Of a stretch of 64,000 nt of DNA, positions 1 through 64,000 are shown in pieces. Positions within the stretch are counted from its first letter, which is position 1. Each line of letters opens with the position of its first letter. Below the pieces are notes generated by a model that ran no database searches, had not been told where the DNA came from, and was given only the letters and a program-made list of their open reading frames with translations. Source of the DNA: an uncultured archaeon (lineage in GTDB: Archaea > Asgardarchaeota > Hermodarchaeia > Hermodarchaeales > Hermodarchaeaceae). The stretch lies in NCBI GenBank assembly GCA_964347045.1, contig CAYFXC010000011.1, positions 1 to 64,000 on the forward strand, in the 5' to 3' direction. The position numbers were made by a program, and so were the translations under genes.

Positions 1-223
1 TCTTAGACCTGTACTTCTATCGCAGGTTCAAGGTCTTGATTGCATCCGATTAAGAGCTTCAGAAAAATCTTGATGTTTAATCATCAACTTCTGCAAGATC
101 TTGGTTTTGTTAGGGTGCAGAGAATTCGATTTCATAGATTAGTTCAGTTGAATGTTTGTGAAAATGAAATTTAAGATTGAAATCTGATACTCCTGATGGA
201 TTAACTTACATTAGTGATATCGA

Positions 224-703
224 ATGCTCCATTCAAATAGTGAAGGGTGGGAACAGAACCGAAAACCCATTCTCACCGTGCTTGTTATCTGGGTCTTATC
301 CAGTCCCCTTTTCACAGTTTTACTGCTTTTCGTACCGCCTGACTTGTTTCTCATTTATGTTGATGGATGGATTGTGATTCAATTCCTCTTTGTGCTCGCT
401 TTGACCATTCTTGGTGGATGGCGAATTGCGCTTGGGGCTTCTATTCTTCTCCTTTTCAAGTTGTTACTTCCAGTCACACTTTTAGCATTATTTCTCCCTT
501 TACCCAATCCTTTGACCGTTGTGTTCCTCTTTACGTCTGGTGTCCTCGTTGGGATAATGATTCTCAGTAGTATTAGCTGGAAACTAGCCTACCGCTTCAG
601 TGATCCACACCTCATTCAAGGTGGAGCAGTCGTTGGGATTTTGGGAGGTACGATTTGGTTAATCGTCCTTATTATCCTGTGGTTCTACTTGAATACGCTT
701 TAG
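224..703 (+). CDS. hypothetical integral membrane protein (~5 TM)
   Basis: 159-aa ORF, almost entirely hydrophobic helices; no family recognised. Confidence 0.6.
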   Translation: MLHSNSEGWEQNRKPILTVLVIWVLSSPLFTVLLLFVPPDLFLIYVDGWIVIQFLFVLALTILGGWRIALGASILLLFKLLLPVTLLALFLPLPNPLTVVFLFTSGVLVGIMILSSISWKLAYRFSDPHLIQGGAVVGILGGTIWLIVLIILWFYLNTL

Positions 704-712
704 CTTGGTTTT

Positions 713-1108
713 CTAAAAGTCGCCTTTTGTCGGTTCTTCAACGATGACACCCGCGATGAGGGCGAGGAGGCCGGGGAGGGTGCCTAGGAAGAGGATGCCC
801 AGGATACCAATAACGATTAGGCCTATTTTGTGGAGTTCGGGGGTGTGTCGCCAGAGGAGTGCTACAATGGCGACGATGAGGGTGGGGATTGCTGCGATAA
901 GGCTAATGATGGGAACGAAGAGAACGAGTGAGTTGAAGAACCCTGTGAGTAGTGCGAGAGTGGCAGGATCAAGGGTGGGCGCTAGACTTGCCAACAACAT
1001 GGGTAAGAAGAGCCACGAAAAGGCGGCGGAGATGATTTTGCCCACGAATTCGATGACAAAGAAAATGCCTGCAACTAATGTGAGGGTTTGAGCGGTTTTA
1101 ATACTCAT
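713..1108 (-). CDS. hypothetical membrane protein
   Basis: 131 aa, 3-4 hydrophobic segments, ATG start preceded by GTGAT SD-like motif. Confidence 0.7.
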   Translation of the reverse strand: MSIKTAQTLTLVAGIFFVIEFVGKIISAAFSWLFLPMLLASLAPTLDPATLALLTGFFNSLVLFVPIISLIAAIPTLIVAIVALLWRHTPELHKIGLIVIGILGILFLGTLPGLLALIAGVIVEEPTKGDF

Positions 1109-1368
1109 TTTCTTATATCACTTTTTTTATTATGGTAAGAAGGTTACCTAAGTGGGCTTATTAGTTCAGATTAATAAAGTTAGAGAAATCAACATAGAAT
1201 TATTTCCCTTATCTGGAACACTTTCACATTTCTGAACATTCAACCAATCGAGATTCTATCTTGGCACACTTTTTTCGAAAAAGGGAAAAACACGGTTATT
1301 AATCAAATTTCACCTTATCATCTCTTCTTTAAGAGCAGCTGCCAGGGCTTTCTTTTTCTAGGTTTGTT

Positions 1369-1656
1369 TTAGCGGTTTCGACGGCGAATCGTTAATACTA
1401 AGACCACTGCGACTAGGATCCCCAACAGTGCGGCTTCCCATGGGAAGCCGGGGATGCCTTCGGGTAAGCTTGTTCCTCCTGGTGGGGGTGTTGATGATCC
1501 TGGTAATGGACACCAACAGCGTCCGGGGAAGACCCATTCGCAGGGATAATTACAGACACTAGGTCCAAGCGTTTCGTAACCTATGACAGCGACGATGATT
1601 ATTACTCCAATAGCAATGATGGCGTAGATAATCCGGCGTTTAGTCTTTGGGTGCAT
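1369..1656 (-). CDS. small Cys-rich surface protein with PGF-CTERM-like (archaeosortase-type) sorting signal
   Basis: Basic N-terminus + TM; CNYPC..CWC; Pro/Ser/Thr linker; C-terminal IPGFP + TM helix + RRRNR. Confidence 0.7.
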   Translation of the reverse strand: MHPKTKRRIIYAIIAIGVIIIVAVIGYETLGPSVCNYPCEWVFPGRCWCPLPGSSTPPPGGTSLPEGIPGFPWEAALLGILVAVVLVLTIRRRNR

Positions 1657-1793
1657 ACTCTTGCAACCCTCCAGGCATTAGCTTGGGTATTTGTTGTATT
1701 TAATTGCGAATGATTTCTTCGATGTGTTGGAAACATGGGGGTAGTCTCTGAGCTTAAAAATGATGGACGATAAGAAATAGTGGGATTAGATCT

Positions 1794-2429
1794 TTGGCAA
1801 TACCAAATATTGACCAGTTAATTCAAGACTGGAGACAAGGGAAACAACGAGGGCTAAGCAAGAGTACGTTTGCTACAAATCGGAAGGGCTATCAACAGTT
1901 TGTTGCACGGGTCGCTGGAGAGTACCTGCCACGAATTCGGGAGTTTATCACTGAAGAGCACGTTTCCCGAAAAACGGTTCTCAAGGCGTGGAAGCAGCTT
2001 GTGGCTGGCCTTGAAGAGGATATGCGGATGTTGGATGCCTTTGACCCATCGGATAATACACAGTTCTTTGCAGCAATCGTCATTGCAAAAGGAGCATTAC
2101 GTGATAAAGCAGCTCGAAAAGCCTTTGAACAATCGAAAATAGAGCCCGTTGATACTTTCGGGAACCCCGAATTCATCAGTGGGATGGCAGCGACATTAGA
2201 TACAATCATTGATCAGACATATCACGCGCTGCGGGGCATAACACGAAGGGAGTATCATCGATCATTAGTAAGAAGAGCCTCCCAACGCCTCCATAATGCG
2301 TTAACAAAAGGAACGGTCAAAGACTTTGTTGAAGTTCAATCGCTTCTGCTTCCCTCGTTAACAGTTGTTGAAATGGAATTGGAAAAGTATCTCATTAAAA
2401 AATCGAAACTAAGTGACCGAGTGGGCTAG
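1794..2429 (+). CDS. hypothetical helical protein
   Basis: 211-aa ORF, TTG start, natural composition; 4-nt tail overlap with convergent gene. Confidence 0.65.
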   Translation: MAIPNIDQLIQDWRQGKQRGLSKSTFATNRKGYQQFVARVAGEYLPRIREFITEEHVSRKTVLKAWKQLVAGLEEDMRMLDAFDPSDNTQFFAAIVIAKGALRDKAARKAFEQSKIEPVDTFGNPEFISGMAATLDTIIDQTYHALRGITRREYHRSLVRRASQRLHNALTKGTVKDFVEVQSLLLPSLTVVEMELEKYLIKKSKLSDRVG

Positions 2430-3202
2430 TAGTCCCAGTCTTGTTTGATCCAGTAATAGGGTTCGTAGGTTTTTGGGTCGAGTTCGGCGACGATTTGTCC
2501 AGGTTGAGTCCAAATTTCGACGTTGGCAGCATAGCCGGCGAGGATAACCTCTTTGACGGGGATTTCATGGAGAGGGTCATGAGCTGATTCGCCGAAGGTG
2601 AGGCGTCCGATACCGATTTCAGGGGTGCCCCAGCGAAAGTCGTTTTCGATTCGAATGAGTAGTGGCAAGGATTCAAAACCTTCACCAGTGATGCTGCGGA
2701 AGGCTTTGATGACATAGCTAGCAGTAGAGGGGAGTTCCTGTTTGATGGGTCCTTCGAGTTGGACAGTAAGAGTGATAAGACGTTTACCACGTCGAATACA
2801 GTTACCAGTGACGTAGTTGCCGCGCTCTTCGATGGCGATGAATTCTGCGATTTTTTTGGGGTAGCCTTGATTTTCTCTGCCCATCCACAGCGGCGCATCA
2901 AGGGTGACAGGCATTGAGATGCAATAGTTACCAACTTCTCCTTCATATTGAGCAGTGAGGAATACGGCGGCTTCATTGTAGGGGCGACTAAAGTTAGATT
3001 TTCCGAACTCCGCCACATACACCGTTCCGGTGGGTAAAGGTCCTGGTTCAAGGGGGGGAGGTAAAACACGTTTAATGATGTTTGGATCGGTTAGGAAGGT
3101 GGCAAAGGCGATTTTCGTTTCACCGACTATGGATCCCTTGGAGAAGTGTTTTTTCAGTTGCTGAAGTTCCTCTGAGGTTCGGACAAGTCCCATTATTCTC
3201 AC
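2426..3202 (-). CDS. acetoacetate decarboxylase family protein
   Basis: LPPPLEP, PYNEAAV, GRENQGYPKK (Schiff-base Lys motif GRE..G.PKK). Confidence 0.9.
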   Translation of the reverse strand: MRIMGLVRTSEELQQLKKHFSKGSIVGETKIAFATFLTDPNIIKRVLPPPLEPGPLPTGTVYVAEFGKSNFSRPYNEAAVFLTAQYEGEVGNYCISMPVTLDAPLWMGRENQGYPKKIAEFIAIEERGNYVTGNCIRRGKRLITLTVQLEGPIKQELPSTASYVIKAFRSITGEGFESLPLLIRIENDFRWGTPEIGIGRLTFGESAHDPLHEIPVKEVILAGYAANVEIWTQPGQIVAELDPKTYEPYYWIKQDWDY

Positions 3203-3275
3203 CTATCCTTTATTCATTGTTGGGGTGATAAAAAAAGACTGTCTCAAATTGCTCAAAATGAAAAGATAACCTCGG

Positions 3276-3557
3276 CTACCAGTCTTTCTTGCGAATTCGT
3301 TTATCGTGTAGAATTGCCCAGATGTAGCTTTGTCCTCGAACGAGTCCTGCAAGTTCTCCGGGTCTTTCGAGGGGAACATGACGATAGGCGGACATGATAT
3401 CTTTTCGAGTGAGATAGTACCTCGATCGGTTTGTAATGAGGTTATTTTCTTGAACCGTATATGTGAATTTCAATTTCTTCTTGGTGTAAAAAACCTTCCT
3501 AGCGTTTTTGATGATGCGTTCCCACACTTCTGAGAATGGTATCATTAATCGGTTCAC
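3276..3557 (-). CDS. small basic conserved hypothetical protein
   Basis: W.RI...F.T...FTY...RG.SYIWAILHD.RI pattern; real start possibly the internal ATG (MIPFSEVW). Confidence 0.7.
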   Translation of the reverse strand: MNRLMIPFSEVWERIIKNARKVFYTKKKLKFTYTVQENNLITNRSRYYLTRKDIMSAYRHVPLERPGELAGLVRGQSYIWAILHDKRIRKKDW

Positions 3558-3708
3558 TCCAAGCTAAACTTCATCCATGGCTTCAATATTTATCTTCTTT
3601 TCGCACTCCAAAGTCGATACACCTCTTAATATCTACAGTTAGCCGAAACCGATACACACTAATTTATGACAACCGGTATATCCCTCCTTTTATCGGATGT
3701 GAATTGTA

Positions 3709-4080
3709 ATGCCACGAGTTATCGATTTTGAAATTCCGGCTGATGATATAGAGCGGATAGCAACGTTCTATCAAACGGTCTTTGGTTGGAAGATAGAGAA
3801 ATGGAAGGGGCCGGTCGATCACTGGTTCTTAATCACCGGTGAGGACAAAGAGCCCGGGATTAATGGTTCATTCGCTAAACGGGAAGAGTTTCCCGAAAGC
3901 ACCACCGTCAATGTAATTGGTGTCGATGATATCGAAAAATACGTAAAGCTAGTCAAAGCAAATAAGGGCACCATTATCGGCAATAAAATTACTATTCCCG
4001 GCGTCGGATACTATGTGTATTTCAAGGATACTGAAGGTAACCTCATGGGTATGATGCAATATGATTCGACTGCAAAATAA
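3709..4080 (+). CDS. VOC family (glyoxalase/bleomycin resistance) protein
   Basis: FEIPADDIERIATFYQTVFGW, GINGSF, IPGVGY.VYFKDTEGN. Confidence 0.92.
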   Translation: MPRVIDFEIPADDIERIATFYQTVFGWKIEKWKGPVDHWFLITGEDKEPGINGSFAKREEFPESTTVNVIGVDDIEKYVKLVKANKGTIIGNKITIPGVGYYVYFKDTEGNLMGMMQYDSTAK

Positions 4081-4091
4081 CCGTAGGCGTC

Positions 4092-4679
4092 ATGGGATGT
4101 GTGATGGATCCGTTATTGTTAGAGCTTCCTGAGAGTCTGGACACCGACAGGCTTCTTGTGCGAAAATACCGGGCTGGCGACGGAGAAGCGCTCTATGCGC
4201 TATTAGAACGGAATAATAATCGAGAGTTTCTCTACCCGAATGTTGAAGAAGTTGCTACCATTAAGAACGTCGACGCAGCAGAATTAAAGGTGCGCCGGCA
4301 TGCTGCAGAATGGGTAGCCCGAAAACGCTTTGTCATGGGCATTTGGATGAAGAAGGACAGTCTCTTTGTAGGTGAGATTTGGATTGAACCTAACCAATGG
4401 GACGTGCCTTCATTTGAACTGGGCTGGTTTCTCGATAAAGGTGTCCAAGGAAAAGGTGTTGCTACCGAAGCTGCAAGACGTTCTTTAGCATTTCTTTTCA
4501 CCGATCTTCATGCGCATAAAGTCATCGTAGTTACACGAGACACAAATCATCGAAGTATAAAATTAGCCGAACGGTTGGGATTCAAACGCGAAGGTCATTT
4601 TCGTGAAGCTCGTATCGAGAATGACGAACGGTACGGGCTTATCTATTTTGCTTTTTTTGCCACAGAATTTTCTGATTAG
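4092..4679 (+). CDS. GNAT N-acetyltransferase, RimJ/RimL family
   Basis: TDRLLVR, ELGWFL..QGKGVATEA (acetyl-CoA motif), N.RSIKLAERLGF.REG. Confidence 0.9.
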   Translation: MGCVMDPLLLELPESLDTDRLLVRKYRAGDGEALYALLERNNNREFLYPNVEEVATIKNVDAAELKVRRHAAEWVARKRFVMGIWMKKDSLFVGEIWIEPNQWDVPSFELGWFLDKGVQGKGVATEAARRSLAFLFTDLHAHKVIVVTRDTNHRSIKLAERLGFKREGHFREARIENDERYGLIYFAFFATEFSD

Positions 4680-4842
4680 AACCGCATCTGATTAATCGTT
4701 GTTTTCTGAATCAAACAGTTCGAAAAAGATGTGTTCTTCAAATAGTTTCTCACGTTTTTCTTCTTAGCCGGTATCCAAGAGAATAAATTGCACTTTCTAC
4801 GTTTCAAGTAGTATACGCGTTCCTTATGGATGGTAAATTCAG

Positions 4843-5805
4843 ATGTCATTTCGACCTCTATGGTATATGAGGAAAGGCCGTACACTGCTATGCCTTATTC
4901 TCATGATTATGCTTGCCCCTCCTGTCTTACTTTTGGAACCCAAAGATACCGCAACTAAAGCTACATCCAATTTAACAAATGCTCGAGTCGCCATCTACCA
5001 TTGCCAACGATTAGATAATTTCAGTTTCATTGCCTGCATCCATCTGTTTGAATGGATGAACGCTTCTGTGGAATTAGTTACTGGGATAGAAATTCAACAT
5101 GGTGTGTTACAATTCTTTGATTTGTTGGTATTACCTGCATTCGGACCTAGTTCTTATGAAAGAGAATTAACTCCTGTGGGTAAAGAACGAATCCGACAAT
5201 TCCTAGCAGCTGGTGGATCACTTTTCACTGTTTGTCGCGGTACCGAGTTTGCCATAATTAGCCTTGGGATACTTGATGCCACGTTACACTATTTCGGTCC
5301 TGCCGGAGTTCAATGTCATGATACGCATAATGGTGAGCTCGCAGTGACTGAAATGAGGGTTAACCGTGCGTCTATAGGACCGGATCTATCCCAAGAACCT
5401 GAATCTTATATGGTCTTCACAACCGGGGCTTCTTATTTTGAATTCCATGATGAAACAGAAATCATCCCCATCCTTTCCTATGCAGATACTGGCTTGCACG
5501 GTGTAATTGCCTTCCAATACGGACAAGGCACAGTCTTGCTTTCTAGCCCTCATCCCGAATTTGAAGAAGGAGATATTCGGGATGGTTTGAGTCAAGATCA
5601 CGTAGCTCATTGGCCAACTTATCAAAATCTTCAGGATCCTGATTCAGAGTGGTCTTTACTAGCTAAAGTGACCAGTTGGCTTCTAGAAGCCTCTCCGGGG
5701 CTTCCATATGGGTTCTACTCAGGCGTCCTAATATCAATCGGGAGTGTGTTTGTGGTCGTCGTTTTTGCTATCCTCATCTTTGAAATTCGAAAACGGCGTG
5801 GGTGA
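4843..5805 (+). CDS. membrane-anchored BPL-N (class I glutamine amidotransferase-like) domain protein
   Basis: Signal peptide; DLLVLP; IRQFLAAGGSLFTVCRG (nucleophile-elbow Cys); GQGTVLLSSPHPE; C-terminal TM + RKRRG. Confidence 0.8.
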   Translation: MSFRPLWYMRKGRTLLCLILMIMLAPPVLLLEPKDTATKATSNLTNARVAIYHCQRLDNFSFIACIHLFEWMNASVELVTGIEIQHGVLQFFDLLVLPAFGPSSYERELTPVGKERIRQFLAAGGSLFTVCRGTEFAIISLGILDATLHYFGPAGVQCHDTHNGELAVTEMRVNRASIGPDLSQEPESYMVFTTGASYFEFHDETEIIPILSYADTGLHGVIAFQYGQGTVLLSSPHPEFEEGDIRDGLSQDHVAHWPTYQNLQDPDSEWSLLAKVTSWLLEASPGLPYGFYSGVLISIGSVFVVVVFAILIFEIRKRRG

Positions 5806-5882
5806 TAAGTTAGGATGCGGGGTCTCTCGAATACAAAAACGGGTTTTACATTCCAAATATTTACTTCTGAGTTGATTTCAAA

Positions 5883-7049
5883 GTGGTAGATCATCGAAGG
5901 TGGTTCTTTGCACTGTTTTTGCTGCACCTTTTCCTCTTCGCCTTTAACCTAGAAATTAGTTCCCAACAAAACGCCATACCAGTTCGCGATTACTGGCCAA
6001 CAGCAGGATGGCGCGGGGTTCAGCCTGAAGTACAGGGAATGAATTCAACTTTATTAGAGGAATTTTGGAATCTAATTCGCACAACCGGCGGCGTTGAGGG
6101 GTTTCTTGTAATCCGTAATGGATACCTGCTTTTTGAAGGATATGGTCCGGCTTCAAGTGTGAATCATCTTTGGCGGATCTATTCAGCTACAAAAAGTGTG
6201 ACAGCTATGGCCTTCGGTCTCGCTCTAACAGATGGATATGTTTCAAACGTTAACGATTCGGTTCTTGATTACTTTCCGAATCGAATCATTCAGAACCTAG
6301 ATCCCCGGAAATCCAACATGACGCTGTGGCATTTACTTACCATGTCCTCAGGTTTAGAACGCAGCGATTTTGGTTTGGGCTCACAACCAGACTGGGTGCA
6401 ATACCTTCTGAATTCACCCATGTCTAATGAACCTGGTGAGTTCTGGAACTATAATGGAGGGTGCAGTCATCTCCTTTCTGCAGTTATTTCTGAAACTATG
6501 GGTATCTCAATGGAAATCCTTGCTCGAAATCGACTTTTTACTCCTATGGGGATTTCAATGTATGAATGGGGTGCCGATCCTCAAGGTGTTAGTACTGGAA
6601 TGGCAGGTCTTAGCCTGACATTACGAGATCTAGCAAAACTTGGGTACCTGTATTTGAATAATGGGACTTGGAATACATTAGAACTCATACCGGCTGAATG
6701 GGTCGCCGAATGTACATACCCACACTTCGTTTTTCCATATGGCGAAGGATATGGTTATCAATGGTGGGTGGATATTCCTATCAACGGTTATTCGATGCGG
6801 GGTGCAGGGGGTATTCGAGTCTTTGTGCTTCCAGACCAAGATCTAGTTCTTGCCTTTGGTGCTGCTCCCTACAGTTCTCAAGAATACTATACTTATTTCG
6901 AGGAATATCTCTTTCCAGCTATTATTGGTGAAATCTCCAGTCTTCCTACTCCGACAAGGGAACAGCTTCTCTCATTCTTAATCGGAGGGTTGGTTGTTGC
7001 CGGTTTAGTTATTATTGGGGCTCTTTTCTGGAAACGAAAAACCCGATAA
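5883..7049 (+). CDS. membrane-anchored serine hydrolase (beta-lactamase/AmpC family)
   Basis: SxxK (YSATKS), LLTMSSG, PGEFWNYN (catalytic Tyr), YGYQWW; signal peptide and C-terminal TM + KRKTR. Confidence 0.9.
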   Translation: MVDHRRWFFALFLLHLFLFAFNLEISSQQNAIPVRDYWPTAGWRGVQPEVQGMNSTLLEEFWNLIRTTGGVEGFLVIRNGYLLFEGYGPASSVNHLWRIYSATKSVTAMAFGLALTDGYVSNVNDSVLDYFPNRIIQNLDPRKSNMTLWHLLTMSSGLERSDFGLGSQPDWVQYLLNSPMSNEPGEFWNYNGGCSHLLSAVISETMGISMEILARNRLFTPMGISMYEWGADPQGVSTGMAGLSLTLRDLAKLGYLYLNNGTWNTLELIPAEWVAECTYPHFVFPYGEGYGYQWWVDIPINGYSMRGAGGIRVFVLPDQDLVLAFGAAPYSSQEYYTYFEEYLFPAIIGEISSLPTPTREQLLSFLIGGLVVAGLVIIGALFWKRKTR

Positions 7050-7201
7050 TTGCTCTTTTCATATGTTCAGTATCTCGGAATGAATTTGTACTACCTTCAC
7101 ACAGGCAAAAACCTTTTTCTGTTGTTTTCCTAAACCTTGATTGAAGCCAAGCGAAAGATTCCGAAAACATTGTTTCTGTCTAGGTAAGAAGGTGACTTAT
7201 T

Positions 7202-8218
7202 ATTCCTCGAGGACTTGTCCTTAGTCAATGGGACACGAAAGAAGGACTCAAGATATTATCCAAATATCCAGCTACTTTGGACTTTGAAATAAGTGACTTA
7301 TCCCTCATGTACTATGGGTCTGCACCTGAAGGTAATGGGACATCTTTCCAAGTGTTTCCCTCAATCGAGGTGAAGGAACGCGCTGCTGTTGCCTGTACCC
7401 GCACGCCACTTAAAAGCACCGAAGACGATATCTGTATCACTGTTTTACTGACTGCTGAGGAAGAAGGCGCTGCATATGAGGAAATTCTAAACAAAACGTT
7501 GCAGCGTATCGTAAAAACGAGTGGAAACCCTGCGAACAGAAGACGTAGGTACCGGCAAATTCTATCCGATAGTTATCGAAAAATTGAACGTCGTGGGGGA
7601 TCTCGCGATCAATCTCTTTGTCCCTACATGTATGAAAGACCCATCAAAGACAATAAGTTGACGTCATTTTGTCGGGTTGTAAAGAAACAATGCTATCTAA
7701 CCATCTACGAGATGCCGGGATACCCACAATGTCCCCGCTATATTCGTCGACAACGCCAAATTCAATTGTCTAATGCACGACAACTTGTCCGAGCCGGAAT
7801 TCGTCGCATCCTCGAGGATTATGATCATGAACGACAAAAGTTCAAAGACAAAAAAATAGGGAATTGGGGCGAACCGGTTCACGCAATTCTTGATCGTTTG
7901 TTCTCAATTCTGGAAGTAGAAGCAGAAACCGAAGACTATGCTCACAACGTTGTTGAATATGTAGGTAAAAAGGGGTTATTTCAAGGACATCCTAGACCTA
8001 TCATTGCTGCTTCCATTGCCTATTACAGTGCGAAACAGATTGGAGATTCAATACCCGAAAATGATATAATCGAACTTGTAGGTTGTTCACGTACCTCCCT
8101 GCGTCGCAATTATCGGGAACTTCGTACTCTCCTAAGTTCAGATGAGAAGAAACTCCCCAAACACAAACGAAAGCGACGCATGACGTCTCAAGAAAAAGCA
8201 ATTACTCGTACCGAATAA
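7202..8218 (+). CDS. uDENN/longin-like domain + Cys4 motif + TFIIB cyclin-repeat fusion protein (proposed ATT start)
   Basis: Frame is open upstream of track start 7277 to TGA 7193-7195; ATT 7202 gives IPRGLVLSQWDTKEGLKILSKYP, colinear with MPKGLSVCRWDDKVGLRVVGVYP of the 9299 gene; SD GGTGA 7191-7195; C-terminal KGLFQGHPRPIIAASIAYYSAK..IPENDIIELVGCSRTSLRRNYREL matches the TFB second repeat. Confidence 0.8.
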   Translation: MPRGLVLSQWDTKEGLKILSKYPATLDFEISDLSLMYYGSAPEGNGTSFQVFPSIEVKERAAVACTRTPLKSTEDDICITVLLTAEEEGAAYEEILNKTLQRIVKTSGNPANRRRRYRQILSDSYRKIERRGGSRDQSLCPYMYERPIKDNKLTSFCRVVKKQCYLTIYEMPGYPQCPRYIRRQRQIQLSNARQLVRAGIRRILEDYDHERQKFKDKKIGNWGEPVHAILDRLFSILEVEAETEDYAHNVVEYVGKKGLFQGHPRPIIAASIAYYSAKQIGDSIPENDIIELVGCSRTSLRRNYRELRTLLSSDEKKLPKHKRKRRMTSQEKAITRTE

Positions 8219-8239
8219 ATTCCGGGAGAACACTAAAAG

Positions 8240-9109
8240 ATGATTCACAACGTCTTCCTAATGACTCGCGACGGACGCCTGGCATTCCACCGCCAATACT
8301 GGTCAGTTGATATTACCACCGAAGAACGCCAAGAATTTCTAGCCACCTATAAACATTTCGAATCCGAACTTGGCACTCAAGTTGACTTACCAATCCATGT
8401 CAAGAATATAAAATTCATTTACGCCGAAGCGGGCACACACCTCCTCCTCGTCTTCGCCGTCGATATGAGTGACGAAGATGAAAAAATCAAAGAAACTCTG
8501 AAAAAAACCCGTGAATTCCTTATCAACAATTTTGGTCATGAAATTGATGCATACATCCAAAAGCCGGTTCCCCTTGGTGAAGCGTTCAAAGGCTTCGCAA
8601 CCGAACTCGACAATGTCATTGTTACTATGCTTAAAATTTGCCTACTTGGTCAAGGCGGTGTTGGAAAATCTACGATGCTCAAACTTCTTACTGCAGACAG
8701 CATCCCGGGAGATTACTACCCCACTATTGCTGTCGATATTGAAACCCTCCAAGGCGTTCGCTTCGGTCCCTATGAGTTAGCTGTCTGGGACTTTGCTGGT
8801 CAAGATCGATTCCGTTCATTATGGAATTATTATTTACGGAATGCTGATGCAGTGTTACTTGTTACAGATTCAACGCTAAAGAACGTTCTCGAAACCCGAG
8901 ACATCCTTGAGGTTGTTCGCAAGAACTCTCCCTCATCCATTGTCTGGGCGATTGGAAATAAGCAAGATCTTCCTGGCGCGTTAGCGCCCAAACTAGTCCA
9001 ACGAATTCTCGGCGTTCAAGCCTATGGGCTCGTTGCCATTGATCCACGCTACCGCGAAGTTCTCTACAAAATTATTTTAGGGGCTGTGGCTGAAGCCACC
9101 ACCGATTAA
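8240..9109 (+). CDS. longin domain-Arf-like small GTPase fusion
   Basis: N-terminal MIHNVFLMTRDGRLAFHRQY (AP-sigma/longin type); G1 GQGGVGKS, G2 PTI, G3 WDFAGQDRFRSLW, G4 GNKQD. Confidence 0.9.
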   Translation: MIHNVFLMTRDGRLAFHRQYWSVDITTEERQEFLATYKHFESELGTQVDLPIHVKNIKFIYAEAGTHLLLVFAVDMSDEDEKIKETLKKTREFLINNFGHEIDAYIQKPVPLGEAFKGFATELDNVIVTMLKICLLGQGGVGKSTMLKLLTADSIPGDYYPTIAVDIETLQGVRFGPYELAVWDFAGQDRFRSLWNYYLRNADAVLLVTDSTLKNVLETRDILEVVRKNSPSSIVWAIGNKQDLPGALAPKLVQRILGVQAYGLVAIDPRYREVLYKIILGAVAEATTD

Positions 9110-9298
9110 TGATTCATTTAAATTTCTTCATCGAATTTATTGCGAAAAATTGCAGAAAGCTACAACAAGAAGCCTTTCAAGAGGGGAACCGACAAACAAG
9201 TTAAATACGGGAAACTAAATAGTCAAAACGGAGTGCCAATAGGTCACTTTAAGAACGAAAGGTTCAGATACAATTTATTCAAACGGGAGATTGAAAGT

Positions 9299-10768
9299 AT
9301 GCCAAAAGGTCTAAGTGTTTGCCGGTGGGACGACAAAGTCGGTCTTCGCGTCGTTGGCGTTTATCCTCGAAATCTTGATGTGTCTGAAGACGACATGCTT
9401 CGTGTCTTCACGGCACATGCCATGGGAAAGCCGGAAGCGGGATTTCTAACCATGACTCTCGAAGGAACCAATATGGCTGTAAGTAGTTTCTATACTGGGA
9501 TTCTTCGTGGTCGTGATCAATTTTGCATTATGCTGTTTATGGATTTGGAGGAGGAACCTCGAGCATATGAAGAGGGATTGACGCTTGCCTCAAGTGAGAT
9601 TGTGGAAAATATTGGAGAGCCAGAATTTGTTGAGTATCTTGGTGAAGTTTTTGAGAAGCTGAAACGTATGGTGGAGCTGTCTGTGGAGCAGCGACTTGCC
9701 AAAGTGTTTGTTGATCAAGAAACCCGGTTGCTTATGCACAAGCTGGCTCGCGGAGGGATTCCCGCTGAGGAGCTGCGTGAGTGGCTCGAATTACAGACAG
9801 GGAAACATTATCCGGATTTAGGACTTGTGACATTGCCGCTGTTACGAAGTGGGCTAGTTGAAGAAGATTGGATTAACGCTGTATCAGATAACTGCGTATT
9901 TTTAGTCAATGATCTACTGGGTGCCCGATTTCCACCCGAACAATCACTTAAACTAGCCAAAGGTGGCGGATTGAATAGGGAGCAGTATCGTGAATATGAA
10001 AACCGCATTAAGAGCTTATTTGAGGGATATCAATGGACTGAAGAAGATACGATTATGATTGGACAACTTCTTCTCGATCCGGATATTTATGATGTGACCA
10101 AAACATTGCGGCGGAAGATTGCGCAAAAATCTGAGTTGAAAGGGGTTGTTGAGAAGGAAGCTTCGTTGGATAATGTGCTACGACGTTTAGAGCAAGCACA
10201 AGTGATTACACAAATGGGCACGGACTCCATCGAGATTTCTAAAAAAGATGATCCCCTGATTATGCTGACAGCAGATGTGCACTTTGAATCATTCTTTCCT
10301 GAGTTCTTGGTGCTTCGTATCCAGGAGCGTTTAGAGGCAAAGGATATTCATCCCGATATAGCGAAGCGGCATTTGGAATTACTTAGTGAGACCTATATGC
10401 GTATGCGTGAGAAAATGAAAGAACGCAAGAAACGCAAGAAGGAAGAGGGTGAAGAAGAACTTCCTGAAATGGAAGCGGAAATGGCACCACCTCCTGAACT
10501 CGCTGAAGTTGAACCACCCGAAACCGCTGATTTGCCCCCTGTAGATGAAGCAGAAGCAAAACGCATCCAGAAGGAAGAAGAAAAGAAGCGGAAAGAGGAA
10601 GAAAAACGCCTTAAAGAAGAAGAAAAGAAAAAGAAGAAAGAGGAAGAGCGAAAACGGAAAGAGGATGAAAAGAAGCTGAAAGAAGAAGAGAAACAAAAGA
10701 AGAAGGAAGAGGAAGAAAAGAAGAAAAAAGAAGCTGAGAAGAAAAAGAAAGAAAAGGAAGGTTCATAA
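9299..10768 (+). CDS. uDENN/longin-like + tandem winged-helix protein with E/K-rich charged tail
   Basis: ATG 9299 with GGGAG SD (preferred over 9140); W-D-x-x-x-G...YP uDENN-type N-terminus; two wHTH-like segments (LPLLRSGLVEE; LRRLEQAQVI); E/K tail. Confidence 0.75.
   Translation: MPKGLSVCRWDDKVGLRVVGVYPRNLDVSEDDMLRVFTAHAMGKPEAGFLTMTLEGTNMAVSSFYTGILRGRDQFCIMLFMDLEEEPRAYEEGLTLASSEIVENIGEPEFVEYLGEVFEKLKRMVELSVEQRLAKVFVDQETRLLMHKLARGGIPAEELREWLELQTGKHYPDLGLVTLPLLRSGLVEEDWINAVSDNCVFLVNDLLGARFPPEQSLKLAKGGGLNREQYREYENRIKSLFEGYQWTEEDTIMIGQLLLDPDIYDVTKTLRRKIAQKSELKGVVEKEASLDNVLRRLEQAQVITQMGTDSIEISKKDDPLIMLTADVHFESFFPEFLVLRIQERLEAKDIHPDIAKRHLELLSETYMRMREKMKERKKRKKEEGEEELPEMEAEMAPPPELAEVEPPETADLPPVDEAEAKRIQKEEEKKRKEEEKRLKEEEKKKKKEEERKRKEDEKKLKEEEKQKKKEEEEKKKKEAEKKKKEKEGS
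10561..10765 (+). repeat. purine-rich low-complexity coding repeat encoding an E/K/R single-alpha-helix-like tail
   Basis: EEEKKRKEEEKRLKEEEKKKKKEEERKRKEDEKKLKEEEKQKKKEEEE pattern; near-pure GAA/AAG codons. Confidence 0.85.
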
Positions 10769-10788
10769 TCCATTAGCTTTGCTAGGCT

Positions 10789-11457
10789 TCAATCTTTGAG
10801 CGTTCGTTGACGGTTTGCACTGCTAATATCACGAGCCGTCTCCCATGTTTGTCGGACAATATCTGGATACGTGCTATGCCTTTGAATCCAATCAGTAAGA
10901 AAACGCCTTGTTTTGGGATCATTTGGGTATCCACTACCAAAGTCTCCATAGGTTCTATGAAATTCTCGAATTCGCTGGTCCCTATGAACCTTAGCAACAA
11001 TCGACGCAGCGGCAACAATAGGATAAGTGGAATCGGCTTTGTGTTCGCTAATAATTTTATTTGGGATTTTCAATTGAGCAGTGATGATTCGTCCATAACG
11101 CTCTGCATTCACATCGGATGCATCAACATATGCCACATCCCATTTGAGTCTATTCAACACCTTCGCCATCCACTCTGCCTCCAAGACATTAAGGCTACGC
11201 TTCTTTTGGCGTTCGGCATCAATTTCTTTCGCAGTGATTTCAAGCACTTCAACACTAGAAGCTAGTTGCCGAATCCGTTGATCCAGCGCTTCTCGACGGT
11301 TAGCTGTTATTTGTTTAGAATCTCGAACCCCCCATTCATTAAGAGCTTCTTTCTTGGAGGCTGCAATAACGACTCCAGCAATAACTAGTGGACCAATGAC
11401 CGGACCACGTCCTGCCTCATCGATACCTGCAATATTTTGCGTCAAACCCAACACCAA
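10789..11457 (-). CDS. rnhB: ribonuclease HII
   Basis: GIDEAGRGPVIGPLV, RDSK, YVDA, KAD..YPIVAAASIVAKV.RD, GSGYP.DP; C-terminal QRTLKD truncated PIP-like motif. Confidence 0.97.
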   Translation of the reverse strand: MVLGLTQNIAGIDEAGRGPVIGPLVIAGVVIAASKKEALNEWGVRDSKQITANRREALDQRIRQLASSVEVLEITAKEIDAERQKKRSLNVLEAEWMAKVLNRLKWDVAYVDASDVNAERYGRIITAQLKIPNKIISEHKADSTYPIVAAASIVAKVHRDQRIREFHRTYGDFGSGYPNDPKTRRFLTDWIQRHSTYPDIVRQTWETARDISSANRQRTLKD

Positions 11458-11540
11458 ACAATGTAGTTCAGTTATTCCGAAACCATTAACAGTTGCTCAG
11501 ACTTATTAGTTCCTACTAAGTTTGCTTGCTTGTGGCATAT

Positions 11541-11825
11541 ATGTCAGAGTCTAAATATCCAGAAATATGGCTTAGTATGCTCGATGGAAAATTCCGTGTT
11601 TCTTCACGATTACCACCGCCAGCACAAATTCCCGAAGATTTTGATTGTCTGACCCCAGAAGGTGAAACCATGCCAATTTGCGTATCGCCATTATACGATA
11701 CTATTCACGACGCCAAGGGCCGGGCGGCAGCGCTTCAAGCAGACCTCCAACAACAGGGGTGTAAAGTGCTCTTTTTCTTTGAACTGCGTCCTGCAGTTGT
11801 TGGTGATCCTCACGCAAAGCGCTAG
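11541..11825 (+). CDS. hypothetical protein
   Basis: ATG-start ORF with natural composition, divergent from rnhB; 125-nt 3' overlap with the DedA gene. Confidence 0.5.
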   Translation: MSESKYPEIWLSMLDGKFRVSSRLPPPAQIPEDFDCLTPEGETMPICVSPLYDTIHDAKGRAAALQADLQQQGCKVLFFFELRPAVVGDPHAKR

Positions 11826-12558
11826 ATGCATTCTCTGATTCTGATTGTTCTTCTACTGCTGTTGTTTGTATTTGGCGAGCACGACGACGAATGATAATAC
11901 GGTAGAGAATATAGACAACTAGGAATATGAGTAAAAGAACAAGAATCAAAGTTTCAAAAAGATCAATCATCTGAGCGAGATTTTGCCAGCCAATTCCAAT
12001 TATCCATCCTAATATACCTAGTGAAAGGTATCGTGGTAGCGCGCCTAAAAAAGTGAAAAGGGCAAAACGTTTCGCATCCGCTCGAATAGCTCCATAAAGA
12101 AGTGAAACAACGGAGAGCGGAATAATCGGAAATGCACGCGCAGTGAATAAGTAGATTTCATCACGTGAAGACTCCTCTAGGTTTTTCCGCATATACTTAA
12201 TTTCTTCAATGGAAGTACCTAGATATTTTCCATATCTTTCAATAATTGGATAACCACCAAAGTATGCTATTCCATAACCAAAAAAGGATCCAATCGTTGC
12301 TGCAAGGGCTCCAACAAGCATCACGCTAAAAAGAATAACCAAGATGGCTTGGAGTGGTGGCATTCCCCAAGTAAGAATGAATCCCGCGGCCATTGGAACA
12401 AGTGGCGATGGAATGGGTGCAATGAATGTTTCAATCATGACACCAAGAAAGACGCCAAGTGGACCTAGGGCTACGACCCATGAAATAAGCAGGTAGATAA
12501 CGCTATCTATCCACGCATCAAAAGCTTGTAACCAAGCAATAATCACTTCAATAATCAT
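11701..12558 (-). CDS. DedA/VTT family membrane protein
   Basis: IETFIAPIPSPLV, GSFFGYGIAYFGG, R.FPIIP..VVS..YG, F..FTFLGALPR. Confidence 0.9.
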   Translation of the reverse strand: MIIEVIIAWLQAFDAWIDSVIYLLISWVVALGPLGVFLGVMIETFIAPIPSPLVPMAAGFILTWGMPPLQAILVILFSVMLVGALAATIGSFFGYGIAYFGGYPIIERYGKYLGTSIEEIKYMRKNLEESSRDEIYLFTARAFPIIPLSVVSLLYGAIRADAKRFALFTFLGALPRYLSLGILGWIIGIGWQNLAQMIDLFETLILVLLLIFLVVYILYRIIIRRRARQIQTTAVEEQSESENASSALREDHQQLQDAVQRKRALYTPVVGGLLEALPPGPWRRE

Positions 12559-12602
12559 GTCCTGTTCCCCTCGCTCAATAGTTATGCTTACGTGTTTTTA
12601 TC

Positions 12603-12941
12603 TTACTCGCCAGGGTGTTTACTAAGTATATCTTCTTTAGATGGAAACTCCGGATCATCGGCAAGGGCAATTGTACCATAACGTCCCGCAGAGAGTTCCA
12701 TTTCACCACGGAATGTTTTGATGAAACCATTTTCGACGTCGACAATTGCTCCCTCATCAACCTTGTCAATATCATCATTCCAGAGTGATAATTTGATTGT
12801 ACCTGTTTCATCACCCGCTTGCGCAGTAGTAACACGGGCTTTTCCATAGCGTGTCTGCACGTCTCGAACGGGCGCTAAGGATAGGATACGTAGACGGATG
12901 TTAACACTTCGGGATGCAGAGGTTAATTCATAAACTTTCAT
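12603..12941 (-). CDS. ssb: single-OB-fold single-stranded DNA-binding protein (crenarchaeal SSB/RPA type)
   Basis: MKVYEL...VN...GDETGTIKLSLW...G.IVDVENG..KTFRG.MEL..GRYG. Confidence 0.9.
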   Translation of the reverse strand: MKVYELTSASRSVNIRLRILSLAPVRDVQTRYGKARVTTAQAGDETGTIKLSLWNDDIDKVDEGAIVDVENGFIKTFRGEMELSAGRYGTIALADDPEFPSKEDILSKHPGE

Positions 12942-13041
12942 TTTTTAAAAACCTTCATCACAGGAATTTACCAAGGATGTATTAAAGCACACTTTTAAAG
13001 CTTGTAGGAGTGCAGGATTTTCCGGAAAAGAAGGGGTCCTA

Positions 13042-14778
13042 ATGCCAACGGCATCCAAAAATTCTACAACTAAATTTCAAAAGCTTACTGAAGTCTCAGA
13101 GGCTATCATGGGAACCACTAAACGCTTGGAAAAAATGGACCTTGCTGGCAACTTCCTTTCAATGCTTTCTTTCGAGGAGTTAGAACCAGCAGCTTTACTT
13201 CTCATCGGGCGCCCATTTCCTCGAACAAGTCAACGAACACTTGCATTGGATTGGAAGGCGTTAAATCAAATTCTTCAGGAGTTATTACAGCCCTCTCCGA
13301 AGTTAATAGGAAAACTATTTGCTCAATCTGGAGATATCGGTGAAGTTGTACAGCAATTATTCCTGCAATCTGGAACTATCCGGCAATCTACGCTGTTTAC
13401 GACACCTTTGACCATCCATGATATTTATTCAACATTCATAGAAATCGCCGATGCACAAGGCCCGGGCTCACGGAAACGAAAAACAGCTTTACTTCGGGCA
13501 TTGTTTACCCGTGCAACCGCTGTAGAAGCGAAGTACATTGCAAAGCTTCTCCTTGGAGATCATCGCATTGGATTTAGTGAAGGTATGCTTGAAAGCACAA
13601 TCGCCCGAACGCTAGAATTACCACTTGACCTTGTACGTCGAGCAAATATGCTTACCGGGAATATTGGTGAAGTGACGCGTATCGCTTTTCACGAAGGCGC
13701 TAAAGGACTACAAAAAGTGAACCTGTGTACTTTCACACCGTTACTTCCGATGTTAGCCGCTCTTGCTGAAGATGTCGAGCGTGCCCTGCAAATTCACGAA
13801 GGGCGTTCAGCATTTGAAATGAAACTGGATGGGGCTCGAGTACAAATCCACATGCAACGTCAAAATAGACAATCTCGGATTCGAATTTACAGTCGGCGCT
13901 TAACTGACGTAACCGCAAGTCTTCCTGACATCGTTGATTTGATAGATAGTCAAATTAAAGCCCAAAGCTGTATCCTTGAAGGAGAGATTCTTGCAATGGG
14001 CCCAGATGACCGCCCTTTTCCATTTCAACACCTAATGCGCCGTTTCCGTCGGATTCGTAAGGTTGAAGAAATGATTCGTGAAATCCCTGTCACCCTTCAT
14101 CTCTTTGATTTATTAATGCATAATAATGAAGTTCTCATAGATATACCCTACAAAAGACGACGTGAGCGTCTGAACACGATTAGGGGAGAAATTCCTCTCG
14201 TCGAACAATTGATTACATCCCACGTAAAAGACGCTGCATCATTTTTTGATAAGGCTCTAAAATCTGGACACGAAGGACTTGTCGCCAAAAGATTAGATAG
14301 TATCTATCAACCCGGTAAACGAGGTAAGGCTTGGTTGAAGGTTAAACAAAGTATGGAAACACTCGACCTAGTGATTATTGCTGCTGAGTGGGGAACTGGA
14401 CGCCGTCATAAATGGCTCAGTGATTATCATCTCGCCGCCCAGGATTCAGACACTGGCGAATACCATATGCTGGGTAAAACTTTCAAAGGTCTAACAGATG
14501 CTGAATTCGAAGAAATTACTCAGCGTTTACTTGATCTTAAAATCGAACAAAAGGGCGGAATAGTCACAGTTCATCCACGCATTGTTGTTGAAATCGAATA
14601 TGATGAGATTCAACGAAGCCCGACTTATAAATCTGGCATGGCACTACGGTTTGCACGTATTAAGCGATTAAGATATGATAAAGATGCAAGAGAGGCTGAT
14701 ACCATTCAACATGTACAGGATCTCTACAACTCACAATTTCAACGGAAAGCCTCAATTGATCGAATTGGTCGCACCTAG
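13042..14778 (+). CDS. lig: ATP-dependent DNA ligase
   Basis: Motif I EMKLDGARVQIH, EGE, FDLL, EGLVAK, WLKVK, LRFAR..R.DK; PIP-like QSTLF in the N-terminal domain. Confidence 0.97.
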   Translation: MPTASKNSTTKFQKLTEVSEAIMGTTKRLEKMDLAGNFLSMLSFEELEPAALLLIGRPFPRTSQRTLALDWKALNQILQELLQPSPKLIGKLFAQSGDIGEVVQQLFLQSGTIRQSTLFTTPLTIHDIYSTFIEIADAQGPGSRKRKTALLRALFTRATAVEAKYIAKLLLGDHRIGFSEGMLESTIARTLELPLDLVRRANMLTGNIGEVTRIAFHEGAKGLQKVNLCTFTPLLPMLAALAEDVERALQIHEGRSAFEMKLDGARVQIHMQRQNRQSRIRIYSRRLTDVTASLPDIVDLIDSQIKAQSCILEGEILAMGPDDRPFPFQHLMRRFRRIRKVEEMIREIPVTLHLFDLLMHNNEVLIDIPYKRRRERLNTIRGEIPLVEQLITSHVKDAASFFDKALKSGHEGLVAKRLDSIYQPGKRGKAWLKVKQSMETLDLVIIAAEWGTGRRHKWLSDYHLAAQDSDTGEYHMLGKTFKGLTDAEFEEITQRLLDLKIEQKGGIVTVHPRIVVEIEYDEIQRSPTYKSGMALRFARIKRLRYDKDAREADTIQHVQDLYNSQFQRKASIDRIGRT

Positions 14779-14807
14779 CACAATCCTCACTTCAATACTT
14801 GTTTTTT

Positions 14808-17800
14808 TTAGTCTCGAAGCCGAATTTCATTCGAAGAAGATATCCATCGGGGACCTAAAGTCTGATTGAATAACGCTATGTAACTTGCCTGATCACTAAC
14901 TACTGCAACAATTTCGCCTTGATTTCCATACGTCGGAGCGATAAGGACCTCTTCTCCATCTCGAGATCCGCCGTAAAACTCCATTTTTGGGTTGTTCCAG
15001 ATTCTTATGTTACCTTGCTGTAAGAGCTTTTGAGCAATTGCTAGATGTTTTTCTCCATCAAGGGTGGTGATGATGTGAATTCGATTTTGGGGTTGTACCT
15101 TACTTAATTCTGTGATAGGAACTTCGTCAAATGAAGGATACACTAAGGTGATGGTTTCATCGACCCGTCGAAACATATCTAGAAGATGAGTTTGGATTCC
15201 TTCACAGGTAACTATTCGCCAAGTTCGTTCCGCTTCCGCCGGTTCCATCTTCGTGAGAGTGTCCCACAAACCGATTAGTATTTCTTCAGTTTGACTAGCT
15301 TGTGTTCGTAATCGGTTTAAAGTTGGTTCCGTTTGGGTTGTAAACAATTGTAAAGTATTGATTGCGGTTGTTTCAGCAGTTTTGGCTCTTGCTGTAATTT
15401 CTTTCGCCAGACTTTGGTATTCTACTTTCAGGGTCTGCCGTTCTTTACTCAGAGTACGGCTAAGACGTCTACCCGTTTGTTGCGTTTGGGTAACCAGTCC
15501 TTCCTTCGCGTTATCAAGAACTTGCTTTATAGTTGCAGTGACAGACCTGTTTTTCTGTTGGAGATCTTTAGACGTGGCACCTTTGAAGTTTTGCAAACTT
15601 TCTTTCATTCGACGCATGCTATCTTGAACAGCACGATTGAGTCGTGTCTCAGTTAAACTCATTGCCTTGCTTTGGCTTTGTAGTGCCTTTTCGACTTCCT
15701 GACCTATCACGGTTTGAAAAGTTTGTGTGTTTTCATCAATCGTGGCGCCTATATCAGAAAGGAGTTTATTAAATTCGGTTTGCGAACGCAATAATTCTGA
15801 TGTTACTGATTCCGAAAGTTTGTTTGACGAATCATCGATTTTAGTTCCAAAAGTAGAAAGATTTTCTCCTAACTGGGCGATCATGTTTTGTGTTGTGGTT
15901 TTTAGCGTTTCAGTATGCAATTGATAGGACTTGTCATTCTTTGAAAGAGTCGTGTTAAGGATATTCTCTAATGCATTATCAATCTCAGTTTGGTTTTGAT
16001 CAAGGACTTCTTTTCCTTCCTTCGCGACATGATTAAGACTATCCTGCATTTGACTTTGTATTTCCCGTGATTGTTCGGCAAGCGATTGAAACGTTGCCGA
16101 AGTTTCTGTGCTCAGGGCTGTTTGTTGAGCATTCATTGTATTCAGTAAGTTAACCTTACTTGTTTCAATTTGCTCAATGAGTTCAGTATCAATAGTTTCG
16201 CTGGTGTATCCAATCTTCTCTACTAATTTTGCAATAACAGTTTGTAATTGAACTAGCTCCTGTTGTAAAGTCGAAACATAGTCATCAGTTTCTTCAGATA
16301 ACGACGAGGCAAATGATTCTAGAAGTTGGTTAATTGCGGCTCTTTGTTCATCGATGCGAGTCGCGTATGTTTGACCAATTTCTTCAATATTTTGCTGAGC
16401 ATAAGGAATTTGTGTATCAGAAACCTCTTCTAATTGTGTTTGAATTTTATTTACGCCTTCAATTAGAACTGTACCCTGTTTTTGAATCAGATCTTGGATG
16501 TTTTTCTTTAAATTGCCAACTCTTGCTTCTTGGGTTTGTAATTCGGATTGTACACTTTCGACAAAAGAATTAGCACTTTCACTTATCTCTGAAAGATATG
16601 AAGTGGTGGTGTTTTCGATTTCACTGGTCATTGTTTTTATTTTTTCAGTTACTGCGGTTTTTTGTACTGATACATCACTACTTAAAGATTCGAGGATAGT
16701 TTGGGTTTCTTGAAGCTGTGCAATACAGTCTTCTTGCATTTCAGTAATACTTTGAGTGATTTGTTCGTTAATTCCCGTTTTTTCGCGATCAATTGCTTGA
16801 ACTGTGGTAGCCAATAGATTGGTTGTATCGTCTTCGAAATTAGTTAAGTTTGTGTTCATATTTACAATGGCTTGGTCGACAGCGGTTCCAATTGCTCTAT
16901 TTAAGGCGGTGAGATTGCCTACAATAGATGAGGAGTAGTCATTGATAATTTTTGTGAGGGGCAACCAGTATTTTTCAATGAGTGTTCGGGTATTTGCATC
17001 TGCCTTTGTTATACGATTAACAATTTTCGTGGTAACCTTGTCAACAGGCTCACTTAGTGATGGAATCTGAGTAGTTGAATATTCACGAAGTTTGGGTTGA
17101 AGCTGAGTTCGAAGTTGCTTTTCTAATGTAGTTTGAAATTGTACTGCTGTCTGGTTTTCTAAAGCTATTTGGTTATCTTTGATTTTTCTTCGATATGTAT
17201 CTATAATATCTCTTCCACTCTTTTTCAGCAGACTATTTAATTGTGTTTTCAAGGATTTTACTAAATTAGCTTGAATTAGTTGTTTGAGCATAGATTGAAA
17301 TTCGTTGTTTACACGTTTTTTATTAGTCAAGTGTTGGCGCTCAAGAGCTGATTGGTATTCAACAAAAACTGATAATAAGTCCATTATTTGGTTGCTCAAG
17401 TGGCGTTCACTTAATTCGGGAATTACTGCCTTATACAGAGCTTCAAGTTTTGTTTCGTTAGATTGGAAAATAGCGGCAATTTGCTTTTCTCTGTTGGTTT
17501 GTTTTTTAAGTTGTGTTCTGAATGTTTGAAAAATGGTTTCTAATTCCTTTGTGAGCTTGTCACACACGACCTTTTTTTCTTTTGTTAAAACTGTTTTGGG
17601 AAGTGTTCGGATTTTTTCAAGAGTTACCTGAAGTAATTTATCGATTTGCTTCTCACGTTTTGTTTGGCGTGAAATTTTCGTTTTACAATCGCGCATAATG
17701 GGTTTTATTTGATTATTGAACGTGTTGATTACTAGCTCATTGTATTTGGAGATTTGTTGGCTGTAAACCTCAATGAATTCATCACGAGCTAAATTGAAGG

Positions 17801-20192
17801 CCGTATCTGATTGCTTATCTTGAAGGCTTTGCTGTGATGCAAGAAATTCTTGAAAACTAGCTGAAATGTTATCTAATTTCAAATTCAGAGCTTTTTTAAT
17901 CACTGAATCGAAACTCTTGAGTCTCGCAGCAGTAATTTGCTTTGGTATTTTAGATTCGATTGCTGTTACCGCTTGTGTTTCTAGAGTTGTCATCTTGTTT
18001 CGTAATGAAGTTTGATAATCATTCAAAGCTTGGAGTGCAAAAAATGGAATATTTTCCCCCAAAATTAAATTCAAATTACTTAGAATTTCTTGATCTCGCT
18101 TTGCTAATTGCGTTGTTAGAGACCGGAAAATTCTGGCAATGGATTTATCACGGCTAATTTGTATCTCAGAAATCGCAGGTTGATAATTACCAACAGTGGT
18201 TTCTATTTTAAGAACCTGTTCTGCGCGAAGCTTGTCCGCGGTGCTTTCGATTCCTTCAGAATATTGTCTAACCATGCTTTCAAGCTTAGCTAATTCTTTT
18301 TGTAGTTCTGAAGTTGTTTTGTTTTTAATTTTTGTAAAAACTGTTCTAAAAGCCCGTGCTTCTTTTTCAAGGGCTTTTTGTTCTCTCACAGCTTGAGCCT
18401 TATTATCCGCTGCCGATTGCCTAATTGCCCCTTGTGCATATTTTAGCTGTCTACTAGCATATTTTGCTAATTGCTTTTCTGTTGCGTCAAGTGTGTTTAT
18501 TGTGGTTGTTGCTTCTGAGTTTAGGAGTTTTTGCATTTGTTTGCTAAACGTTCGATGTTGTTCTTCATGTAATCTGATTTTTGTTTGAAAGTCAGTAAGG
18601 AACCTTTCTGCTGTTTTTTGAACTGTTCGTAATCGACGTTTCAGCCGTCGTCCCACTTGATCAGAAATCGACTTGAAGTTGGTACCAAGGGTTTCTTTTT
18701 GGGTTTTACTTTCTTCGATGAGTGTTTGAAGAAGGGCTTGCACTTCAAGGATTTGAGCCAGGTAGGTATCTCGCATATCAATGCCTAAACCTTGACTTGC
18801 GTTTTCAAGAATTTGTTCATGTTCAGTTTTTACTTGCTCCATCAGGTTAGATAGAGACGCTTTGATTTTAGAAAATTGAGCAAAATTAAGAGACGATGGT
18901 GGCCACTTTGTAACTGTGGTTAAAGCTTCTTTGTGGAGACGCCGTAATTCTAAAGCACTGTGATTGTGGACATTTTTGAGATCTTGAAAGAGCTTTTCGA
19001 TAATTTGTTCTGAGGCGTCTCGATTTGATTTAATTGTTGAATCTATCGTTGTTGCTGCTCTATCCGTTTGCTGGGTGAGGAGACGGTTCTCTGTTATAAC
19101 TATTTTATTTAGCTGGGAAATTATGTTATTCAGTGCCTGAATGCGCTGTGTCCAAGTGTCTCTAATTTGAATGGCGAGATTCTGGTTATGTTTTGTTAAA
19201 TCTTGTTTGAGTTCTTTTTGTAAATTGTCTAGCATCTGTTGTGTTTCTTTTTTATAGGTGCCAATTTCGTTTGTGAGTATAATCGCAGTTTCTTCGGTGA
19301 GTTCAGATATTGCTTCTTTTTGTGAAGTGATATTAGATGCAAAGGTTTTACTTCCTCTATCTATGTTACCTTGAAGAAGAGTGTTTATTTCCTTAAGTTG
19401 TGATTTTACTTGTTCTGAGGTCGCGGTTGTTTTTGATATGAGCTCATCAGCAGTAGAACTTAGCCACTGGTTTGCTTCATCTTGATGGGTATCGATTGCC
19501 TTGGCGGCATCATCTAAGGCAAGTTTTTGTGTATCGCCTAGTTGGATGATTCCCTCATTAATGAGGTTATTTAATGCTTGTTGAATTGAAGTATTTTGGT
19601 TTGAAAGTTCGTCAGCACTTGACGATATTAGATTATCCAGGGATGTTTGCAAGTTTTCAACCAAATTACTCAATACAATGTTAGTTGCCATTGCGGCTTC
19701 GTTTAATGCAATTCCTTGACGCTCATTTAAATTCTCCAAGGCAGTTCGAGTCTGTCTGGTCATTGTTTGCAGCTCGTCGTGAATTTCACCTAATGTTTTG
19801 TTTTGGAGCTTCTGTAATTCTTTCCACGATTCTTGCGTGTCTTTTGTAAACACCTTTACTTCCTGGGCTAATTCTTTATAGGGAGCAAACGCTCGGTAAC
19901 GGGTGACCACACCTGGCAATGATTTGATGAGCTGTTTCTTTTCAAGCTCTTCAATTGTGTTTTTCATTTTGGCCATTGGAATTCCAGAATAATTACTAAC
20001 TTCATCCGCTGTCAGCTGGCCCATAACTAATAATACAGTATATGCCCGGCTTTGAGATTCAGTAAGCCTAACACGAACTTGCAAAGCGGTTAACAACTCA
20101 GATGAAATCTCAATCGGAGTAGCGCATTGAGCCGCACTTATTTCTTTAGGTGAAGTAGTTGGAGACTTTGGGTTACTTTCTTTTGGGGTCAT
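14808..20192 (-). CDS. giant TrmB-family protein: N-terminal wHTH, ~1550-aa amphipathic/coiled-coil insert, C-terminal TrmB effector-type domain
   Basis: LTESQSRAYTVLLVMGQLTADEVSNYSGIP...LEKKQLI...RYRAFAP (TrmB HTH); C-terminal TWRIVTCEGIQTHLLDMFRRVDETITLVYP...RDGEEVLIAP (TrmB EBD/PLD-like fold); Q/E/T/L-rich helical middle. Confidence 0.85.
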   Translation of the reverse strand: MTPKESNPKSPTTSPKEISAAQCATPIEISSELLTALQVRVRLTESQSRAYTVLLVMGQLTADEVSNYSGIPMAKMKNTIEELEKKQLIKSLPGVVTRYRAFAPYKELAQEVKVFTKDTQESWKELQKLQNKTLGEIHDELQTMTRQTRTALENLNERQGIALNEAAMATNIVLSNLVENLQTSLDNLISSSADELSNQNTSIQQALNNLINEGIIQLGDTQKLALDDAAKAIDTHQDEANQWLSSTADELISKTTATSEQVKSQLKEINTLLQGNIDRGSKTFASNITSQKEAISELTEETAIILTNEIGTYKKETQQMLDNLQKELKQDLTKHNQNLAIQIRDTWTQRIQALNNIISQLNKIVITENRLLTQQTDRAATTIDSTIKSNRDASEQIIEKLFQDLKNVHNHSALELRRLHKEALTTVTKWPPSSLNFAQFSKIKASLSNLMEQVKTEHEQILENASQGLGIDMRDTYLAQILEVQALLQTLIEESKTQKETLGTNFKSISDQVGRRLKRRLRTVQKTAERFLTDFQTKIRLHEEQHRTFSKQMQKLLNSEATTTINTLDATEKQLAKYASRQLKYAQGAIRQSAADNKAQAVREQKALEKEARAFRTVFTKIKNKTTSELQKELAKLESMVRQYSEGIESTADKLRAEQVLKIETTVGNYQPAISEIQISRDKSIARIFRSLTTQLAKRDQEILSNLNLILGENIPFFALQALNDYQTSLRNKMTTLETQAVTAIESKIPKQITAARLKSFDSVIKKALNLKLDNISASFQEFLASQQSLQDKQSDTAFNLARDEFIEVYSQQISKYNELVINTFNNQIKPIMRDCKTKISRQTKREKQIDKLLQVTLEKIRTLPKTVLTKEKKVVCDKLTKELETIFQTFRTQLKKQTNREKQIAAIFQSNETKLEALYKAVIPELSERHLSNQIMDLLSVFVEYQSALERQHLTNKKRVNNEFQSMLKQLIQANLVKSLKTQLNSLLKKSGRDIIDTYRRKIKDNQIALENQTAVQFQTTLEKQLRTQLQPKLREYSTTQIPSLSEPVDKVTTKIVNRITKADANTRTLIEKYWLPLTKIINDYSSSIVGNLTALNRAIGTAVDQAIVNMNTNLTNFEDDTTNLLATTVQAIDREKTGINEQITQSITEMQEDCIAQLQETQTILESLSSDVSVQKTAVTEKIKTMTSEIENTTTSYLSEISESANSFVESVQSELQTQEARVGNLKKNIQDLIQKQGTVLIEGVNKIQTQLEEVSDTQIPYAQQNIEEIGQTYATRIDEQRAAINQLLESFASSLSEETDDYVSTLQQELVQLQTVIAKLVEKIGYTSETIDTELIEQIETSKVNLLNTMNAQQTALSTETSATFQSLAEQSREIQSQMQDSLNHVAKEGKEVLDQNQTEIDNALENILNTTLSKNDKSYQLHTETLKTTTQNMIAQLGENLSTFGTKIDDSSNKLSESVTSELLRSQTEFNKLLSDIGATIDENTQTFQTVIGQEVEKALQSQSKAMSLTETRLNRAVQDSMRRMKESLQNFKGATSKDLQQKNRSVTATIKQVLDNAKEGLVTQTQQTGRRLSRTLSKERQTLKVEYQSLAKEITARAKTAETTAINTLQLFTTQTEPTLNRLRTQASQTEEILIGLWDTLTKMEPAEAERTWRIVTCEGIQTHLLDMFRRVDETITLVYPSFDEVPITELSKVQPQNRIHIITTLDGEKHLAIAQKLLQQGNIRIWNNPKMEFYGGSRDGEEVLIAPTYGNQGEIVAVVSDQASYIALFNQTLGPRWISSSNEIRLRD

Positions 20193-20311
20193 TCATCATC
20201 ACTTCATTTCACTACAGTTTCTCACGTACGGTTTCTGAGCTCTTACACTCTACGACACTATTTGATTCTCATCACCCTCTATAAGGATGACGTGTCGAAA
20301 AATTGGCGAAT

Positions 20312-21475
20312 CTAGATTTTTTCTTTGAGTAATTGTTCTTGAGCTGCTAAGACTCCAGATCCAATTGGATATTCAAATCCCATTCGCTTTAAAACGATTT
20401 CAATAATCGCCAAAGTCGCAAGAACATCGCGCTCAGTGCAAATGTTCATGTGATTTGTCCGCCAGATCTTCCCCTTAACAGGACCTTGTCCACCTGCAAT
20501 TAAGATTCCGAGATTTCGCACCTGTTTACGGAATTCCTTATCGGTTATCCCAGAAGGATATTTGACTGCCGTAACTGTGTTTGAGTAATGTGCCGGGTCC
20601 GCTAGCAAATCAAGTCCCATTCCTTGGTAACCCGCCCGAGTGATTCGACCCAGTCGGCGGTGTCTTTCAATACGGTTTTCATATCCTTCTTCGAACATGA
20701 TTGTGAGTGATTCGTGAAGACCATAGATGAGGCTTATAGCTGACGTAAATGGTGAGTCACCAAAGCCATCATATCGTTTCTTTGCTTTCAGTAAATTCAG
20801 ATAATAAGTTGGGCTGGGCTGTTTTCTCTCGTGTATTTTCTTCCACGCACGAGATCCTACCCAAATTGCCCCAAGGCCTGGTGGTACACCAAGACATTTC
20901 TGGCTACCTGTGACAAGCATATCGAAATTCCATGTGTCAGGATAAACATAATCTCCTCCCACAGAAGTTATTCCGTCAACAAGGAGAAGTCGGTCATAGT
21001 CGCGTACAATTTGTCCGATTTCCTTTGCAGGATTTAGCACACCAGTCGACGTTTCATTATGACAAAGTGTAACGATACGAATTGAAGCATCCGTAGCAAG
21101 TGCTTCGCGAACCTTTTCAGGATCAACTGCTTGGCCATATGTATATTCCTGCTCAACTGGAACTCCACCCAACACTGTTGTTAATTCACTCCATCGCTCA
21201 CTAAATTTCCCGTTTATCAGATTCAGGACTTTTTCTCCCGGCTCCAAAGTATTAGCAATAGCTGCTTCCATTGCTGCTGTACCAGAACCTGCAAAAATCA
21301 AGACATCTTGTTCTGTTTGTAATAGTCGCTGAAGAAGCGCCACAGTTTCTTTGTACGTGTTCTGATACTCTGAAGTCCGGTGACCATATAGTACACGGGA
21401 CATTGCCCGGTAGACTCGTGGATGAACTGGCACAGGCCCAGGAATCATTAACATTGTAAGCTCTTCGTCATACAT
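20312..21475 (-). CDS. class V PLP aminotransferase (alanine-glyoxylate/serine-pyruvate family)
   Basis: LMIPGP, GSGTAAMEAA, HNETSTG, VDG, TGSQKCLGVPPGL (PLP Lys). Confidence 0.93.
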   Translation of the reverse strand: MYDEELTMLMIPGPVPVHPRVYRAMSRVLYGHRTSEYQNTYKETVALLQRLLQTEQDVLIFAGSGTAAMEAAIANTLEPGEKVLNLINGKFSERWSELTTVLGGVPVEQEYTYGQAVDPEKVREALATDASIRIVTLCHNETSTGVLNPAKEIGQIVRDYDRLLLVDGITSVGGDYVYPDTWNFDMLVTGSQKCLGVPPGLGAIWVGSRAWKKIHERKQPSPTYYLNLLKAKKRYDGFGDSPFTSAISLIYGLHESLTIMFEEGYENRIERHRRLGRITRAGYQGMGLDLLADPAHYSNTVTAVKYPSGITDKEFRKQVRNLGILIAGGQGPVKGKIWRTNHMNICTERDVLATLAIIEIVLKRMGFEYPIGSGVLAAQEQLLKEKI

Positions 21476-21557
21476 ACCTAAACAGCACCCCGTTGCTCTG
21501 ATTCCTCTGCAGAACGTTTTAGGTTAAAAGCCTTTCACATTGAATTGTAGGTGAAGT

Positions 21558-22040
21558 TCAAGCAGGAAAATGACGGTATTTCAGATAATTCAACGCTTCG
21601 TAGAAATATTTCCCACCAAAAACCCCGCTGGTCTTTAAACCTCCTAGATGCGGGTAAAAAGTATCAAAATGAAGGTGATCTGTATTAATTGCAACTCCGG
21701 GTGCTTCGATTTCATCAAAAAACGCTGCCAAATATCAGGATCCTCACTATATACTGAAGTTCGAATTCCATAAGGTGTATTATTGGCTTGAGTAATTGCT
21801 TGATCAAAGCATTGAATCTTCATGATTGGCAAGACCGGACCAAAGGTTTCTTGGTACCAGATGCGACAATCGAGAGGTACATCTCGGAGCACGGTTGGCT
21901 TATAGAATAAACCCGCTTCATCACGATCGCCGTGGACATTAATACGATAACCTCCACATACCAGTTTTGCTCCTTTCTTTAGGGCTTCTTGGGTCATATC
22001 GATTACTTGATACAAAGCACGTGTTGCCACCAATTAAGGA
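21558..22040 (-). pseudogene. aldehyde dehydrogenase 3' remnant (5'-truncated, frameshifted)
   Basis: GAKLVCGG, FYKPTVL, ETFGPVLPI, ANNTPYG; frame shifts in an A6 run at ~21717-21722, other frame continues DEIEAPGVAIN...HLGGLKTSG to stop at 21558; NAD-binding half and catalytic Cys absent. Confidence 0.8.
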
Positions 22041-22117
22041 ATAGCAATTAGGAAAGAAAGAATTTTCAGAGAAAACCTGCTCAACATAGGTAGATACTTA
22101 CATCGGGGGTTTCTAGT

Positions 22118-23323
22118 ATCTACGACGTTATTGTCGTCGGAGCAGGACCAGCTGGGTCCATAGCCGCCTACAAATGTGCCAATGCGGGGCTTAATACATT
22201 GCTACTTGACAAAGCGCGATTTCCCCGTGAAAAACCCTGTGGTGGTGCGCTCTCGGTTCGTTCCCTCAACGCCCTAAAGTTTGCTAGGATACGGCTTCCC
22301 AAATCAATTATTGAACAGAAAATATATGGATTGCAGCTCATTGGTCCAGAAGGCATACCTTTTGAATATCGTTCTGCTCGAGTAGTTGCTTATACAGTTA
22401 AACGAAGCCAATTCGACAATTTCTTAGCAAACCGAGCAGTCAAAGCAGGAGCACATTTTGAACAAGAATGCGCCGTAAACGATGTGGAACAATACTCTGA
22501 TCGTGTTCTTTGTCACACTGAAAAGGGGAGATTTGAAGGTAAACTTGTCATAGGTGCAGATGGGGCTACATCAATAATAGGGCGAAAAGTAGGTCCTCGA
22601 AAACAAATGAAGCCTAAAGAAATTGGATTAGCAATTGAAGCGGATGTTCCGGTTTCAGAAACAATTTGGGATCAGAGTCTTGATCCTTCTCTTTTGGTTA
22701 TTTGGCTGCCCTATATTCCGAGAGGCTATTTCTGGGTCTTCCCACGAAAAAACAGTCTTTCTGTAGGTTTAGGTGGCCTGGCTACTAAGTTAGGCAATGT
22801 TCCAAACTTGCTTAGAGGATTATCCAGGCGGTTTTGCGAACAATTCGGGTTGCCACCCTTTACGTTCCAAAATCTGCGTGGCCATCTTTTACCTTTCTTT
22901 GAAAATTTAATTTCACTGACGAATCAGAGAGTACTTTTGGTCGGTGACTCTGCAGGATTTATTGATGTTTTTAGCGGGCAGGGTATCTGCTATGCCCTTG
23001 AGGGAGGATTAATTGCGGCCCGAACCGTTATTGATGTCATAAAACATCATGAAACGCTTTCTGAAGCTTCTTCCAGTTATCAGTGCAGAATTCAACAACG
23101 TTTTGGGGAAGAACTCCGCTGCAGCTGGCTAATAATGCGAATAGTTCATGCACGTCCTTATGGAGGATTTCGTGCTGCACGGTTTATGAAATGGCCTGGT
23201 CCAACACTTTTTGATATTGGTAGAGGAAAAACCGATTACTACCGTATGATACGTAACCCTCTTGGGTTTTTGTATAATCTCTTCAAATTTGAATTACAAA
23301 TCCGCCTTATGAAGACATATTGA
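22118..23323 (+). CDS. geranylgeranyl reductase family FAD oxidoreductase (proposed ATC start)
   Basis: In-frame YDVIVVGAGPAGS (FAD GxGxxG) at 22121 lies upstream of track start 22199; in-frame TAG 22091; KPCGG, GADG, GYFWVFP, LLVGDSAG..D..SGQGI. Confidence 0.9.
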   Translation: MYDVIVVGAGPAGSIAAYKCANAGLNTLLLDKARFPREKPCGGALSVRSLNALKFARIRLPKSIIEQKIYGLQLIGPEGIPFEYRSARVVAYTVKRSQFDNFLANRAVKAGAHFEQECAVNDVEQYSDRVLCHTEKGRFEGKLVIGADGATSIIGRKVGPRKQMKPKEIGLAIEADVPVSETIWDQSLDPSLLVIWLPYIPRGYFWVFPRKNSLSVGLGGLATKLGNVPNLLRGLSRRFCEQFGLPPFTFQNLRGHLLPFFENLISLTNQRVLLVGDSAGFIDVFSGQGICYALEGGLIAARTVIDVIKHHETLSEASSSYQCRIQQRFGEELRCSWLIMRIVHARPYGGFRAARFMKWPGPTLFDIGRGKTDYYRMIRNPLGFLYNLFKFELQIRLMKTY

Positions 23324-23357
23324 CCGAAATTACCCCTAGCGCGTCACCTTGGGCGTA

Positions 23358-25268
23358 TCAAGTTAACAGACCATTAGCTTGAAAGTCTTTGGCAATTTCC
23401 TTGAGATCTAATTTTTTGAGGGTTTCTTCTTTTGGAATACCGGTCTGAACATCCCATCCGTAGAGCTGGTAATATTCGTTGAGCATGGGTTCAAGTTTCA
23501 CGGTTTGACCTTTACTTGGTCCCGTGGTGAACGGTTCATGAGTGAAACGTCGTGGTAGCTGATCATCTTCTCGCCTTATGCCCTCTCGAACATTGAAAGC
23601 CCGTTTCATTGTAACTAGTCGGGCGCCAATGTGCATTAATTCATCAACGCTGTCAAAGGCAGGTTCACCAGTTACAGAAGCAAGTAGTGGTGCAAAATCC
23701 TCGACCCAAAAGATGGGTGGCCATGAACATGTATACCAGCATACAATCAAACTATCACGAATTGTGTACACTTTCTCCGTAACGACTGTTGCTAGTGCTT
23801 TATGTGTTTCAACGTAGGGGTCGCAGATATCTGGGAGCTTGTCTGCTCCAAACCGTTCTGCAGCCACCTCTTTGTATGCTAGCTGATCCATAGTGACCAG
23901 GTTACGGAGATGATCAGCTCCACGAGCGGCAACAGCATGACCTAATGCCATGGATCGGTGTGCGCGTCCATCTTGCCCTGAAATTTCCATGCCCTTAACG
24001 GTCATTTCAAAGGGTTTTGCGGCATCTCCTTTTTGCTTTGCAATCCGATGGCTGCCCTCGGCCGCTAAATCACCCAAGCCTTTACGATGGGCAATTTGGT
24101 GCATCAGCTCAATTAGGGCATTTGTGTTGCCCCAATGGATATTCAATTGTTCTAGTTCTTTTTTCGTTAACAACTCGTGTTCTGCTAGCTCCATAAGAAA
24201 TGCGGCTGTAGCCCCTGCACTTATGACATCCATACCATACTCATTACACAAATGCTGAGTAACAAGAATAGTGGGAACATCATCAATTCCCACGTTACTG
24301 CCCATTGCCATTATTCCTTCATATTCAGGTCCTTCAGTGATGAGGCCTTTATGCGGACCTTTCATAACCTTGAAGGCTTTTTTGCAAGCAAGACGGCAGG
24401 TTCCACAGGCTCGAGTTGTGTGATAATAGTGGTCGTGAAATGTTTCAGCTGATATTCGATCCCACCCTTCATATACTCCTTCACGATGATTGTAAGTGGG
24501 TAACTCACCAATACTTTGTTTTGTAGCTACCAATATTGCTGTGCCATACTTTCGCATTTCGAGGGCTTGAGGATTATTTTGAACTCGGTCATGTCCATCT
24601 TGCCACAGGGTTTGGAACCGTTGAGGATCGGCTACACTCACACTTCCTGTTCCACGTACAAGAAATCCTTTCAACTTCTTGTATCCCATCACTGCACCTA
24701 ATCCTGTACGTCCTGCGGCTCGTGCACCATCTATCATTATAGCGGAGTATCGAACAGAATTTTCTCCAGCCGGTCCAATAACAGCTACATGGCCATGTTG
24801 TTGTTTTAAATTTCGACGTATTGCTTTTGAGGCCGTTAGTGTTTTCAACCCCCAATAGGGTGATCCCGAGTGGAACTGAATGTCTTGGTCCACAATCGAA
24901 AGAATCGTTGGTTTCTGTGCTTGTCCTTCCACAATGATGAAATCGTAACCGGCATATTTTATCTCAGATCCTAGGTGTCCTCCCACATGACTTTCTGCCC
25001 AAATTCCAGTCAGCGGGGATTTGCTCACAACAGCCATACGTCCTGCAGTTGGCCACGCTGTTCCTGTGGCTGGTCCAGTACAAAAAATTAGTTTATTATC
25101 AGGACTAAGTGGCTCAATTCCCTGAGCAAGCTCATGATATAAAATATAACTCGCATACCCAGTCCCCCCGATAAAACGACGTGCTAGGTCCTTGGATGTG
25201 GCTTCTATTTCCACTTTTTGATTTGTAAGATTGATTCGGAGAAGCTTCCCTGTATAACCTTTATACAA
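23358..25268 (-). CDS. aor: tungsten-dependent aldehyde:ferredoxin oxidoreductase family protein
   Basis: GYTGKLLRINL, KSPLTG, ES.VGG, AAGRTGLGAVMG.KKLK, CGTCRLAC, GPEYE, CNEYGMD, YY.LYGWD..TG.P. Confidence 0.95.
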   Translation of the reverse strand: MYKGYTGKLLRINLTNQKVEIEATSKDLARRFIGGTGYASYILYHELAQGIEPLSPDNKLIFCTGPATGTAWPTAGRMAVVSKSPLTGIWAESHVGGHLGSEIKYAGYDFIIVEGQAQKPTILSIVDQDIQFHSGSPYWGLKTLTASKAIRRNLKQQHGHVAVIGPAGENSVRYSAIMIDGARAAGRTGLGAVMGYKKLKGFLVRGTGSVSVADPQRFQTLWQDGHDRVQNNPQALEMRKYGTAILVATKQSIGELPTYNHREGVYEGWDRISAETFHDHYYHTTRACGTCRLACKKAFKVMKGPHKGLITEGPEYEGIMAMGSNVGIDDVPTILVTQHLCNEYGMDVISAGATAAFLMELAEHELLTKKELEQLNIHWGNTNALIELMHQIAHRKGLGDLAAEGSHRIAKQKGDAAKPFEMTVKGMEISGQDGRAHRSMALGHAVAARGADHLRNLVTMDQLAYKEVAAERFGADKLPDICDPYVETHKALATVVTEKVYTIRDSLIVCWYTCSWPPIFWVEDFAPLLASVTGEPAFDSVDELMHIGARLVTMKRAFNVREGIRREDDQLPRRFTHEPFTTGPSKGQTVKLEPMLNEYYQLYGWDVQTGIPKEETLKKLDLKEIAKDFQANGLLT

Positions 25269-25269
25269 T

Positions 25270-25809
25270 CTATTTGCCCTCCTGTTTGCGTAAAGGAAGT
25301 TCTGTTTGATTCAAGAAATGGTTCAGCGCCTCCATAAGCTCGTCAACCGTATATTCATCTTCAACAGGTTCATCTGTAAAAACTAACGCCTCAGTTGGAC
25401 AAAACTTAACACACTGCGGCTCTCCCGCACAGAGGTCACATTTCAATGGCATTTCTTTTCCTTCATCCAATCGAATTGCCAACTTGTGTTCTGGTTCAAT
25501 CTGGTCAAGTCCGATCACACAAGCTCGAACACATGCCCCACATTGAATACACAAGTCGCGATCTATAACCACTGCTGTTGTCTCCGGGTTTCTTGAAATT
25601 GAATCCTCTGGGCAGGCTTCTTGGCACGGTGCATCGTGACATTGCTGACAAACAATCGGCACATCCTGCACCGTTTCATCAAACGAGACAACGTGAACCC
25701 GCGCCAAACTAGGCTGAAAAATTCCCTCATGAAACTCGCTACAAACTAACTCACACACACGACACCCAGTGCATCGATGTGGCACCACAGCAACATGCAA
25801 CAGTTTCAC
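25270..25809 (-). CDS. 4Fe-4S dicluster electron-transfer subunit (HybA/DmsB-like), partner of AOR
   Basis: CTGCRVCELVC, CQQC..APC..ACP, CIQCGACVRAC, KCDLC...PQCVKFCP; abuts AOR. Confidence 0.93.
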   Translation of the reverse strand: MKLLHVAVVPHRCTGCRVCELVCSEFHEGIFQPSLARVHVVSFDETVQDVPIVCQQCHDAPCQEACPEDSISRNPETTAVVIDRDLCIQCGACVRACVIGLDQIEPEHKLAIRLDEGKEMPLKCDLCAGEPQCVKFCPTEALVFTDEPVEDEYTVDELMEALNHFLNQTELPLRKQEGK

Positions 25810-25986
25810 CCATCACTCTAATTGCTCACTTTACAGGCATTCGCACCACAAAAAAAACTTGTGAATCAACCTTGATAAAAATAGTCAAAGATTCTTGTCA
25901 CCGAACAGTTTTTCTATCCTTTTTGTTAACTGACAGGTGAACAACTGGACAAGTGGAAGCGTAACACCGTGGAAGAAGAAGGCATT

Positions 25987-26514
25987 ATGCTCAAACTCGT
26001 CGTCGCAGGAGAAGGCGGCGTCGGAAAAACCACCATGATACGGCGCTATGTTGAAGGCGTATATCATGACTCCCTGCTCACCGTGGGAACCGCCTTTGCA
26101 GCTAAGAAATTAATTATCAATGACGGACATGGGTCTACTCCTGTAAAGCTACAAGTATGGGATTTTGGTGGGGAGAAGCGGTTTAGGTTTTTATTGCCTA
26201 AGTTTTGCTTTGGTGCACGGGGGGCAATGTTGTGCTTTGATTTGAATCGGTTTAGTACTTTTTTAAAACTGGATGAATGGTTGGGACTGATTCGCAGTAA
26301 TACTGAGAAGATTCCCGTTATTTTGATTGGGATGAAGGCAGATTTGCATCGAGCGGTGAATCGGAAGGAAGTTATTCAGTTTGCGAAAGATCATGGGTTC
26401 AAGGCGTATTTTGAGACAAGTGCGAAGGATGATTTGAATGTGACCCCCGCTTTCGAATATATTGGGAAAGAGATGCTCGAATATATTCGGCAGCGTGTAG
26501 CAAAATCCTCTTAA
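25987..26514 (+). CDS. Rab-like small GTPase
   Basis: KLVVAGEGGVGKTT, TVG, KLQVWDFGGE.RFR, G4 GMKAD, G5 ETSAK; no C-terminal prenylation Cys; ATG 25987 (track uses GTG 25969). Confidence 0.92.
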   Translation: MLKLVVAGEGGVGKTTMIRRYVEGVYHDSLLTVGTAFAAKKLIINDGHGSTPVKLQVWDFGGEKRFRFLLPKFCFGARGAMLCFDLNRFSTFLKLDEWLGLIRSNTEKIPVILIGMKADLHRAVNRKEVIQFAKDHGFKAYFETSAKDDLNVTPAFEYIGKEMLEYIRQRVAKSS

Positions 26515-26550
26515 CCCCCACCGCTATTTTGAATTAATTGTTCTCTTTGA

Positions 26551-27876
26551 GTGGTGGGACGAAGTTTGACTGATAAGGTACTGAAAACCTTCGGAAAAAC
26601 CCATTATGTGTCTGAGCTTGATGCTTCAATGGAGGGGAAGTCAGTGACCCTAACGGGATGGGTGCACCGAAAGCGTGAACATGGTGGAGTTATCTTCGTG
26701 ATTGTGCGTGATCCAACAGGAGTTATTCAGGTTGCAGGACACCGTGAAAAAGCATCGGACGCCTTTGAGGTGATGCAAAAGGTGACCTTGGAATCCTCGA
26801 TTGTCGTTTCGGGAACAATTGCTGTTGATAAACGCGCGCCTACAGGCATTGAATTGAAAGTTTCAGGGTTTGACGTTGTAAATTTTGCTAATTCCGAATG
26901 GCCATTGGAAAAGGATGCGGGTGAAGGGTTTTTGTTTGATAAACGGCATCTCTACTTACGGAGTCCCAGCCAAACATCAATTATGCAGATAAAAGCAGGA
27001 ATTAGCCGTGCAGCCCATCAGTACTTTGACAGTGAAGGATTTACCGAGATTTTCCCACCAGTTATTGTGGGTGCCAGTGTTGAAGGCGGTGCAACCCTAT
27101 TTCCATTCAAATATTTTGACCAGACCGCTTACTTAAGCCAAAGCGCTCAACTATATGAGGAAGCAGCAATATGTGGACTTGAGAAGGTCTATCTACTTTC
27201 TCCTAGTTTCCGCGCTGAAAAACATCGAACACGACGACATTTAACTGAATATTGGCATCTTGAAGCGGAAATTCTCTTTGGAACTCATGATGATATTATG
27301 GGTGTCGAAGAACGACTTGTTCATGCTATGGTGATGTACGTAAAGGATCACTTTAGGCATCAATTAGATGTTTTGAAAGTGAGAGTACGAGTACCGAAAT
27401 TACCCTTTAAACGGGTTTCTTATGATGATGCCATTGAAATTGCCGAGAAACAAGGTTTCAAGGTGCCTTGGGGTCAAGATTTAGGAACTGAGGCAGAACG
27501 TGCAGTATCTAAGCAATTCAAAGACCCTTTCTTTATTACTGGTTATCCTACATCTGCCCGGTCGTTCTATCATATGCCAGATCCTAAACGACCCGAGATC
27601 ACTCTCAGTAGTGATCTTATTGCGCCAGGGGGGTATGGGGAATTGACAAGTGGAGGGCAACGAATTCATGATTTGGATCTCTTGCTTCAACGAATTAAAA
27701 ATGAAAAACTTGATCCTTCAGCTTATGATTGGTATTTAGAATTACGAAAATTCGGGCTTCCCCCTCATTCAGGGTTTGGAATGGGCTTGGAGCGATTCTT
27801 GGTATGGTTACTAAAACTAAAACACATACGTGAAGCATGTCTATTCCCGCGCACGCCAAGCCGTCTTCATCCATGA
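26551..27876 (+). CDS. asnS: asparagine--tRNA ligase
   Basis: OB anticodon domain (GWVHRKR), YLSQSAQLYEE, SFRAEK.RTRRHLTEYWHLEAE, PHSGFGMGLER, FPRTPSRL.P; AsnRS-type rather than AspRS QSPQLYKQ. Confidence 0.85.
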   Translation: MVGRSLTDKVLKTFGKTHYVSELDASMEGKSVTLTGWVHRKREHGGVIFVIVRDPTGVIQVAGHREKASDAFEVMQKVTLESSIVVSGTIAVDKRAPTGIELKVSGFDVVNFANSEWPLEKDAGEGFLFDKRHLYLRSPSQTSIMQIKAGISRAAHQYFDSEGFTEIFPPVIVGASVEGGATLFPFKYFDQTAYLSQSAQLYEEAAICGLEKVYLLSPSFRAEKHRTRRHLTEYWHLEAEILFGTHDDIMGVEERLVHAMVMYVKDHFRHQLDVLKVRVRVPKLPFKRVSYDDAIEIAEKQGFKVPWGQDLGTEAERAVSKQFKDPFFITGYPTSARSFYHMPDPKRPEITLSSDLIAPGGYGELTSGGQRIHDLDLLLQRIKNEKLDPSAYDWYLELRKFGLPPHSGFGMGLERFLVWLLKLKHIREACLFPRTPSRLHP

Positions 27877-27969
27877 AATGCCGTTAGGAAAATCTTTATT
27901 CGAAGAAATTTAACTTCGAGGCAAGCTTAAAGACAAGTATCCGTTCTAGTAACCAGCTCGGATATCTAG

Positions 27970-28653
27970 GTGCAGTACATGATAGTGCACGCAGTGTGGG
28001 TCATTGATACTAGCGGTATTCCCCTTTATCATAAGGCATATTCTCCCCTCGAATTTGATCCAACACTGTTTAGCAGCTTTTTTTCTTCACTGGTTCACTT
28101 CCAAACTGAAATGATGGGTCGGCAACTTCAAGATATCACCTTCGAAGACCTTTCTTTCAGCTATATTGTCGATACTGGGCTAGTATTTTTGGCATGTGTG
28201 AAAAAAGACGCTTCAACCGGGAAACTACTAGATTCATTACGCGACATTTTCTTTCAATACTTCAAAGATGATTTAATTCTCCTCAGTTCATTACTCCGAA
28301 CTAGCCCCCGTGCCCGGCAGTTACTCCGCGACTTTGAACTTGAAGTTGACAAAATTGTTGGATTTGTGCCACAAAAAGAGCCGCTTCCTGTTCGAATAAC
28401 CGCGATTCCACGGCTACTCCACAAGGATTCACCTATTCGACAAGATCTCCTACGCCGTTTTGGTATGAATTCAATTCTTGCTATCATACTGTCCGACGGA
28501 AAACACCACATTGCAGATATTGCTAAGGGTCTCGGCATTCCATCACAAGAAGTTGAAGAAATCGTTCGTCATGCCCAGCGACGTGGATACTTGAAAGTAG
28601 TTTCTGCTTATGACTCAGACGAACCTAGTCTTGAATCCTATTTTCCTGACTAA
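27970..28653 (+). CDS. longin + winged-helix protein, NPRL2-like architecture
   Basis: Longin: VWVIDTSGIPLYHKAY..DPTLFSSFFSSLVHFQTE; C-terminal IP...SDGKHHIADIAKGLGIPSQEVEEIVRHAQRRGYL. Confidence 0.75.
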   Translation: MQYMIVHAVWVIDTSGIPLYHKAYSPLEFDPTLFSSFFSSLVHFQTEMMGRQLQDITFEDLSFSYIVDTGLVFLACVKKDASTGKLLDSLRDIFFQYFKDDLILLSSLLRTSPRARQLLRDFELEVDKIVGFVPQKEPLPVRITAIPRLLHKDSPIRQDLLRRFGMNSILAIILSDGKHHIADIAKGLGIPSQEVEEIVRHAQRRGYLKVVSAYDSDEPSLESYFPD

Positions 28654-29474
28654 GCGGGTGAATCCTCATAACTTCGCCGCGGATCTTCTGCCTTGAATTT
28701 TGCCAAGCAAGTTTTTTCATAGCATTGAGAACATGTTAAATCGCTTTGTTCCCAGCGAGCACGGAACAAATCAAGGTAGACCGCTTTCAGCCATTGAGCT
28801 GTCGAATATTCGGCTATATCCTCTAATCCAGCTAATCCTTTTTCGGTCAATGGCGCAGTTCCTCGCCAAATCCCGCTATCATCGATTAAGACTCCATTGA
28901 AATGAAGGTGTGAACAAAGTTTAAACCCCACTCCAGCACTCGCTACATTCTGCAAGGCGTCTGCTTGCTTCCACCGATCTACTCCTTCAATTAATGCTGG
29001 AGGCGTTGTAAGAATCCGGATTTTTACTCCTGCTTCGTGCAATTCTTTTAAAATTGTAAGCAGGTTTACTGCAGGTTTCTGGGCTTCAGGATCTATGAGG
29101 TCGATATCATGGAGCTGATGAGTAGCAATGAGAACTCGGTATTGTGCCGACTGCAGCATTCTTAGAAGTTGAGAGGCGAGATGAGGGCCTCGCAGTATCT
29201 GAACTTCCGCTACTCCTTCCTGATCAGCTATTTCTTCTACTTCATCTGGTAGATATTGACGCTTTAGCTGGGTTGCATTATTAGCGTATTCGAGACTCCG
29301 TTGCATGAGTACTCCACGTAAAGAGGAAGTATTTGCCTTGTCCGCAAGATCACGAAGCTCTTGGGATAATTGCATAAGGAGTTCCACAGCTTCATCTATT
29401 TTTCCCGCTTCCTCTAGTTGTTTTGCTTTACTTGTACGAATTCCAATTTCACGGAGTTCCTTATCTAAAGACAC
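28650..29474 (-). CDS. MIT domain + degenerate PLD-like domain protein (MITD1-like architecture)
   Basis: Three-helix MIT pattern AKQLEEAGKIDEAVELL...LMQRSLEYANNATQLK; PLD fold SAQYRVLIAT..GVKIRILT..HFNGVLID..GTAPLT (HxK altered to HxN); C-terminal CSQC..C. Confidence 0.75.
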   Translation of the reverse strand: MSLDKELREIGIRTSKAKQLEEAGKIDEAVELLMQLSQELRDLADKANTSSLRGVLMQRSLEYANNATQLKRQYLPDEVEEIADQEGVAEVQILRGPHLASQLLRMLQSAQYRVLIATHQLHDIDLIDPEAQKPAVNLLTILKELHEAGVKIRILTTPPALIEGVDRWKQADALQNVASAGVGFKLCSHLHFNGVLIDDSGIWRGTAPLTEKGLAGLEDIAEYSTAQWLKAVYLDLFRARWEQSDLTCSQCYEKTCLAKFKAEDPRRSYEDSPA

Positions 29475-29637
29475 AGATTCTGCCTCCCAAAATCAAGCCT
29501 AGGATTCGCTAGGAATTAGGGCATTTAATGCTTTTCTTGTATTCTTATTACTCTCCGCCGATTCACTTTAAGCCTGCTCAGTAGAAAGACGCTTGAAATA
29601 ATCGCGCATTGGAACTCTTGATAGGAGGTTCTAGCCA

Positions 29638-31275
29638 ATTCCACAAGTTATCCGAAAGAGCTCACCTTATTTTGAAGTCTTCGAAGCAGACGAAGAAACA
29701 ATTGCAAGGCTTAATCAGATTGCTGAAAGGCTAACTCCTAATGAAGATAAAGAAACCATTCGTTTCAAGCTATTATTTGACAAAGCAGCGAAGCTTCCAC
29801 TAAGCCAATTAAACAATCTTTTCGCAAAAATCGATTATGAGGTTTCTCCGAGTTTGCAGAAAGCGATTCTTAAAAAACAAGGTGTAACCAGATTTGCGGA
29901 GCTGCGTATCCGGAAAAGCGATTTGATTCTAAAACCCGCCGGGTTCTTAGAGTTAGAAGAAATCAAGCCAATTTTAACTTACAATGCTAAGGAAAAACTC
30001 TTTCACGCACGGATAATGGATTACTACACAATCTTAAGTTTCTTACAAACTAAGGGCTATCCAGTTATCACTCATTTTTCTCTTCATTTTGCATTACCTG
30101 AAAATCTTCGTGCCCAGCTCCAGCTAGATATGGTGCTTCGCGAATATCAAGAAGATGCACTTCATCGATGGGAAGGGGCAAAAGGTCAAGGTGTTGTGGT
30201 CCTACCAACAGGTGGAGGAAAAACCATTGTTGGGCTCGAAGCTATTCGCCGACTTGCAGAAACGACTCTAATTATCGTTCCTACTCTTGATCTTTTAAGT
30301 CAATGGCGTGAAGCCCTCGAAGTATTGCTTCATGTCCCCGATGTAGGTGTTTTAGGTGGAGGTAAGAAAGATATCAAGTTCATTACTGTGGCAACCTATG
30401 ACTCGGCTTCTCTTTTAGCTTCTCAACTTGTTACTAATTTTGGGCTATTGATCTTTGACGAGGTCCATCATCTTCCAAGCCCCACTTATCGATTAGCTGC
30501 TGAACTCTCCTTAGCGCCTCATAGGCTGGGATTAACAGCTACACCTGAACGTTATGATGAACTTCATCACGACCTTGACCGGCTTGTCGGACCAACGGTT
30601 TATCGTATCGCACCACGGCTCCTTGAAAAAGAAGGTTTCTTGGCGCCTTATGAAATTCGACGAATACAAATTTCTCTCAAACCCGAAGAAGAAGCTCGAT
30701 ATGACTCTCATATGCGCATATTTCGCAACTATACCCGACGACTCGATGATATTGATCCTGGTTGGCAATTTGAAACCATTGTGAAAAGGACCGTATTTGA
30801 CCCCGATGCACGTGAAGCATTATCCAATTTAGAAAAAGCACGGCGAATTGCTCTTGAAGCTTCAGGGAAAATCGATCAGGTGGAATCCTTGCTCCAACAA
30901 TATCATGAAGCCAAGATTATAGTTTTTTCTCGCTACATTCGAGTTGTAGAACGACTTTCTGACCTTTTCGGTCTTCCCCTTATCACGCACAAAACTAAGG
31001 TTTCTGAACGGGAAAAAATTCTCAAGCTTTTTAAAACTGGAGAGTTAACGAAGATTGTAACCGGACAGGTTCTAGATGAGGGAGTTGACGTCCCCGATGC
31101 CTCTATTGGCATAATTATTTCTGGAACAGGCAGTAAACGTGAATTCATTCAGCGCTTGGGGCGTCTGCTTCGACCTCAAAAAGAACAAGCCATTCTGTAT
31201 GAACTTGTCACTGAATCTACAATAGAGGATGGTCTCTCTCGGCGAAGGCAAGTTGATAATGACGTTCCAGATTAG
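29638..31275 (+). CDS. xpb: XPB/Rad25 SF2 DNA helicase (proposed ATT start)
   Basis: LREYQ, PTGGGKT, DEVHH, LGLTATPER, LDEGVDVP, QRLGRLLR; frame open 72 codons upstream of track start to TAG 29632; GGAGGT SD 8 nt before ATT 29638. Confidence 0.92.
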   Translation: MPQVIRKSSPYFEVFEADEETIARLNQIAERLTPNEDKETIRFKLLFDKAAKLPLSQLNNLFAKIDYEVSPSLQKAILKKQGVTRFAELRIRKSDLILKPAGFLELEEIKPILTYNAKEKLFHARIMDYYTILSFLQTKGYPVITHFSLHFALPENLRAQLQLDMVLREYQEDALHRWEGAKGQGVVVLPTGGGKTIVGLEAIRRLAETTLIIVPTLDLLSQWREALEVLLHVPDVGVLGGGKKDIKFITVATYDSASLLASQLVTNFGLLIFDEVHHLPSPTYRLAAELSLAPHRLGLTATPERYDELHHDLDRLVGPTVYRIAPRLLEKEGFLAPYEIRRIQISLKPEEEARYDSHMRIFRNYTRRLDDIDPGWQFETIVKRTVFDPDAREALSNLEKARRIALEASGKIDQVESLLQQYHEAKIIVFSRYIRVVERLSDLFGLPLITHKTKVSEREKILKLFKTGELTKIVTGQVLDEGVDVPDASIGIIISGTGSKREFIQRLGRLLRPQKEQAILYELVTESTIEDGLSRRRQVDNDVPD

Positions 31276-31293
31276 TCCTATAAATTAAATCAA

Positions 31294-31647
31294 CTAGTAC
31301 CCTTTACTTTGTTTACCCATGATGAAAACGAGTCCCACCAAGATAAGAATACCTGCACCTAAGGAAAGAAGTGACGCAGTGAGCAATGTTCCACCACTGG
31401 TTAAATAAAACCAACCTACAAATCCTACAGCCACTGCAATACATATCCCACCAATTGCTAACTCCCAGTAATGGGATTCGTCACCAACCGTGCCTGCTAG
31501 GAACAATCCTGCAAGAAAGAAAAGACCGGGAATTACTGCTAGCTGCCAAGTTACCGGTGCTAAAAAGAATATAACAAATACCTCTAACCATGCTGCTGCA
31601 CCAATCATAATACCACCGAAAAGGGAAGGACCTGCCATCAACATCAC
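31294..31647 (-). CDS. small 4-TM membrane protein
   Basis: 117 aa, four Gly-rich hydrophobic helices. Confidence 0.7.
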   Translation of the reverse strand: MMLMAGPSLFGGIMIGAAAWLEVFVIFFLAPVTWQLAVIPGLFFLAGLFLAGTVGDESHYWELAIGGICIAVAVGFVGWFYLTSGGTLLTASLLSLGAGILILVGLVFIMGKQSKGY

Positions 31648-31740
31648 CGTTTATATTCCGTGAACTAGACACACAAAACTGACTATTTATCTTTTCAGGT
31701 ACCAAATATATGATATGTAAGAATTCAAGGAGTTCTGACA

Positions 31741-33684
31741 GTGTCGAAATCTACTTCTCCCCGTGGAACGTCGCCTGAATCCATGAAAAAGCGGAAACGT
31801 AAAACTACTCCAGAAAAAGAACATCTGTCTAGAAAATGGTCACGAGTGGCGGTTGATGCTAATTTCTTCATCCTTGCTTTTGCACAGAATCCTCAGGCCT
31901 TAAACCGGTTTAAGGAGATAACTGATCGGGTTTCGTTTAAGCTCTATACATCTAATCATATTCTGAAGGAGTTACGCGGTAAACTCCGTCGACATGTTCA
32001 GAATGTTGTTGAAGTAATTGAGATAACTCAAGAAGAATTAGATACCTACATCAGCAAAGCCAAAGAGGTTGTTGAACGGGTTCCTCAGGTGCCAGATTTG
32101 TCTCTTCTCCTAGTATTGAAAAAGCTGAAGGAAAATCGGCTTATTAGTTCCGATTTCCAGCTTCTGCAATCACTTCGAAATCTTGAACCTGAAATCGAGG
32201 GTTTGATGGGTAGTGCCTTTCTTTTACACATTCTTGAACGCAGCCATGACAACGTTGAGGATACAACGTTTTTAGAAGAAATTCGTGAACGTGTTCTGCA
32301 TACAGAAATTAAATATAGTATTACACGGCGGAGCGTTTACGATCCCACGACACGCATCAAACTTATCGAAAATCAAGCTTTTCAGGTTGTCCGTTCTCTT
32401 AGGGGACCTCGCATCGCTGAAGAAGACCTTGTTGGGATGACTGACCAAGAGGCCTTGGGGCTTCTTAATTTTTTGCAAGAACTACGACGCAATTATGTTA
32501 ACTATGTCAATAAAATTCAAGAACAGAATTATCGAGATGCCTTAGGTGAAATCGGTGAGGCTCGTGAAGAACTCTATAACCATTTAGTTATTCTTTCATG
32601 GGAACTTTCTGCCACCGCTCATCGTAGATTGATCCGGCAAATAGCACCAGATTTAGTCCTTCTCAACTATCTTACAGCCCTATGTTATCTTTATCTTGGT
32701 GAAAGGGATGATCTCGAGAATTCTAAACAGGCTATTGAAGAGAGCAATCGAATCCTCCTTAGTGTTCGCCCTGAAGCATCTAATTATCGGCGCCTGATGG
32801 TAATGACCCATATTCTCCGTATAACCATTAATCTGCTGTTAGAGGATTTTGAATCCGCAACGATGTATTTCACAATTTTTGCCAGAAAAACGCAAGAATG
32901 GGGGTTTTTACATGAACAAGCTACTGCCCAAGCACTCTATCTAGCCCTTCTAGTTATTCGCGGAGAAATTATTTCAACAGAATTCCCATCAATTACTGAT
33001 CCAGAAGAAGTCATCCGGTTTCTCATAGATCTCTCATCGATATATTTTGCCCTTCGCCGGTTCGAAGAAGCCTGGAAATTATTATACCAGGTTATTCTCA
33101 TTACTCAATACTTTGGATTGTTTGAGGTCCTTAATCCGGTCCTTCAGCGAATGATACTCGTTTATTATGCAGAAGGGCAGCAAAGAAAAGATGAATTTGA
33201 GGAAATTTCTGATCACTTACTTCAATGGCTTCATGAACAAAACTTCGACACAACCTCTCTGGAAGCCCTGAGAGCGGAATTGACTGAAACAGCCAAACCT
33301 CCTTCTGAACATTTCACTGAAAAAAGCCTGACTTCAGACAAACTCCACGCGGATTTACAAGATTGGTTGACAGTCATTGATCGCGTGGATACTGTACTCC
33401 TACAAGGGAGCATCCTAATTTGTCGGAGCCGAAAACTGGCTTGGAATATTGCCCTATTAATCCAAGGCGTGCTTCAAGAAGAAAAAGCCAAAGGTGGCGA
33501 ACAAGTCAAATTAGGTGAAGGAAAATTCCGAGTTACTGATCCGCCACCTAGCCTAAAGGACCGATATCGAATCTTTGCCCTAATACACTCAGATCCCACT
33601 GGAAGTAGCCGTATCTACGTTCGTGGAGGTCAGGGTCTACGTCTTCTTGAGCTTGGTACCCTCCTTGATGAGGGTCTTTCATAA
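31741..33684 (+). CDS. PIN-domain nuclease fused to helical (TPR-like) repeats
   Basis: PIN acidic residues VDANF, ILKEL, PDLSL, ISSDFQL; long helical region; beta-rich C-terminus. Confidence 0.7.
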   Translation: MSKSTSPRGTSPESMKKRKRKTTPEKEHLSRKWSRVAVDANFFILAFAQNPQALNRFKEITDRVSFKLYTSNHILKELRGKLRRHVQNVVEVIEITQEELDTYISKAKEVVERVPQVPDLSLLLVLKKLKENRLISSDFQLLQSLRNLEPEIEGLMGSAFLLHILERSHDNVEDTTFLEEIRERVLHTEIKYSITRRSVYDPTTRIKLIENQAFQVVRSLRGPRIAEEDLVGMTDQEALGLLNFLQELRRNYVNYVNKIQEQNYRDALGEIGEAREELYNHLVILSWELSATAHRRLIRQIAPDLVLLNYLTALCYLYLGERDDLENSKQAIEESNRILLSVRPEASNYRRLMVMTHILRITINLLLEDFESATMYFTIFARKTQEWGFLHEQATAQALYLALLVIRGEIISTEFPSITDPEEVIRFLIDLSSIYFALRRFEEAWKLLYQVILITQYFGLFEVLNPVLQRMILVYYAEGQQRKDEFEEISDHLLQWLHEQNFDTTSLEALRAELTETAKPPSEHFTEKSLTSDKLHADLQDWLTVIDRVDTVLLQGSILICRSRKLAWNIALLIQGVLQEEKAKGGEQVKLGEGKFRVTDPPPSLKDRYRIFALIHSDPTGSSRIYVRGGQGLRLLELGTLLDEGLS

Positions 33685-33706
33685 TAATTTGAAGGAGACA
33701 TTACCT

Positions 33707-34987
33707 TTGGTGTTGCGACTGCAATATCTCAAATACCAAATTAGAGGTTCGAAGATATTTCCATATTTTCTTAATTTCCCCAAGGATCAAGCGCTTCCTC
33801 AACGGTTAATTGATTACCTTGAAACAAATCTTGGTAAGAACAGAGGGCAAATCGACCTAGATGCTCCGTTAACTTGGGCACCCGATAATCGTGTAGTTCG
33901 TGCCCTTCTTGCCACACTTTTCAGTAGATTTTATTCTTTCTCTCCTCAACTCCATACTGACATATTAGACGCTTCTCAAGTCATAGCGCTTCGAAGACAG
34001 GGAATCAATTCACTCGAAGAGTTTCGTCTATGGTTTTGGCAATTTATTCAAAATCGCTATGGAGGATTTTATCCACGAAAAAAACGAACTGAAGTTTTTA
34101 CTAATGTTGCTCAAACTCTAGAATTATCGGCTGAAGTTGTTAATCAATTGCTCACTGCCCATCGTGAGGATCAGATGCGACTTCAACGCAAAAACTCTGT
34201 TCCATCAACTGAAATCACGATAGGTGGCTACAACTACGAAGTCTTAGAAACGCTGCTATATAACAGCGATTTGGTGACTCTGTTAATTGCTGGTAAAAGT
34301 CTTGGTGCCACTGCACGCGCACTCCTAAAATATACCAAACGATATGGTGTCTTGGTTGACATCGAGTCTGTTAACTCAGGTCTATGTGCAACGATTGCTG
34401 GTCCACGCGTCTTTTTCGGTCGCGCTTCCGCTTTTGGGTGGAATATTGCCCAGGTAATAGCCGGGATTTTACACAATGCTCCAAATCTTGGCATTCAATT
34501 AAATACTATCTCGATTGATGTTATTTTGCGAGATCGCCAATACATCGTTGAATTGGGACCTGAAACCCTTCCTCTAATAATTCCGCCATTGTCTACACGC
34601 GCTTCTGAGGCCTTCCTTGACTCAAAAATTGAAGAACAATTCTATTGGAGTTGGCTTAGCAACAAGTTTCGTGGTTGGGATATTATTCGCGAACCCGAAG
34701 CCTTCATCTTTGGATCCAATCTCATTATTCCCGATTTTGCTTTAGTAAAGGACGAACATCAAGTGTTGGTAGAAATTATCGGGTATTGGCGTGAAGAATA
34801 TACACAAAAGAAACGAACGCAATTGGAGCTTCTAAAACAGCATGGACTAAAACAAATGATACTTCTTGTTGACACCAAACACCAAAAAGCATTTTCGAAA
34901 TCTCCTTTCCCTGTTGTTTATTACCACTCTCGAGCAAAACGATATGAAATTCCGTATGGAAAAATCCTGAAAGAACTTCCCTCATAG
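33707..34987 (+). CDS. bax1: DUF790/Bax1 endonuclease, XPB partner
   Basis: YNYEVLETLL, I.GP..FF....GW, FLDSKIEEQF, REPE, IIPDF, VEIIGYW..EY..KK; SD GGAG before TTG 33707. Confidence 0.88.
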   Translation: MVLRLQYLKYQIRGSKIFPYFLNFPKDQALPQRLIDYLETNLGKNRGQIDLDAPLTWAPDNRVVRALLATLFSRFYSFSPQLHTDILDASQVIALRRQGINSLEEFRLWFWQFIQNRYGGFYPRKKRTEVFTNVAQTLELSAEVVNQLLTAHREDQMRLQRKNSVPSTEITIGGYNYEVLETLLYNSDLVTLLIAGKSLGATARALLKYTKRYGVLVDIESVNSGLCATIAGPRVFFGRASAFGWNIAQVIAGILHNAPNLGIQLNTISIDVILRDRQYIVELGPETLPLIIPPLSTRASEAFLDSKIEEQFYWSWLSNKFRGWDIIREPEAFIFGSNLIIPDFALVKDEHQVLVEIIGYWREEYTQKKRTQLELLKQHGLKQMILLVDTKHQKAFSKSPFPVVYYHSRAKRYEIPYGKILKELPS

Positions 34988-35044
34988 TGTACCTGGTCTC
35001 TTTTTCTCAAATAGAAGTCGTTTTTTTCCACTCTTAAACGGATA

Positions 35045-35053
35045 TTTTAAATA
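35045..35053 (+). promoter_or_regulatory. putative TATA box of the pheST leader
   Basis: TTTTAAATA, ~33 nt upstream of the leader ATG at 35086. Confidence 0.5.
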
Positions 35054-35085
35054 GTGAATCAGGCACTGGTTGCTTCAGTGAGTAC

Positions 35086-35154
35086 ATGGATGGGCTGATG
35101 CCTTGGAATTTATTCAATCATAATCAAGCGTTGTTCTTTTTATTCCCCAAGTAA
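35086..35154 (+). CDS. putative Phe-rich leader peptide MDGLMPWNLFNHNQALFFLFPK upstream of pheST
   Basis: ATG 35086 to TAA 35152-35154; 4 Phe codons, three in LFFLF; ends 54 nt before pheS. Confidence 0.45.
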   Translation: MDGLMPWNLFNHNQALFFLFPK

Positions 35155-35180
35155 TATTCATTCTTCAGCCTCTGGCATTC

Positions 35181-35222
35181 ACAGGATGCAATACAGGATG
35201 GAATACAAATGAAGTACAGAAT
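35181..35222 (+). repeat. degenerate 11-12-nt tandem repeat across the pheS start
   Basis: ACAGGATGCAAT ACAGGATGGAAT ACAAATGAAGT ACAGAAT. Confidence 0.7.
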
Positions 35223-36750
35223 ATCAGAAAAAGCTCGACAAATCTTGGACTATCTTCGGGTCACAGGACGCCCAACAGCTCCCAAATCGATTGCTACAGC
35301 CTTGGCCTTAAACGATAATACTGTGCAGAGTCTTTTAGTGAATCTTCGTCACCGCAAACTCATCAAAGATTACGAAACTACAACAATCAAGTATTATCAG
35401 CTCACAAGCGAAGGACAACGGTTTGCTGACAAGGGACTACCGGAGGTTCGATTAGTGGCGCTCCTAGCAAAAGGGAGTGGTGAAGCCTCCGTGAGTTCAC
35501 TTGCTGAGGATAAAACCTTGGATTTAGACGAACAACAACTAGCCCTTGGATGGGCACGCCGAAATGGCTGGATAACCATTTCAACACGTGGTAGCGAAAC
35601 CTGGATGCATTTGTCACCTATTGCAATTGACTCTTCAGCTACTCATCCATTACAGCTTGCCTTGAATGCCACAACAGAGTCAGGTCAATTGCATAGAGAC
35701 CAAGTTGACTTCGATGCAAAAACATGGAAAACAATCAAACGGGATCTTCAAAAACGACAGCTTGCCGAGCTCGTGACCCAAAAAATGACGACGGTGATAA
35801 TTACCCCTGAAGGTAACCGCGCCCTCGACATTTCAGTATTGCAAAAAGATCTGATTCAAGATCTCACACCTTCTCTCCTTAAATCCGGACAATGGAAAAA
35901 TCGGGGGTTTCTCCCGTATAATCTTCGGGCTCCTACGTCTTCTCTTTATCCAGGAAAGAAACACCCCTACATTGAATTCATCGATCGGGTAAAACGAATT
36001 CTCATCGGATTAGGATTTCAAGAAGCCAAAGGACCACTTGTGGAATTAGAATTTTGGAATAATGATGCACTCTTCATGCCACAAGATCATGTTGCCCGTG
36101 AAGTACATGATATGTACCATGTTAAAAACCCAAAGGGGCCAGGAGCAATTTTGAATAGAACTGTCTTTGAACAAGTGGCTAAAACTCACGAGAATGGTTG
36201 GAAGACTGGTTCTACAGGGTGGAAATACAAGTATAGTTTCGATATCGCTCGACGATTAGTCATGCGTAGCCAAACCACCGCAGTCTCGGTTCGTTATCTT
36301 ATCGCGCATCAACAAGCACCCCTTCGCATGTTTAGCATAGATCGAAACTTCCGACCTGAGAAATTCGATGCAACACATTCCGCTGAGTTTAATCAGTGTG
36401 AAGGGATTATTGGAGGCGAAGGGCTAACGCTCCGGGATCTCATGGGCTATCTACGTGCAATTGCTGAAGCGGTTGGAATCAAGAAATTAAAATTCAAACC
36501 CGGCTTCTTTCCTTTCACCGAACCCTCTATTGAGGGCTTCATCTTCATTCCTGGGATCGGATGGAAGGAAGCATTACCGGGAGGTATTTTCAGACCAGAA
36601 GTAACTTTACCCTTGGGAATAACCTTTCCTGTTTTAGCCTGGGGAATTGGCATTGACCGTTTAGCAATGGCCGCCTTAGGAATTAGTGACATACGTGAAC
36701 TAGTTACTCGAGATCTAGGCTGGCTTCGGAGGGCTTCTTTAAGATTCTAG
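35209..36750 (+). CDS. pheS: phenylalanine--tRNA ligase alpha subunit (archaeal/eukaryotic type)
   Basis: N-terminal wHTH domains, GKKHPY, FWN.DALF.PQDH.ARE, FR.E..DATHSAEF.Q.EG, FPFTEPS, GGIFRPE, AWGIGIDRLAM. Confidence 0.97.
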   Translation: MKYRISEKARQILDYLRVTGRPTAPKSIATALALNDNTVQSLLVNLRHRKLIKDYETTTIKYYQLTSEGQRFADKGLPEVRLVALLAKGSGEASVSSLAEDKTLDLDEQQLALGWARRNGWITISTRGSETWMHLSPIAIDSSATHPLQLALNATTESGQLHRDQVDFDAKTWKTIKRDLQKRQLAELVTQKMTTVIITPEGNRALDISVLQKDLIQDLTPSLLKSGQWKNRGFLPYNLRAPTSSLYPGKKHPYIEFIDRVKRILIGLGFQEAKGPLVELEFWNNDALFMPQDHVAREVHDMYHVKNPKGPGAILNRTVFEQVAKTHENGWKTGSTGWKYKYSFDIARRLVMRSQTTAVSVRYLIAHQQAPLRMFSIDRNFRPEKFDATHSAEFNQCEGIIGGEGLTLRDLMGYLRAIAEAVGIKKLKFKPGFFPFTEPSIEGFIFIPGIGWKEALPGGIFRPEVTLPLGITFPVLAWGIGIDRLAMAALGISDIRELVTRDLGWLRRASLRF

Positions 36751-36754
36751 GCAG

Positions 36755-38428
36755 GTGACCTCATTGAATGTAGATGTTCGTGTTTCTGATCTTTTGGAAT
36801 TAATTGGTCGAAACCTTTCATTAACTGAGTTGGAAGAAGCGCTATTCCTCATAAAATGCGAAATCGATCGAGTAGCTAATGGTGTAGCTACCATCGAGGT
36901 CAACCCTGATCGCGTAGATATGCTTTCCACCGAAGGCATCGCTCGAGCATTAAAGGGATTCCTAGAAATAGAAACTGGAGCACCAAAATACCCAGTCAAA
37001 TCGTCCCCTTGGCAAGCTATTGTAGACAAATCAGTTGCAAAAGTCCGCCCGTTCCTAGCATGTGGTATTGTTCGAGGACTAAATTTAGATGATGACCTCA
37101 TCGCTGAATTTATGCAACTTCAAGAACGTCTAACAAGTACTTTTGGCCGAAATCGAAAACGAACTAGCATTGGATTGTATGTCTTGGATCTCATTACTCC
37201 TCCTATTCATTATCGAACTGCGACACCAGATTCAATCAAGTTCGTTCCACTTGAATACCATACAGAACTCACAGCCAAACAAATACTTCGAAATCATCCA
37301 AAGGGACAAGAGTTTGGTGGTATCATCAAATCATTTCCACGCTATCCCATTCTAGTTGATGCTAAAGAAAAGGTCCTAAGCTTACCTCCTGTAATTAATA
37401 GTAATGACTTGGGTCGCCTATTAGTCACCACGAAAGATGTTTTTGTCGAAGTTACAGGCACACACAAACAAACGACTCTACAATCCCTTAATATCATAAT
37501 TACGGCTTTGGCTGAAAGAGGAGGCTCGCTTGAAGAAGTCGAGGTAGTATATTCGAGTCACAGTGAACGGCTGCCTGATCTTTCACTAACAAACCGAGAT
37601 GTTTCTTTGAATCATATCAACAAAACTATAGGATACAACTTCGGCGGGCGTGCTGTTGTCCGGGCGCTCAAACGGATGCGAATGGCTGCGAATGCAGATC
37701 AAAAAACTGTACACGTGGGAATCCCTGCTTATCGTGTTGATATTCTACATGATGTTGACATCATTGAAGATGTTGCAATTGGTTATGGGTATGACAGAAT
37801 TGAACCAGAACTGCCTCAAACGATGACTGTTGGTCAAGAACTACCAATGACAACGATGCAGCGAACAATGCGTGATCTAATGGTTGGGCTTGGCTATCAA
37901 GAGGTGACGAACTACGTTTTAACAAATACTCGCGTTCTATTTGATCAAATGAATAGGCCACAAAAAGGCGTGGTTGAACTTTCGAATCCAAAATCAATGG
38001 AATATCATGTGGCGCGGAACAGCCTGGTTCCTGGATTGCTAGCTTTCTTAAGTGAAAATACTGCTCAGGAGCTTCCACATCGGGTTTTTGAATTGGGAAC
38101 AGTGGTCACACTTGATCTTAGAGCTGAAACTTTAACCAATACGGTTCCCCACCTCGCAGCAGGAATTGTGAATTCACGGGTAGACATTACTACATTGAAA
38201 GCTGAACTATTCACCCTGTTGGGTAATTTGGGGTTAACAGGGAAAGTCACGAACGCATCCAACCCTTCGTTTATCAAGGGTCGGGTTGCCAATCTCCTCA
38301 TCAATGGTCAGCATCTAGGGATATTGGGGGAAATTCATCCTTCGGTTCTACAGAATTTTGGGATTGAGGCCCCTTGTGTTGTCTTTGAGTTTCAAATTCT
38401 TGCGGATTGGCTTCCAAAAATCGAATAA
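36755..38428 (+). CDS. pheT: phenylalanine--tRNA ligase beta subunit
   Basis: NPDRVDMLSTEGIARAL, VRPF, QERL..TFGRNR, LSLPPVINS, PAYRVDILHDVDIIEDVAIGYGY, GEIHP. Confidence 0.97.
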   Translation: MTSLNVDVRVSDLLELIGRNLSLTELEEALFLIKCEIDRVANGVATIEVNPDRVDMLSTEGIARALKGFLEIETGAPKYPVKSSPWQAIVDKSVAKVRPFLACGIVRGLNLDDDLIAEFMQLQERLTSTFGRNRKRTSIGLYVLDLITPPIHYRTATPDSIKFVPLEYHTELTAKQILRNHPKGQEFGGIIKSFPRYPILVDAKEKVLSLPPVINSNDLGRLLVTTKDVFVEVTGTHKQTTLQSLNIIITALAERGGSLEEVEVVYSSHSERLPDLSLTNRDVSLNHINKTIGYNFGGRAVVRALKRMRMAANADQKTVHVGIPAYRVDILHDVDIIEDVAIGYGYDRIEPELPQTMTVGQELPMTTMQRTMRDLMVGLGYQEVTNYVLTNTRVLFDQMNRPQKGVVELSNPKSMEYHVARNSLVPGLLAFLSENTAQELPHRVFELGTVVTLDLRAETLTNTVPHLAAGIVNSRVDITTLKAELFTLLGNLGLTGKVTNASNPSFIKGRVANLLINGQHLGILGEIHPSVLQNFGIEAPCVVFEFQILADWLPKIE

Positions 38429-38532
38429 TGATAAGCACGCCACTAAGATTATAATATGAGATAAATAAAGTAATTGAAGGGTAAGGTCTCTTTACACCTA
38501 TTCAATAAGGCTCGCTTACAAATCTTCACACC

Positions 38533-39375
38533 GTGTGGTGTAAAACATTGGCAAAGCGTACTAATCTCATCTCTCGGCTTCTTCAAATTACGGCACTCAT
38601 TCTTTATGCCTTTGCTGGGTATCGTCTTTATCGATACTTCACAAACTGGCTCCAACCACCTGAATATATGATTTATGCAATCTTTGCATCTATTATTATT
38701 GCTTCAGGAATACTCATCTTTGATGATGTTTACAAACCCGGACCACACTATGTTGGGTGGACTTTCCTATTTGCCATTGGAATCCTCTCGCTAATTTTCG
38801 GAATATACTTCACGTTCTTCCCCGAATTCACCTCTATTAACCCTTACACTGGAATCTGGCTTAGGGCGTTTGTTTTTCTCGTTCTGGGTATAATCATAAT
38901 TATCGAGTCTCTCCTTGTCAAACGCGAAGTTGTTAAAGGCGATCACGGAGTTAATTCTGACACAGTTGGTCCGCTTCTCCTTAAGTTTACAGCGATTTTT
39001 GGTCTTGCATTTGGTGGTTATCAAATGGCGTGGGTCCTTGTTCCCTTTCTCAGGGATGTGGACTTATTCACATTGATGCCCCTCCTTCTCAGTGCACTTG
39101 GGTTTGTCTTAGCTTGCAGTCTCATGATAATCTACGTTGAAACCCAAAAGCGGCAACCTCACTTTCGAAGGCGGCGGTTCCCATTATTCATGAGCTTCCT
39201 TCTAGTATTGCTGATTATACCAAATACGGCTATCTATTTGCAGATTTACTTCACATTTCCAGTAACTGAAATTACAATGAATTTACTCTTTAATGCAATA
39301 GCCGTATTATGTCTTAGTGTTACGGTGCTTTTGACATCATTCTATGTTGTCTATCATCCGACCAAAGCTCGCTAG
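38533..39375 (+). CDS. hypothetical polytopic membrane protein (~8 TM)
   Basis: 280 aa of repeated hydrophobic helices with basic loops; start may be TTG 38548. Confidence 0.75.
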   Translation: MWCKTLAKRTNLISRLLQITALILYAFAGYRLYRYFTNWLQPPEYMIYAIFASIIIASGILIFDDVYKPGPHYVGWTFLFAIGILSLIFGIYFTFFPEFTSINPYTGIWLRAFVFLVLGIIIIIESLLVKREVVKGDHGVNSDTVGPLLLKFTAIFGLAFGGYQMAWVLVPFLRDVDLFTLMPLLLSALGFVLACSLMIIYVETQKRQPHFRRRRFPLFMSFLLVLLIIPNTAIYLQIYFTFPVTEITMNLLFNAIAVLCLSVTVLLTSFYVVYHPTKAR

Positions 39376-39394
39376 CTTTGGTCTCTCCCATTCT

Positions 39395-39934
39395 TTAAAA
39401 GCCAAACATTTGGCGAGTGTCTCGATAGATTTGGCTCCGGTTTTCGGGTGTCAGAACCATAATGGTGACATCTTCTCGATTTTTAATATCTGTCACCAAA
39501 GGAGTTTTAAGTCGTATCCCGAGTGTACCTAGGACTGCTTTCGATGAGTTTAGTGCTTCAGTTACACTGGAGAGAAACTCGGGGACGGCTACTTCCATTT
39601 TCCCTATCTCATCGATGATAACAAAATCCGCTTCTATTATTGCTGAATCAATTGCTGTTACTCCAAGATCTCGTATAGCTTCAAGGTTTACACCATAACG
39701 ACCAACAGAAACAGGACTAGATAGTTCTGTTGATGCCATGATCTGTTCTTCACCTGTCGCAATGTTTTGAATGAGAAATCCTCCTCGTTTACCAGTCTTT
39801 AATCGAAATTCAGGTGTACTTATTCCACCCACTTTGATTCCCCTTTGTCGAGCGTTCTCAACAAGACGGTTGACAAGTGAGCTTTTTCCGCATCCTGGAA
39901 GACCAGTAACTAACACGTTAGCCTTTCTTAACAA
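39395..39934 (-). CDS. THEP1/NTPCR-family nucleoside triphosphatase
   Basis: VTGLPGCGKS, GG..T.E.R..G.R.GF, VGRYGV, IIDEIGKME. Confidence 0.93.
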   Translation of the reverse strand: MLRKANVLVTGLPGCGKSSLVNRLVENARQRGIKVGGISTPEFRLKTGKRGGFLIQNIATGEEQIMASTELSSPVSVGRYGVNLEAIRDLGVTAIDSAIIEADFVIIDEIGKMEVAVPEFLSSVTEALNSSKAVLGTLGIRLKTPLVTDIKNREDVTIMVLTPENRSQIYRDTRQMFGF

Positions 39935-39937
39935 TAA

Positions 39938-40444
39938 CTATCTCTCTCCCTGATAAGTACCCGAATAAGATTGAGTTTCTTGGAGTATTTTGAAGAAGAC
40001 TAGATGAAGTAATCGTGCATTCGGTTTCAAGATGAAACCATGCGGATTGTAAACGGTAAGTAGTCCGCGGGAGCGACCCTTATATCCTGCATCCCAAACC
40101 GCGGATTCAATGGTTACTCCAGACCGGAGTAAGGATGAGCGTGGACGTCCGATGGCTATTATATCTCGTGGGATGTGAACTATTTCATTATATGTGACCA
40201 AATACGTTCCGAGTTCAAGATTATATTGCCCTTTTTGCAGGGGCAGTTCTTCATATTTAGGAATAATTCGCTCCTTATTTGAGAAATCAACGATTCCAGG
40301 TCCTTTGAAAGTGAAAATCTTATGTAAGGTTAATTCTACACCATTAGGTGAAACTTGAATTGATTGATCAACCATGTTTGTAACAAGTTGTTGTTGAGAA
40401 ATTAAGGTTAGGAGAGTTTTTCGATCAACAACTACCATATCCAT
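39938..40444 (-). CDS. dut: archaeal dUTPase (dCTP deaminase/dUTPase family)
   Basis: PNGVELTL, PRSSLLRSG, AVWDAGYKGR, YSGTYQGE. Confidence 0.85.
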   Translation of the reverse strand: MDMVVVDRKTLLTLISQQQLVTNMVDQSIQVSPNGVELTLHKIFTFKGPGIVDFSNKERIIPKYEELPLQKGQYNLELGTYLVTYNEIVHIPRDIIAIGRPRSSLLRSGVTIESAVWDAGYKGRSRGLLTVYNPHGFILKPNARLLHLVFFKILQETQSYSGTYQGER

Positions 40445-40569
40445 AATTCACCCTACTCAAGCTTGAACTACTGAACCCTTTAAGCTGTTGGATTTTGACT
40501 AGTGTTGATGAAACTTAGGTGATTGATAACGGAAAGCCTTTTCCAAAGGTCGCGGCAAGAAGTGGGGTT

Positions 40570-41262
40570 ATGGGGAATACCGTTCAACCTGAAGATGGGA
40601 AACAGGAACGAACAATTACAGCTTGTCCTTTATGTGGCGAATCCTTGCCCATATCTCCCAGAGAATCCCCGGCCTATTGTCCGTCATGTGAATTTAATTT
40701 AGACCTATTGCGTCGAGATGAAAAACCACCAGTTCCTCAAACTGAGCCCGCATATGTTCCTAAACTTGTCTTTTGGCTTATCGGTGCCCAAATCGTGATT
40801 TCAGGGATATTTGCAGTCGCCTTTCTATTCTTTTCTGCTCCAATATACCTTGGAACTCCACAACTAATAGCTGCACTTCATTTTTTGACAATCTTTGCAT
40901 TGGGACTTTTTGCTCTGTTCTTGTATCTGCAAAAAGGTATTACCATTTTTCGAATCGGGCTCATGGCATTGGGTGTTGTTTCACTTCCACCTGGTGTCTT
41001 ATCCATCGCTGCAGCCTTTGCAATCTCACCTCTCCAGCGCTGGTGCATTATTTGTGGAAATCAAATCAAATGGGTGGCCCACATTGAATGCCCACATTGT
41101 CAGGCTTCCATGCATCGCTGGGGCTCTTGCCGAAACAAACGTTTAACAAATATTGCTGAATCTTTTCAACAAGAAGCGCTGTCATTGCAAATCGAATTCA
41201 CTTGTCCAAACTGCTTCAAGTTTATGCAGCTGGATCAAAATGAGGAGAAAACCAATGACTGA
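40570..41262 (+). CDS. zinc-ribbon + 3-4 TM + C4HC3 RING-like membrane protein
   Basis: CPLC..CPSC; TM block; CIIC-x11-CPHC-x4-H-x4-C...CPNC. Confidence 0.7.
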   Translation: MGNTVQPEDGKQERTITACPLCGESLPISPRESPAYCPSCEFNLDLLRRDEKPPVPQTEPAYVPKLVFWLIGAQIVISGIFAVAFLFFSAPIYLGTPQLIAALHFLTIFALGLFALFLYLQKGITIFRIGLMALGVVSLPPGVLSIAAAFAISPLQRWCIICGNQIKWVAHIECPHCQASMHRWGSCRNKRLTNIAESFQQEALSLQIEFTCPNCFKFMQLDQNEEKTND

Positions 41263-42082
41263 AAAGCGATATCCCACACGATTTTGTCCATACTGTGCAA
41301 CGCCTATCAAATCTCCAACAAGGTACTGTGAAACATGCGGGGCTGAAATCACCTGGTCCATCACCGAAAGCCAAACTCCTCCCTGGCCGTGGACGTCAAA
41401 AGCTACCTACATAATAACTATCATTACCTACGGTGTTTTTTTCCTGTTAACCTTCGCTATCATATTCTATTACCTTTTCTTCTGGGGGATTCCCCTATTA
41501 GACATTGGCATCATAATGTTTGATCCCGCCTTTCTTTTCTTGCTAGCCCTTAGTGAGGTCGTATTTGTAATTATTCCAGGGGCATTTGTAAAAAGTCTTA
41601 AAATAAAGGGTGAAAAACTTGGAGTCGCCACCGATGGAATCCCAACGCTAGCTAAAGATTTAGTGTTAGGTATAGCTATCGGTGCGGTAATGGTTCCATT
41701 AATAATCCTCCTTGATCTCTACGAACTTCTTGCTCCTGGAGTCGGTCCTCCATCTGCTCCTCCCACACCTGTTGAGCTTTTTTGGGTCGGAATGCTTTTT
41801 TTATCAGTAATCTTTGTAATTGCTCCCGCTGAGGAATTTCTTTTTCGTGGCTTCATCCAAAATTCCTTAGAAGCTCACTACGGGCGCATTGGAGGATTAC
41901 TTGTTGCATCGATAATCTTTGGACTTGCACATCTCAATCCATTGATTGGTATTTTCCACACTATTGGTGGAATTATACTTGGATTACTCTTCCAATGGCG
42001 CGGTCGACGACTTGCAGGACCGATTGCCGCCCATGCTACTTATGATTGCATACTTATTTTGCTCGACGCGTTCTTAATCTGA
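41255..42082 (+). CDS. CPBP (Rce1/Abi-type) intramembrane protease with N-terminal zinc ribbon
   Basis: ATG 41255 with GAGGAG SD; FCPYC..YCETCG; EEFLFRG, FGLAH, HATYD. Confidence 0.9.
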   Translation: MTEKRYPTRFCPYCATPIKSPTRYCETCGAEITWSITESQTPPWPWTSKATYIITIITYGVFFLLTFAIIFYYLFFWGIPLLDIGIIMFDPAFLFLLALSEVVFVIIPGAFVKSLKIKGEKLGVATDGIPTLAKDLVLGIAIGAVMVPLIILLDLYELLAPGVGPPSAPPTPVELFWVGMLFLSVIFVIAPAEEFLFRGFIQNSLEAHYGRIGGLLVASIIFGLAHLNPLIGIFHTIGGIILGLLFQWRGRRLAGPIAAHATYDCILILLDAFLI

Positions 42083-42095
42083 TGAGAACAGAAAT

Positions 42096-45000
42096 TTAGG
42101 AAAGGCTTGGAAAGGGATTCCCGCAAAGACTATAACTTAACCAACTATGTGGGGACGGTCCTCGACTCGCTAATTTTCGACGGGTGTGCATTAACGCGAC
42201 TGCAATCGGATCTCCTTCAAATATTTGCTTAATAATCGCTTGAGAAAAGGTCGGTTGAAGCTGCTCTTCTGGGCGCCATCGTGTGAACACGATAGACGGG
42301 GATCCTGCAGTGACCAAATGACGGAGAAATCCCGATTGTTCGAAGCCGTCTGCAGTGGGCTCGATTCTTGTACAGTCATCCAAAATTAATACTGGTGCTC
42401 CTTTGAAATATGTTGTCACACCAATCTCAATGATCCGAAGGCTGTCGGGCCGCTGAAGTGGAATTTCACCTTTGCGGTGATGAATTGATGTCGGAGTAGA
42501 AAGAAAGAGAAGAGAACGAGGTTGATCCATGTTTGTCGTAAGAAGACTACGATTGAAATCACGTCCAAAGAGTACGATTGGTTCTGACACTCCTTGGCGA
42601 GTTGGAACCGAGGCAAGAAAAGCCTTTGTAATTTCTTCTGCTATTTCTTTTCGTGAAACCTTGTCTTCTGGATTGACATTGACACCAAGAATTACCGAAG
42701 TGGGACCCGTTTGAGCGAGAGCCTTAGTTTTTAAAGTACTCTCAAAGAATTGAAAATCAGGCACCCAGGCCATGGGATATTTCAGACCCCAGTATTCCTT
42801 TCCATCAAAAATCAACTCAAAAGGAACATTATTGAGAAACCCATCAGTGATAAACTGAAGAAAACCATACGACTGGCTTTCAAGCTCTCTTTCAAGCCGA
42901 CTTGGAACTAAACTTCGATACAGGAAAGAAGCCACATCCTTAAGGTCTGCCATCGAAGGGAGATCCTTTGAGCTTCTAATCCCCTGAAACGATTGTACAA
43001 CAGATGGTAAATCCGATGAAATAGGTAAAGTATGAATATTATGACGACCAACGTGATCCAGCGTCGAGACTATAATACGTTGTTTCACTGGAAGAACATC
43101 ATAGTTAATTAAAATCCATCGACGATCGTGGGGCATAAGTGCTGATAATTTCTGTAGCATTTTGTAATCCTGAGGGATCATACCTCTTCCTGGGTCAGGA
43201 CAAGCTGCAGCAATGACGTTTCTGTTAACATTAATTTTTTCCAAGATTTCATTTAACTCTGCACGAAGCGCATTTCGGCGAGCGTTATATTCTTCCTTGG
43301 GTCTCCCTTTTGGTGAGAGTTCACCTAACTGGCGTTTTAAATCACTCGCGCGTTTAAGGAGTGCATTTTCTTCCTGCAATAACTTGGAAAGTTCATTACA
43401 CCGTTCAAAACCAAGATTATTAGTCAAGAAAGGGTGTAATCGGGCAACTTTCCTAGGAGTAGACCAGTCAATAATCTTGTCAACAATACCCCGCTCGTTT
43501 TGCTTAACGTATTTTTGAGCTCCAAGGTGAATTGCTTCGACTAACGCAATTTCCACATTCTTCCAAGAAAGTGGGATATTCTCAGGCGTGAAATCCATGG
43601 GGATATCCAATTCCTTACCGAAAGTCACTGCTTTGGCAATTGTTTGGCTGACCGAGTCGAAATCTGAGGAATCCGCCCGTAAACTAGCCTGTTTGAGAAG
43701 CGTTTGAAAGTATTCTTGTGGATATTCACTCTCACTGAAAATTGCTGCAGCTTTTTCGTAGTACTCCAACGCCTTTGCTGTATCTTCAGCTTCAATTAAT
43801 GGAGCAAGTTTATAGAATAGCTTGGCTTCGATTTTCGCATCCTTTTGTGGACCTAAAGCTTCAAGTGCTCCTAAAAGAGCCTCTTTTTGCAGGTTTGGTT
43901 TTCCGAGCTGCCTATACGATTCAGCCATTTGTAAATAGGCTTCATTCCTCTCAAACCATGGTTCTTCTCCAAAATCCTTAATGGCTTGACTAAAATGTTG
44001 TGCGGCCTCAGAAAACTGGTCAATTTTCATTAAAACCAAACCAAGACTTATGGCTGCCTCAGCCCGAAGTCTGGTTGGTAATTGCTCATCATGGATGGCT
44101 TTTTCTAAAACACCTCGTGTCTGTTCGGGTGCTTCTGTTTCAAGTAATAATTGCGCGAGACTTACTCTAAGCGTTGAAGCAAGCAGAGACTTACCTTGAG
44201 TCTCTGCTCTTTTGAGCTCTTCTTGCAAAAAGGGAAGCTCCTCCTCAACTTTCTGAGTTTTCTTTATTGAATTTAATAGAAGTCGGAAGCCTCGAATTTC
44301 GAGATTTTCTTCGTTTAACTTTCGAAGCAGATTTAGTGCCAATTTGCTTTGTTCTAGTGCCTCACTAATTTGGGCAAGCTCAAATACTAGTTCTCCCACT
44401 TCAATATAGATTTGGGCCTCTTGCTCAAGACGAGCTTGTTCTTGATAGTATCGGATAGCTTGAGTAAATTCTTGTTCTGCTTGTTTTTGTTTTCCGATGC
44501 GCAAAAATGATTTCCCTTTCAAAACATGGGTATGTAAGTCTCGGGCCTTTTCATTCAAATGAGCAAAGATTTCAATCGCCTTGTCAAAAAGCCGAAGGGC
44601 TCTCACATCTTGAACCAAACGCTCTAAAATCTGAGCCACAACTACAGCCGTTTCTGCATAAGCAAGATAATTTTTTTGTTTTTCGAAGTATTTCAATGCA
44701 ACTTCGCCATGGGTCAACGCTTCTTCAGGTTGCCCTCTTTCAAGAATCAGATGTGCCAGGTGATATTCACAGAGTGCCAATCCGGTTTGATCAGATAAGT
44801 TCTTGAACACCGATTGTGCTTGCTGAATTGTTGCAAAAGCCTTATCCAGATATCCCTTGGCCATGTAGGTTCTGACTAACCCAAGGTACGCGTACGCGCT
44901 AGAATTAGGTTGTTGGGCCGTTTCCCAAATGCGAATAAGACGAGTGAGAATTTCTTCAGCCTTGTCATGGTCATCAAGATGTTGCAAAATTTGGGCATAT

Positions 45001-45515
45001 CTAGCAAGGGTTTCTCCCCGAATTTCGAGATCGTCAATGCTCTCTGATAATTTCACTGCTTCCTCAAATCGGGGTAGGCTTTGACGATAATTACCGGCTC
45101 GTGCTAGACTATTTCCAATTCTATTTAACATTAAGATTTGCGTTCTAGTGTCTTCACCGCCATTAGGAATATCGAGAGCTTGGATAAAAGAACGGTTAGC
45201 TTCCTCGAGATAACCTAAATCCTCCATGACTTGCCCCATAGTCAATAGCGCGGCACGGAGCGCCAGAGGGTCATTTACTTCACGCAGAATGCGAACAGCC
45301 TGCGTGCAACTTACGAGGGCTTCTTTTTTCTGTCCCAACGCCATCAATGCTTTTCCAATTTCTACACTGACAATGCCTGTTTCGCGCTTTTTTCCCTCTT
45401 TTTGGTATTGTTCTTGAGCTGCCTTCCAAGCTTTCAAAGCTTCCTTGTATGCTTTCTTTGTATAGTACTCACGTCCAATGTTGAATAGAGCATTCGCATC
45501 AGAATCGATGGACAC
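42096..45515 (-). CDS. TPR-repeat + CHAT (caspase/separase-related) domain protein
   Basis: ~600 aa of LGN/rapsyn-type TPRs; CHAT motifs ITDGFLNNVPFELI.DG, LILDDC, AGSPSIVFTRW, AL..TR, P.SWLSY.LCGNP. Confidence 0.88.
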   Translation of the reverse strand: MSIDSDANALFNIGREYYTKKAYKEALKAWKAAQEQYQKEGKKRETGIVSVEIGKALMALGQKKEALVSCTQAVRILREVNDPLALRAALLTMGQVMEDLGYLEEANRSFIQALDIPNGGEDTRTQILMLNRIGNSLARAGNYRQSLPRFEEAVKLSESIDDLEIRGETLARYAQILQHLDDHDKAEEILTRLIRIWETAQQPNSSAYAYLGLVRTYMAKGYLDKAFATIQQAQSVFKNLSDQTGLALCEYHLAHLILERGQPEEALTHGEVALKYFEKQKNYLAYAETAVVVAQILERLVQDVRALRLFDKAIEIFAHLNEKARDLHTHVLKGKSFLRIGKQKQAEQEFTQAIRYYQEQARLEQEAQIYIEVGELVFELAQISEALEQSKLALNLLRKLNEENLEIRGFRLLLNSIKKTQKVEEELPFLQEELKRAETQGKSLLASTLRVSLAQLLLETEAPEQTRGVLEKAIHDEQLPTRLRAEAAISLGLVLMKIDQFSEAAQHFSQAIKDFGEEPWFERNEAYLQMAESYRQLGKPNLQKEALLGALEALGPQKDAKIEAKLFYKLAPLIEAEDTAKALEYYEKAAAIFSESEYPQEYFQTLLKQASLRADSSDFDSVSQTIAKAVTFGKELDIPMDFTPENIPLSWKNVEIALVEAIHLGAQKYVKQNERGIVDKIIDWSTPRKVARLHPFLTNNLGFERCNELSKLLQEENALLKRASDLKRQLGELSPKGRPKEEYNARRNALRAELNEILEKINVNRNVIAAACPDPGRGMIPQDYKMLQKLSALMPHDRRWILINYDVLPVKQRIIVSTLDHVGRHNIHTLPISSDLPSVVQSFQGIRSSKDLPSMADLKDVASFLYRSLVPSRLERELESQSYGFLQFITDGFLNNVPFELIFDGKEYWGLKYPMAWVPDFQFFESTLKTKALAQTGPTSVILGVNVNPEDKVSRKEIAEEITKAFLASVPTRQGVSEPIVLFGRDFNRSLLTTNMDQPRSLLFLSTPTSIHHRKGEIPLQRPDSLRIIEIGVTTYFKGAPVLILDDCTRIEPTADGFEQSGFLRHLVTAGSPSIVFTRWRPEEQLQPTFSQAIIKQIFEGDPIAVALMHTRRKLASRGPSPHSWLSYSLCGNPFPSLS

Positions 45516-45712
45516 TGTTTAATTTCCTCATAGTGACTTTGTATTCTTTCCACAAAAGCCTAGCCATCTAATAAGTTAAATCATGCTGTTAATAGCCTCA
45601 AAGCATATTCAGAACCCAAATCGGTTAATCTGGGGGATTTCAAATAGTCGGCTAATAAAGTCTTTTTCATTAAGCGCTAATATGCAAGATTTTTCTTGGG
45701 AAAAATACTGAG

Positions 45713-47272
45713 TCATTCAGAAGGAGGCTGCTCCTTTTTTGGTTCCCAGATTCCAATCTTCTTGTAAATAGTAATCAATGGATCTAACCGTCCCTTCGAA
45801 ATCCGTGAGACAATGGCCATTTCATCTTGTGTAAAAGTAGAGAATAATGCCGAAAACAAAAGTAAGGTGAGAAATGAAATTCCTGTTATTACGAGTGTAT
45901 CAACAATGTCAAGTGGTGCAAACCACAAAGCTAACAAGAAAACTATAATTGTCTGTACAACTCCTAGACTTACCAATTGAATTACTGCCTTCTTTCCGAG
46001 AAGTTTCATCTCAGGAGTTTGCCAAGTAATTAGACAAAACGCGAAGAAATAACCCAACATCATCGAAAGGGCAACTCCAAAAACCTCGAGAGCTTGAACC
46101 CAACCCAATAAAAAGAACACGATAAGAAAAATCGAAAATCCGATTACGTAACTAATTTGAAACGCTAACATCTTGTATGTTTCTCCTTTCGCCCCCCGAA
46201 TATTTCCCATTAATGCTGTAAACGCGAAAAGTACCATGGTTACAGAAGCTATTGAGAGGAGTAGTTGGTTATCTGCTAGGAGATATTGTTCCCCCAGTAT
46301 TAGACCAATCAGGGGAAGACCGGCAAAGGCTAAAATCGGTGCAACGAAGAAAATGGCTATAGAGAGCATTTTTGTAGTTACTCCAAGGGCAACACCTGCT
46401 CTTGAGGAGCGTTGTTGAAAAACCATAGTCATGATTGGAAAAAAGGGAATCAAAAGTGTCAAAATTGCCTCTTGAGCAATCCCAGTAATTCTTGTTACTA
46501 GGTGATAATTCGCTAGGTCAGTTAGTGTAAAAAAAAGTAGTATTATATATCGATCAATAAATGATCGCAACGATCGAAAAAGAAAGTTGAAAAATACAGG
46601 AATTGTAAAAATGATCAAAGCTTTTGAAGGCCACGTTAGCTTGAAAAATGAACGTGACCATTTAAGGTCGCTTCTAGGAATCATAACTAACAAAACGAGT
46701 AAATCTGCTAGAAGCCATCCAATAAAAATTGAAGTTATGTTAGAGGTGAAGAAAAAGAATACAAGTGGAAATATAAAATTCAAAATGGTTTGAATCGCAA
46801 CATAAACTAGGCTCAATTCAATTTTTAGATAAGACTGATAGATGTATTGGAAAAGTGGGAAAAGACTGAAAACCACCACAGTAAGGATGAAAATTATTGC
46901 ATCATTAGACCAAATTGGGATCGAAACGGTAAGCAAATAAAGAACTGCTGTTGTTGGGGCAAACAGGATTGTAATTAGTATGCCATAGAGGGTTATTCTG
47001 TGGATGATTTTTTCGGCTTCTTGGTGATCCTTTTCAGATAATGCTCTCTGTTGTAAGGTCCACCCAATCCACGGGGCTAAAATTGATCCAATAAATGAAA
47101 TTCCCAATGCAAAGATTTGAACGTAGCCATATTCAGCTGGTAATAACCAGCGGGCCATAAAAAATATGTAGACAATCTGAACCGAACGAACGAGGATTAT
47201 TCGTATCCAACCGATGGATGTAGTTCGTGCATATATTGCCGCTAATTCAGGATCTTTCGGTTCATCAGCCAT
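45713..47272 (-). CDS. oligosaccharide flippase (Wzx/MOP family)
   Basis: ARWLLPAEYG, IDRYII, ANY, FPIM; ~13-14 TM. Confidence 0.85.
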   Translation of the reverse strand: MADEPKDPELAAIYARTTSIGWIRIILVRSVQIVYIFFMARWLLPAEYGYVQIFALGISFIGSILAPWIGWTLQQRALSEKDHQEAEKIIHRITLYGILITILFAPTTAVLYLLTVSIPIWSNDAIIFILTVVVFSLFPLFQYIYQSYLKIELSLVYVAIQTILNFIFPLVFFFFTSNITSIFIGWLLADLLVLLVMIPRSDLKWSRSFFKLTWPSKALIIFTIPVFFNFLFRSLRSFIDRYIILLFFTLTDLANYHLVTRITGIAQEAILTLLIPFFPIMTMVFQQRSSRAGVALGVTTKMLSIAIFFVAPILAFAGLPLIGLILGEQYLLADNQLLLSIASVTMVLFAFTALMGNIRGAKGETYKMLAFQISYVIGFSIFLIVFFLLGWVQALEVFGVALSMMLGYFFAFCLITWQTPEMKLLGKKAVIQLVSLGVVQTIIVFLLALWFAPLDIVDTLVITGISFLTLLLFSALFSTFTQDEMAIVSRISKGRLDPLITIYKKIGIWEPKKEQPPSE

Positions 47273-47390
47273 TTGCTTTCACCGGCTAGGTGCTTGAGGG
47301 GAATAAAAAAGTGCTCAAGATTTGATTCTCCACCTTGAAAGACCTCGCCTATCAATCTTTTTGTAAAGGTTTGTGTTGTAGAAACTAATT

Positions 47391-48524
47391 TTAATTTGCC
47401 TTGAAGAAATCGATGATAGCTTTTGAAATATAGTCGAGTTCTTCTTCAGTCATAAGCGGGAATATTGGTAGTGTCAGGACTTCTGATGAAAGAAGCTCAG
47501 TTTTGGGTAATTTAATTGCTCCAAAACCAAGTTTTTGAAATACTGAGTACTTGTGTACTGGATCGAAATACACTTTTGTAGTTATTCCTTTATTCGTTAA
47601 ATGTTGCATTAGTTCGTTTCGGTTCTTCTTGCCATCTTTGACTCTAATCGGATACATTTGGTAAACGCAAAAGAATTCGTCACTTGGAGGAGTTAGAGGG
47701 ACTATTTCGTCAATATCACTCAAACGTTTATTCAAATAGTTTGCATTTCTTCGTCGCATCCCAATTAAGTCATCTACCCTTTTTAATTGAGAAATACCAA
47801 GAGCTGCAAGAATTGTTGACATACGAAGATTGTAACCTACATTGACATAATCTATCTCTCCACTACTCGAAAAATAATCCCCCTCTGTTATTCGTCCATA
47901 GGATCTGAATAGCCTAGTTTTTTCCATTAATTCATTATCGTCAGTGACTACAGCCCCTCCTTCACTAGTAGTAAAGACTTTATTTTGACAAAAACTGAAA
48001 ATTGCTGAATCGCCAAAAGTTCCCATATATCTGTTCTTGAACTTGGCTCCAAATGCTTCAGCAGCATCCTCGATTAGGATTAGGTTATGTTCTAATGCCA
48101 ATTCATGGAGTGAATCAATTTGGCAGGGCATTCCACCATAATGAATTGGCATAATTGCTTTAGTCTTTGAAGTTATTTTTTGTTTTACATCCTCCGCATC
48201 TAGACCAAATGTTTGTTCCTCAACATCTGCGAAAACTGGCTCTGCTCCCACATAAAGAGGGGCATAAGCGGTTGCAATGAATGTAAAAGAGGGAACAATA
48301 ATTTCATCGCCCTTTGAGAAACCATATGATTCCATCAGTGCTTGTAATGCTGAACCTCCTGAATTAAGGAGAATACAATATTTCAAACCCAAATAATCAG
48401 CGATTTTCACTTCAAGTTCTTCAATCTCTTCACCGATACACCAATGTTTTCCTGATCGAATCACTTTCTCTATTAGCTTGAGATCATCCTCATTCCAATG
48501 TATCTTGAAAAGTGGAATATCCAA
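47391..48524 (-). CDS. DegT/DnrJ/EryC1 sugar aminotransferase (LegC/PglE-like)
   Basis: NSGGSAL, VPSFTFIATA, IEDAAEAFGA, FSFCQNKVFTTSEGG, GYNLRM, LTLP. Confidence 0.93.
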   Translation of the reverse strand: MDIPLFKIHWNEDDLKLIEKVIRSGKHWCIGEEIEELEVKIADYLGLKYCILLNSGGSALQALMESYGFSKGDEIIVPSFTFIATAYAPLYVGAEPVFADVEEQTFGLDAEDVKQKITSKTKAIMPIHYGGMPCQIDSLHELALEHNLILIEDAAEAFGAKFKNRYMGTFGDSAIFSFCQNKVFTTSEGGAVVTDDNELMEKTRLFRSYGRITEGDYFSSSGEIDYVNVGYNLRMSTILAALGISQLKRVDDLIGMRRRNANYLNKRLSDIDEIVPLTPPSDEFFCVYQMYPIRVKDGKKNRNELMQHLTNKGITTKVYFDPVHKYSVFQKLGFGAIKLPKTELLSSEVLTLPIFPLMTEEELDYISKAIIDFFKAN

Positions 48525-48531
48525 TGCAAAT

Positions 48532-48951
48532 TCACCCCTTTCCGGTCTCCGTTTCAGTAAAATGTCTCATAACTTTGGCAGGAATGCCATATGCAATAAC
48601 ATTCCTTGGTAGACTCTTCTTTACATAACTAAATGCGCCAACAACTGTATTTTCTCCTATCGTTACCCCAGGCATAATCACTGAATGAGTTCCGATTTTT
48701 ACATTTCGTTCAATTACGACTTTGCCTTTCTTGTCGTCGATGGTTGAATGAGAATATATGGCGCAATGTGAGCCTACTTGAACTCCTTCCCCAATTATTA
48801 CTGTATATTTGGCATTGATGTATGTGAAAGCACCTATATCAGAATTTTTTCCAAGTTCAAGGTTTTCATGGTGTTGACACATCCAATTCCACTTCGTGAG
48901 ACCTTTCTCATCGAATTCGGGATATTTCCAGTCTTTGAATCGTTTTTTCAT
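48532..48951 (-). CDS. hexapeptide-repeat sugar acetyltransferase
   Basis: LbetaH repeats IGEGVQVG..IGTHSVIMPGVTIGENTVVGA, G.PAK. Confidence 0.88.
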   Translation of the reverse strand: MKKRFKDWKYPEFDEKGLTKWNWMCQHHENLELGKNSDIGAFTYINAKYTVIIGEGVQVGSHCAIYSHSTIDDKKGKVVIERNVKIGTHSVIMPGVTIGENTVVGAFSYVKKSLPRNVIAYGIPAKVMRHFTETETGKG

Positions 48952-48972
48952 CGAAAATACACCTGCATCTTT

Positions 48973-50154
48973 TTAATATGTTAATTTCTTTTGCAAAAGC
49001 CTCTTACCTAATTGAATTGTGTTTAAGGCTTCGACGATTTTTGTACTAGCAGTTCCATTACCGTATGGTGTAATTCTTTTTTCAACCTGGGTCCGAAACA
49101 CGCTATCTGATATGGTTTTTTCAATGGCTGCAGTTATTTCGCCTTTACTATAACCCACATCGATTGTGTTGTTGGCTCTTTCTCGATTCTTTTGCCTTGT
49201 TCCTATACTGACAAAGGGCACCCCTAAAGATGGAGCCTCGATAATTCCGCTGCTCGAGTTACCCACAAATACTGAGGACAAACTCATCATAGAGATGAAG
49301 TCAAGATGTGCTAAATTTTTGAATACATGGACCTTTTCCCTATTTTTCACAAACTTGGAAATGATTTTGATCATTTCCAAGCCCCCCGGATAGTCATTCG
49401 GATATATTACAACAATATCTAAATCATGGTCTCTTGCAACTAAATCAACTGACTCCAAAACTAGTCGCATCTGTGCGCTCATTTCTTGCCATTCTGTTGT
49501 AGTAGGATGATGCACGACTAGGATGTATGAATTTTGAGTCATATCAAATTTCTTGGCGAGTTCCTTCCTCGACAATAGTTTTGAATTAAGTATCGTATCA
49601 AGTGCAAGAGCACCAACATTCATAACTCTCCATTCCTCTTCTCCGAGTTTCAGAACTCTTTCCTTACTTAATTCAGTCTGAACAAAATGAAGATGAGCTA
49701 GCTTGGTAATCGCATGTCTTAACACATGATCAATATCTCCAAAACCCACGTCACCCCCCGCAAGATGGGCGATGGGAATATTCATTGTCGTTGCAGCTGT
49801 AGCCGCTGCAAAAGGTTCATTCCTATCACCTAGGACCACAACAATATCCGGTTTGTCCTGATGAAATAAATCTGAAAAACCCAACACGCCTTTGCCAATC
49901 GAAACAGCTAAGTCATGAGTGTTAGTCATAGCTTTTGCGCCCATATCAACAATAGCTGATATCTCAAAACCATCATTTTGTATCTCTTTTATTGAATCCC
50001 CTTGATCTTTCAATAGGTGCATACCTGTAACATAAACTCGAAGAATTAGATCTGGATGATTATCAATTGATAGCATTAGGGGTCTCAAATAACCATACTC
50101 AGCTCTTGTACCAGTGATTACACCGATTTTTCGTGTCATCTGCCTGCACTCCAA
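48973..50154 (-). CDS. neuC: hydrolysing NDP-N-acetylhexosamine 2-epimerase (NeuC/LegG)
   Basis: TGTRAEYG, TGMHL, LGDR.E, H..GGD, RHAITKLAHLHF, GNSSSGIIEAP, G.RQ..R. Confidence 0.93.
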   Translation of the reverse strand: MECRQMTRKIGVITGTRAEYGYLRPLMLSIDNHPDLILRVYVTGMHLLKDQGDSIKEIQNDGFEISAIVDMGAKAMTNTHDLAVSIGKGVLGFSDLFHQDKPDIVVVLGDRNEPFAAATAATTMNIPIAHLAGGDVGFGDIDHVLRHAITKLAHLHFVQTELSKERVLKLGEEEWRVMNVGALALDTILNSKLLSRKELAKKFDMTQNSYILVVHHPTTTEWQEMSAQMRLVLESVDLVARDHDLDIVVIYPNDYPGGLEMIKIISKFVKNREKVHVFKNLAHLDFISMMSLSSVFVGNSSSGIIEAPSLGVPFVSIGTRQKNRERANNTIDVGYSKGEITAAIEKTISDSVFRTQVEKRITPYGNGTASTKIVEALNTIQLGKRLLQKKLTY

Positions 50155-50316
50155 AGACTAGCGGATTCTCGTTTATTACTTCTTTCCTCAGGAAATATGC
50201 TTAGTTTCGAATATAGTTCTAGTAAAAACTTCAAAAACGCAATACTTCAATCGCACTTCAAATGAAACTAGATATTATGAATCCACGTTAATCGATTTTA
50301 TGAAACACCCCGTCAA

Positions 50317-51366
50317 TCATTCAAGCATATTCCATTTTAGAACTTGTTCGCGTTCTATTGCAACTTTTGTTTTTTTCCCGATTATCTCTCTCAGATGTTT
50401 TGGCGCGATCCCAGATCCTGGCCTTTTAATAGCAATCATTTCTTCAGTAAGGGTCGTACCTCGTTGGATATCTCTTTTAGCAACCAAACTTTTCCTAACA
50501 ACCTCTCGTATTCTCATTTCAGATTCGGTTGGATTCTTAATTCCATCTCCCAATGCATTTTCTACACTTCTTACAATTTGTACAAATTCTGATAATTCCT
50601 TTGGCTCCATTGATGCTTTATGATCCGGTCCTGGCATTTGCCTGTCGAGAGTGAAATGTTTCTCTATTACACAAGCACCTAATGAAACTGCTGCAATTGA
50701 ACCCGTAACACCAACTGTATGATCTGAAAATCCAACTGGAACTCCATAGGTGTTTCTTAATGTTACCATTGCACGAAGATTTATCGTTTCTAACGATGCT
50801 GGATAGTTTGTTACGCAATGTAACAAGACTATCTTCTGGTTTCCTTTTTGCCTAATTGTATCCATTGCCTCTCCAACTTCTTCCAGGGTTGCCATTCCAG
50901 TTGATATTATCATTGGTTTTTTGTATGAAGCCACAAGCTCAAGAAAAGGCAGATTTGTTAGATCACCTGATGCGATCTTAAAAACTGGAAGTAAGGGGTC
51001 CAAAAAGGCTACTGCACTTGGTGAATGCGGGGTTGAAAGAAATTTAATGCCCTTTTTATCGCAATATTCTTTTAGCTCAACAAAAGCGTTAAAATCAAGC
51101 TCCAAGCTCTTGATCATCTCAAATTGGCTAGTAATCTCTTCGTATTCTTGCTTCTGATAATCTGCCATCTCGGCTCGCTTAGTAACTAAATCTTCAGCTT
51201 TGAACGTTTGAAATTTAACAGCATCTGCGCCTGACTCTTTGGCAGAATCAACAAGCATTTTTGCTATTCCAAGATTACCATTATGATTAACTCCCGCTTC
51301 CGCAATGATGTAGGTCGGTTCTCCCTCACCGATATATTTTGGCCCTATTTTTATTTTGTAACTCAA
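50317..51366 (-). CDS. neuB: nonulosonic acid synthase (NeuB/LegI) with C-terminal SAF domain
   Basis: IIAEAGVNHNG, DAVKFQT, KIASGD, STGM, LHC.T.YP, GFSDHT, EKHFTLD...GPDH, KRPG.GI.P; start probably TTG 51366. Confidence 0.95.
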   Translation of the reverse strand: MSYKIKIGPKYIGEGEPTYIIAEAGVNHNGNLGIAKMLVDSAKESGADAVKFQTFKAEDLVTKRAEMADYQKQEYEEITSQFEMIKSLELDFNAFVELKEYCDKKGIKFLSTPHSPSAVAFLDPLLPVFKIASGDLTNLPFLELVASYKKPMIISTGMATLEEVGEAMDTIRQKGNQKIVLLHCVTNYPASLETINLRAMVTLRNTYGVPVGFSDHTVGVTGSIAAVSLGACVIEKHFTLDRQMPGPDHKASMEPKELSEFVQIVRSVENALGDGIKNPTESEMRIREVVRKSLVAKRDIQRGTTLTEEMIAIKRPGSGIAPKHLREIIGKKTKVAIEREQVLKWNMLE

Positions 51367-51385
51367 TTTTACCAACCATATAATT

Positions 51386-52093
51386 TTAATCAAAATGAAA
51401 ATGGCCTGATTCAATTAAGAATTCTATGAATTTAAAATCAATTTCTCTATCAATATCTATTGACGCTATCTCATCCATCACATAGATCTTTGCTCGTTCA
51501 CAGTGCAAGCTTTTTGCATCTATAAGAAAATCCCGGTCATAAATATAGATTGAGCCATTTATCTCATATACTACTGGTGCGTCTTGCCTACGAAAGACTT
51601 CTGAACCAAGCCTTTTAGACAAACAAGCATTTTCATTTTCATCAAGTTCAACCATATTAAAATACGGATTTTTCTTTGCCACGGTAACACTATAAAGAAC
51701 CTGTGGTTTAGTTTGAATGAATTTTTCTAAAGCTTTATCTAAATCACTCAGGGTTCGTAAAGGTGCAGTGGGATCGAGATCAACGACCATATCATATTTT
51801 GTTTTGTAATGCTCCTCACAGAATTTTAACGCATGTTGGATGACAGGGATTTTTGGTGTAGTATCGGTGGCTAATTCCTTCGGTCGCAAGAATGGAGTTT
51901 CTGCTCCATATTCATTTGCGATTCTAGCTATTTCTGGTGAGTCGGTGGAAGTAATAATCCTGGATGCTTTGTTCCATTTCTTCATCACAGAAATTGTATA
52001 GTAGATGAGTGGTTTTCCTCCAATATTCCTAATATTCTTACTTGGAACACCTTTGGAGCCACCTCGTGCACATATGGTACCTAATATATTCAT
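51386..52093 (-). CDS. neuA: acylneuraminate cytidylyltransferase (NeuA/LegF)
   Basis: ARGGSKGVPSKN, STDS, RP.ELA.D, PT.PLR, RRQD, NGSIY, DID...DF. Confidence 0.95.
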   Translation of the reverse strand: MNILGTICARGGSKGVPSKNIRNIGGKPLIYYTISVMKKWNKASRIITSTDSPEIARIANEYGAETPFLRPKELATDTTPKIPVIQHALKFCEEHYKTKYDMVVDLDPTAPLRTLSDLDKALEKFIQTKPQVLYSVTVAKKNPYFNMVELDENENACLSKRLGSEVFRRQDAPVVYEINGSIYIYDRDFLIDAKSLHCERAKIYVMDEIASIDIDREIDFKFIEFLIESGHFHFD

Positions 52094-52339
52094 AACAGCT
52101 ATCCCCGTTATTTAACTCAACCTAATATACTCCGTCCTTTTAACATGTGTTTTCTTTATGTTCCCTATGTACATCCCTAAGTCATCGGAAAGATTACTTG
52201 TTTGAAAAGAGTAATTTGATATTTAATAGACACTTTGCAATAATCCGTAGGTTTCAAAAGAATCAAAGAGGACTGAACTGGTGAACGGCTCTAAAGAGGT
52301 TTAAAAATTCTGGCAGAGGTGGTTTTAGTTCTGCCCTTT

Positions 52340-53287
52340 TCATTCAGTTCGATCATTTCTTACTTTCCATTGTGAGAAGTCATAGGTGGGTGGGCGAATT
52401 GCGTAAAGTGTTGAGGAGACTTTATTGACATAAGGCGTTTCCGTGGAGGTGTGAAGTTCTTCGTCTTTCTTCTCCCCGAACTCAGGTGTTCCATAGACAA
52501 TCTCTACATCATCATACTGCTTATCCTTTATCCACTCCCGTGCCACATCGATGATGAGTTTGCGATCTTTCTTTGAGAGCGCGGGGAAAAAGATTTCACC
52601 ACCACTCATTTTCTCAAAGGATTCGATGAGGAACTCTACTGCCCTATCAATATGGATAAAGTAGCGCGTCATCTTCGAGTCACGCACTATGAGTTTTCCC
52701 ATAGTACGATACTGGAATTCCCATGCTTCAAAGACATTTCCTGCTGTTTCCATCACATTCGGAAAGCGTGCGGAACTCAACATAAGAGGTCTATCGCCTT
52801 TGATGTAATTAGCAGCAAGGATAAGGCGTTCACCGATGAGTTTGCTGGCTCCCATCATACTCGTTGGATTCACTGCTTTATCCGTGCTGATGTAAAGGAA
52901 TTTCTCTAGAGTTGGTGTATCAAAGGCTGCGCGGATTGCATTCTGAGTGCCAATAACATTTGTTTCTACTGCGTCAAAGGGATTATACTCGCAGAGAGCA
53001 ACATGCTTCAAGGCTGCACAGTGAAAAACATGCTTAACACCAAACATTGCCTCTTTTAGTCGAGGATAGTCACGTACATCGCCCACGAGAAATCGGAGAT
53101 TCGGATTCTTGAGTCGTTCTCGAAGATACCATATCCCATACTCATTATTGTCGAAGACACGGATGGTGTATTCATCACCCATTGTATTGACGAGGTGTTC
53201 TGTCAGGGCTGAGCCGATTGAGCCAGATCCGCCAGTAACGAGGATGGCGGGCTTGGTTTCTTTCGCCTTTTTCTTTGATTTACTCAA
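52340..53287 (-). CDS. NDP-GlcNAc 4,6-dehydratase (CapD/PglF/LegB-like SDR)
   Basis: TGGSGSIG, GDVRD, HCAALKHV..CEYNP, STDKAVNPTSMMGASK (MxxxK variant), MTRYF, GEK..EEL. Confidence 0.9.
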   Translation of the reverse strand: MSKSKKKAKETKPAILVTGGSGSIGSALTEHLVNTMGDEYTIRVFDNNEYGIWYLRERLKNPNLRFLVGDVRDYPRLKEAMFGVKHVFHCAALKHVALCEYNPFDAVETNVIGTQNAIRAAFDTPTLEKFLYISTDKAVNPTSMMGASKLIGERLILAANYIKGDRPLMLSSARFPNVMETAGNVFEAWEFQYRTMGKLIVRDSKMTRYFIHIDRAVEFLIESFEKMSGGEIFFPALSKKDRKLIIDVAREWIKDKQYDDVEIVYGTPEFGEKKDEELHTSTETPYVNKVSSTLYAIRPPTYDFSQWKVRNDRTE

Positions 53288-53916
53288 GGAATATGCCTCC
53301 CATCATTGATTACAGTAATTAGGATACTCCTATTTAGGCATTTAAACTGGAGGAAGGAGGTCCTTTCTTCTCACTCCCCAAGCTCCTTTTCTTCCAAAAT
53401 GCTGCTTGATTTCTCGGTGATTCAATTTAGCACAAGGAGTTCAAATGAGGAGAAATATACAAATGGATAGACTCGAATTTTATAAAATTTCTCTCCTTAA
53501 TACATTGACTGATAGTTCGATTGATTGGAAGATTTTTTTCGGAATCCGACTAATGATATTAATGAGAAATGAAGCCTTTCGATTTACGACATTGACCAAA
53601 ATCATCAAAATAGGCTCAAACAAAATGGGCTTTAATTGATTTTTAGGAACTATGACAACAATCAAAATAGGTTATTAAAGGCATTAGTGGTTAGATTTTG
53701 TGAACTCAATGTCAGAAAACCTGTAGTTGACAGGTATCACCAATACCTGGCTGCCAGGGTATCTGTTATTGAACAAAATGAATTGAATTCATACGGAATT
53801 ATTGATATTCTGAGGAAGTCTGGATTAACAATAAAGTAATTTCAAATGCTAGTGGAGCGCTAATTTAGAAAATGAATGCGTAGCTGTGTAATATTCAAGA
53901 TGGGCTCGGTATTGAT

Positions 53917-55572
53917 ATGAATAAACTGCTAAATTGGATTTTAAAAATTCGAACCACTCCACTTTATAATAATACGCGTTTTATTAACTTGACAAAATAC
54001 AAGGAATTTGCATTTTGGGGGACTCTTCGTAATCGGATGTACTATGATATTCAGAAAGTGAAAGAAACAAACCAAAGACTTTACCGATCCTATTCCAGCC
54101 AAAGGTTCATTGGGCGCTTTTCATATTTGCTTGTTGCCTATTTTCTATTTGTTGCCCTTGTTTCCAAGATTATTTGTTTGATAGTTCCTCAGTCTGAGAA
54201 GGAAGCAAAAAATACTATCTTTGCTACCACAGATTTTCCTTCCATGCGGGTATTGAAAAATCCTGTTTCGAAACGATTCGAATTTGGGCATTCGATTTTT
54301 CGCCCGATTTTTCAAAAGATCTTTAAGAATTATCCCGACATTCGAGTTGCGTCTTGCTATCCCTTTGGTTTCACTCTACTTCGTAATCTCCGAATAGCAC
54401 TAAATATGAGGCGTAGTGGGAGTGTGGGTAATTTTTCCCCATTAGAATCATATGCCTCAATTGGCTCTTTGTTAGAGATTATTCGAGCAAAACGCTACTT
54501 TGGTAAAATGTTACGGAAACTAAAAACTAAAACAACTCAAAACAAATTACTTTCATTCAGCAATATCGATCTTGTAAAAGCATTACCGAATTATTTCGAA
54601 TACTACTTTCAAACCTTCCTTCCCCTCGCTGCGCTTTATCTTGATCTCTGTCAACGAGCATTGAAAAGAGAATCACCAGACACCATATTGCTTGTTGATG
54701 AATATCTGCTATTTGGTAGATCTCTTCTGTATGCTGCCACTGATGAACAGATACCAACCTTTGCGATTCAACACGGAATTATCTACAAATTCAGTCCAGC
54801 CTACTTTTATGATCAGGAGGAGATCTCACAAGATGGGAACCCTTTCTTTCCCTATTCACCGTTGCCAACCAAGATAGCACTCTATGGCAAATACCATGAA
54901 CAAATACTTACCAAATACAGTAAATATCCCAAATCAAGATTAGTTGTTACTGGACAACCACGATACGATGTCCTGAAATTTGCAAAGGAAACATATAGTC
55001 GATCCGAGTTTTGTCGACGCTACAATTTGAATCCAACCAAAAGAATCGCGCTCTTAATAACTCAGCCATTCCCCATTCAAAAATCTCGAACTGAATTTAT
55101 TATACCGACTTCTCAGGCATTAAGTCAAATAAAGAATCTTCAAATTGTGGTAAAGCCCCATCCCAACGAATCCTCGGCTTGGTACAAAGAATTGTTAACT
55201 AAGCAAGGCATCGATGCGACAATTCTTTCACCTAAATCTGATACCAATGAAGCTATCTTTGCTTGTGATTTATTCATCGCAGTAAATTCAACAACCATTA
55301 TCGAAGCCTTAATTCTAAACAAACCTGTAGTCGTGGTTAATCTCTCGAATTTTCCTGAAGTGTTACCTTGGGTTAGTGATGGTGCCGCAATAGAGGTTAC
55401 CAATCAAGATGATCTTCTTGAAACCTTCCTGAAGGTATTAGATGATGAGCAATTTCTCGATGCACATAGTGATGGTAGGACTAGGTTCTTAACAAATCAA
55501 ATTTACAAGGATGATGGCAAAGCAACTGACCGTGTCATTGCAGTTTTAGAGACCTTGATTTCATCTAACTGA
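53917..55572 (+). CDS. GT-B fold glycosyltransferase, candidate nonulosonate transferase
   Basis: AIQHG, VTGQPRYD, VKPHP.E, NSTTIIEALILNKPVV, DG.ATDRV. Confidence 0.7.
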   Translation: MNKLLNWILKIRTTPLYNNTRFINLTKYKEFAFWGTLRNRMYYDIQKVKETNQRLYRSYSSQRFIGRFSYLLVAYFLFVALVSKIICLIVPQSEKEAKNTIFATTDFPSMRVLKNPVSKRFEFGHSIFRPIFQKIFKNYPDIRVASCYPFGFTLLRNLRIALNMRRSGSVGNFSPLESYASIGSLLEIIRAKRYFGKMLRKLKTKTTQNKLLSFSNIDLVKALPNYFEYYFQTFLPLAALYLDLCQRALKRESPDTILLVDEYLLFGRSLLYAATDEQIPTFAIQHGIIYKFSPAYFYDQEEISQDGNPFFPYSPLPTKIALYGKYHEQILTKYSKYPKSRLVVTGQPRYDVLKFAKETYSRSEFCRRYNLNPTKRIALLITQPFPIQKSRTEFIIPTSQALSQIKNLQIVVKPHPNESSAWYKELLTKQGIDATILSPKSDTNEAIFACDLFIAVNSTTIIEALILNKPVVVVNLSNFPEVLPWVSDGAAIEVTNQDDLLETFLKVLDDEQFLDAHSDGRTRFLTNQIYKDDGKATDRVIAVLETLISSN

Positions 55573-55619
55573 TTAGCCAACAACAGACTGAGCTAATCAA
55601 ATTGGCTTCTGTGAATACA

Positions 55620-56717
55620 TTATCCTGATCCAAGCAGTTTTCTTTGCCACCGGTCAGTCTTATACTCATCGTGGCGTTTAATTGGGAGTGCCATTATCTC
55701 TTCAAAATCTTCGTCGTTCCAGCCAAATTTTTTCATTATATATTCTTTATCGCGCTTCAACTCTTTTTCATCGTACAAAGGTTTCATTAACTCTGCTTGC
55801 GCCTCTTCACGTGTAATTTGACCTGACATAATGTAAGTAGATAAGTGAGCCTTACGTTTGTCTATGTTAAATTTTTGTGGGAGAATGTGTGCCTGGTAAA
55901 ATTTTGTAAAGAGTGATTCATGGTGCTTTCCCCCATAATCTTCCCAAGCGAATTCATTTGTTAGAATTTGTTTGGCTTTTTCTCGATTATAATCCACGTA
56001 GTTCAATATTGGAATACTTTGAATTCCCCTAATTTTCTTCAAGTATACCGTTTTTAGAAAACCGAGTGTCGGGAAGGTTTTGAGTTTTTTTGAACCATAT
56101 CGGTGGTGAATATCTTCAAGATTAACTAGATCGTTTTTAGTCCATACCCAACTTCTCGGCATGATTCCCTCAGTTACATAATTACTGCCAGTCAGGATGT
56201 ATTTGACACCTTGTTTCATTGCCGCATCGTAGATTATGGCCATAATGGCATGGTCAGTGATCGCTTCGATATCCACTACAGAGGCTTTGAAGTAGGCTAG
56301 CTGCAAGTCTTTGAACTCTTCCCAATCAATAACGTGAGTATACAAATCCACATCAATATACTTCAATACTCTCTCAATGTTAGTTACTGCTAGCTTGGAA
56401 TTCCATCCATTATCGAGGTGTACCGCAAGGGGTCGTAATCCGAGTTCCTTAGCCTTTATTGCTGTAAAGGTGCTATCTACCCCGCCTGAGACGCCTAAAA
56501 CGCAATCATATTTCTTGTGTTTCCCCTTTTCTTGAATCTCGTGAATAATTCGGGCTAGTTCTACTTTTCTTTCTTCATCGGGTAGGATGAACTGCGCTTT
56601 CCGTTGCTCATAATTAATACAATGATTGCAGATACCCTTCTCATCAAATCGGATATCAGGATCTGTCGTGTCCATAACACATCGAGTGCAAACTTGTAAA
56701 TCAATTGTCACATTCAT
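55620..56717 (-). CDS. N-acetyl sugar amidotransferase (WbuX/PseA/PtmG family)
   Basis: CTRCVMD.TDP.I.FD..G.CNHC, YDCVLGVSGGVDS (PP-loop), HLDNGW, YGGKHHES, DKRK.HLS. Confidence 0.92.
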   Translation of the reverse strand: MNVTIDLQVCTRCVMDTTDPDIRFDEKGICNHCINYEQRKAQFILPDEERKVELARIIHEIQEKGKHKKYDCVLGVSGGVDSTFTAIKAKELGLRPLAVHLDNGWNSKLAVTNIERVLKYIDVDLYTHVIDWEEFKDLQLAYFKASVVDIEAITDHAIMAIIYDAAMKQGVKYILTGSNYVTEGIMPRSWVWTKNDLVNLEDIHHRYGSKKLKTFPTLGFLKTVYLKKIRGIQSIPILNYVDYNREKAKQILTNEFAWEDYGGKHHESLFTKFYQAHILPQKFNIDKRKAHLSTYIMSGQITREEAQAELMKPLYDEKELKRDKEYIMKKFGWNDEDFEEIMALPIKRHDEYKTDRWQRKLLGSG

Positions 56718-56729
56718 TTCCCCTTTTTT

Positions 56730-57488
56730 TCACTGAAGATACTGTTTTAATTCTTCCTGAGTTGGATAATTGATTAAAACAGCTTTATGTGAACCGTGAA
56801 ATACAAACATGCTTCCCGCCGCAACAGCAGAAGCTCCACCTATTTCAATAGCGTCTTTAAAATGTTGTAAGGTACCTGCACCACCTAGGGCAATAACTGG
56901 GATTGTAATGGCCTTTGTTACATTTTCTATCAATTTGAGGTCGTATCCTTTCATTGTGCCATCCCGATTAATAGAATTGAGAATAATCTCTCCGGCACCC
57001 GCTGTTTCAACCTCCTGAGCAAATTCCGCTGGATGTTTTTTTGTATTCAAAGTTCCTGAATGTGAATAAGCTTGATATTTTCCACTTCGTGAACGCATAA
57101 CATCAATTGAGATTACAATGCTTTGGCTTCCAAAGACTTCTGCTGCGTTCTCAATGAGTTTGAGGTTTGTGGCCGCAGAATTGAATACCACTTTTTCGGA
57201 TCCCATTTTGAGGATTTTGCTAGCCGTTTCAATGTCGTGAATGCCTCCTCCGTAGCCGAAGGGCATGAAACATTCGGTTGCGATATCTTGAATAAGACGA
57301 AATTGTGGTGGACGGTTTTCAATGCTTGCAGTGATATCGAGGAATACGAGCTCGTCAACTTCCTTGTCATTGAAAATTCGAACGGCGTTTATCGGGTCCC
57401 CCACATAAGTTGGATTGCGGAATTTTATAGTCTTGACTAATCCTCGATCGTGGAGAAGCAATGCTGGAATGACTCGGGCTCGTAACAT
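56730..57488 (-). CDS. HisF-like cyclase paralogue (WbuZ-type, glycan amidation)
   Basis: RVIPALL..LVKT.KF..YVGDPINAVRIFN.KEVDEL, ECFMP..YGGG, AGS.FVF.G...AVLINYP. Confidence 0.9.
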   Translation of the reverse strand: MLRARVIPALLLHDRGLVKTIKFRNPTYVGDPINAVRIFNDKEVDELVFLDITASIENRPPQFRLIQDIATECFMPFGYGGGIHDIETASKILKMGSEKVVFNSAATNLKLIENAAEVFGSQSIVISIDVMRSRSGKYQAYSHSGTLNTKKHPAEFAQEVETAGAGEIILNSINRDGTMKGYDLKLIENVTKAITIPVIALGGAGTLQHFKDAIEIGGASAVAAGSMFVFHGSHKAVLINYPTQEELKQYLQ

Positions 57489-58102
57489 CAGCATAACTCC
57501 GCGAAATTCTTGAGAACTCGCATCCCATATTTATGGCTTTTTTCGGGGTGGAATTGTAGTCCATAGATATTATCTTGAACTATTCCAGAGGTGAATTCAA
57601 TACCATAATGCGTGGTTGTTAAAACCGCGCTTTGTGATTTACATTTGACATAATATGAATGGACAAAATAGAATCTGGGTTCATCATACATTTCCTGAAA
57701 CAGGCAAGAATCTTGTTGAATTGATACCGTATTCCATCCCATATGTGGAATACGAAGATTCATTTCTGGACGAAATTGAAATCGCAGAGTTTCGGCATCA
57801 ATCCATCCAAGTCCTTCCTGATAACCTTCTTCGCTTTTTTTGGTTAAAAGCTGCATACCGAGACAAATACCAAGAAAGGGGATTTGTTCATCGACTACTT
57901 TTTCATTCAAAACAGAGAGAAACCCCTGATTTTCCAAGTTTGTCATTGCTTTGTCAAATGCTCCAACGCCTGGAAGAATGAGTTTTTCAGCTTGACGGAT
58001 GTCGTTAAGCTTTGATGTAATCTCCGCTTCAAATCCTAATCGGCTCAACATATTTGTTATCGATCCAAGATTTCCCATTCCATAATCAATGATTGTAATC
58101 AT
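57488..58102 (-). CDS. HisH-like glutamine amidotransferase (WbuY-type)
   Basis: IIDYGMGNLGS, LPGVGAF, GICLGMQLL, PHMGWN, YFVHSY, QFHPEKS; ATG 58102; TGA overlaps the hisF-like ATG. Confidence 0.92.
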   Translation of the reverse strand: MITIIDYGMGNLGSITNMLSRLGFEAEITSKLNDIRQAEKLILPGVGAFDKAMTNLENQGFLSVLNEKVVDEQIPFLGICLGMQLLTKKSEEGYQEGLGWIDAETLRFQFRPEMNLRIPHMGWNTVSIQQDSCLFQEMYDEPRFYFVHSYYVKCKSQSAVLTTTHYGIEFTSGIVQDNIYGLQFHPEKSHKYGMRVLKNFAELC

Positions 58103-58356
58103 TCCTACAACCTGTTGCATTTTCGGATCTTTGCTTCTTAATTTAGAATGTTGGTTTTGAATTTTTAGTTTTTTAATTCGTGGTCTGCCTATATCCATAA
58201 AAGGTCTAATTAAATCTGTTATTGATAGATGCGTATGTCAACAGAGCAACTTTATACGTTCAGTAAGACAATTCATGAACCTGCAAAAATAAATGAAATT
58301 GAAGCTAAAGTTCACGTGCTCCACGCAGATGGTTTTTTCATTGAATCAAATTCGAT

Positions 58357-59493
58357 TTGAAGGTGAATAGGTTGAGTCTCTCGGCAAAAATAACCAAAAT
58401 CCTAGCCGAAGAAGGGGTTAATTTCTTTGTAACCTATCCTTGTGCAAAATTCCAGTCACTATATAATCTCATTCATACTGATTTCGATAGCATTGGGCTT
58501 ACGAAAGAAGAGGAAGGTGTGGGAGTCTGTGCAGGGGCAAGTTTAGTCGGTTTGAGACCTGCTATGCTGATCCAAAGCACAGGTTTAGGTAATATGTTCA
58601 ATGCCCTTTGCTCTTTGACTTTGACATATCAGCTTCCTCTCATGATTATTGCCAGTTGGAGAGGGAAATACCAAGAATCTATTCCCGCCCAACTCAAATT
58701 GGGTCAAAGTCTTCCTGCACTATTGAAAGCAATCGGCTGCAAACCTCAAGTCATCGAAACCAGAAAAGATTTATCCAAAATTACTACGGCGACACGTAAA
58801 GCATATGAAAAAAAGACACTACAAGTAGTTCTACTGAGTCCTCTTCTATGGGTTCACGAACCTCCACCAACATCTCTTGGCATACAGGAACCCGCTTCGC
58901 AACACTCAAAAACCCCTTTAGAATTACCGCCGTTAATTCCTGGATCACTTACTAGGTATGAAATAATTAAATCGAGTCTTCCTTTCCTGCAGGAAAAAAT
59001 CGTTGTTAGTAATATTGGCTATCCTTCCCGCGAACTGTATTCGTTATGCCATCAACCCTCAAATTTCTACATGCTTGGTAGTCTCGGACTTGCTTCATCG
59101 ATTGGGTTGGGTATTACAATGAGATCATCTAAAAGCACTGTCGTGATTGACGGAGATGGAAGTCTGTTGGCAAATTTAGGGTCTCTTGCTACAATTGCTC
59201 ATGTTGCCCCCCCGAATCTAACAATACTTGCTATTGATAATGGCGTTCATGGATCAACTGGAAATCAACCAACGGTTACCCGGTCTTGCGTAGATTTGGC
59301 TAAAACCGCACAGGGACTCGGGCTTCGCCATGTATATCGAGGAACTTCTAAAGATGAAATCGAATCTATATTGGCTGAATTAAGTACTGGACCTAATTTT
59401 GTACATATACCTGCTAAGCCTGGTAATGCTGAGGTTTCGACGATTCCTCTAACACCTCTTGAAATCAAACAAAATTTTATGCAGGCAATCTAG
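58357..59493 (+). CDS. comDE: fused sulfopyruvate decarboxylase alpha/beta (TPP-dependent)
   Basis: ComD: PC, EEEGVGVCAG, LIQSTGLGN..NAL.SL, SWRG...E...AQ; ComE: VSNIG.PSREL, NFYMLGS.GLASSIGLG, DGDGSLL.NLG, DN..HGSTG.Q. Confidence 0.85.
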   Translation: MKVNRLSLSAKITKILAEEGVNFFVTYPCAKFQSLYNLIHTDFDSIGLTKEEEGVGVCAGASLVGLRPAMLIQSTGLGNMFNALCSLTLTYQLPLMIIASWRGKYQESIPAQLKLGQSLPALLKAIGCKPQVIETRKDLSKITTATRKAYEKKTLQVVLLSPLLWVHEPPPTSLGIQEPASQHSKTPLELPPLIPGSLTRYEIIKSSLPFLQEKIVVSNIGYPSRELYSLCHQPSNFYMLGSLGLASSIGLGITMRSSKSTVVIDGDGSLLANLGSLATIAHVAPPNLTILAIDNGVHGSTGNQPTVTRSCVDLAKTAQGLGLRHVYRGTSKDEIESILAELSTGPNFVHIPAKPGNAEVSTIPLTPLEIKQNFMQAI

Positions 59494-59528
59494 TCCCGCG
59501 AATCGCATATTTGAACGAATACCTTAGT

Positions 59529-59760
59529 CTAGTAGACTTTTTTTGCAATCGTAATTGCTTTTTCTGCTGCAAACTCTGCATCGGTTGCAAACAAATAAGC
59601 TACTAATTCGATTCTGACAAGTCCTTTGTCAATCAGAACATCGAAGAAGTTCGATTTTTTTATATTTTTTCAATTCCAACCAAAAGCGCGGCAGCATTAT
59701 CTCGAAGTTCTTTAATACGGTGCCAGGTTGCTTCGGCGTATTTGAAGCCAATTTGATTAA
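59529..59760 (-). pseudogene. degraded fragment resembling the ThiN (thiamine-phosphate synthase) domain C-terminus
   Basis: Reverse frame reads FDVLIDKGLVRIELVAYLFATDAEFAAEKAITIAKKVY-stop, similar to ThiN PDVI.D.G..G.E...Y.FG.DA.E..EK; upstream frame broken at a homopolymer near 59655. Confidence 0.4.
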
Positions 59761-59864
59761 GTGTTTCTTAAGCAGATTAAATTTGATTTAACCAGATAAA
59801 TACGAGGAATTTTATTCAGGAATAGTCTTCAAGTAAAGCCAATTATATCTTCCAATAATAACCA

Positions 59865-60575
59865 TTGGTGGATGACGTGGAAGCATTTATCGCGGGGAAA
59901 CCCATTCTAAGTACAACCGATTGGCCTTCAAAAGTGTCCAGTGTCATTTTTTTTGTTGGTTGCAACTTACGATGCCGGTTTTGCTTCAATACTCCTCTCC
60001 TCGAATTTAATGAGCAATATAAAATCGATTTAGAGCTTCTCTATCCCGAATTGGAAACAAATCAATTTCTTATTGATGGAATTATCGTGACTGGTGGTGA
60101 ACCCACACTTCAACCTACCCCTCTGAAAACCCTTGCTGAATGGACAAAACAGCATGAGCTGGAATTTGGGCTGATGACAAATGGTACAAAACCTGATGTG
60201 CTTCGTCAGCTCCTGGAATCAGACCTGATAGATTTCATTGCTGTCGATATCAAAACTGTTCCAAGCCGAAACCAATATGTTCGTGTAACTCAGTCAACAG
60301 GTGAGATTTTGGATCGCATTAAAGAAACAGTGAAGCTCCTCAAGGCTTCAAAAATCAGTTATGAATTTCGTACAACTCTTGTCCCATCGCTTGTTGATAC
60401 TTACGAGCAATTAGATCAGATTCGCAAATGGGTCGGGTCGAAGCACCTCGTTCTTCAACTGTTTCGTCCAGTTAATACAGTTCTAGACACGTCATTGTCT
60501 ACAGCTTTCTCTCCGACGGAACTTGAAAAATTTCACCAATATGGACAGAAGCATGGACTAACAACTCGATTCTAA
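59865..60575 (+). CDS. nrdG: anaerobic ribonucleotide reductase activating enzyme (radical SAM)
   Basis: ST.DWP, GCNLRCRFCFN (CxxxCxxC), TGGEPTLQ, TNG, D.K, YEFRTT. Confidence 0.9.
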   Translation: MVDDVEAFIAGKPILSTTDWPSKVSSVIFFVGCNLRCRFCFNTPLLEFNEQYKIDLELLYPELETNQFLIDGIIVTGGEPTLQPTPLKTLAEWTKQHELEFGLMTNGTKPDVLRQLLESDLIDFIAVDIKTVPSRNQYVRVTQSTGEILDRIKETVKLLKASKISYEFRTTLVPSLVDTYEQLDQIRKWVGSKHLVLQLFRPVNTVLDTSLSTAFSPTELEKFHQYGQKHGLTTRF

Positions 60576-60657
60576 ATCCGCTTGGTGTTTTAGTTACAAA
60601 GGCTTTAATCTGAGGGGTTCGTGGAGGTCTTAGAAATCAAAGTACTGGGTTTTCGAC

Positions 60658-61065
60658 ATGACCACATGGACTATTAAACTAGTAAACGGTTCCGAATACA
60701 ACTTCATTGATCTCCATCAAGCCCTTGGCCAATATTACGAATTTCAATCTGGATGGATAAAAAAATTGCAATCTTGCATTAAAGAGCAGTCCACGTATTC
60801 GGTTCATATTAACTTACTCGAAATAACAACCGGGCCGAAAAATGAAAAGCTTCTTGCTCCCTTTCTCCTCCTTCTGATTACAAATACAAAACTAACTGTG
60901 GCTTTTCTGGGAGAATTAACAGAAAATGAAACTGGCTACATTGTTGGTATTTGGCCAGACAAATTTCTTCAAATTCTAAAGTCCGATAACGATGCCATTC
61001 TCAATATATTGTTTATTATTACTGACCAACCTGAACTCGTAGAAAAATTAGATTTGTATTTTTAA
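60658..61065 (+). CDS. hypothetical protein
   Basis: 135-aa ATG ORF, no family recognised. Confidence 0.65.
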   Translation: MTTWTIKLVNGSEYNFIDLHQALGQYYEFQSGWIKKLQSCIKEQSTYSVHINLLEITTGPKNEKLLAPFLLLLITNTKLTVAFLGELTENETGYIVGIWPDKFLQILKSDNDAILNILFIITDQPELVEKLDLYF

Positions 61066-61126
61066 TTGTCGTTCAAGGTCATTTTAATTCCGTAAATCAT
61101 ACGAGAATAATACCCTCTGCTGTGAG

Positions 61127-61837
61127 TTGCAAAAGAAATCTATTTATTGGTGCATTCATTGGAGTTGCGCTGGAGATACCAAAGCCGTGTCCACTACACA
61201 CTTGCCCCTATCCCCGGGTGAACAACCTAAAGGCACATTTCGTATTCTTAGCGTCGAACAAAGACATGAACGTAGTGGGCGTGTAATAATGCTCATAGAC
61301 GGAGAAAGTATGGGTGAAACAAAAACAGATCTTCGTAAACGCCAGTTTACCTATCAAATCCTTGGTTTTACTGATGCAAAAATAGAACCTGGCTCTTGGC
61401 TTCTTAGTCCTCGTGACGATATTGGAGTCATATTTGAAGTTCAGGAAATCACTAAAACTAAATCAAGAAAAAGAATTCCCAAACGTGTAGCGTTAAGAGT
61501 TAAATTCGAAGAAACTGGTTTCATCCGGCTAGATGAAACTTGGACAGTATATAAAAAACAGCCAATTACTCGTCGAGAAATGAGTCGATGGGAACAACGA
61601 ATGACTGATGGAGCAGCCCAGTATTATTGGCATGTCCTTCCAGGTGTATTAGATTCCGTGCTCTTTAAGCCCACCGAAGGAGTGAATGGAGAACAAGTAA
61701 GAAAAATTCGGAACCTTCAAGATCAGATATTATATCGGGCAATCAAAATGGCAAAGTCAAAAGAATCTGTTAAGTTGACTAGCACTCATCTTATTGATGC
61801 AACACGAGAGATTCTTCAACCTTTACAACAGGATTAG
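61127..61837 (+). CDS. hypothetical protein (beta-rich N-terminus, helical lid-like C-terminus)
   Basis: 236-aa ORF; true start probably GTG near 61188 after GGAG. Confidence 0.7.
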   Translation: MQKKSIYWCIHWSCAGDTKAVSTTHLPLSPGEQPKGTFRILSVEQRHERSGRVIMLIDGESMGETKTDLRKRQFTYQILGFTDAKIEPGSWLLSPRDDIGVIFEVQEITKTKSRKRIPKRVALRVKFEETGFIRLDETWTVYKKQPITRREMSRWEQRMTDGAAQYYWHVLPGVLDSVLFKPTEGVNGEQVRKIRNLQDQILYRAIKMAKSKESVKLTSTHLIDATREILQPLQQD

Positions 61838-61845
61838 GGCACAAT

Positions 61846-61860
61846 ACGAAAGGTTTAAGT
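61846..61860 (+). promoter_or_regulatory. putative BRE+TATA promoter of the TFS-like gene
   Basis: ACGAAAGGTTTAAGT, purine run followed by TTTAA. Confidence 0.5.
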
Positions 61861-61911
61861 GTCTCATATTCGCGGCATCCCTCGCAACGAAATTTTCGGG
61901 GGGTAGCGACA

Positions 61912-62181
61912 ATTCAGTTCTGCCCAAAATGTGGTAGCCTACTGCGTCCAGAAAAAAATAAAGCCGGCAAAACAATACTCAAATGCTCCTGCGGCTACAA
62001 ATCTTCCGCAAAGGAAACAGAAGGTTACAAAGTTAAATTTCCCATTCGCCACACTGAACGGGACTACATCGTCGTTGTAGAAGAAGAGGAAGAGGGAAAG
62101 AAACGCAAAAAGCGTGAAATTGATGAAGACGAGAGACAAGAAATGCTTGAGTTAATGCTGGACCACTTTCCAGATGATTAA
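61912..62181 (+). CDS. TFS/Rpb9-like zinc-ribbon protein lacking the C-terminal catalytic ribbon (ATT start; absent from ORF track)
   Basis: Translates (I/M)QFCPKCGSLLRPEKNKAGKTILKCSCGY...VVVEEEEEGKKRKKREIDEDERQEMLELMLDHFPDD; GGGGGGT SD 7 nt before ATT. Confidence 0.85.
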   Translation: MQFCPKCGSLLRPEKNKAGKTILKCSCGYKSSAKETEGYKVKFPIRHTERDYIVVVEEEEEGKKRKKREIDEDERQEMLELMLDHFPDD

Positions 62182-62276
62182 CCCTGCGGCTTCCTCCCCC
62201 CCTCTTTTCTCACAGCGGCACATCAAATAGTATTCCTTATGCTAGGGTAATTTCTCGCAATTGTAAATGATGCACG

Positions 62277-63062
62277 CTACACATAGAAGGGAATTGGTCG
62301 GTATCCGTGATCTTGAGCCGCCTGCTCTTCTCGACGTGCCTCTTTAGCAAGTTCATTTAACTGGGCTTTGATAACTGATTGATTCTGAATTAAGGATTGA
62401 ATACTTACATCCACTTCGAGAAATCGATTGATGGCTAAAACCATGTTTGCCGCCGCTTCAGGATCAGGAGCTTCTGCAGTTGCAGTGGCTAATAGACAGT
62501 ATCCATCTAATTTTCGAATAAGACATTCGTTTAATATCGCACCAGCAATCCCAGCAACGAACCCTTTCTGAACCCGCGGCACAGAATATTTTTCGAGCTC
62601 CGCTAATAGATGCGGTTCTGCAGCTCCAAAGACTTCTGGAGAACCTTTTCTTTTTTCAATACCAATTCCCTCAATGCAAACGACTTTCTTTACACCTTTC
62701 TCTGTGGCCCAGTCCAAAATCTTACTAGCGACAAAGAAAATTGTCTCCATTGGCAGAGGAAACTCGGAAATAACAATTAGTAGTTTCCCATCATTACTGG
62801 CATGAATGCGAATGGGCAATCGCAAAATTCCACCAAAGAAGGGGGTAACGGGAGGAATAAGAGGTGATCGAATGGCTCCAATTAATTTCATATCTAATCC
62901 TTCAATCATTCGAGACGCTGAAATCATCCCTACTAGTCCAGGACCAGGGAATCCTATCACTAGGACTGGTTCATTTGCCAGTTTCACTGGTTCACCGGCT
63001 GCTACAATCTGAATGAAGGGTTCCTCTGAGGAATGTTTGGATTTTAATTCTTTTTTGGACAA
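62277..63062 (-). CDS. PAC2-family proteasome assembly chaperone (Pba-like) with C-terminal HbYX motif
   Basis: GFPGPGLVG.I, P.RI, G..GAILNE, PDPEAAA, L...A; ends PFYV. Confidence 0.9.
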   Translation of the reverse strand: MSKKELKSKHSSEEPFIQIVAAGEPVKLANEPVLVIGFPGPGLVGMISASRMIEGLDMKLIGAIRSPLIPPVTPFFGGILRLPIRIHASNDGKLLIVISEFPLPMETIFFVASKILDWATEKGVKKVVCIEGIGIEKRKGSPEVFGAAEPHLLAELEKYSVPRVQKGFVAGIAGAILNECLIRKLDGYCLLATATAEAPDPEAAANMVLAINRFLEVDVSIQSLIQNQSVIKAQLNELAKEARREEQAAQDHGYRPIPFYV

Positions 63063-63158
63063 ACAATCTCTCTCCTAAGAAATTACATCAAGCGCATTCT
63101 TTCTCTCAGTAAATAAGGTTTCTTCTCCAAGATTGGTTCAATCTTTTAGCTTCCGCAT

Positions 63159-63443
63159 TTATTCTCTTTGTTCTCGAAGCCATCGTTGAATTGTCGCATC
63201 TTGATATCCACAGTGTGGGCAGGTGCTTTTCATAATTCGTACATTCGTGATGTTTACGCGGGTAAGTAAGTTATGACAATTTGGACAGGCATAGTGCTTC
63301 TCTCCACAAGTCTCACATTGTCGAACTACACCGTCGGCCGTCCAAGGAATTGAACGGCGCATCCATTCATCAGATACTCTGCGAAAACTTTTGTTGCCAC
63401 ACTTTTGGCATACCATCTCATCAGCTGTCATCTTCATAACCAC
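63159..63443 (-). CDS. small multi-CxxC zinc-binding protein
   Basis: CQKC, CETC, CPNC, CPHC. Confidence 0.75.
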   Translation of the reverse strand: MVMKMTADEMVCQKCGNKSFRRVSDEWMRRSIPWTADGVVRQCETCGEKHYACPNCHNLLTRVNITNVRIMKSTCPHCGYQDATIQRWLREQRE

Positions 63444-63524
63444 GCTATTTTGATAACTTCAAGTGCATCCACTCTAGAATTAAAGAATTTATCCTAACCA
63501 TATACTCTGAAAATATCTTTGAGA

Positions 63525-64000
63525 TTATTGAGTGCTTCGAACGCTCGTAGATGATCGAACTTGCTCCTGTTGAGCTGAAGCCGGGAAAGGGCTAGTTGTT
63601 GGAGAAGAGGATCCGTTTAGGACACGATATCGTCGTTTCAATTCTTCGCGTTTACCTGCATTCCATCCAGATACATTTTGATAGTATCCCGTGATTCGAC
63701 TAAACCAATCAAGATCTGTATGTCCACAATTCGGGCAGGCTTCAAGTAATCCACTGGCCGTGTTATGGCAACGCTTACACACTGATAAATCACGAGTATA
63801 ACTGTAATACCCCAGCTGAGTATTCATGGCAATACGTTGATTTAGTTTCATCAATGCATCCACATCTGGGGCAGCTTCTCCAAGGAAAACATGGAAAATA
63901 TTCCCACCTGATAACAACGGAAAAGCTTTCTCTTCGATTGCAATCTTTTTTGCTAATGATGTTTGTGATTCATAATTAACCATAAAGCCATTAGTGTAAT
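63525..64000 (-). CDS. nrdD: class III anaerobic ribonucleoside-triphosphate reductase, 3' part (runs off window)
   Basis: SGGNIFH, CKRC..CPNCG, SRITGYY (glycyl radical), WN.GK.EE..RR. Confidence 0.93.
   Translation of the reverse strand, partial: YTNGFMVNYESQTSLAKKIAIEEKAFPLLSGGNIFHVFLGEAAPDVDALMKLNQRIAMNTQLGYYSYTRDLSVCKRCHNTASGLLEACPNCGHTDLDWFSRITGYYQNVSGWNAGKREELKRRYRVLNGSSSPTTSPFPASAQQEQVRSSTSVRSTQ

Follow-up and report, generated by a model that had tools for sequence, protein, structure and literature searches.

In a 64,000-nt window of DNA from an uncultured Hermodarchaeia archaeon, the whole stretch that we analysed, ATT or ATC is the start of four intact genes, each with a strong ribosome-binding site just 5′. 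Initiation at ATT and ATC was proposed in a preliminary description of this DNA, and sequence comparison bears it out as far as this kind of evidence reaches. Judging from sequence, we think it very likely that these four genes, and roughly 15–30 genome-wide, are translated from the near-cognate starts AUU, AUC and AUA, plus ACG at TFB, each behind a strong Shine–Dalgarno (SD) sequence. Most probably the initiator is Met-tRNAi, and selection would keep such starts weak.

Four genes that start at ATT or ATC

The features of the window that we discuss are as follows.

7190–7195, + strand: SD AGGTGA of the cyclin-family gene; its TGA (7193–7195) is the in-frame stop
7202–8218, + strand: cyclin-family (TFIIB-cyclin-like) protein, 338 aa, ATT start, from ortholog start-codon conservation
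9299–10768, + strand: paralogue of the cyclin-family gene, ATG start, MPKGL, aligning from its ATG to residues 1–111 of the cyclin-family protein
22105–22110, + strand: SD GGGGGT of the geranylgeranyl reductase (GGR) gene, offset −13
22118–23323, + strand: GGR family gene, 401 aa, ATC start (this species only), from TIGR02032
29624–29629, + strand: SD GGAGGT of XPB; GGAGG or GGGGG is kept in all orthologs
29638–31275, + strand: XPB-type SF2 DNA repair helicase, 545 aa, ATT start, from Pfam ResIII and ERCC3_RAD25_C
61898–61904, + strand: SD GGGGGGT of the TFS-like gene, conserved
61912–62181, + strand: protein of 89 aa with an N-terminal TFS/RPB9-type zinc ribbon and a charged tail, ATT start, from PF02150

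The anatomy that the preliminary description gave is borne out at all four sites: an in-frame stop lies 5′, there is no ATG, GTG or TTG between this stop and the ATH codon, and an SD match of 5–7 bases is found 6–8 nt 5′ of the ATT or ATC, with a 6-base match present at 4/4. The 16S gene is absent from the metagenome-assembled genome (MAG; 89% complete, 3.8% contamination), so the anti-SD was deduced from the k-mers that are enriched 5′ of ATG starts. The resulting SD consensus of the genome, which like the gene set is the product of a crude codon-usage gene finder made for this analysis, is GGAGGTGA; the position of its first G relative to ATG peaks at −14. All four ATH codons have an offset of −13 or −14, that is, the canonical spacing. 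Reads that carry ATG at these positions had been named as a possible refutation; the Logan contigs of the probable source run, which are not independent data, match the window with zero differences across 22118 and 29638.

The sequence also agrees with what had been described for each gene. In the cyclin-family gene, CTT ATT follows the TGA at 7193 and then comes ATT 7202, giving an N-terminus that had been written as IPRGL and that we read as (M)PRGL. The paralogue opens at 9299 with ATG CCA AAA GGT CT (MPKGL) and serves as an internal control. NCBI names the orthologs ‘cyclin family protein’. A Pfam search gave no match for this protein, and with the TFIIB model NF001658 it reaches 16.9 bits (cut-off 384), over the C-terminal 80 residues only.

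The GGR gene has TAG 22091, GGGGGT, which would pair with the anti-SD through one G:U, and ATC 22118, followed by YDVIVVGAGPAGS. The protein scores 220.7 bits with TIGR02032 (cut-off 158.8), and position 1 of the model is the residue after ATC. As had been claimed, the FAD GxGxxG motif is present only with the ATC start; a start at TTG 22199 would delete it.

In XPB, TAG 29632 is followed by ATT 29638, and no canonical codon appears until TTG 29854, 72 codons 3′. The 72 aa that the ATT start adds are kept in the genus, with 70–81% identity over residues 2–72. Two Pfam models exceed their cut-offs, ResIII with 98 bits and ERCC3_RAD25_C with 64 bits; NF045503 gives 263 bits, under its cut-off of 610.

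The TFS-like gene reads QFCPKCG after ATT 61912, the MxFCPxCG N-terminus of the preliminary description, and its first canonical codon in frame is ATG 62143. PF02150 (RPB9 zinc ribbon) matches at 30.8 bits (cut-off 25.2), with position 1 of the model at the ATT. The protein does not qualify as a full transcription factor S, with its N- and C-terminal zinc ribbons: TIGR01384 reaches 39.9 bits, below its cut-off of 64.75, with only the N-terminal RPB9-type ribbon matching. A separate match in a 114-codon open frame on contig C15 is probably the true TFS.

Conservation and coding signal

For the cyclin-family gene, XPB and the TFS-like gene we compared 16–18 orthologs from the family Hermodarchaeaceae, which cover two genera and are kin, not independent samples. 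Three of the four odd starts (those of the cyclin-family gene, XPB and, largely, the TFS-like gene) are conserved family-wide. At the start position of the cyclin-family gene we find ATT in 5 genomes and ATC in 14, thus ATH in 19/19 and never ATG; the SD is kept as AGGTGA or AGGTGT at the same spacing in 18/18 orthologs, and the neighbouring codon at 7199 is variable. XPB has ATT in 5, ATC in 10 and ATA in 2 of 17 family genomes, again never ATG. Outside the family XPB has canonical starts, so its ATH start is specific to this family. The codon is largely conserved in the TFS-like gene, as against fully conserved in the other two: among 17 family genomes, including G000, the start position holds ATA in eight, ATT in three, ATC in one, ATG in two and TTG in one, and in the two further orthologs an ATG stands two codons upstream.

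The GGR gene is different, as its near-cognate codon is not shared with other species. Its orthologs start with ATG, GTG or TTG 0–2 codons before YDV, five of them with ATG exactly at the ATC position. The ATC is confined to one species and may reflect a start codon lost recently. The alignment of orthologs that the preliminary description recommended, with the expectation of ATG at the same position, therefore came out in part: the start-codon position is shared and GGR has the aligned ATG, but the cyclin-family gene and XPB have ATH and never ATG.

Taken alone, the lack of ATG would also fit a conserved internal isoleucine, since this amino acid is encoded by just these three codons, ATT, ATC and ATA. 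This is excluded by a stop 1–3 codons upstream in many orthologs; such stops are seen for the cyclin-family gene, XPB (two codons 5′ of the start in three of the 17 genomes) and TFB. A few orthologs, e.g. of PriS and the ABC ATPase, do have a canonical codon 1–5 codons upstream that could serve there instead. The coding signal itself begins at the ATH codon. From there on, codon positions 1 and 2 are conserved at 0.81–0.94 and position 3 at 0.60–0.70, and 5′ of it only the SD block is conserved in the family orthologs. Domain models begin at the ATH in GGR, the TFS-like gene, an ABC ATPase, TauE and DUF447.

Public gene calls miss these N-termini. The cyclin-family protein is called with 303 aa instead of 338, and many calls of the TFS-like gene have 48–80 aa and lack the ribbon, so the predicted truncation or loss of genes by standard annotation holds for two families. 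In orthologs, the downstream TTGs picked by gene callers are no more than Leu codons that vary, as is the case for TTG 7277 in the cyclin-family gene and TTG 29854 in XPB, although the latter has a 5-base SD-like match in this genome.

Recurrence across the genome

The preliminary description called for a genome-wide count, and this count extends its claim of recurrence. A strict scan was made of in-frame codons that precede the first canonical start, have an SD at the proper spacing and open a stretch of 15 or more coding-like codons. ATT (7), ATA (6) and ATC (4) are the top three of 61 codons, and every other codon has at most 3 sites. Together they make up 17/59 sites, where 7.7% would be expected (p = 1.3e-6). 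AAG had no strong match, and CTG and AGG had one each; random loss of starts would not give such a pattern of third-position variants only. ACG had none in the strict scan, where the TFB site scored under the coding-score cut-off. How often each of the three ATH codons is used roughly follows its background frequency. Their SDs are stronger than usual, with a run of at least 6 bases at 12/17 ATH starts and at 172/473 canonical starts (p = 0.008). We estimate that near-cognate starts occur in about 15–30 genes, i.e. roughly 1% of genes and about 3% of SD-led genes.

Further conserved near-cognate starts were found in genes for an ABC ATPase (ATH in 11 orthologs, ATG in 2), PriS (ATC in 5/5 genus genomes), Rpo7 (ATC in 13, ATT in 2, CTG in 1), DUF447 and a MarR-like protein. 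TFB has an ACG start in 18/18, and in the second genus a TAA immediately precedes it. The recurrence is thus family-wide, and includes ATA as well as ACG at TFB. Three kinds of candidate were dropped: an ‘ATA’ at C1− 60664, which lies inside the tRNAi gene; an ATT at C2− 58827, which heads an N-terminally truncated TPP-enzyme fragment; and CTG candidates, whose extensions are short and non-coding-like. Repeats of the genome-wide test in relatives were underpowered: a 333-kb contig of the congener G012 gave 0 ATH among 6 strict matches, and 398 kb of the outgroup G019 gave 3/18, which is not significant.

Initiation machinery

The preliminary description suggested altered aIF1 or aIF2 as the cause, and what we found gives this little encouragement. 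The aIF1 gene is normal and single-copy, with an ATG start; in G000 and 6 family genomes the start is ATG (one TTG) behind GAGGT. The protein differs from other Asgard aIF1 in GGS for GGT, V/L for E before LQGD, and N for K at 84. These substitutions are conservative, and we regard them as no more than a lead, since Asgard families that do not have them also show ATA starts: in the phylum sample, families with the common aIF1 residues have an ATA start on aIF1 itself. Among the 34 tRNAs detected, an incomplete set, there is one tRNAi(CAU), which is standard (A1:U72, GGG:CCC anticodon stem), and one ordinary tRNA-Ile(GAU) with G1:C72 and without the GGG:CCC stem; none is initiator-like with a GAU or UAU anticodon. 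Loss of KsgA/Dim1, a lead from PMC7897474, is ruled out as a cause, as the gene is present in 19/19 family genomes.

Proposed mechanism and alternative explanations

In the mechanism that we propose, a strong SD duplex with the 16S 3′ end would set the codon in the P site, and the ordinary initiator Met-tRNA (CAU) would accept a third-base mismatch, or a second-base mismatch for ACG, so that the protein would begin with Met. Near-cognate starts are expected to be weak, and selection may keep them weak, lowering or tuning the output of repair and replication enzymes, transcription factors and transporters. That ATH is conserved without reversion to ATG suggests this selection.

The most serious competitor is a lineage-wide relaxation of fidelity through altered aIF1/aIF2, in which ATH starts are passive and not selected. 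Many unrelated genes are affected, including the essential TFB, Rpo7 and PriS, and the family aIF1 differs at otherwise conserved positions; in Sulfolobus, aIF1 is known to destabilize non-AUG complexes (cited in PMC6237735 and PMC8211752). Nevertheless, we consider this explanation rather unlikely. The aIF1 changes are conservative and not shared by the other Asgard families that use ATA starts, nothing unusual is seen in tRNAi and KsgA, the affected genes are about 1% of the total, and ATH starts need SDs stronger than average. Furthermore, XPB and the cyclin-family gene have ATG in 0/36 cases although the third base varies among T, C and A; this points to selection on the codon. Of the relaxed start selection claimed for this lineage, the recurrent near-cognate starts stand, but the avoidance of ATG at these two genes favours selected weak starts.

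Other explanations would remove the near-cognate starts altogether or change the amino acid. Start-codon loss in pseudogenes, or an ATG misread in the assembly or consensus, could account for the GGR gene, where relatives have ATG and only this genome has ATC, and the incompleteness and contamination of the MAG also count in favour of this explanation. As a general account this is very unlikely: the ORFs are intact, 16–18 independently assembled MAGs have ATH at three of the four sites, the separate but not independent Logan assembly agrees, and the enrichment is confined to third-position variants to the exclusion of AAG, AGG and CTG. It is highly implausible that the true starts are those downstream (TTG 7277 or ATG 7313, TTG 22199, TTG 29854 and ATG 62143) and the extensions untranslated leader, even though public gene callers pick such starts and TTG 29854 has its SD-like match, as the extensions are conserved at the protein level with three-base periodicity, and hold the FAD motif and the zinc ribbon, and the downstream TTGs vary as Leu codons in orthologs. 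Insertion of isoleucine by an elongator tRNA-Ile or another initiator would explain why ATT, ATC and ATA, exactly the Ile box, are used roughly according to background and why ATG is avoided at some genes. It is scarcely credible in view of the tRNAs detected, where tRNA-Ile(GAU) lacks the initiator features, and of ATG, TTG and ACG at the same position in orthologs or in other genes; we know of no precedent for it.

Implications

Gene finders limited to ATG, GTG and TTG truncate or drop these genes in every Hermodarchaeial MAG, as shown for two families. This biases, at N-termini and for small proteins, the Asgard domain inventories on which arguments about eukaryotic origins draw. Reviews give AUG, GUG and UUG as the only archaeal starts; conserved AUH and ACG starts on essential transcription and replication genes in the closest archaeal kin of eukaryotes bear on the evolution of start-codon stringency and of its control by a/eIF1. 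A more speculative idea, which we put forward tentatively and think probably wrong, is that near-cognate AUH and ACG starts are a selected, conserved weak-start class across Asgard. Here such starts lie on genes for core information processing (TFB, Rpo7, PriS and XPB), and in other Asgard families on aIF1 itself. If the idea holds, they would make up a translational regulon with an output that follows aIF1 activity, and would foreshadow in archaea the control of start-site stringency by eIF1 in eukaryotes. Existing archaeal toeprinting and cryo-EM initiation systems could take up the conserved SD-plus-AUH leaders directly.

Comparison with known systems

The E. coli genes infC (IF3) and pcnB have AUU, AUC or AUA starts, and these codons are alternative initiators in NCBI table 11. 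The starts described here resemble them in being SD-dependent and near-cognate at the third position, in a codon conserved between species, in the proposed use of a normal initiator tRNA and in a weak start that would limit or tune expression. All four sites have no canonical start between the stop and the conserved N-terminus, the canonical SD spacing, and agreement of the ortholog position with the onset of coding; the non-AUG codon itself is conserved between species at the cyclin-family gene and XPB, largely so at the TFS-like gene, and not at GGR. The differences are that the host is an archaeon with eukaryote-type aIF1, aIF1A and aIF2 and no IF3, that dozens of genes are concerned instead of 1–3, and that the three ATH codons are interchangeable. 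An autoregulatory loop of the infC type, where the gene for a fidelity factor has a weak start, is not evident, as aIF1 starts with ATG or TTG in the family. In typical prokaryotes, switches from AUG to AUU are found at about 1 in 61,358 (PMC5622118).

Near-cognate initiation in eukaryotes (CUG, GUG, ACG and AUU among others, under eIF1 and eIF5) is similar in its homologous factors and in the use of ACG, here at TFB, and AUU; eIF1/aIF1 is a known discriminator of start codons (PMC6237735, PMC4705826). However, here the SD takes the place of scanning and Kozak context in positioning the ribosome, CUG is not enriched, and the near-cognate codons are the sole starts of main ORFs rather than of uORFs or N-terminal extensions.

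The start codons described for archaea are AUG, GUG and UUG (PMC7531240), and our literature search found no description of near-cognate starts in Asgard. Ribo-seq in H. volcanii placed ~30% of putative alternative initiation sites at near-cognate codons, and these were set aside as possible false positives rather than presented as conserved main starts (PMC7261190). The genes described here share SD-led initiation with known archaeal systems. In contrast to the Haloferax sites, their near-cognate codons are the only possible starts of conserved and partly essential genes.

Candidate near-cognate starts in the window

The host is an Asgard archaeon of the Hermodarchaeia, represented by a MAG (G000) of 2.58 Mb in 83 contigs (88.9% complete, 3.8% contamination), in which the window is contig C11, 1-64000; GC is ~42%. 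Our comparisons support recurrent, conserved initiation at ATT, ATC or ATA (ATH) in this host, together with mis-annotation of the genes concerned. The preliminary description had claimed ATT or ATC starts led by a Shine-Dalgarno (SD) sequence for four genes of the window, and all four sites read as claimed, with stops and SDs located:

Cyclin-family gene: start ATT 7202; SD AGGTGA 7190-7195; in-frame stop TGA 7193, within the SD; N-terminus PRGL
Geranylgeranyl reductase family (GGR) gene: start ATC 22118; SD GGGGGT 22105-22110; in-frame stop TAG 22091; N-terminus YDVIVVGAGPAGS
XPB helicase gene: start ATT 29638; SD GGAGGT 29624-29629; in-frame stop TAG 29632; 72 codons ahead of TTG 29854
TFS-like zinc-ribbon gene: start ATT 61912, then QFCPKCG; SD GGGGGGT 61898-61904; in-frame stop ending 61797

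Each site has a 6-base SD match, the first G of which is offset by -13 or -14 from the ATH codon. The ORF set that we built for G000 with our own simple codon-usage gene finder (2,508 ORFs, 89% of the genome) has the SD consensus GGAGGTGA, with its first G peaking at -14 from the ATG (range -17 to -12). In the cyclin-family gene the codons CTT ATT separate the TGA stop from ATT 7202, and in the zinc-ribbon gene the earliest in-frame canonical codon (ATG, GTG or TTG) is ATG 62143, close to the 3' end. Position 1 of the TIGR02032 (GGR) model aligns with the residue directly after the ATC, and position 1 of the Pfam RPB9 zinc-ribbon model with the ATT of the zinc-ribbon gene; these alignments thus support both ATH starts. 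Logan contigs, probably from the same sample, agree with the window sequence.

The MPKGL N-terminus claimed for a paralogue of the cyclin-family gene is seen from an ATG at 9299. The two paralogues (7202-8218 and 9299-10768) have their N-terminal 110 residues in common and lie either side of a 289-aa gene (8240-9109), the three spanning 7202-10768. Elsewhere, 14808-20192 on the minus strand holds a 1,794-aa ORF within a region of low GC (0.37) and strong AT skew.

Conservation in orthologs

Orthologs were compared in GTDB genomes of the family, 14 congeners and 4 members of the second genus, relatives that are kin and not independent samples. The ATH start is conserved in the cyclin-family gene (ATT in 5 family genomes, ATC in 14) and in XPB (ATT in 5, ATC in 10, ATA in 2), with ATG at that position in none, and mostly in the zinc-ribbon gene (ATH in 12, ATG in 2, TTG in 1, and a further two with ATG two codons upstream). 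Conservation fails for GGR, where ATC is found in G000 alone; relatives have ATG, GTG or TTG 0-2 codons before YDV, five of them with ATG exactly at the window's ATC position. This ATC could be a recent start loss.

Cyclin-family orthologs keep AGGTGA, in most of them with its TGA in frame 3 codons 5' of the start, and the codon at 7199 varies. XPB orthologs have GGAGG at constant spacing, a stop 2 codons 5' of the start in three genomes, and 70-81% identity over residues 2-72 within the genus. In start-anchored ungapped alignments, the only conserved feature 5' of the ATH is the SD block; beginning with the ATH itself, conservation is 0.81-0.94 at codon positions 1 and 2 and 0.60-0.70 at position 3. 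TTG 29854 and TTG 7277, which gene finders picked, are ordinary leucine codons, appearing as TTA, CTN or TTG in orthologs. XPB homologues outside the family have canonical starts.

That standard annotation truncates such genes is borne out by public predictions, which give the cyclin-family protein 303-305 aa in most genomes, G000 included, versus 338 aa from the ATH, and many zinc-ribbon proteins 48-80 aa, lacking the zinc-ribbon Pfam match.

Genome-wide enrichment

We scanned every in-frame G000 codon between the upstream stop and a gene's earliest canonical codon for an SD at canonical spacing and at least 15 downstream codons with positive coding score. ATT (7 matches), ATA (6) and ATC (4) lead all codons, the other 58 having at most 3 each and mostly 0-1, so that ATH accounts for 17/59 matches, where 7.7% would be expected (p=1.3e-6). 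Dropping one false match in the tRNAi gene and one double count leaves ~15 ATH sites, four of them in the window. This set is a lower bound, because the scan was limited to sites 5' of the earliest canonical codon with an SD of at least 5 bases. Reruns of the statistic on 333 kb of congener DNA and 398 kb of outgroup DNA were both underpowered.

The SDs of ATH sites are stronger, with runs of at least 6 bases in 12/17 versus 172/473 SD-led canonical starts (p=0.008). In a post hoc comparison on a small sample, the base after the start codon was a pyrimidine in 9/13 near-cognate starts, and never G, versus 155/473 (33%) SD-led canonical starts (p=0.013).

Other candidate near-cognate starts

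Further examples were found elsewhere in G000. An ABC ATPase gene (contig C10, 14190) begins with ATA; at that position ATH is found in 11/13 genus genomes and ATG in the remaining 2. The gene's earliest canonical codon would cost ~15 N-terminal residues of the ABC_tran domain. The ATA of a TauE exporter gene recurs in the closest relative; in the other genus, an ATG stands one codon further 5'. A MarR-like gene has ATT in 3/3, and DUF447 gene orthologs have ATC (3), ATT (1) or ATG (1).

The near-cognate set includes essential transcription and replication genes, namely TFB, Rpo7 and PriS. The primase PriS has ATC in 5/5 genus genomes. Rpo7, RNA polymerase subunit E' (contig C16, ~4757-4930, minus strand; L258 and L253-L269), has GGAGG, 7 nt, then ATC TAC, with ATC in 13/13 genus orthologs; in the other genus, two orthologs have ATT and one has CTG. 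Within the genus, the main TFB (contig C1, 193088; L233:389 and L234-L252) shows 97-99% identity. All 18 family orthologs carry ACG ACG at a distance of 9 nt from GGAGG, and in the second genus TAA lies immediately 5' of the ACG. The gene has no canonical start ahead of the zinc ribbon, half of which the earliest canonical codon would delete. ACG is probably the start codon of this essential transcription factor.

Possible mechanisms

Random loss of ATG would yield other near-cognate codons too, and the near absence of strong matches to these under the same filter (AAG 0, CTG 1, AGG 1, ACG 0) argues against it. The preliminary description had suggested altered aIF1 or aIF2. Compared with 27 other Asgard sequences, the family's aIF1 departs at a few conserved columns, having GGS where GGT is usual, V or L in place of the E that precedes LQGD, and N84 rather than K. 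However, aIF1 is single-copy, with an ATG start behind GAGGT, and in other Asgard families the aIF1 genes with the common residues themselves begin AGGAGG, 9 nt, then ATA; the substitutions therefore do not explain the ATH starts. Of the earlier interpretation, recurrent, conserved ATH initiation and mis-annotation are supported, and the proposed cause is not. Loss of KsgA/Dim1, which raises non-AUG initiation (PMC7897474), was rejected as a cause, the gene being present in 19/19 family genomes.

At otherwise conserved Asgard columns the family aIF1 (L097:1432-1740; L177, L180-L184) has S9, R16, V57, S69 (in ACGGS) and N84. In four genomes of other Asgard families (G025, G045, G062 and G035; L151, L153-L155), aIF1 has no canonical start ahead of the CPxCG knuckle.

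Only one tRNA-Met was found, and it has the classic features of an archaeal initiator (A1:U72, GGG:CCC anticodon stem, anticodon CAU); the one tRNA-Ile(GAU) is a normal elongator. Our best reading of these sequences is that the ordinary Met-tRNAi initiates by mismatch pairing helped by a strong SD. It would pair with a third-base mismatch at ATH and a second-base mismatch at ACG, which a strong, precisely spaced SD could make possible. At the third base of the start codon in XPB and the cyclin-family gene, T, C and A interchange freely but G is never seen (0/36), which suggests that selection favours a weak start, as with bacterial infC.

Comparison with known start codon use

Table 11 includes AUU, AUC and AUA among its initiators, and a few bacterial genes are documented to use them. 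For Asgard archaea, our literature searches turned up no account of near-cognate starts. Among 61,358 reconstructed starts from 36 prokaryotic groups there was 1 AUG-to-AUU switch (PMC5622118). Archaeal initiation reviews give just AUG, GUG and UUG (PMC7531240). A Ribo-seq study of Haloferax set its near-cognate sites aside (PMC7261190), and non-AUG complexes are known to be disfavoured by aIF1 (PMC6237735, PMC8211752). In an outgroup Asgard genome (G019, contig C1; L213-L232), a MoaD/ThiS-like N-terminus (IKVKLLFFAS...) begins at an ATT behind GGGAGGG (376702, plus strand), and two ATA candidates were seen as well. From these three sites, low-level ATH use may be phylum-wide.

Follow-up and report, generated by a model that had tools for sequence, protein, structure and literature searches.

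A longin domain joined to a four-cysteine module and a single TFB-type cyclin repeat, encoded beside an Arf-like GTPase in one family of Asgard archaea

The protein described here is encoded in a 64,000-nucleotide stretch of DNA from an uncultured archaeon (GCA_964347045.1, CAYFXC010000011.1:1-64000; hereafter the window). When read from the ATT codon at position 7202 on the plus strand its gene occupies positions 7202-8218 and specifies a product of 338 amino acids with four parts: a longin domain, a module with four cysteine residues (Cys4 module), a long basic helix and one cyclin repeat of the transcription factor B (TFB) type. The gene, referred to below as the longin-TFB gene, is real, strongly conserved and specific to one GTDB family of Asgard archaea, of which it is a core gene. 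We favour, with moderate confidence, a reading in which the product would regulate by binding DNA and would be coupled, by way of its longin domain, to the Arf-like GTPase encoded next to it (gene 2), probably together with the product of the gene that follows (gene 3). The protein would in that case hint at a direct link from GTPase signalling to gene control.

Asgard archaea have many eukaryote-like small GTPases as well as longin and roadblock regulators, and it is hard to tell which regulators and which output belong to a given GTPase. The locus described here is a fixed three-gene module which offers a defined GTPase together with two candidate longin partners, and the biochemistry of the proposed output, DNA binding by a TFB helix-turn-helix (HTH), is easy to assay. 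The combination of longin domain, Cys4 module and TFB repeat is a new domain architecture and a new module made from known parts, confined to one uncultured family. We found no description of a longin plus TFIIB architecture, or of an Asgard longin plus cyclin architecture, in the full-text literature, in agreement with a first-pass annotation of this DNA, made from the sequence, which knew of no such protein. Also new are the start-codon statistics, the assignment of the cyclin repeat to TFB repeat 2 against the six TFBs of the same genome, the family-wide distribution and the conserved upstream blocks. The positions of all features are collected in Table 1.

Table 1. Features of the longin-TFB gene, its upstream region and its operon partners (window positions).
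Feature	Position	Strand	Remarks
Block 1, TTCAGTATCTCGGAATGAAT	7066-7085	+	Nearly invariant in 13 aligned upstream regions; candidate regulator site
Block 2, GCAAAAACCTTTTTCTG	7105-7121	+	Invariant core in 13 loci
Block 3, AAACCTTGATTGAAGCCAAGCGAAAGATT	7131-7160	+	Conserved in 13 loci; possible transcription start or operator
Shine-Dalgarno core AGGTGA	7190-7195	+	Ends in the in-frame TGA stop that bounds the open frame upstream
ATT start codon	7202-7204	+	ATT or ATC in all orthologs; AUC in most
Longin domain, FLCN/NPRL/C9orf72 type (aa 1-131)	7202-7594	+	N-terminal hairpin xPxGLxxxxWDxKxGL
Cys4 module (aa 132-180)	7595-7741	+	C140, C157, C164, C177; invariant P141, Y144, P178, R179, Y180
Long basic helix (aa 178-215)	7733-7846	+	pI 11.5; mean identity 73%
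Single TFIIB-type cyclin repeat (aa 223-313)	7868-8140	+	Five helices; preceded by a single long helix
HTH (helices 4-5 of the cyclin repeat)	8057-8140	+	Most conserved part of the protein
Basic tail and stop codon	8141-8218	+	Poorly conserved; pI 10.6 in this genome
Gene 2, longin plus Arf-like small GTPase (289 aa)	8240-9109	+	Pfam Roc/Arf/Ras matches
Gene 3, longin plus two winged-helix domains, long helix and E/K-rich tail	9299-10768	+	BLASTP E 4e-14 to the longin-TFB protein

Relatives and distribution

A search of 5.8 billion proteins returned 42 relatives of the longin-TFB protein with 50-88% identity, all of them from Asgard metagenome-assembled genomes which were mostly labelled Hermodarchaeota. 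Precomputed Pfam domains for these relatives comprised one TFIIB match and otherwise none. Some orthologs are labelled "cyclin family protein" at NCBI. The full-length gene was present in all 18 genomes of the GTDB family to which the window belongs (Hermodarchaeota-type, two genera); about 381 other Asgard genomes all lacked it, their matches being confined to the longin part and falling on gene 3-like proteins. Conservation within the family differed along the protein, with mean pairwise identities of 82% for the HTH, 77% for the Cys4 module, 73% for the basic helix, 60% for the longin domain and 35% for the tail.

Reading frame and start codon

The frame is open from 7196 to the stop codon at 8216-8218 and is preceded by an in-frame TGA at 7193-7195; between this TGA and a TTG codon at 7277, where the called ORF (7277-8218, same frame) begins, it contains no ATG, GTG or TTG. 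The start region was compared across 20 loci, comprising the window, three contigs found via their proteins and 16 genome contigs. The arrangement AGGTG(A/T)-N6-AT(T/C)-CCN was present in every one of them, with complete conservation of AGGTG at -12 to -8 and of the AT and CC bases at 0, 1, 3 and 4. Codons 0, 1, 3, 4 and 5 specify I, P, G, L and V in all loci by means of two to five different codons each, and codons -1 and -2 specify five to seven different residues, so that the ATY codon marks precisely where, in 20/20 loci, residues become conserved while their codons vary synonymously. The TGA within the Shine-Dalgarno (SD) sequence doubles as the in-frame stop in 15 of the 20, 19 have no in-frame canonical start upstream of the ATY codon, and the first canonical start downstream shifts between codon 6 and codon 36.

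Two further observations came from comparison with the paralog gene 3, whose Met1 codon (ATG or TTG) aligns on the ATY codon and whose N-terminus matches residues 1-22 residue for residue, and from an AF2 model of the protein, in which residues 1-22 form the longin strands β1 and β2. On the basis of the SD spacing, the onset of conservation, the fold of residues 1-25 and the paralog alignment, we therefore place the start of translation at 7202 on AUU. By this comparative evidence the N-terminal extension is real and is initiated at AUU or AUC. The ATT start had been proposed in the first-pass annotation, which would have been contradicted by homologs lacking the extension upstream of 7277; the homologs keep it. 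To our knowledge ATT and ATC starts are hardly documented in archaea, and the longin-TFB gene ranks with the clearest cases in which comparison points to conserved initiation at AUU/AUC in an archaeon.

Genes 2 and 3 start with ATG or TTG in all loci. A weak start codon behind a strong SD sequence suggests that low, fixed expression of the longin-TFB protein relative to its partners has been selected. A genome-wide habit of ATY starts was considered and rejected, as a survey of 2252 long ORFs yielded one other non-trivial candidate with an SD sequence and a near-cognate codon. That candidate (G000:C21:11600, plus strand) has AGGTGA-N6-ATT and a 234-aa product beginning I-P, with the first canonical start 53 codons downstream.

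The longin domain

The AF2 model was built from a 35-sequence alignment and had a mean pLDDT of 78. Prediction from 7202 gave a longin domain at residues 1-131 and a cyclin repeat at residues 223-313, and the model, the alignment and profile searches together bore out the order of parts given in the first-pass annotation (longin domain, C-x16-C-x6-C-x12-C, single C-terminal TFB repeat with its HTH). The predicted topology of residues 1-131, β-β-α-β-β-β-α-α, is that of the longin fold. The top structural match was a Lokiarchaeal longin (8yqg_B; Z 13.6, rmsd 3.3 Å, 132 residues), and others were NPRL2 in GATOR1 (8fw5_B, Z 12.8), chain 6nzd_H of the folliculin FLCN-FNIP2 complex (Z 10.6) and Lst4 (Z 9.9), after which SNARE and TRAPP longins ranked. 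The nearest clusters of predicted structures were NPRL2, Avl9/uDENN and C9orf72, while an ESM Atlas feature search gave no usable match for the protein. In its fold and nearest structural neighbours the domain is similar to the longins of NPRL2-NPRL3 (GATOR1), FLCN-FNIP and C9orf72-SMCR8 and to the "FLCN/SMCR8-type" Asgard longins (PMC12290439).

The hairpin motif listed in Table 1 is common to the longin-TFB protein and gene 3 and places WDxxxG in the β1-β2 hairpin. W10-D11 is invariant in both paralog families and lies four residues before G15, and the W-D-x3-G spacing is the same as in C9orf72, in which W33-D34...G38-P39 is functionally essential (PMC12290439). A GP motif at the start of β2, a feature of longin GAP-type regulators (PMC12290439), was not found in the longin-TFB protein or in gene 3, since the residue after the invariant G15 is L, I or V in all cases and not P. 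No invariant arginine was found in the β4-β5 loop of the longin-TFB protein, the loop in which the arginine finger of NPRL2 (R78) lies. By alignment and model, the β4-β5 hairpin contains the nearly invariant R67 and, at position 70, a residue that is often basic. R60, which is invariant, was considered as an arginine finger and rejected on topology, as it is situated at the opposite end of β4 from the WD-G hairpin. Judged by these motifs, the longin-TFB protein carries the signature of GAP-type longins only partly.

A single cyclin repeat related to TFB

The cyclin repeat matched TFB of P. woesei (1ais_B) with Z 14.8 and rmsd 2.2 Å over 93 residues and human TFIIB with Z 14.4, and many cyclins matched at Z 12-13. 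A profile of the family matched approximately 125 TFB/TFIIB proteins among 1.8 billion representatives (E 1e-11 to 1e-3), most often on their second repeat. Pfam TFIIB was touched by 26 of 35 family members, and the NCBIfam TFB model aligned to the protein at model positions 225-306 of 312. Six canonical two-repeat TFB paralogs with Zn ribbons are encoded in the same 2.6-Mb genome (G000 contigs C1, C4 with two in tandem, C5, C7 and C8). An HMM of the cyclin repeat scored 9-22 bits on the second repeat of each of these TFBs and 3-7 bits on the first, which makes the HTH-bearing repeat 2 of TFB its closest counterpart. In the recognition helix the longin-TFB protein has CSRTSLRRNYREL and the TFBs of the genome have VTEVTVRNRYKEL, with several exposed positions changed; the scaffold and the arginines are kept, with an Arg-rich face RRNYREL in which R-x-x-Y-x-E-L is retained as in TFB.

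In contrast to TFB and TFIIB, with which the protein has in common a five-helix cyclin repeat and HTH that are homologous by sequence and structure, it has an altered recognition helix and no Zn ribbon, B-reader, B-linker or first repeat, and it differs from any TFB in carrying an N-terminal longin domain and a Cys4 module. Searches with Pfam and NCBIfam gave no Zn ribbon match (CxxC...CxxC, PF08271), the N-terminus instead being the longin fold, and the four cysteines are single and not in CxxC pairs. One five-helix repeat, not two in tandem, was present in the model. B-reader and first repeat gave no Pfam match, and an HMM of the middle region returned only negative bit scores against the six TFBs of the genome (domain i-Evalue 0.5 or worse). 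The protein is not a TFB or TFIIB, as it lacks two of their defining features, in line with the statement in the first-pass annotation that it could not be a normal TFB. The same annotation would have been contradicted by a C-terminal domain without a cyclin fold, and a cyclin fold was found. The NCBI name "cyclin family protein" mirrors the fold only: the sequence similarity is to TFIIB rather than Cyclin_N, and there is a single repeat, not the two cyclin boxes of CDK-binding cyclins.

The Cys4 module and the basic segments

C140, C157, C164 and C177, arranged as C-x16-C-x6-C-x12-C, are invariant in all 35 family members, and invariant residues are also numerous in the last 90 aa of the protein. 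The module was modelled with moderate confidence (pLDDT 51-77) as a β-hairpin (residues 143-157) followed by a short helix; C164 and C177 each sit at the N-terminus of a helix, and an exhaustive profile search of 1.8 billion proteins gave no sequence relatives outside the family. The module is a probable metal site, whether for Zn or for Fe-S. We also considered that it might be a remodelled TFB Zn ribbon, since C-x16-C resembles the gap between ribbon knuckles; this is speculation which found no support in the sequence. The basic tail that had been described in the first-pass annotation is present in this genome, but in the second genus (L019-L022) a short, unrelated and non-basic tail takes its place.

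Operon partners

Gene 2 lies directly downstream of the longin-TFB gene in every locus with enough flanking sequence, at a distance of 21 nt in the window, and its product has 287-289 aa. The P-loop (G1), DxxGQ (G3) and NKxD (G4) motifs are intact, and the best solved relatives are Arf1 and Arf2 (E 3e-18). In the second genus the two genes share the sequence ATGA, the GTPase start ATG running into the longin-TFB stop codon, which implies translational coupling there. The N-terminal domain of gene 2 (8240-8620) is a longin of a different type, with a weak Clat_adaptor_s (sigma-adaptin-like) match and without the WD-G hairpin.

After a gap downstream of the GTPase gene is gene 3, with a product of about 430-540 aa across loci, which is the only other match in the genome to the longin domain of the longin-TFB protein. 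Its model (pLDDT 87) has a second winged helix that is ArsR/SmtB-like (Z 8-9), and NPRL3, FNIP2 and NPRL2 ranked first in a Foldseek search. The start of the gene 3 ORF at TTG 9140 is too early, by the segment 9140-9298, as orthologs and the paralog alignment place it at ATG 9299 (MPKGL...). The longin-TFB gene is always the first gene of the operon, and the gene order is fixed in all loci with enough flank. A complex prediction for the longin domains of the longin-TFB protein (1-135) and gene 3 (1-130) had a score of 0.01, which weighs neither for nor against binding.

Distant homologs of gene 3 (32-36% identity) were seen in Lokiarchaeia, at 7001-8752 of L035 and 7001-8734 of L036, where they sit directly after the L11-L1-L10-P1 ribosomal protein cluster with no longin-TFB gene nearby. 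Because these homologs have no such neighbour, the longin-TFB gene seems to have arisen by duplication of the gene 3 longin domain and its fusion to a piece of TFB.

Two paralogous longin proteins encoded beside a small GTPase are reminiscent of the eukaryotic longin GAP complexes, a likeness that is known here from genomic linkage. The likeness extends to C9orf72-SMCR8 in the spacing of the WDxxxG hairpin and in the Arf-like GTPase, here a genomic neighbour, as the C9orf72 complex is a GAP for Arf (PMC12290439). Unlike the eukaryotic longin GAPs, the longin-TFB protein has no DENN or NPRL C-terminal domain, has G-L and not G-P, has no clear arginine finger and carries an output domain from a basal transcription factor. 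The longin-GTPase architecture of gene 2 resembles the Asgard longin/roadblock-GTPase fusions (Tran et al. 2024, PMC10933270; PDB 8yqg), and the longin of the longin-TFB protein is closest to 8yqg. In MK-D1, GTPase genes generally do not share operons with genes for longin or roadblock proteins (Tran et al. 2024, PMC10933270); the operon described here is fixed in contrast to the cases in that work, in which no fusion to a transcription-factor domain was described.

Possible roles of the longin-TFB protein

In the reading that we favour, the HTH of the longin-TFB protein would bind DNA in a manner coupled to the nucleotide state of the gene 2 GTPase, through longin-longin or longin-GTPase contacts, and the protein would act as an effector of the GTPase or else join gene 3 in a heterodimeric longin platform; its level would be kept low by the weak AUU/AUC start. 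This reading is favoured because the longin domain is of the GTPase-regulator type, because the operon is fixed and the paralogy exclusive to gene 3, because purifying selection concentrates on the HTH, the Cys4 module and the basic helix, and because both longin paralogs carry folds of a DNA-binding type. Control through the longin domain had been suggested in the first-pass annotation and fits a conserved operon with a longin-GTPase and a paralogous longin protein. Counting against the reading are the recognition-helix residues that differ from TFB, and the G-L which replaces the GP motif of GAP-type longins together with the missing invariant arginine between β4 and β5. DNA binding need not follow from an HTH beside a longin domain, as the winged-helix-like C-terminal domains of NPRL2 and NPRL3 do not bind DNA, and we know of no case in which a single cyclin repeat alone binds DNA. 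If the favoured reading is true, a repeat of a basal transcription factor has here been put to new use as a signalling output.

A more far-reaching version, which we regard as doubtful, is that the operon is a self-contained switch from GTPase to promoter, in which the two WD-G longins form a heterodimer that sets the state of the Arf-like GTPase, and this state decides whether DNA is engaged. The TFB-derived HTH and the winged helices of gene 3 would then engage DNA depending on the nucleotide bound by the GTPase, a metal or redox input would come in through the Cys4 module, and the AUU/AUC start would set the stoichiometry. In eukaryotes, nutrient signalling by longin GAPs ends on transcription in the path from Rag/FLCN to TFEB, and such a switch, if true, would be its archaeal counterpart, built from a piece of the basal machinery.

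Foremost among the alternatives to the favoured reading, though in our view unlikely, is that the protein has no DNA role and is purely a regulator of the adjacent Arf-like GTPase, with the longin domain, probably paired with that of gene 3, acting as GAP or GEF and the Cys4 module and cyclin repeat serving as a protein scaffold. The longin type does match eukaryotic GAP and GEF longins, the hairpin has the C9orf72-like WDxxxG, a GTPase is encoded in the same operon, and cyclin folds, of which many match here, commonly bind proteins. By sequence, however, the repeat is specifically TFB repeat 2 and not a generic cyclin, conservation of the protein peaks in its HTH, on either side of which lie very basic segments, and the absence of the GP motif and the unclear arginine finger do not favour a GAP.

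It is quite improbable that the protein is a stand-alone transcription factor, with a longin domain for dimerisation or sensing of a small ligand, a Cys4 module that senses redox state, metal or Fe-S, and a linkage to the GTPase that reflects co-expression only. Four invariant cysteines in an anaerobe, the conserved HTH and basic helix, and conserved upstream blocks which are specific to the locus and might be autoregulatory sites (see below) would all suit such a factor, but its longin domain is of the GTPase-regulator type, its sole paralog is in the same operon, the gene order is fixed in all loci, and in one genus the gene overlaps that of the GTPase.

The first-pass annotation had raised the possibility of a dominant-negative TFB, that is, a decoy which would shut out canonical TFB by sitting on the TFB recognition element (BRE) or on TBP. 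The cyclin repeat is indeed a homolog of the one with which TFB reads BRE, and the six canonical TFBs of the genome would be possible competitors, yet we consider this role very unlikely. In solved TFB-TBP-DNA complexes the main contact with TBP is made by the first TFB repeat, which is absent here, and the recognition helix differs from those of all six TFBs at several positions, so competition for BRE is not expected; the weak start codon also suggests low abundance, a poor fit for a competitor.

Finally, an untranslated region upstream of 7277, with the product made from an internal canonical codon and the full-length gene non-functional, is extremely improbable: gene callers do place ortholog starts at various internal codons and archaeal ATT/ATC starts are scarcely documented, but the internal canonical starts vary in position, whereas the ATY codon has an SD sequence at fixed spacing, marks the onset of conservation with synonymous variation in 20/20 loci, and begins a segment (residues 1-25) that forms β1-β2 and aligns with the paralog N-terminus.

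Conserved DNA upstream of the operon

Three conserved blocks were found upstream of the longin-TFB gene between -136 and -42 (Table 1). Each occurs only once in the genome, and the gene next upstream differs between loci. The second genus (L019) keeps the core of block 2, AACCTTTTTC, at a similar distance. The idea that the leader RNA is structured or sequesters the SD sequence was considered and dropped. Block 2 can pair with the SD sequence, with no covariation and no stable fold; an Rfam scan of 6950-7300 gave no match, the consensus fold of the leader was weak (-2.65 kcal/mol, zero covarying pairs), and single-sequence folds were no more stable than shuffled sequences (z +0.3 to +1.7). With no stable or covarying RNA fold, the blocks are therefore read as DNA elements, likely of a promoter or operator, and possibly autoregulatory sites. 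A short upstream ORF (MFSISE) over block 1 was discarded, as it is not conserved across loci. A search of sequencing runs for this DNA returned the probable source metagenome and no RNA run. In block 2 an A-run is followed by a T-run, which suggests a BRE/TATA-like promoter layout.

Follow-up and report, generated by a model that had tools for sequence, protein, structure and literature searches.

The window analysed here, a stretch of 64,000 nucleotides from an Asgard archaeon of the Hermodarchaeota type, encodes a giant protein of the TrmBL2 type. The protein, 1794 residues in length, combines a TrmB-type winged helix with a PLD-like domain and has no sugar-binding subdomain, and the helix joining both end domains has gained about 1540 residues with an 11-residue (hendecad) hydrophobic repeat. 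TrmBL2 (TK0471/PF0496; PDB 5bpd, 5box, 5bpi and 5bqt) is a nucleoid-associated protein of Thermococcales, and TrmB (PDB 3qph and 2f5t) is a sugar-sensing regulator of Thermococcales. Well-supported but indirect evidence indicates that the rod folds back at residue ~870–874 into two antiparallel arms of ~740 residues each, with a length of ~105–110 nm. A TrmBL2-like architecture combined with a fold-back rod is considered very likely. A function as a DNA-anchored spacer or tether is put forward tentatively, and the statement as a whole, comprising architecture, folding back and function, is held to be reasonably probable. The features of the gene and its product are collected in Table 1.

Table 1. 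Features of the giant gene and its product, with positions in the window.
Feature	Residues	Position	Strand	Basis or observation
Giant TrmBL2-type rod gene	1-1794	14808..20192	(-)	Single uninterrupted ORF, 1794 codons + stop
Upstream element CCTTATAGAGGG		20275..20286	(-)	Invariant upstream of four orthologs; unique in this genome
N-terminal tail	1-30	20103..20192	(-)	Pro/Ser/Thr/Lys-rich; low conservation, consensus mostly x
TrmB-type winged helix-turn-helix	40-104	19881..20075	(-)	Pfam PF01978 and TrmBL2 5bpd
Ascending arm (fold-back reading)	105-842	17667..19880	(-)	11/3 periodicity, phase blocks, conservation mirrored with descending arm
W430/P431/P432 invariant, S433/S434 consensus	430-434	18891..18905	(-)	Ortholog alignment, phase analysis
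Break in ascending arm	around G712-P716	18045..18059	(-)	Composition, alignment, hendecad phase
Hairpin tip (predicted)	843-901	17490..17666	(-)	Two short helices flanking loop aa 869-873
Descending arm (fold-back reading)	902-1648	15249..17489	(-)	Hendecad helix; phase coherent from ~aa 1014 to 1640
Pro-containing stretch in descending arm, P1044 invariant	1033-1049	17046..17096	(-)	Opposite aa ~698-714
PLD-like domain, TrmB/TrmBL2 type	1649-1794	14811..15248	(-)	AlphaFold2 fold match, relatives' PF11495 match

The initial annotation had treated the open reading frame as one real protein and had named an assembly chimera as the circumstance that would overturn this. At least 20 full-length homologs of 1788–1795 aa are found in independent assemblies, and the protein stands as a conserved one in Asgard archaea. 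The reading of the gene as an assembly chimera or a decaying gene, for which no supporting points were found, is refuted because these full-length orthologs of the same size occur in independent assemblies and sources. In addition, the frame is unbroken, and the start, both ends and the upstream element are all conserved, so that this reading retains practically no probability. The element, CCTTATAGAGGG, includes a TATA-like TTATA, lies ~90 nt 5' of the ATG and is a putative promoter or operator. The gene order aminotransferase, giant gene, DNA ligase, SSB, VTT and RNase HII is kept even around an ortholog of 32% identity. The neighbours of the giant gene belong to a gene order that is generally conserved in the lineage and that is absent for a Helarchaeota paralog. 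A comparison of the giant locus, its orthologs and the Helarchaeota paralog yielded no functional clue from the gene neighbourhood. Neither of the two family members in this genome shares an operon with an ATPase and a second rod protein. No description of the family was found in the literature searched on TrmB/TrmBL2, Asgard and coiled-coil proteins.

The N-terminal domain had been recognised initially as a TrmB winged helix-turn-helix (wHTH), and profile and sequence searches agree. In the full protein, PF01978 (TrmB wHTH) matches aa 40–104 with 43.5 bits, above the Pfam gathering cut-off of 25.6, and the N-terminal fragment alone scores 47.1 bits. Among solved structures, a plain sequence search places TrmBL2 (5bpd) first for the N-terminus, with a match to aa 34–137 at an E-value of 2.6e-7; TrmB (3qph) follows with 3.3e-5.

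The C-terminal domain is the best-conserved part of the protein, with 88% mean column identity, and when the last 165 residues were searched directly by sequence against Pfam and the PDB, nothing meaningful was returned. The domain is assigned from its predicted structure and from relatives. In the AlphaFold2 model (pLDDT 88.8), the rod helix runs to aa 1648, and the structural matches rank TrmBL2 highest (E 1e-9), followed by TrmB 2f5t (E 4e-7) and PLD-superfamily proteins. The rmsd to the TrmB sugar-binding domain structure 2f5t is 2.6 Å over 139 columns, and identity to TrmBL2 is 15–18%. The family profile is colinear with TrmBL2 residues 78–221; the D-EEV motif and the 'ER.W.V' junction between helix and domain are common to both. 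Short relatives with the same C-terminal domain, tied to that of the giant protein by the A2 profile (E 1e-6 to 1e-16), match only positions 2–135 of the 233 in PF11495 (Regulator_TrmB). One of them, P0147, exceeds the cut-off of 22.2 bits with a score of 22.7, and the giant protein itself has no direct match. The protein ends ~145 residues past the start of the domain. Of the TrmB effector domain, the C-terminal domain represents the first subdomain alone, the PLD-like one. The 'TrmB effector-type' C-terminus of the initial annotation holds with respect to the fold and does not extend to the sugar-binding second half, which is absent. Since only the PLD-like half is present, the architecture is TrmBL2-like and not that of a sugar sensor. 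The fold also matches Nuc, NucT, PLD, Zucchini and FAM83 (E 1e-6 to 1e-5), although no H-x-K was seen by eye in the domain sequence, as would be expected from the catalytic HxK(x)4D motif that, together with the fold, marks the PLD superfamily. The residues R1676, P1686, N1728, D1745, E1748, A1752 and P1753 are near-invariant across the family and may be placed against the HKD positions, a placement made by reading and not by structural alignment.

Between the end domains lies the almost Gly- and Pro-free helix without a Walker A motif that had been described at the outset. Across aa 110–1660, Gly accounts for 2.1% and Pro for 1.0% of residues, and neither a Walker A motif nor CxxC was found. 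No membrane segment was detected, the highest Kyte–Doolittle 19-residue window being 1.16. The initial view of the rod as an insert in the TrmB-type linker helix is borne out by the position of the flanks: aa 112–137 align with the start of the TrmBL2 helix, and aa ~1607–1661 with the helix, the end of it included. Periodicity analysis, which had been proposed as a check, identifies the repeat as hendecad (11/3) and not heptad. The spectral peak lies at 3.66–3.68 residues across the entire rod, power at 3.5 is about zero, and the hendecad phase stays coherent for hundreds of residues. Hydrophobic residues occupy hendecad positions a, d/e and h, with some extra occupancy at k, and form a narrow stripe of about three in eleven positions (26% large hydrophobics). 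The initial ~100 residues of the ascending arm are conserved to the same degree as the wHTH. The hendecad phase is interrupted at aa 430–434, where the hydrophobic register between the arms shifts by ~2 residues. The break around G712–P716, which may be a joint, mirrors the Pro-containing stretch of the descending arm, within which AlphaFold2 places a helix break at aa 1043–1046.

The length of the rod is kept almost constant among orthologs, and its sequence drifts fast. An alignment of 20 orthologs, with identities as low as 45%, takes up 1796 columns and has only four indels in the rod, each of a single residue, and an ortholog at only 32% identity has 1792 aa. In four syntenic genomes, the giant protein is 39% identical, as against 66–82% for the products of neighbouring genes. 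In the same genomes it shows 3.3 gap events per 1000 columns, compared with 5.2–21.4 in the five of seven neighbours that have any indels; the aminotransferase and Arf-like GTPase neighbours have none.

Two geometries had been considered for the rod, fully extended or folded back to about half of 230 nm, and the second is favoured by mirrored conservation, the AlphaFold2 loop, the registers of the arms and a midpoint enrichment of proline. Conservation along the rod shows mirror symmetry around its midpoint, aa 873.5, with r = 0.74 over 743 residue pairs and 0.62–0.63 on inner ranges. The best direct-shift control gives 0.35–0.40, and none of 5000 phase-randomised surrogates reached the observed value with the centre fixed. 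The AlphaFold2 model of aa 640–1110 (pLDDT 82; pTM 0.37, from an alignment of only 21 sequences) contains a loop at aa 869–873 and symmetric helix breaks at aa 843–846 and 898–901. An invariant QxxRxxQ motif occurs twice around the tip, as Q843/R846/Q849 and Q898/R901/Q904, in an exact mirror arrangement with position sums of 1747. In the model, the tip and the adjoining arm ends (~aa 801–948) form a four-helix bundle. The apex model matches antiparallel coiled-coil hairpins end-to-end, and its middle matches four-helix bundles; the VIA-align Z scores of 8–11 are ordinary for helical models, so these matches are used for topology only and not for homology. The hydrophobic registers of the two arms agree at position sums of 1747 (aa 112–408) and 1749 (aa 440–840). 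The local best sums from conservation in 77-residue windows are noisy and range from 1712 to 1792. The charges of mirrored arm segments show only a weak negative correlation (r -0.12 to -0.26), and the mirror centre does not stand out as a minimum. Complex prediction for aa 1–330 with aa 1420–1794, run without controls, scored 0.19 against a mark of 0.32 and weighs on neither side.

Related proteins provide a further view of the fold-back. Among eight other paralog groups, the mirror test was robustly positive in two, in which the signal survives end-trimming and high-pass filtering, and positive without being robust in one. The remaining five were not significant because they comprise two to six sequences, have ~20% identity or are borderline. 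In a set of 74 members of the family, prolines are over-represented at 47.5–50% of rod length (19 observed against an expected 5.6; p 6e-6), and loop-like motifs lie right at the rod midpoint in several subfamilies.

One alternative is an extended parallel coiled-coil dimer, in which a lengthened TrmB dimerisation helix of ~230 nm would separate a pair of wHTH domains from a pair of PLD-like domains at the opposite end and would serve as a long-range bridge between DNA and another structure. The linker helices of the two subunits pair with each other in TrmB and TrmBL2, and the long unbroken phase-coherent blocks of the rod would suit such a dimer. However, mirror-symmetric conservation around the rod midpoint, the central loop and fold-back topology of the AlphaFold2 model and the family-wide midpoint enrichment of proline and loops are not what a parallel dimer predicts, and this arrangement is judged improbable. 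Lateral or end-to-end joining of rods into cytoskeleton-like filaments or lattices, with the wHTH domains decorating the polymer with DNA, is about equally improbable. The bacterial cytoskeletal coiled coils Scy and FilP have unusual repeat lengths, and the extra hydrophobic occupancy at hendecad position k could serve a further interface. Nevertheless, the sequence and model analyses gave no sign of self-assembly, the hydrophobic content suits two-stranded packing, and conservation of the tip and base points to rods with defined ends instead of a continuous polymer.

A somewhat less remote, though still unlikely, alternative is an ordinary TrmB-type regulator whose hendecad region is a sensory module, for example amphipathic 11-mer helices that open onto a membrane or lipid in the manner of apolipoproteins, perilipins or phasins and thereby switch DNA binding. 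Most members of the TrmB family are regulators, repeats of 11 residues typify helices that lie on lipid surfaces, and the conserved, genome-unique upstream element could be an auto-operator. The giant protein and its relatives also give weak, sub-threshold Pfam matches to Apolipoprotein, ApoLp-III and Phasin. All lipid-type matches nevertheless fall far under the curated cut-offs, and that to Apolipoprotein (PF01442; 18.9 bits against 90), which bears on the apolipoprotein-like sensor suggested in the initial annotation, reflects the 11-residue periodicity; this suggestion is not upheld. The narrow hydrophobic stripe resembles that of a coiled coil, unlike the broad faces of lipid-binding helices, a membrane segment is absent, and the near-absolute conservation of length and the mirror symmetry would be left unexplained.

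The giant protein has each of the features that define its family, namely an N-terminal TrmB wHTH, a hendecad rod and a terminal PLD-like domain. A survey of distribution and length variation in Asgard archaea, as had been proposed, found this TrmB-headed family in 147 of 151 sampled genomes of the phylum, often in several copies per genome, with rods spanning about 220–1690 residues. The profile of the C-terminal domain retrieves 199 cluster representatives, with proteins of up to 1907 aa. Save for a few weak matches, the domain lies at or near the C-terminal end, and most of the representatives carry a TrmB wHTH and 11/3 periodicity.

In the proposed mechanism, both TrmBL2-like domains would lie together at the base of the fold-back rod, and the base would bind DNA in the manner of TrmBL2. 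The small four-helix tip would display the two mirrored QxxRxxQ motifs, and the rigid, length-selected rod would keep this conserved tip ~100 nm away from the DNA. On this view, the protein would contribute to chromosome organisation passively and without ATP, as a spacer, tether or steric barrier, and would not be a ligand-switched sugar regulator. An object of fixed length of 100 nm on DNA implies a spatial function, that is, spacing, tethering or insulation, and we know of no such role among described archaeal nucleoid proteins. More speculatively, the whole Asgard family might consist of ATP-independent, DNA-anchored molecular rulers. These would be TrmBL2-headed fold-back rods of ~15–125 nm, with a length fixed per orthologous group and several sizes per genome, that keep chromatin at a defined distance from another cellular structure, space DNA segments or surround DNA as a bottle-brush barrier. 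Among known prokaryotes, Asgard archaea are most closely related to eukaryotes, and the organisation of their chromosome and cell interior is largely obscure. Molecular rulers of this kind, if real, would give prokaryotes an equivalent of the coiled coils that act as spacers and tethers in eukaryotes. The combination described here joins the head of a chromatin protein to a rod, predicted to be rigid, in which selection preserves length and not sequence. The family also offers structural studies a natural series of hendecad, apparently antiparallel coiled coils of graded length.

Several known systems share parts of this design. In RacA of Bacillus subtilis and in spacer or tether coiled coils such as Spc110, a long coiled coil extends from a DNA-binding or anchoring domain and either fixes a distance or links a chromosome to another structure; the likeness to the giant rod is one of functional analogy only, with no homology. 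SMC, Rad50 and MukB likewise have a long antiparallel intramolecular coiled coil that unites N- and C-terminal domains, with a conserved arm length, and coiled-coil fragments of Smc and Rad50 can be superposed on the apex model with Z ~9, which denotes similar topology only. In contrast to these proteins, the giant protein has no ATPase head (Walker A), hinge domain or zinc hook (CxxC), its repeat is hendecad where theirs is mainly heptad, and there is no sequence relationship. No SMC family in Pfam or NCBIfam matches it. The expectation that pipelines would misname it as SMC found no support; the names encountered were helix-turn-helix domain-containing protein, sugar-specific transcriptional regulator TrmB and hypothetical protein. 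The wHTH (PF01978) is common to TrmB and the giant protein, as is the PLD-like subdomain that opens the effector domain, but the sugar-binding subdomain that comes second in TrmB is missing from the giant protein; the NCBIfam TrmB model NF040851, with a cut-off of 600 bits, gives 34.7. The NCBIfam TrmBL2 equivalog NF041141 reaches 28.5 bits against a cut-off of 530, in the N-terminal part only, so the giant protein is not a TrmBL2 ortholog. TrmBL2 is still the best solved match for both ends; it too runs from a TrmB wHTH through a linker helix to a lone PLD-like domain at the C-terminus and lacks a sugar-binding subdomain. The difference lies in the rod: the linker helix of TrmBL2 spans ~35 of its 264 residues, whereas the giant protein has ~1540 hendecad residues inserted and is predicted to fold back on itself.

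Both ends of the giant, the 1794-aa protein encoded in the window, are TrmBL2-like, because matches to this protein were obtained at the N-terminus by sequence and at the C-terminus by fold. Pfam TrmB (PF01978) matches above threshold at aa 40-104, and the plain sequence of aa 34-137 retrieves TrmBL2 (5bpd, E 2.6e-7) ahead of TrmB (3qph, E 3.3e-5), with the 5bpd alignment reaching as far as the first part of the TrmBL2 linker helix. Conservation within the protein is highest in the last ~150 residues (88% mean column identity), for which direct Pfam and PDB sequence searches gave no family match. Modelling of aa 1600-1794 with AlphaFold2 from 51 family sequences (pLDDT 88.8) gave a fold whose best match is TrmBL2 (E 1e-9), followed by the TrmB effector domain 2f5t (rmsd 2.6 A, 139 columns), full-length TrmB and PLD-superfamily proteins. 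No PLD-type HxK motif was seen in the giant's sequence. The family profile is weakly colinear with TrmBL2 residues 78-221 (E 0.085), a D-EEV motif being common to both, and short family members match Pfam Regulator_TrmB (PF11495) at positions 2-135 of 233 only. The initial annotation was therefore right about TrmB-like termini. Its assignment of a TrmB effector-type C-terminal domain holds for the fold, but the giant lacks TrmB's second subdomain, which binds sugar.

The two end domains are separated by a rod of ~1540 residues, of which Gly makes up 2.1% and Pro 1.0%. A sequence scan of it found neither Walker A nor CxxC nor a hydrophobic segment, in agreement with the Gly/Pro-poor helix without Walker motifs described initially. 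When the hydrophobic pattern is averaged across 20 orthologs, its spectrum shows a single sharp peak at 3.66-3.68 residues, equal to the 11/3 hendecad repeat, whereas power at the heptad value of 3.5 is near zero almost everywhere along the rod. Hendecad positions a, d/e and h hold large hydrophobics, and k is partly occupied. Coherent phase blocks cover about aa 101-410, 431-715, 739-950 (weaker) and 1014-1640.

The length of the giant is conserved, while its sequence is not. A search of ~5.8 billion proteins returned 25 relatives, from assemblies labelled Promethearchaeota or Hodarchaeota, and those of full length all have 1788-1795 residues at 45-68% identity; a DNA-level scan added orthologs from MAGs of Hermodarchaeota, Candidatus Hermodarchaeum yapensis among them. 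The most probable source of the window is thus a Hermodarchaeota-type Asgard archaeon. An ortholog of only 32% identity has 1792 residues. The alignment of 20 orthologs occupies 1796 columns, and its rod holds only four single-residue indels. Seven neighbouring genes in four syntenic genomes served as an internal control: mean identity is 39% for the giant versus 66-82% for the neighbours, and gap events per 1000 columns number 3.3 versus 5.2-21.4 in the five neighbours having indels; the aminotransferase and Arf-like GTPase genes have none. Other orthologous groups in the genome survey hold their own lengths (e.g. 760-765, 803-814, 838, 1816 and 1916 aa). An assembly chimera, considered in the initial annotation, is excluded by full-length homologs in ENA, JGI, NCBI and Logan assemblies. 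The lower G+C of the gene region (0.36-0.38 versus ~0.43 in the flanks) and its strong A/T skew are accounted for by the biased composition of the Thr/Leu/Gln/Glu/Lys-rich product, and not from foreign origin, since synteny is conserved.

Several independent observations point to a rod folded back as an antiparallel hairpin, the rival arrangement being an extended parallel dimer. Along the rod, per-column conservation shows mirror symmetry centred on aa 873.5, exactly halfway from the wHTH end to where the C-terminal domain begins. The mirror correlation reaches 0.74 across 743 residue pairs and stays at 0.62-0.63 after trimming 110-190 residues per end, compared with 0.35-0.40 for the best direct-shift control; none of 5000 phase-randomised surrogates attains the observed value at fixed centre. 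Invariant Q843, R846 and Q849 are mirrored exactly by invariant Q904, R901 and Q898, each pair of positions summing to 1747. When the two arms are matched by hydrophobic register, paired positions sum to 1747 ahead of the WPPSS break and to 1749 beyond it. In the all-helical AlphaFold2 model of aa 640-1110 (pLDDT 82.3), a loop occupies aa 869-873, and breaks lie symmetrically on either side of it, at 843-846 and 898-901. Structures on which it superposes, read here for topology alone, are antiparallel coiled-coil hairpins (PrgA, Smc and Rad50 arm fragments, a chemoreceptor) for the whole model and four-helix bundles for its middle, about aa 801-948. Mirror symmetry near the rod midpoint recurs in two other paralog groups, where it withstands trimming and high-pass filtering; it is weaker in a third and gave no signal in five small or very divergent groups. 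In the 74 members that possess both end domains, the interval at 47.5-50% of the rod contains more prolines than expected (19 versus 5.6, p 6e-6), and several subfamilies carry Gly/Pro-rich or otherwise loop-like motifs at the exact midpoint. A straight hairpin with about 740 residues per arm would measure about 105-110 nm. Joints may exist at the aa 430-434 break and where the break at 712-716 faces 1033-1049.

Among 1.84 billion cluster representatives, the C-terminal-domain profile matched 199 proteins; apart from a few weak matches, they carry the domain at their C-terminus or close to it. Their lengths run from 323 to 1907 residues, a wHTH and an 11/3 rod are present in most of them, and the rods of the 74 members with both end domains span 224-1687 residues. 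Every named member is Asgard (Promethearchaeota, Hermod-, Hel-, Hod-, Kari-, Njord-, Sigyn-, Borr- and Ranarchaeia). Within the phylum, 147 of 151 sampled genomes (71 of 72 of high quality) have profile matches, one to six each. Full-text literature searches found no description of the family. The window's own genome encodes a second, divergent member on another contig, which shares the C-terminal domain (E 4.6e-26) but has a weak TrmB wHTH and weaker 11/3 periodicity; it adjoins a MoCF_biosynth gene. Neither this member nor the giant's orthologous group is arranged in an operon with an ATPase.

Upstream of the giant gene, a 12-nt element is invariant before four orthologs and unique in the window's own genome; it is a likely promoter or operator. 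Elsewhere in the window, about 3 kb appears to have been lost at the aldehyde dehydrogenase site, where orthologous loci have a full 552-aa gene, usually beside an acyl-CoA dehydrogenase of ~675 aa. The three same-strand genes at 7277-10768, whose order is kept in all orthologous loci examined, may form an Asgard small-GTPase module.

Features of the giant, its locus and its genome (window positions unless marked otherwise)
Feature	Position	Strand	Description
Giant gene	14808-20192	-	Single open frame, 1794 codons
N-terminal tail	20103-20192	-	aa 1-30; Ser/Thr/Pro/Lys-rich, e.g. KSPTTSPKE; poorly conserved except some Pro and Lys
Phase break	aa 430-434		WPPSS motif; W430/P431/P432 invariant
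Phase break	around P716		
Phase break	around aa 950-1000		
Compositional stretch across giant gene	16001-20000		G+C 0.36-0.38; AT skew reaching -0.26 to -0.28
12-nt element	20275-20286	-	CCTTATAGAGGG; TATA-like core inside
Aldehyde dehydrogenase remnant	21644-22033	-	129 aa; Pfam Aldedh positions 312-414 of 461; between aminotransferase and FAD-binding oxidoreductase
Three-gene set	7277-10768	+	313-aa protein (counterparts in orthologous loci without recorded Pfam family); Arf/Ras-like small GTPase, 289 aa; 542-aa protein without Pfam match
Broad lower G+C	46001-64000		0.37-0.40 versus 0.42-0.45 in rest of window
Second family member	G000:C9:115850-117742	+	630 aa

The gene neighbourhoods of the giant, its orthologs and related loci gave no help with function. 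The most economical reading is that of a passive spacer, tether or steric barrier, in which the TrmBL2-like base would be bound to DNA and a rigid rod, under selection for its length, would keep the conserved tip about 100 nm away. The PLD-like domain and the first ~100 residues of each arm are very highly conserved, which suggests that the base interacts precisely, either with itself or with a ligand. Rivals of the passive spacer are the extended parallel dimer, a polymer and a lipid-sensing regulator. In comparison with known systems, the rod carries a narrow hydrophobic stripe, as in straight coiled coils, and the N-terminal tail resembles the basic SPK-type tails of DNA-binding proteins.
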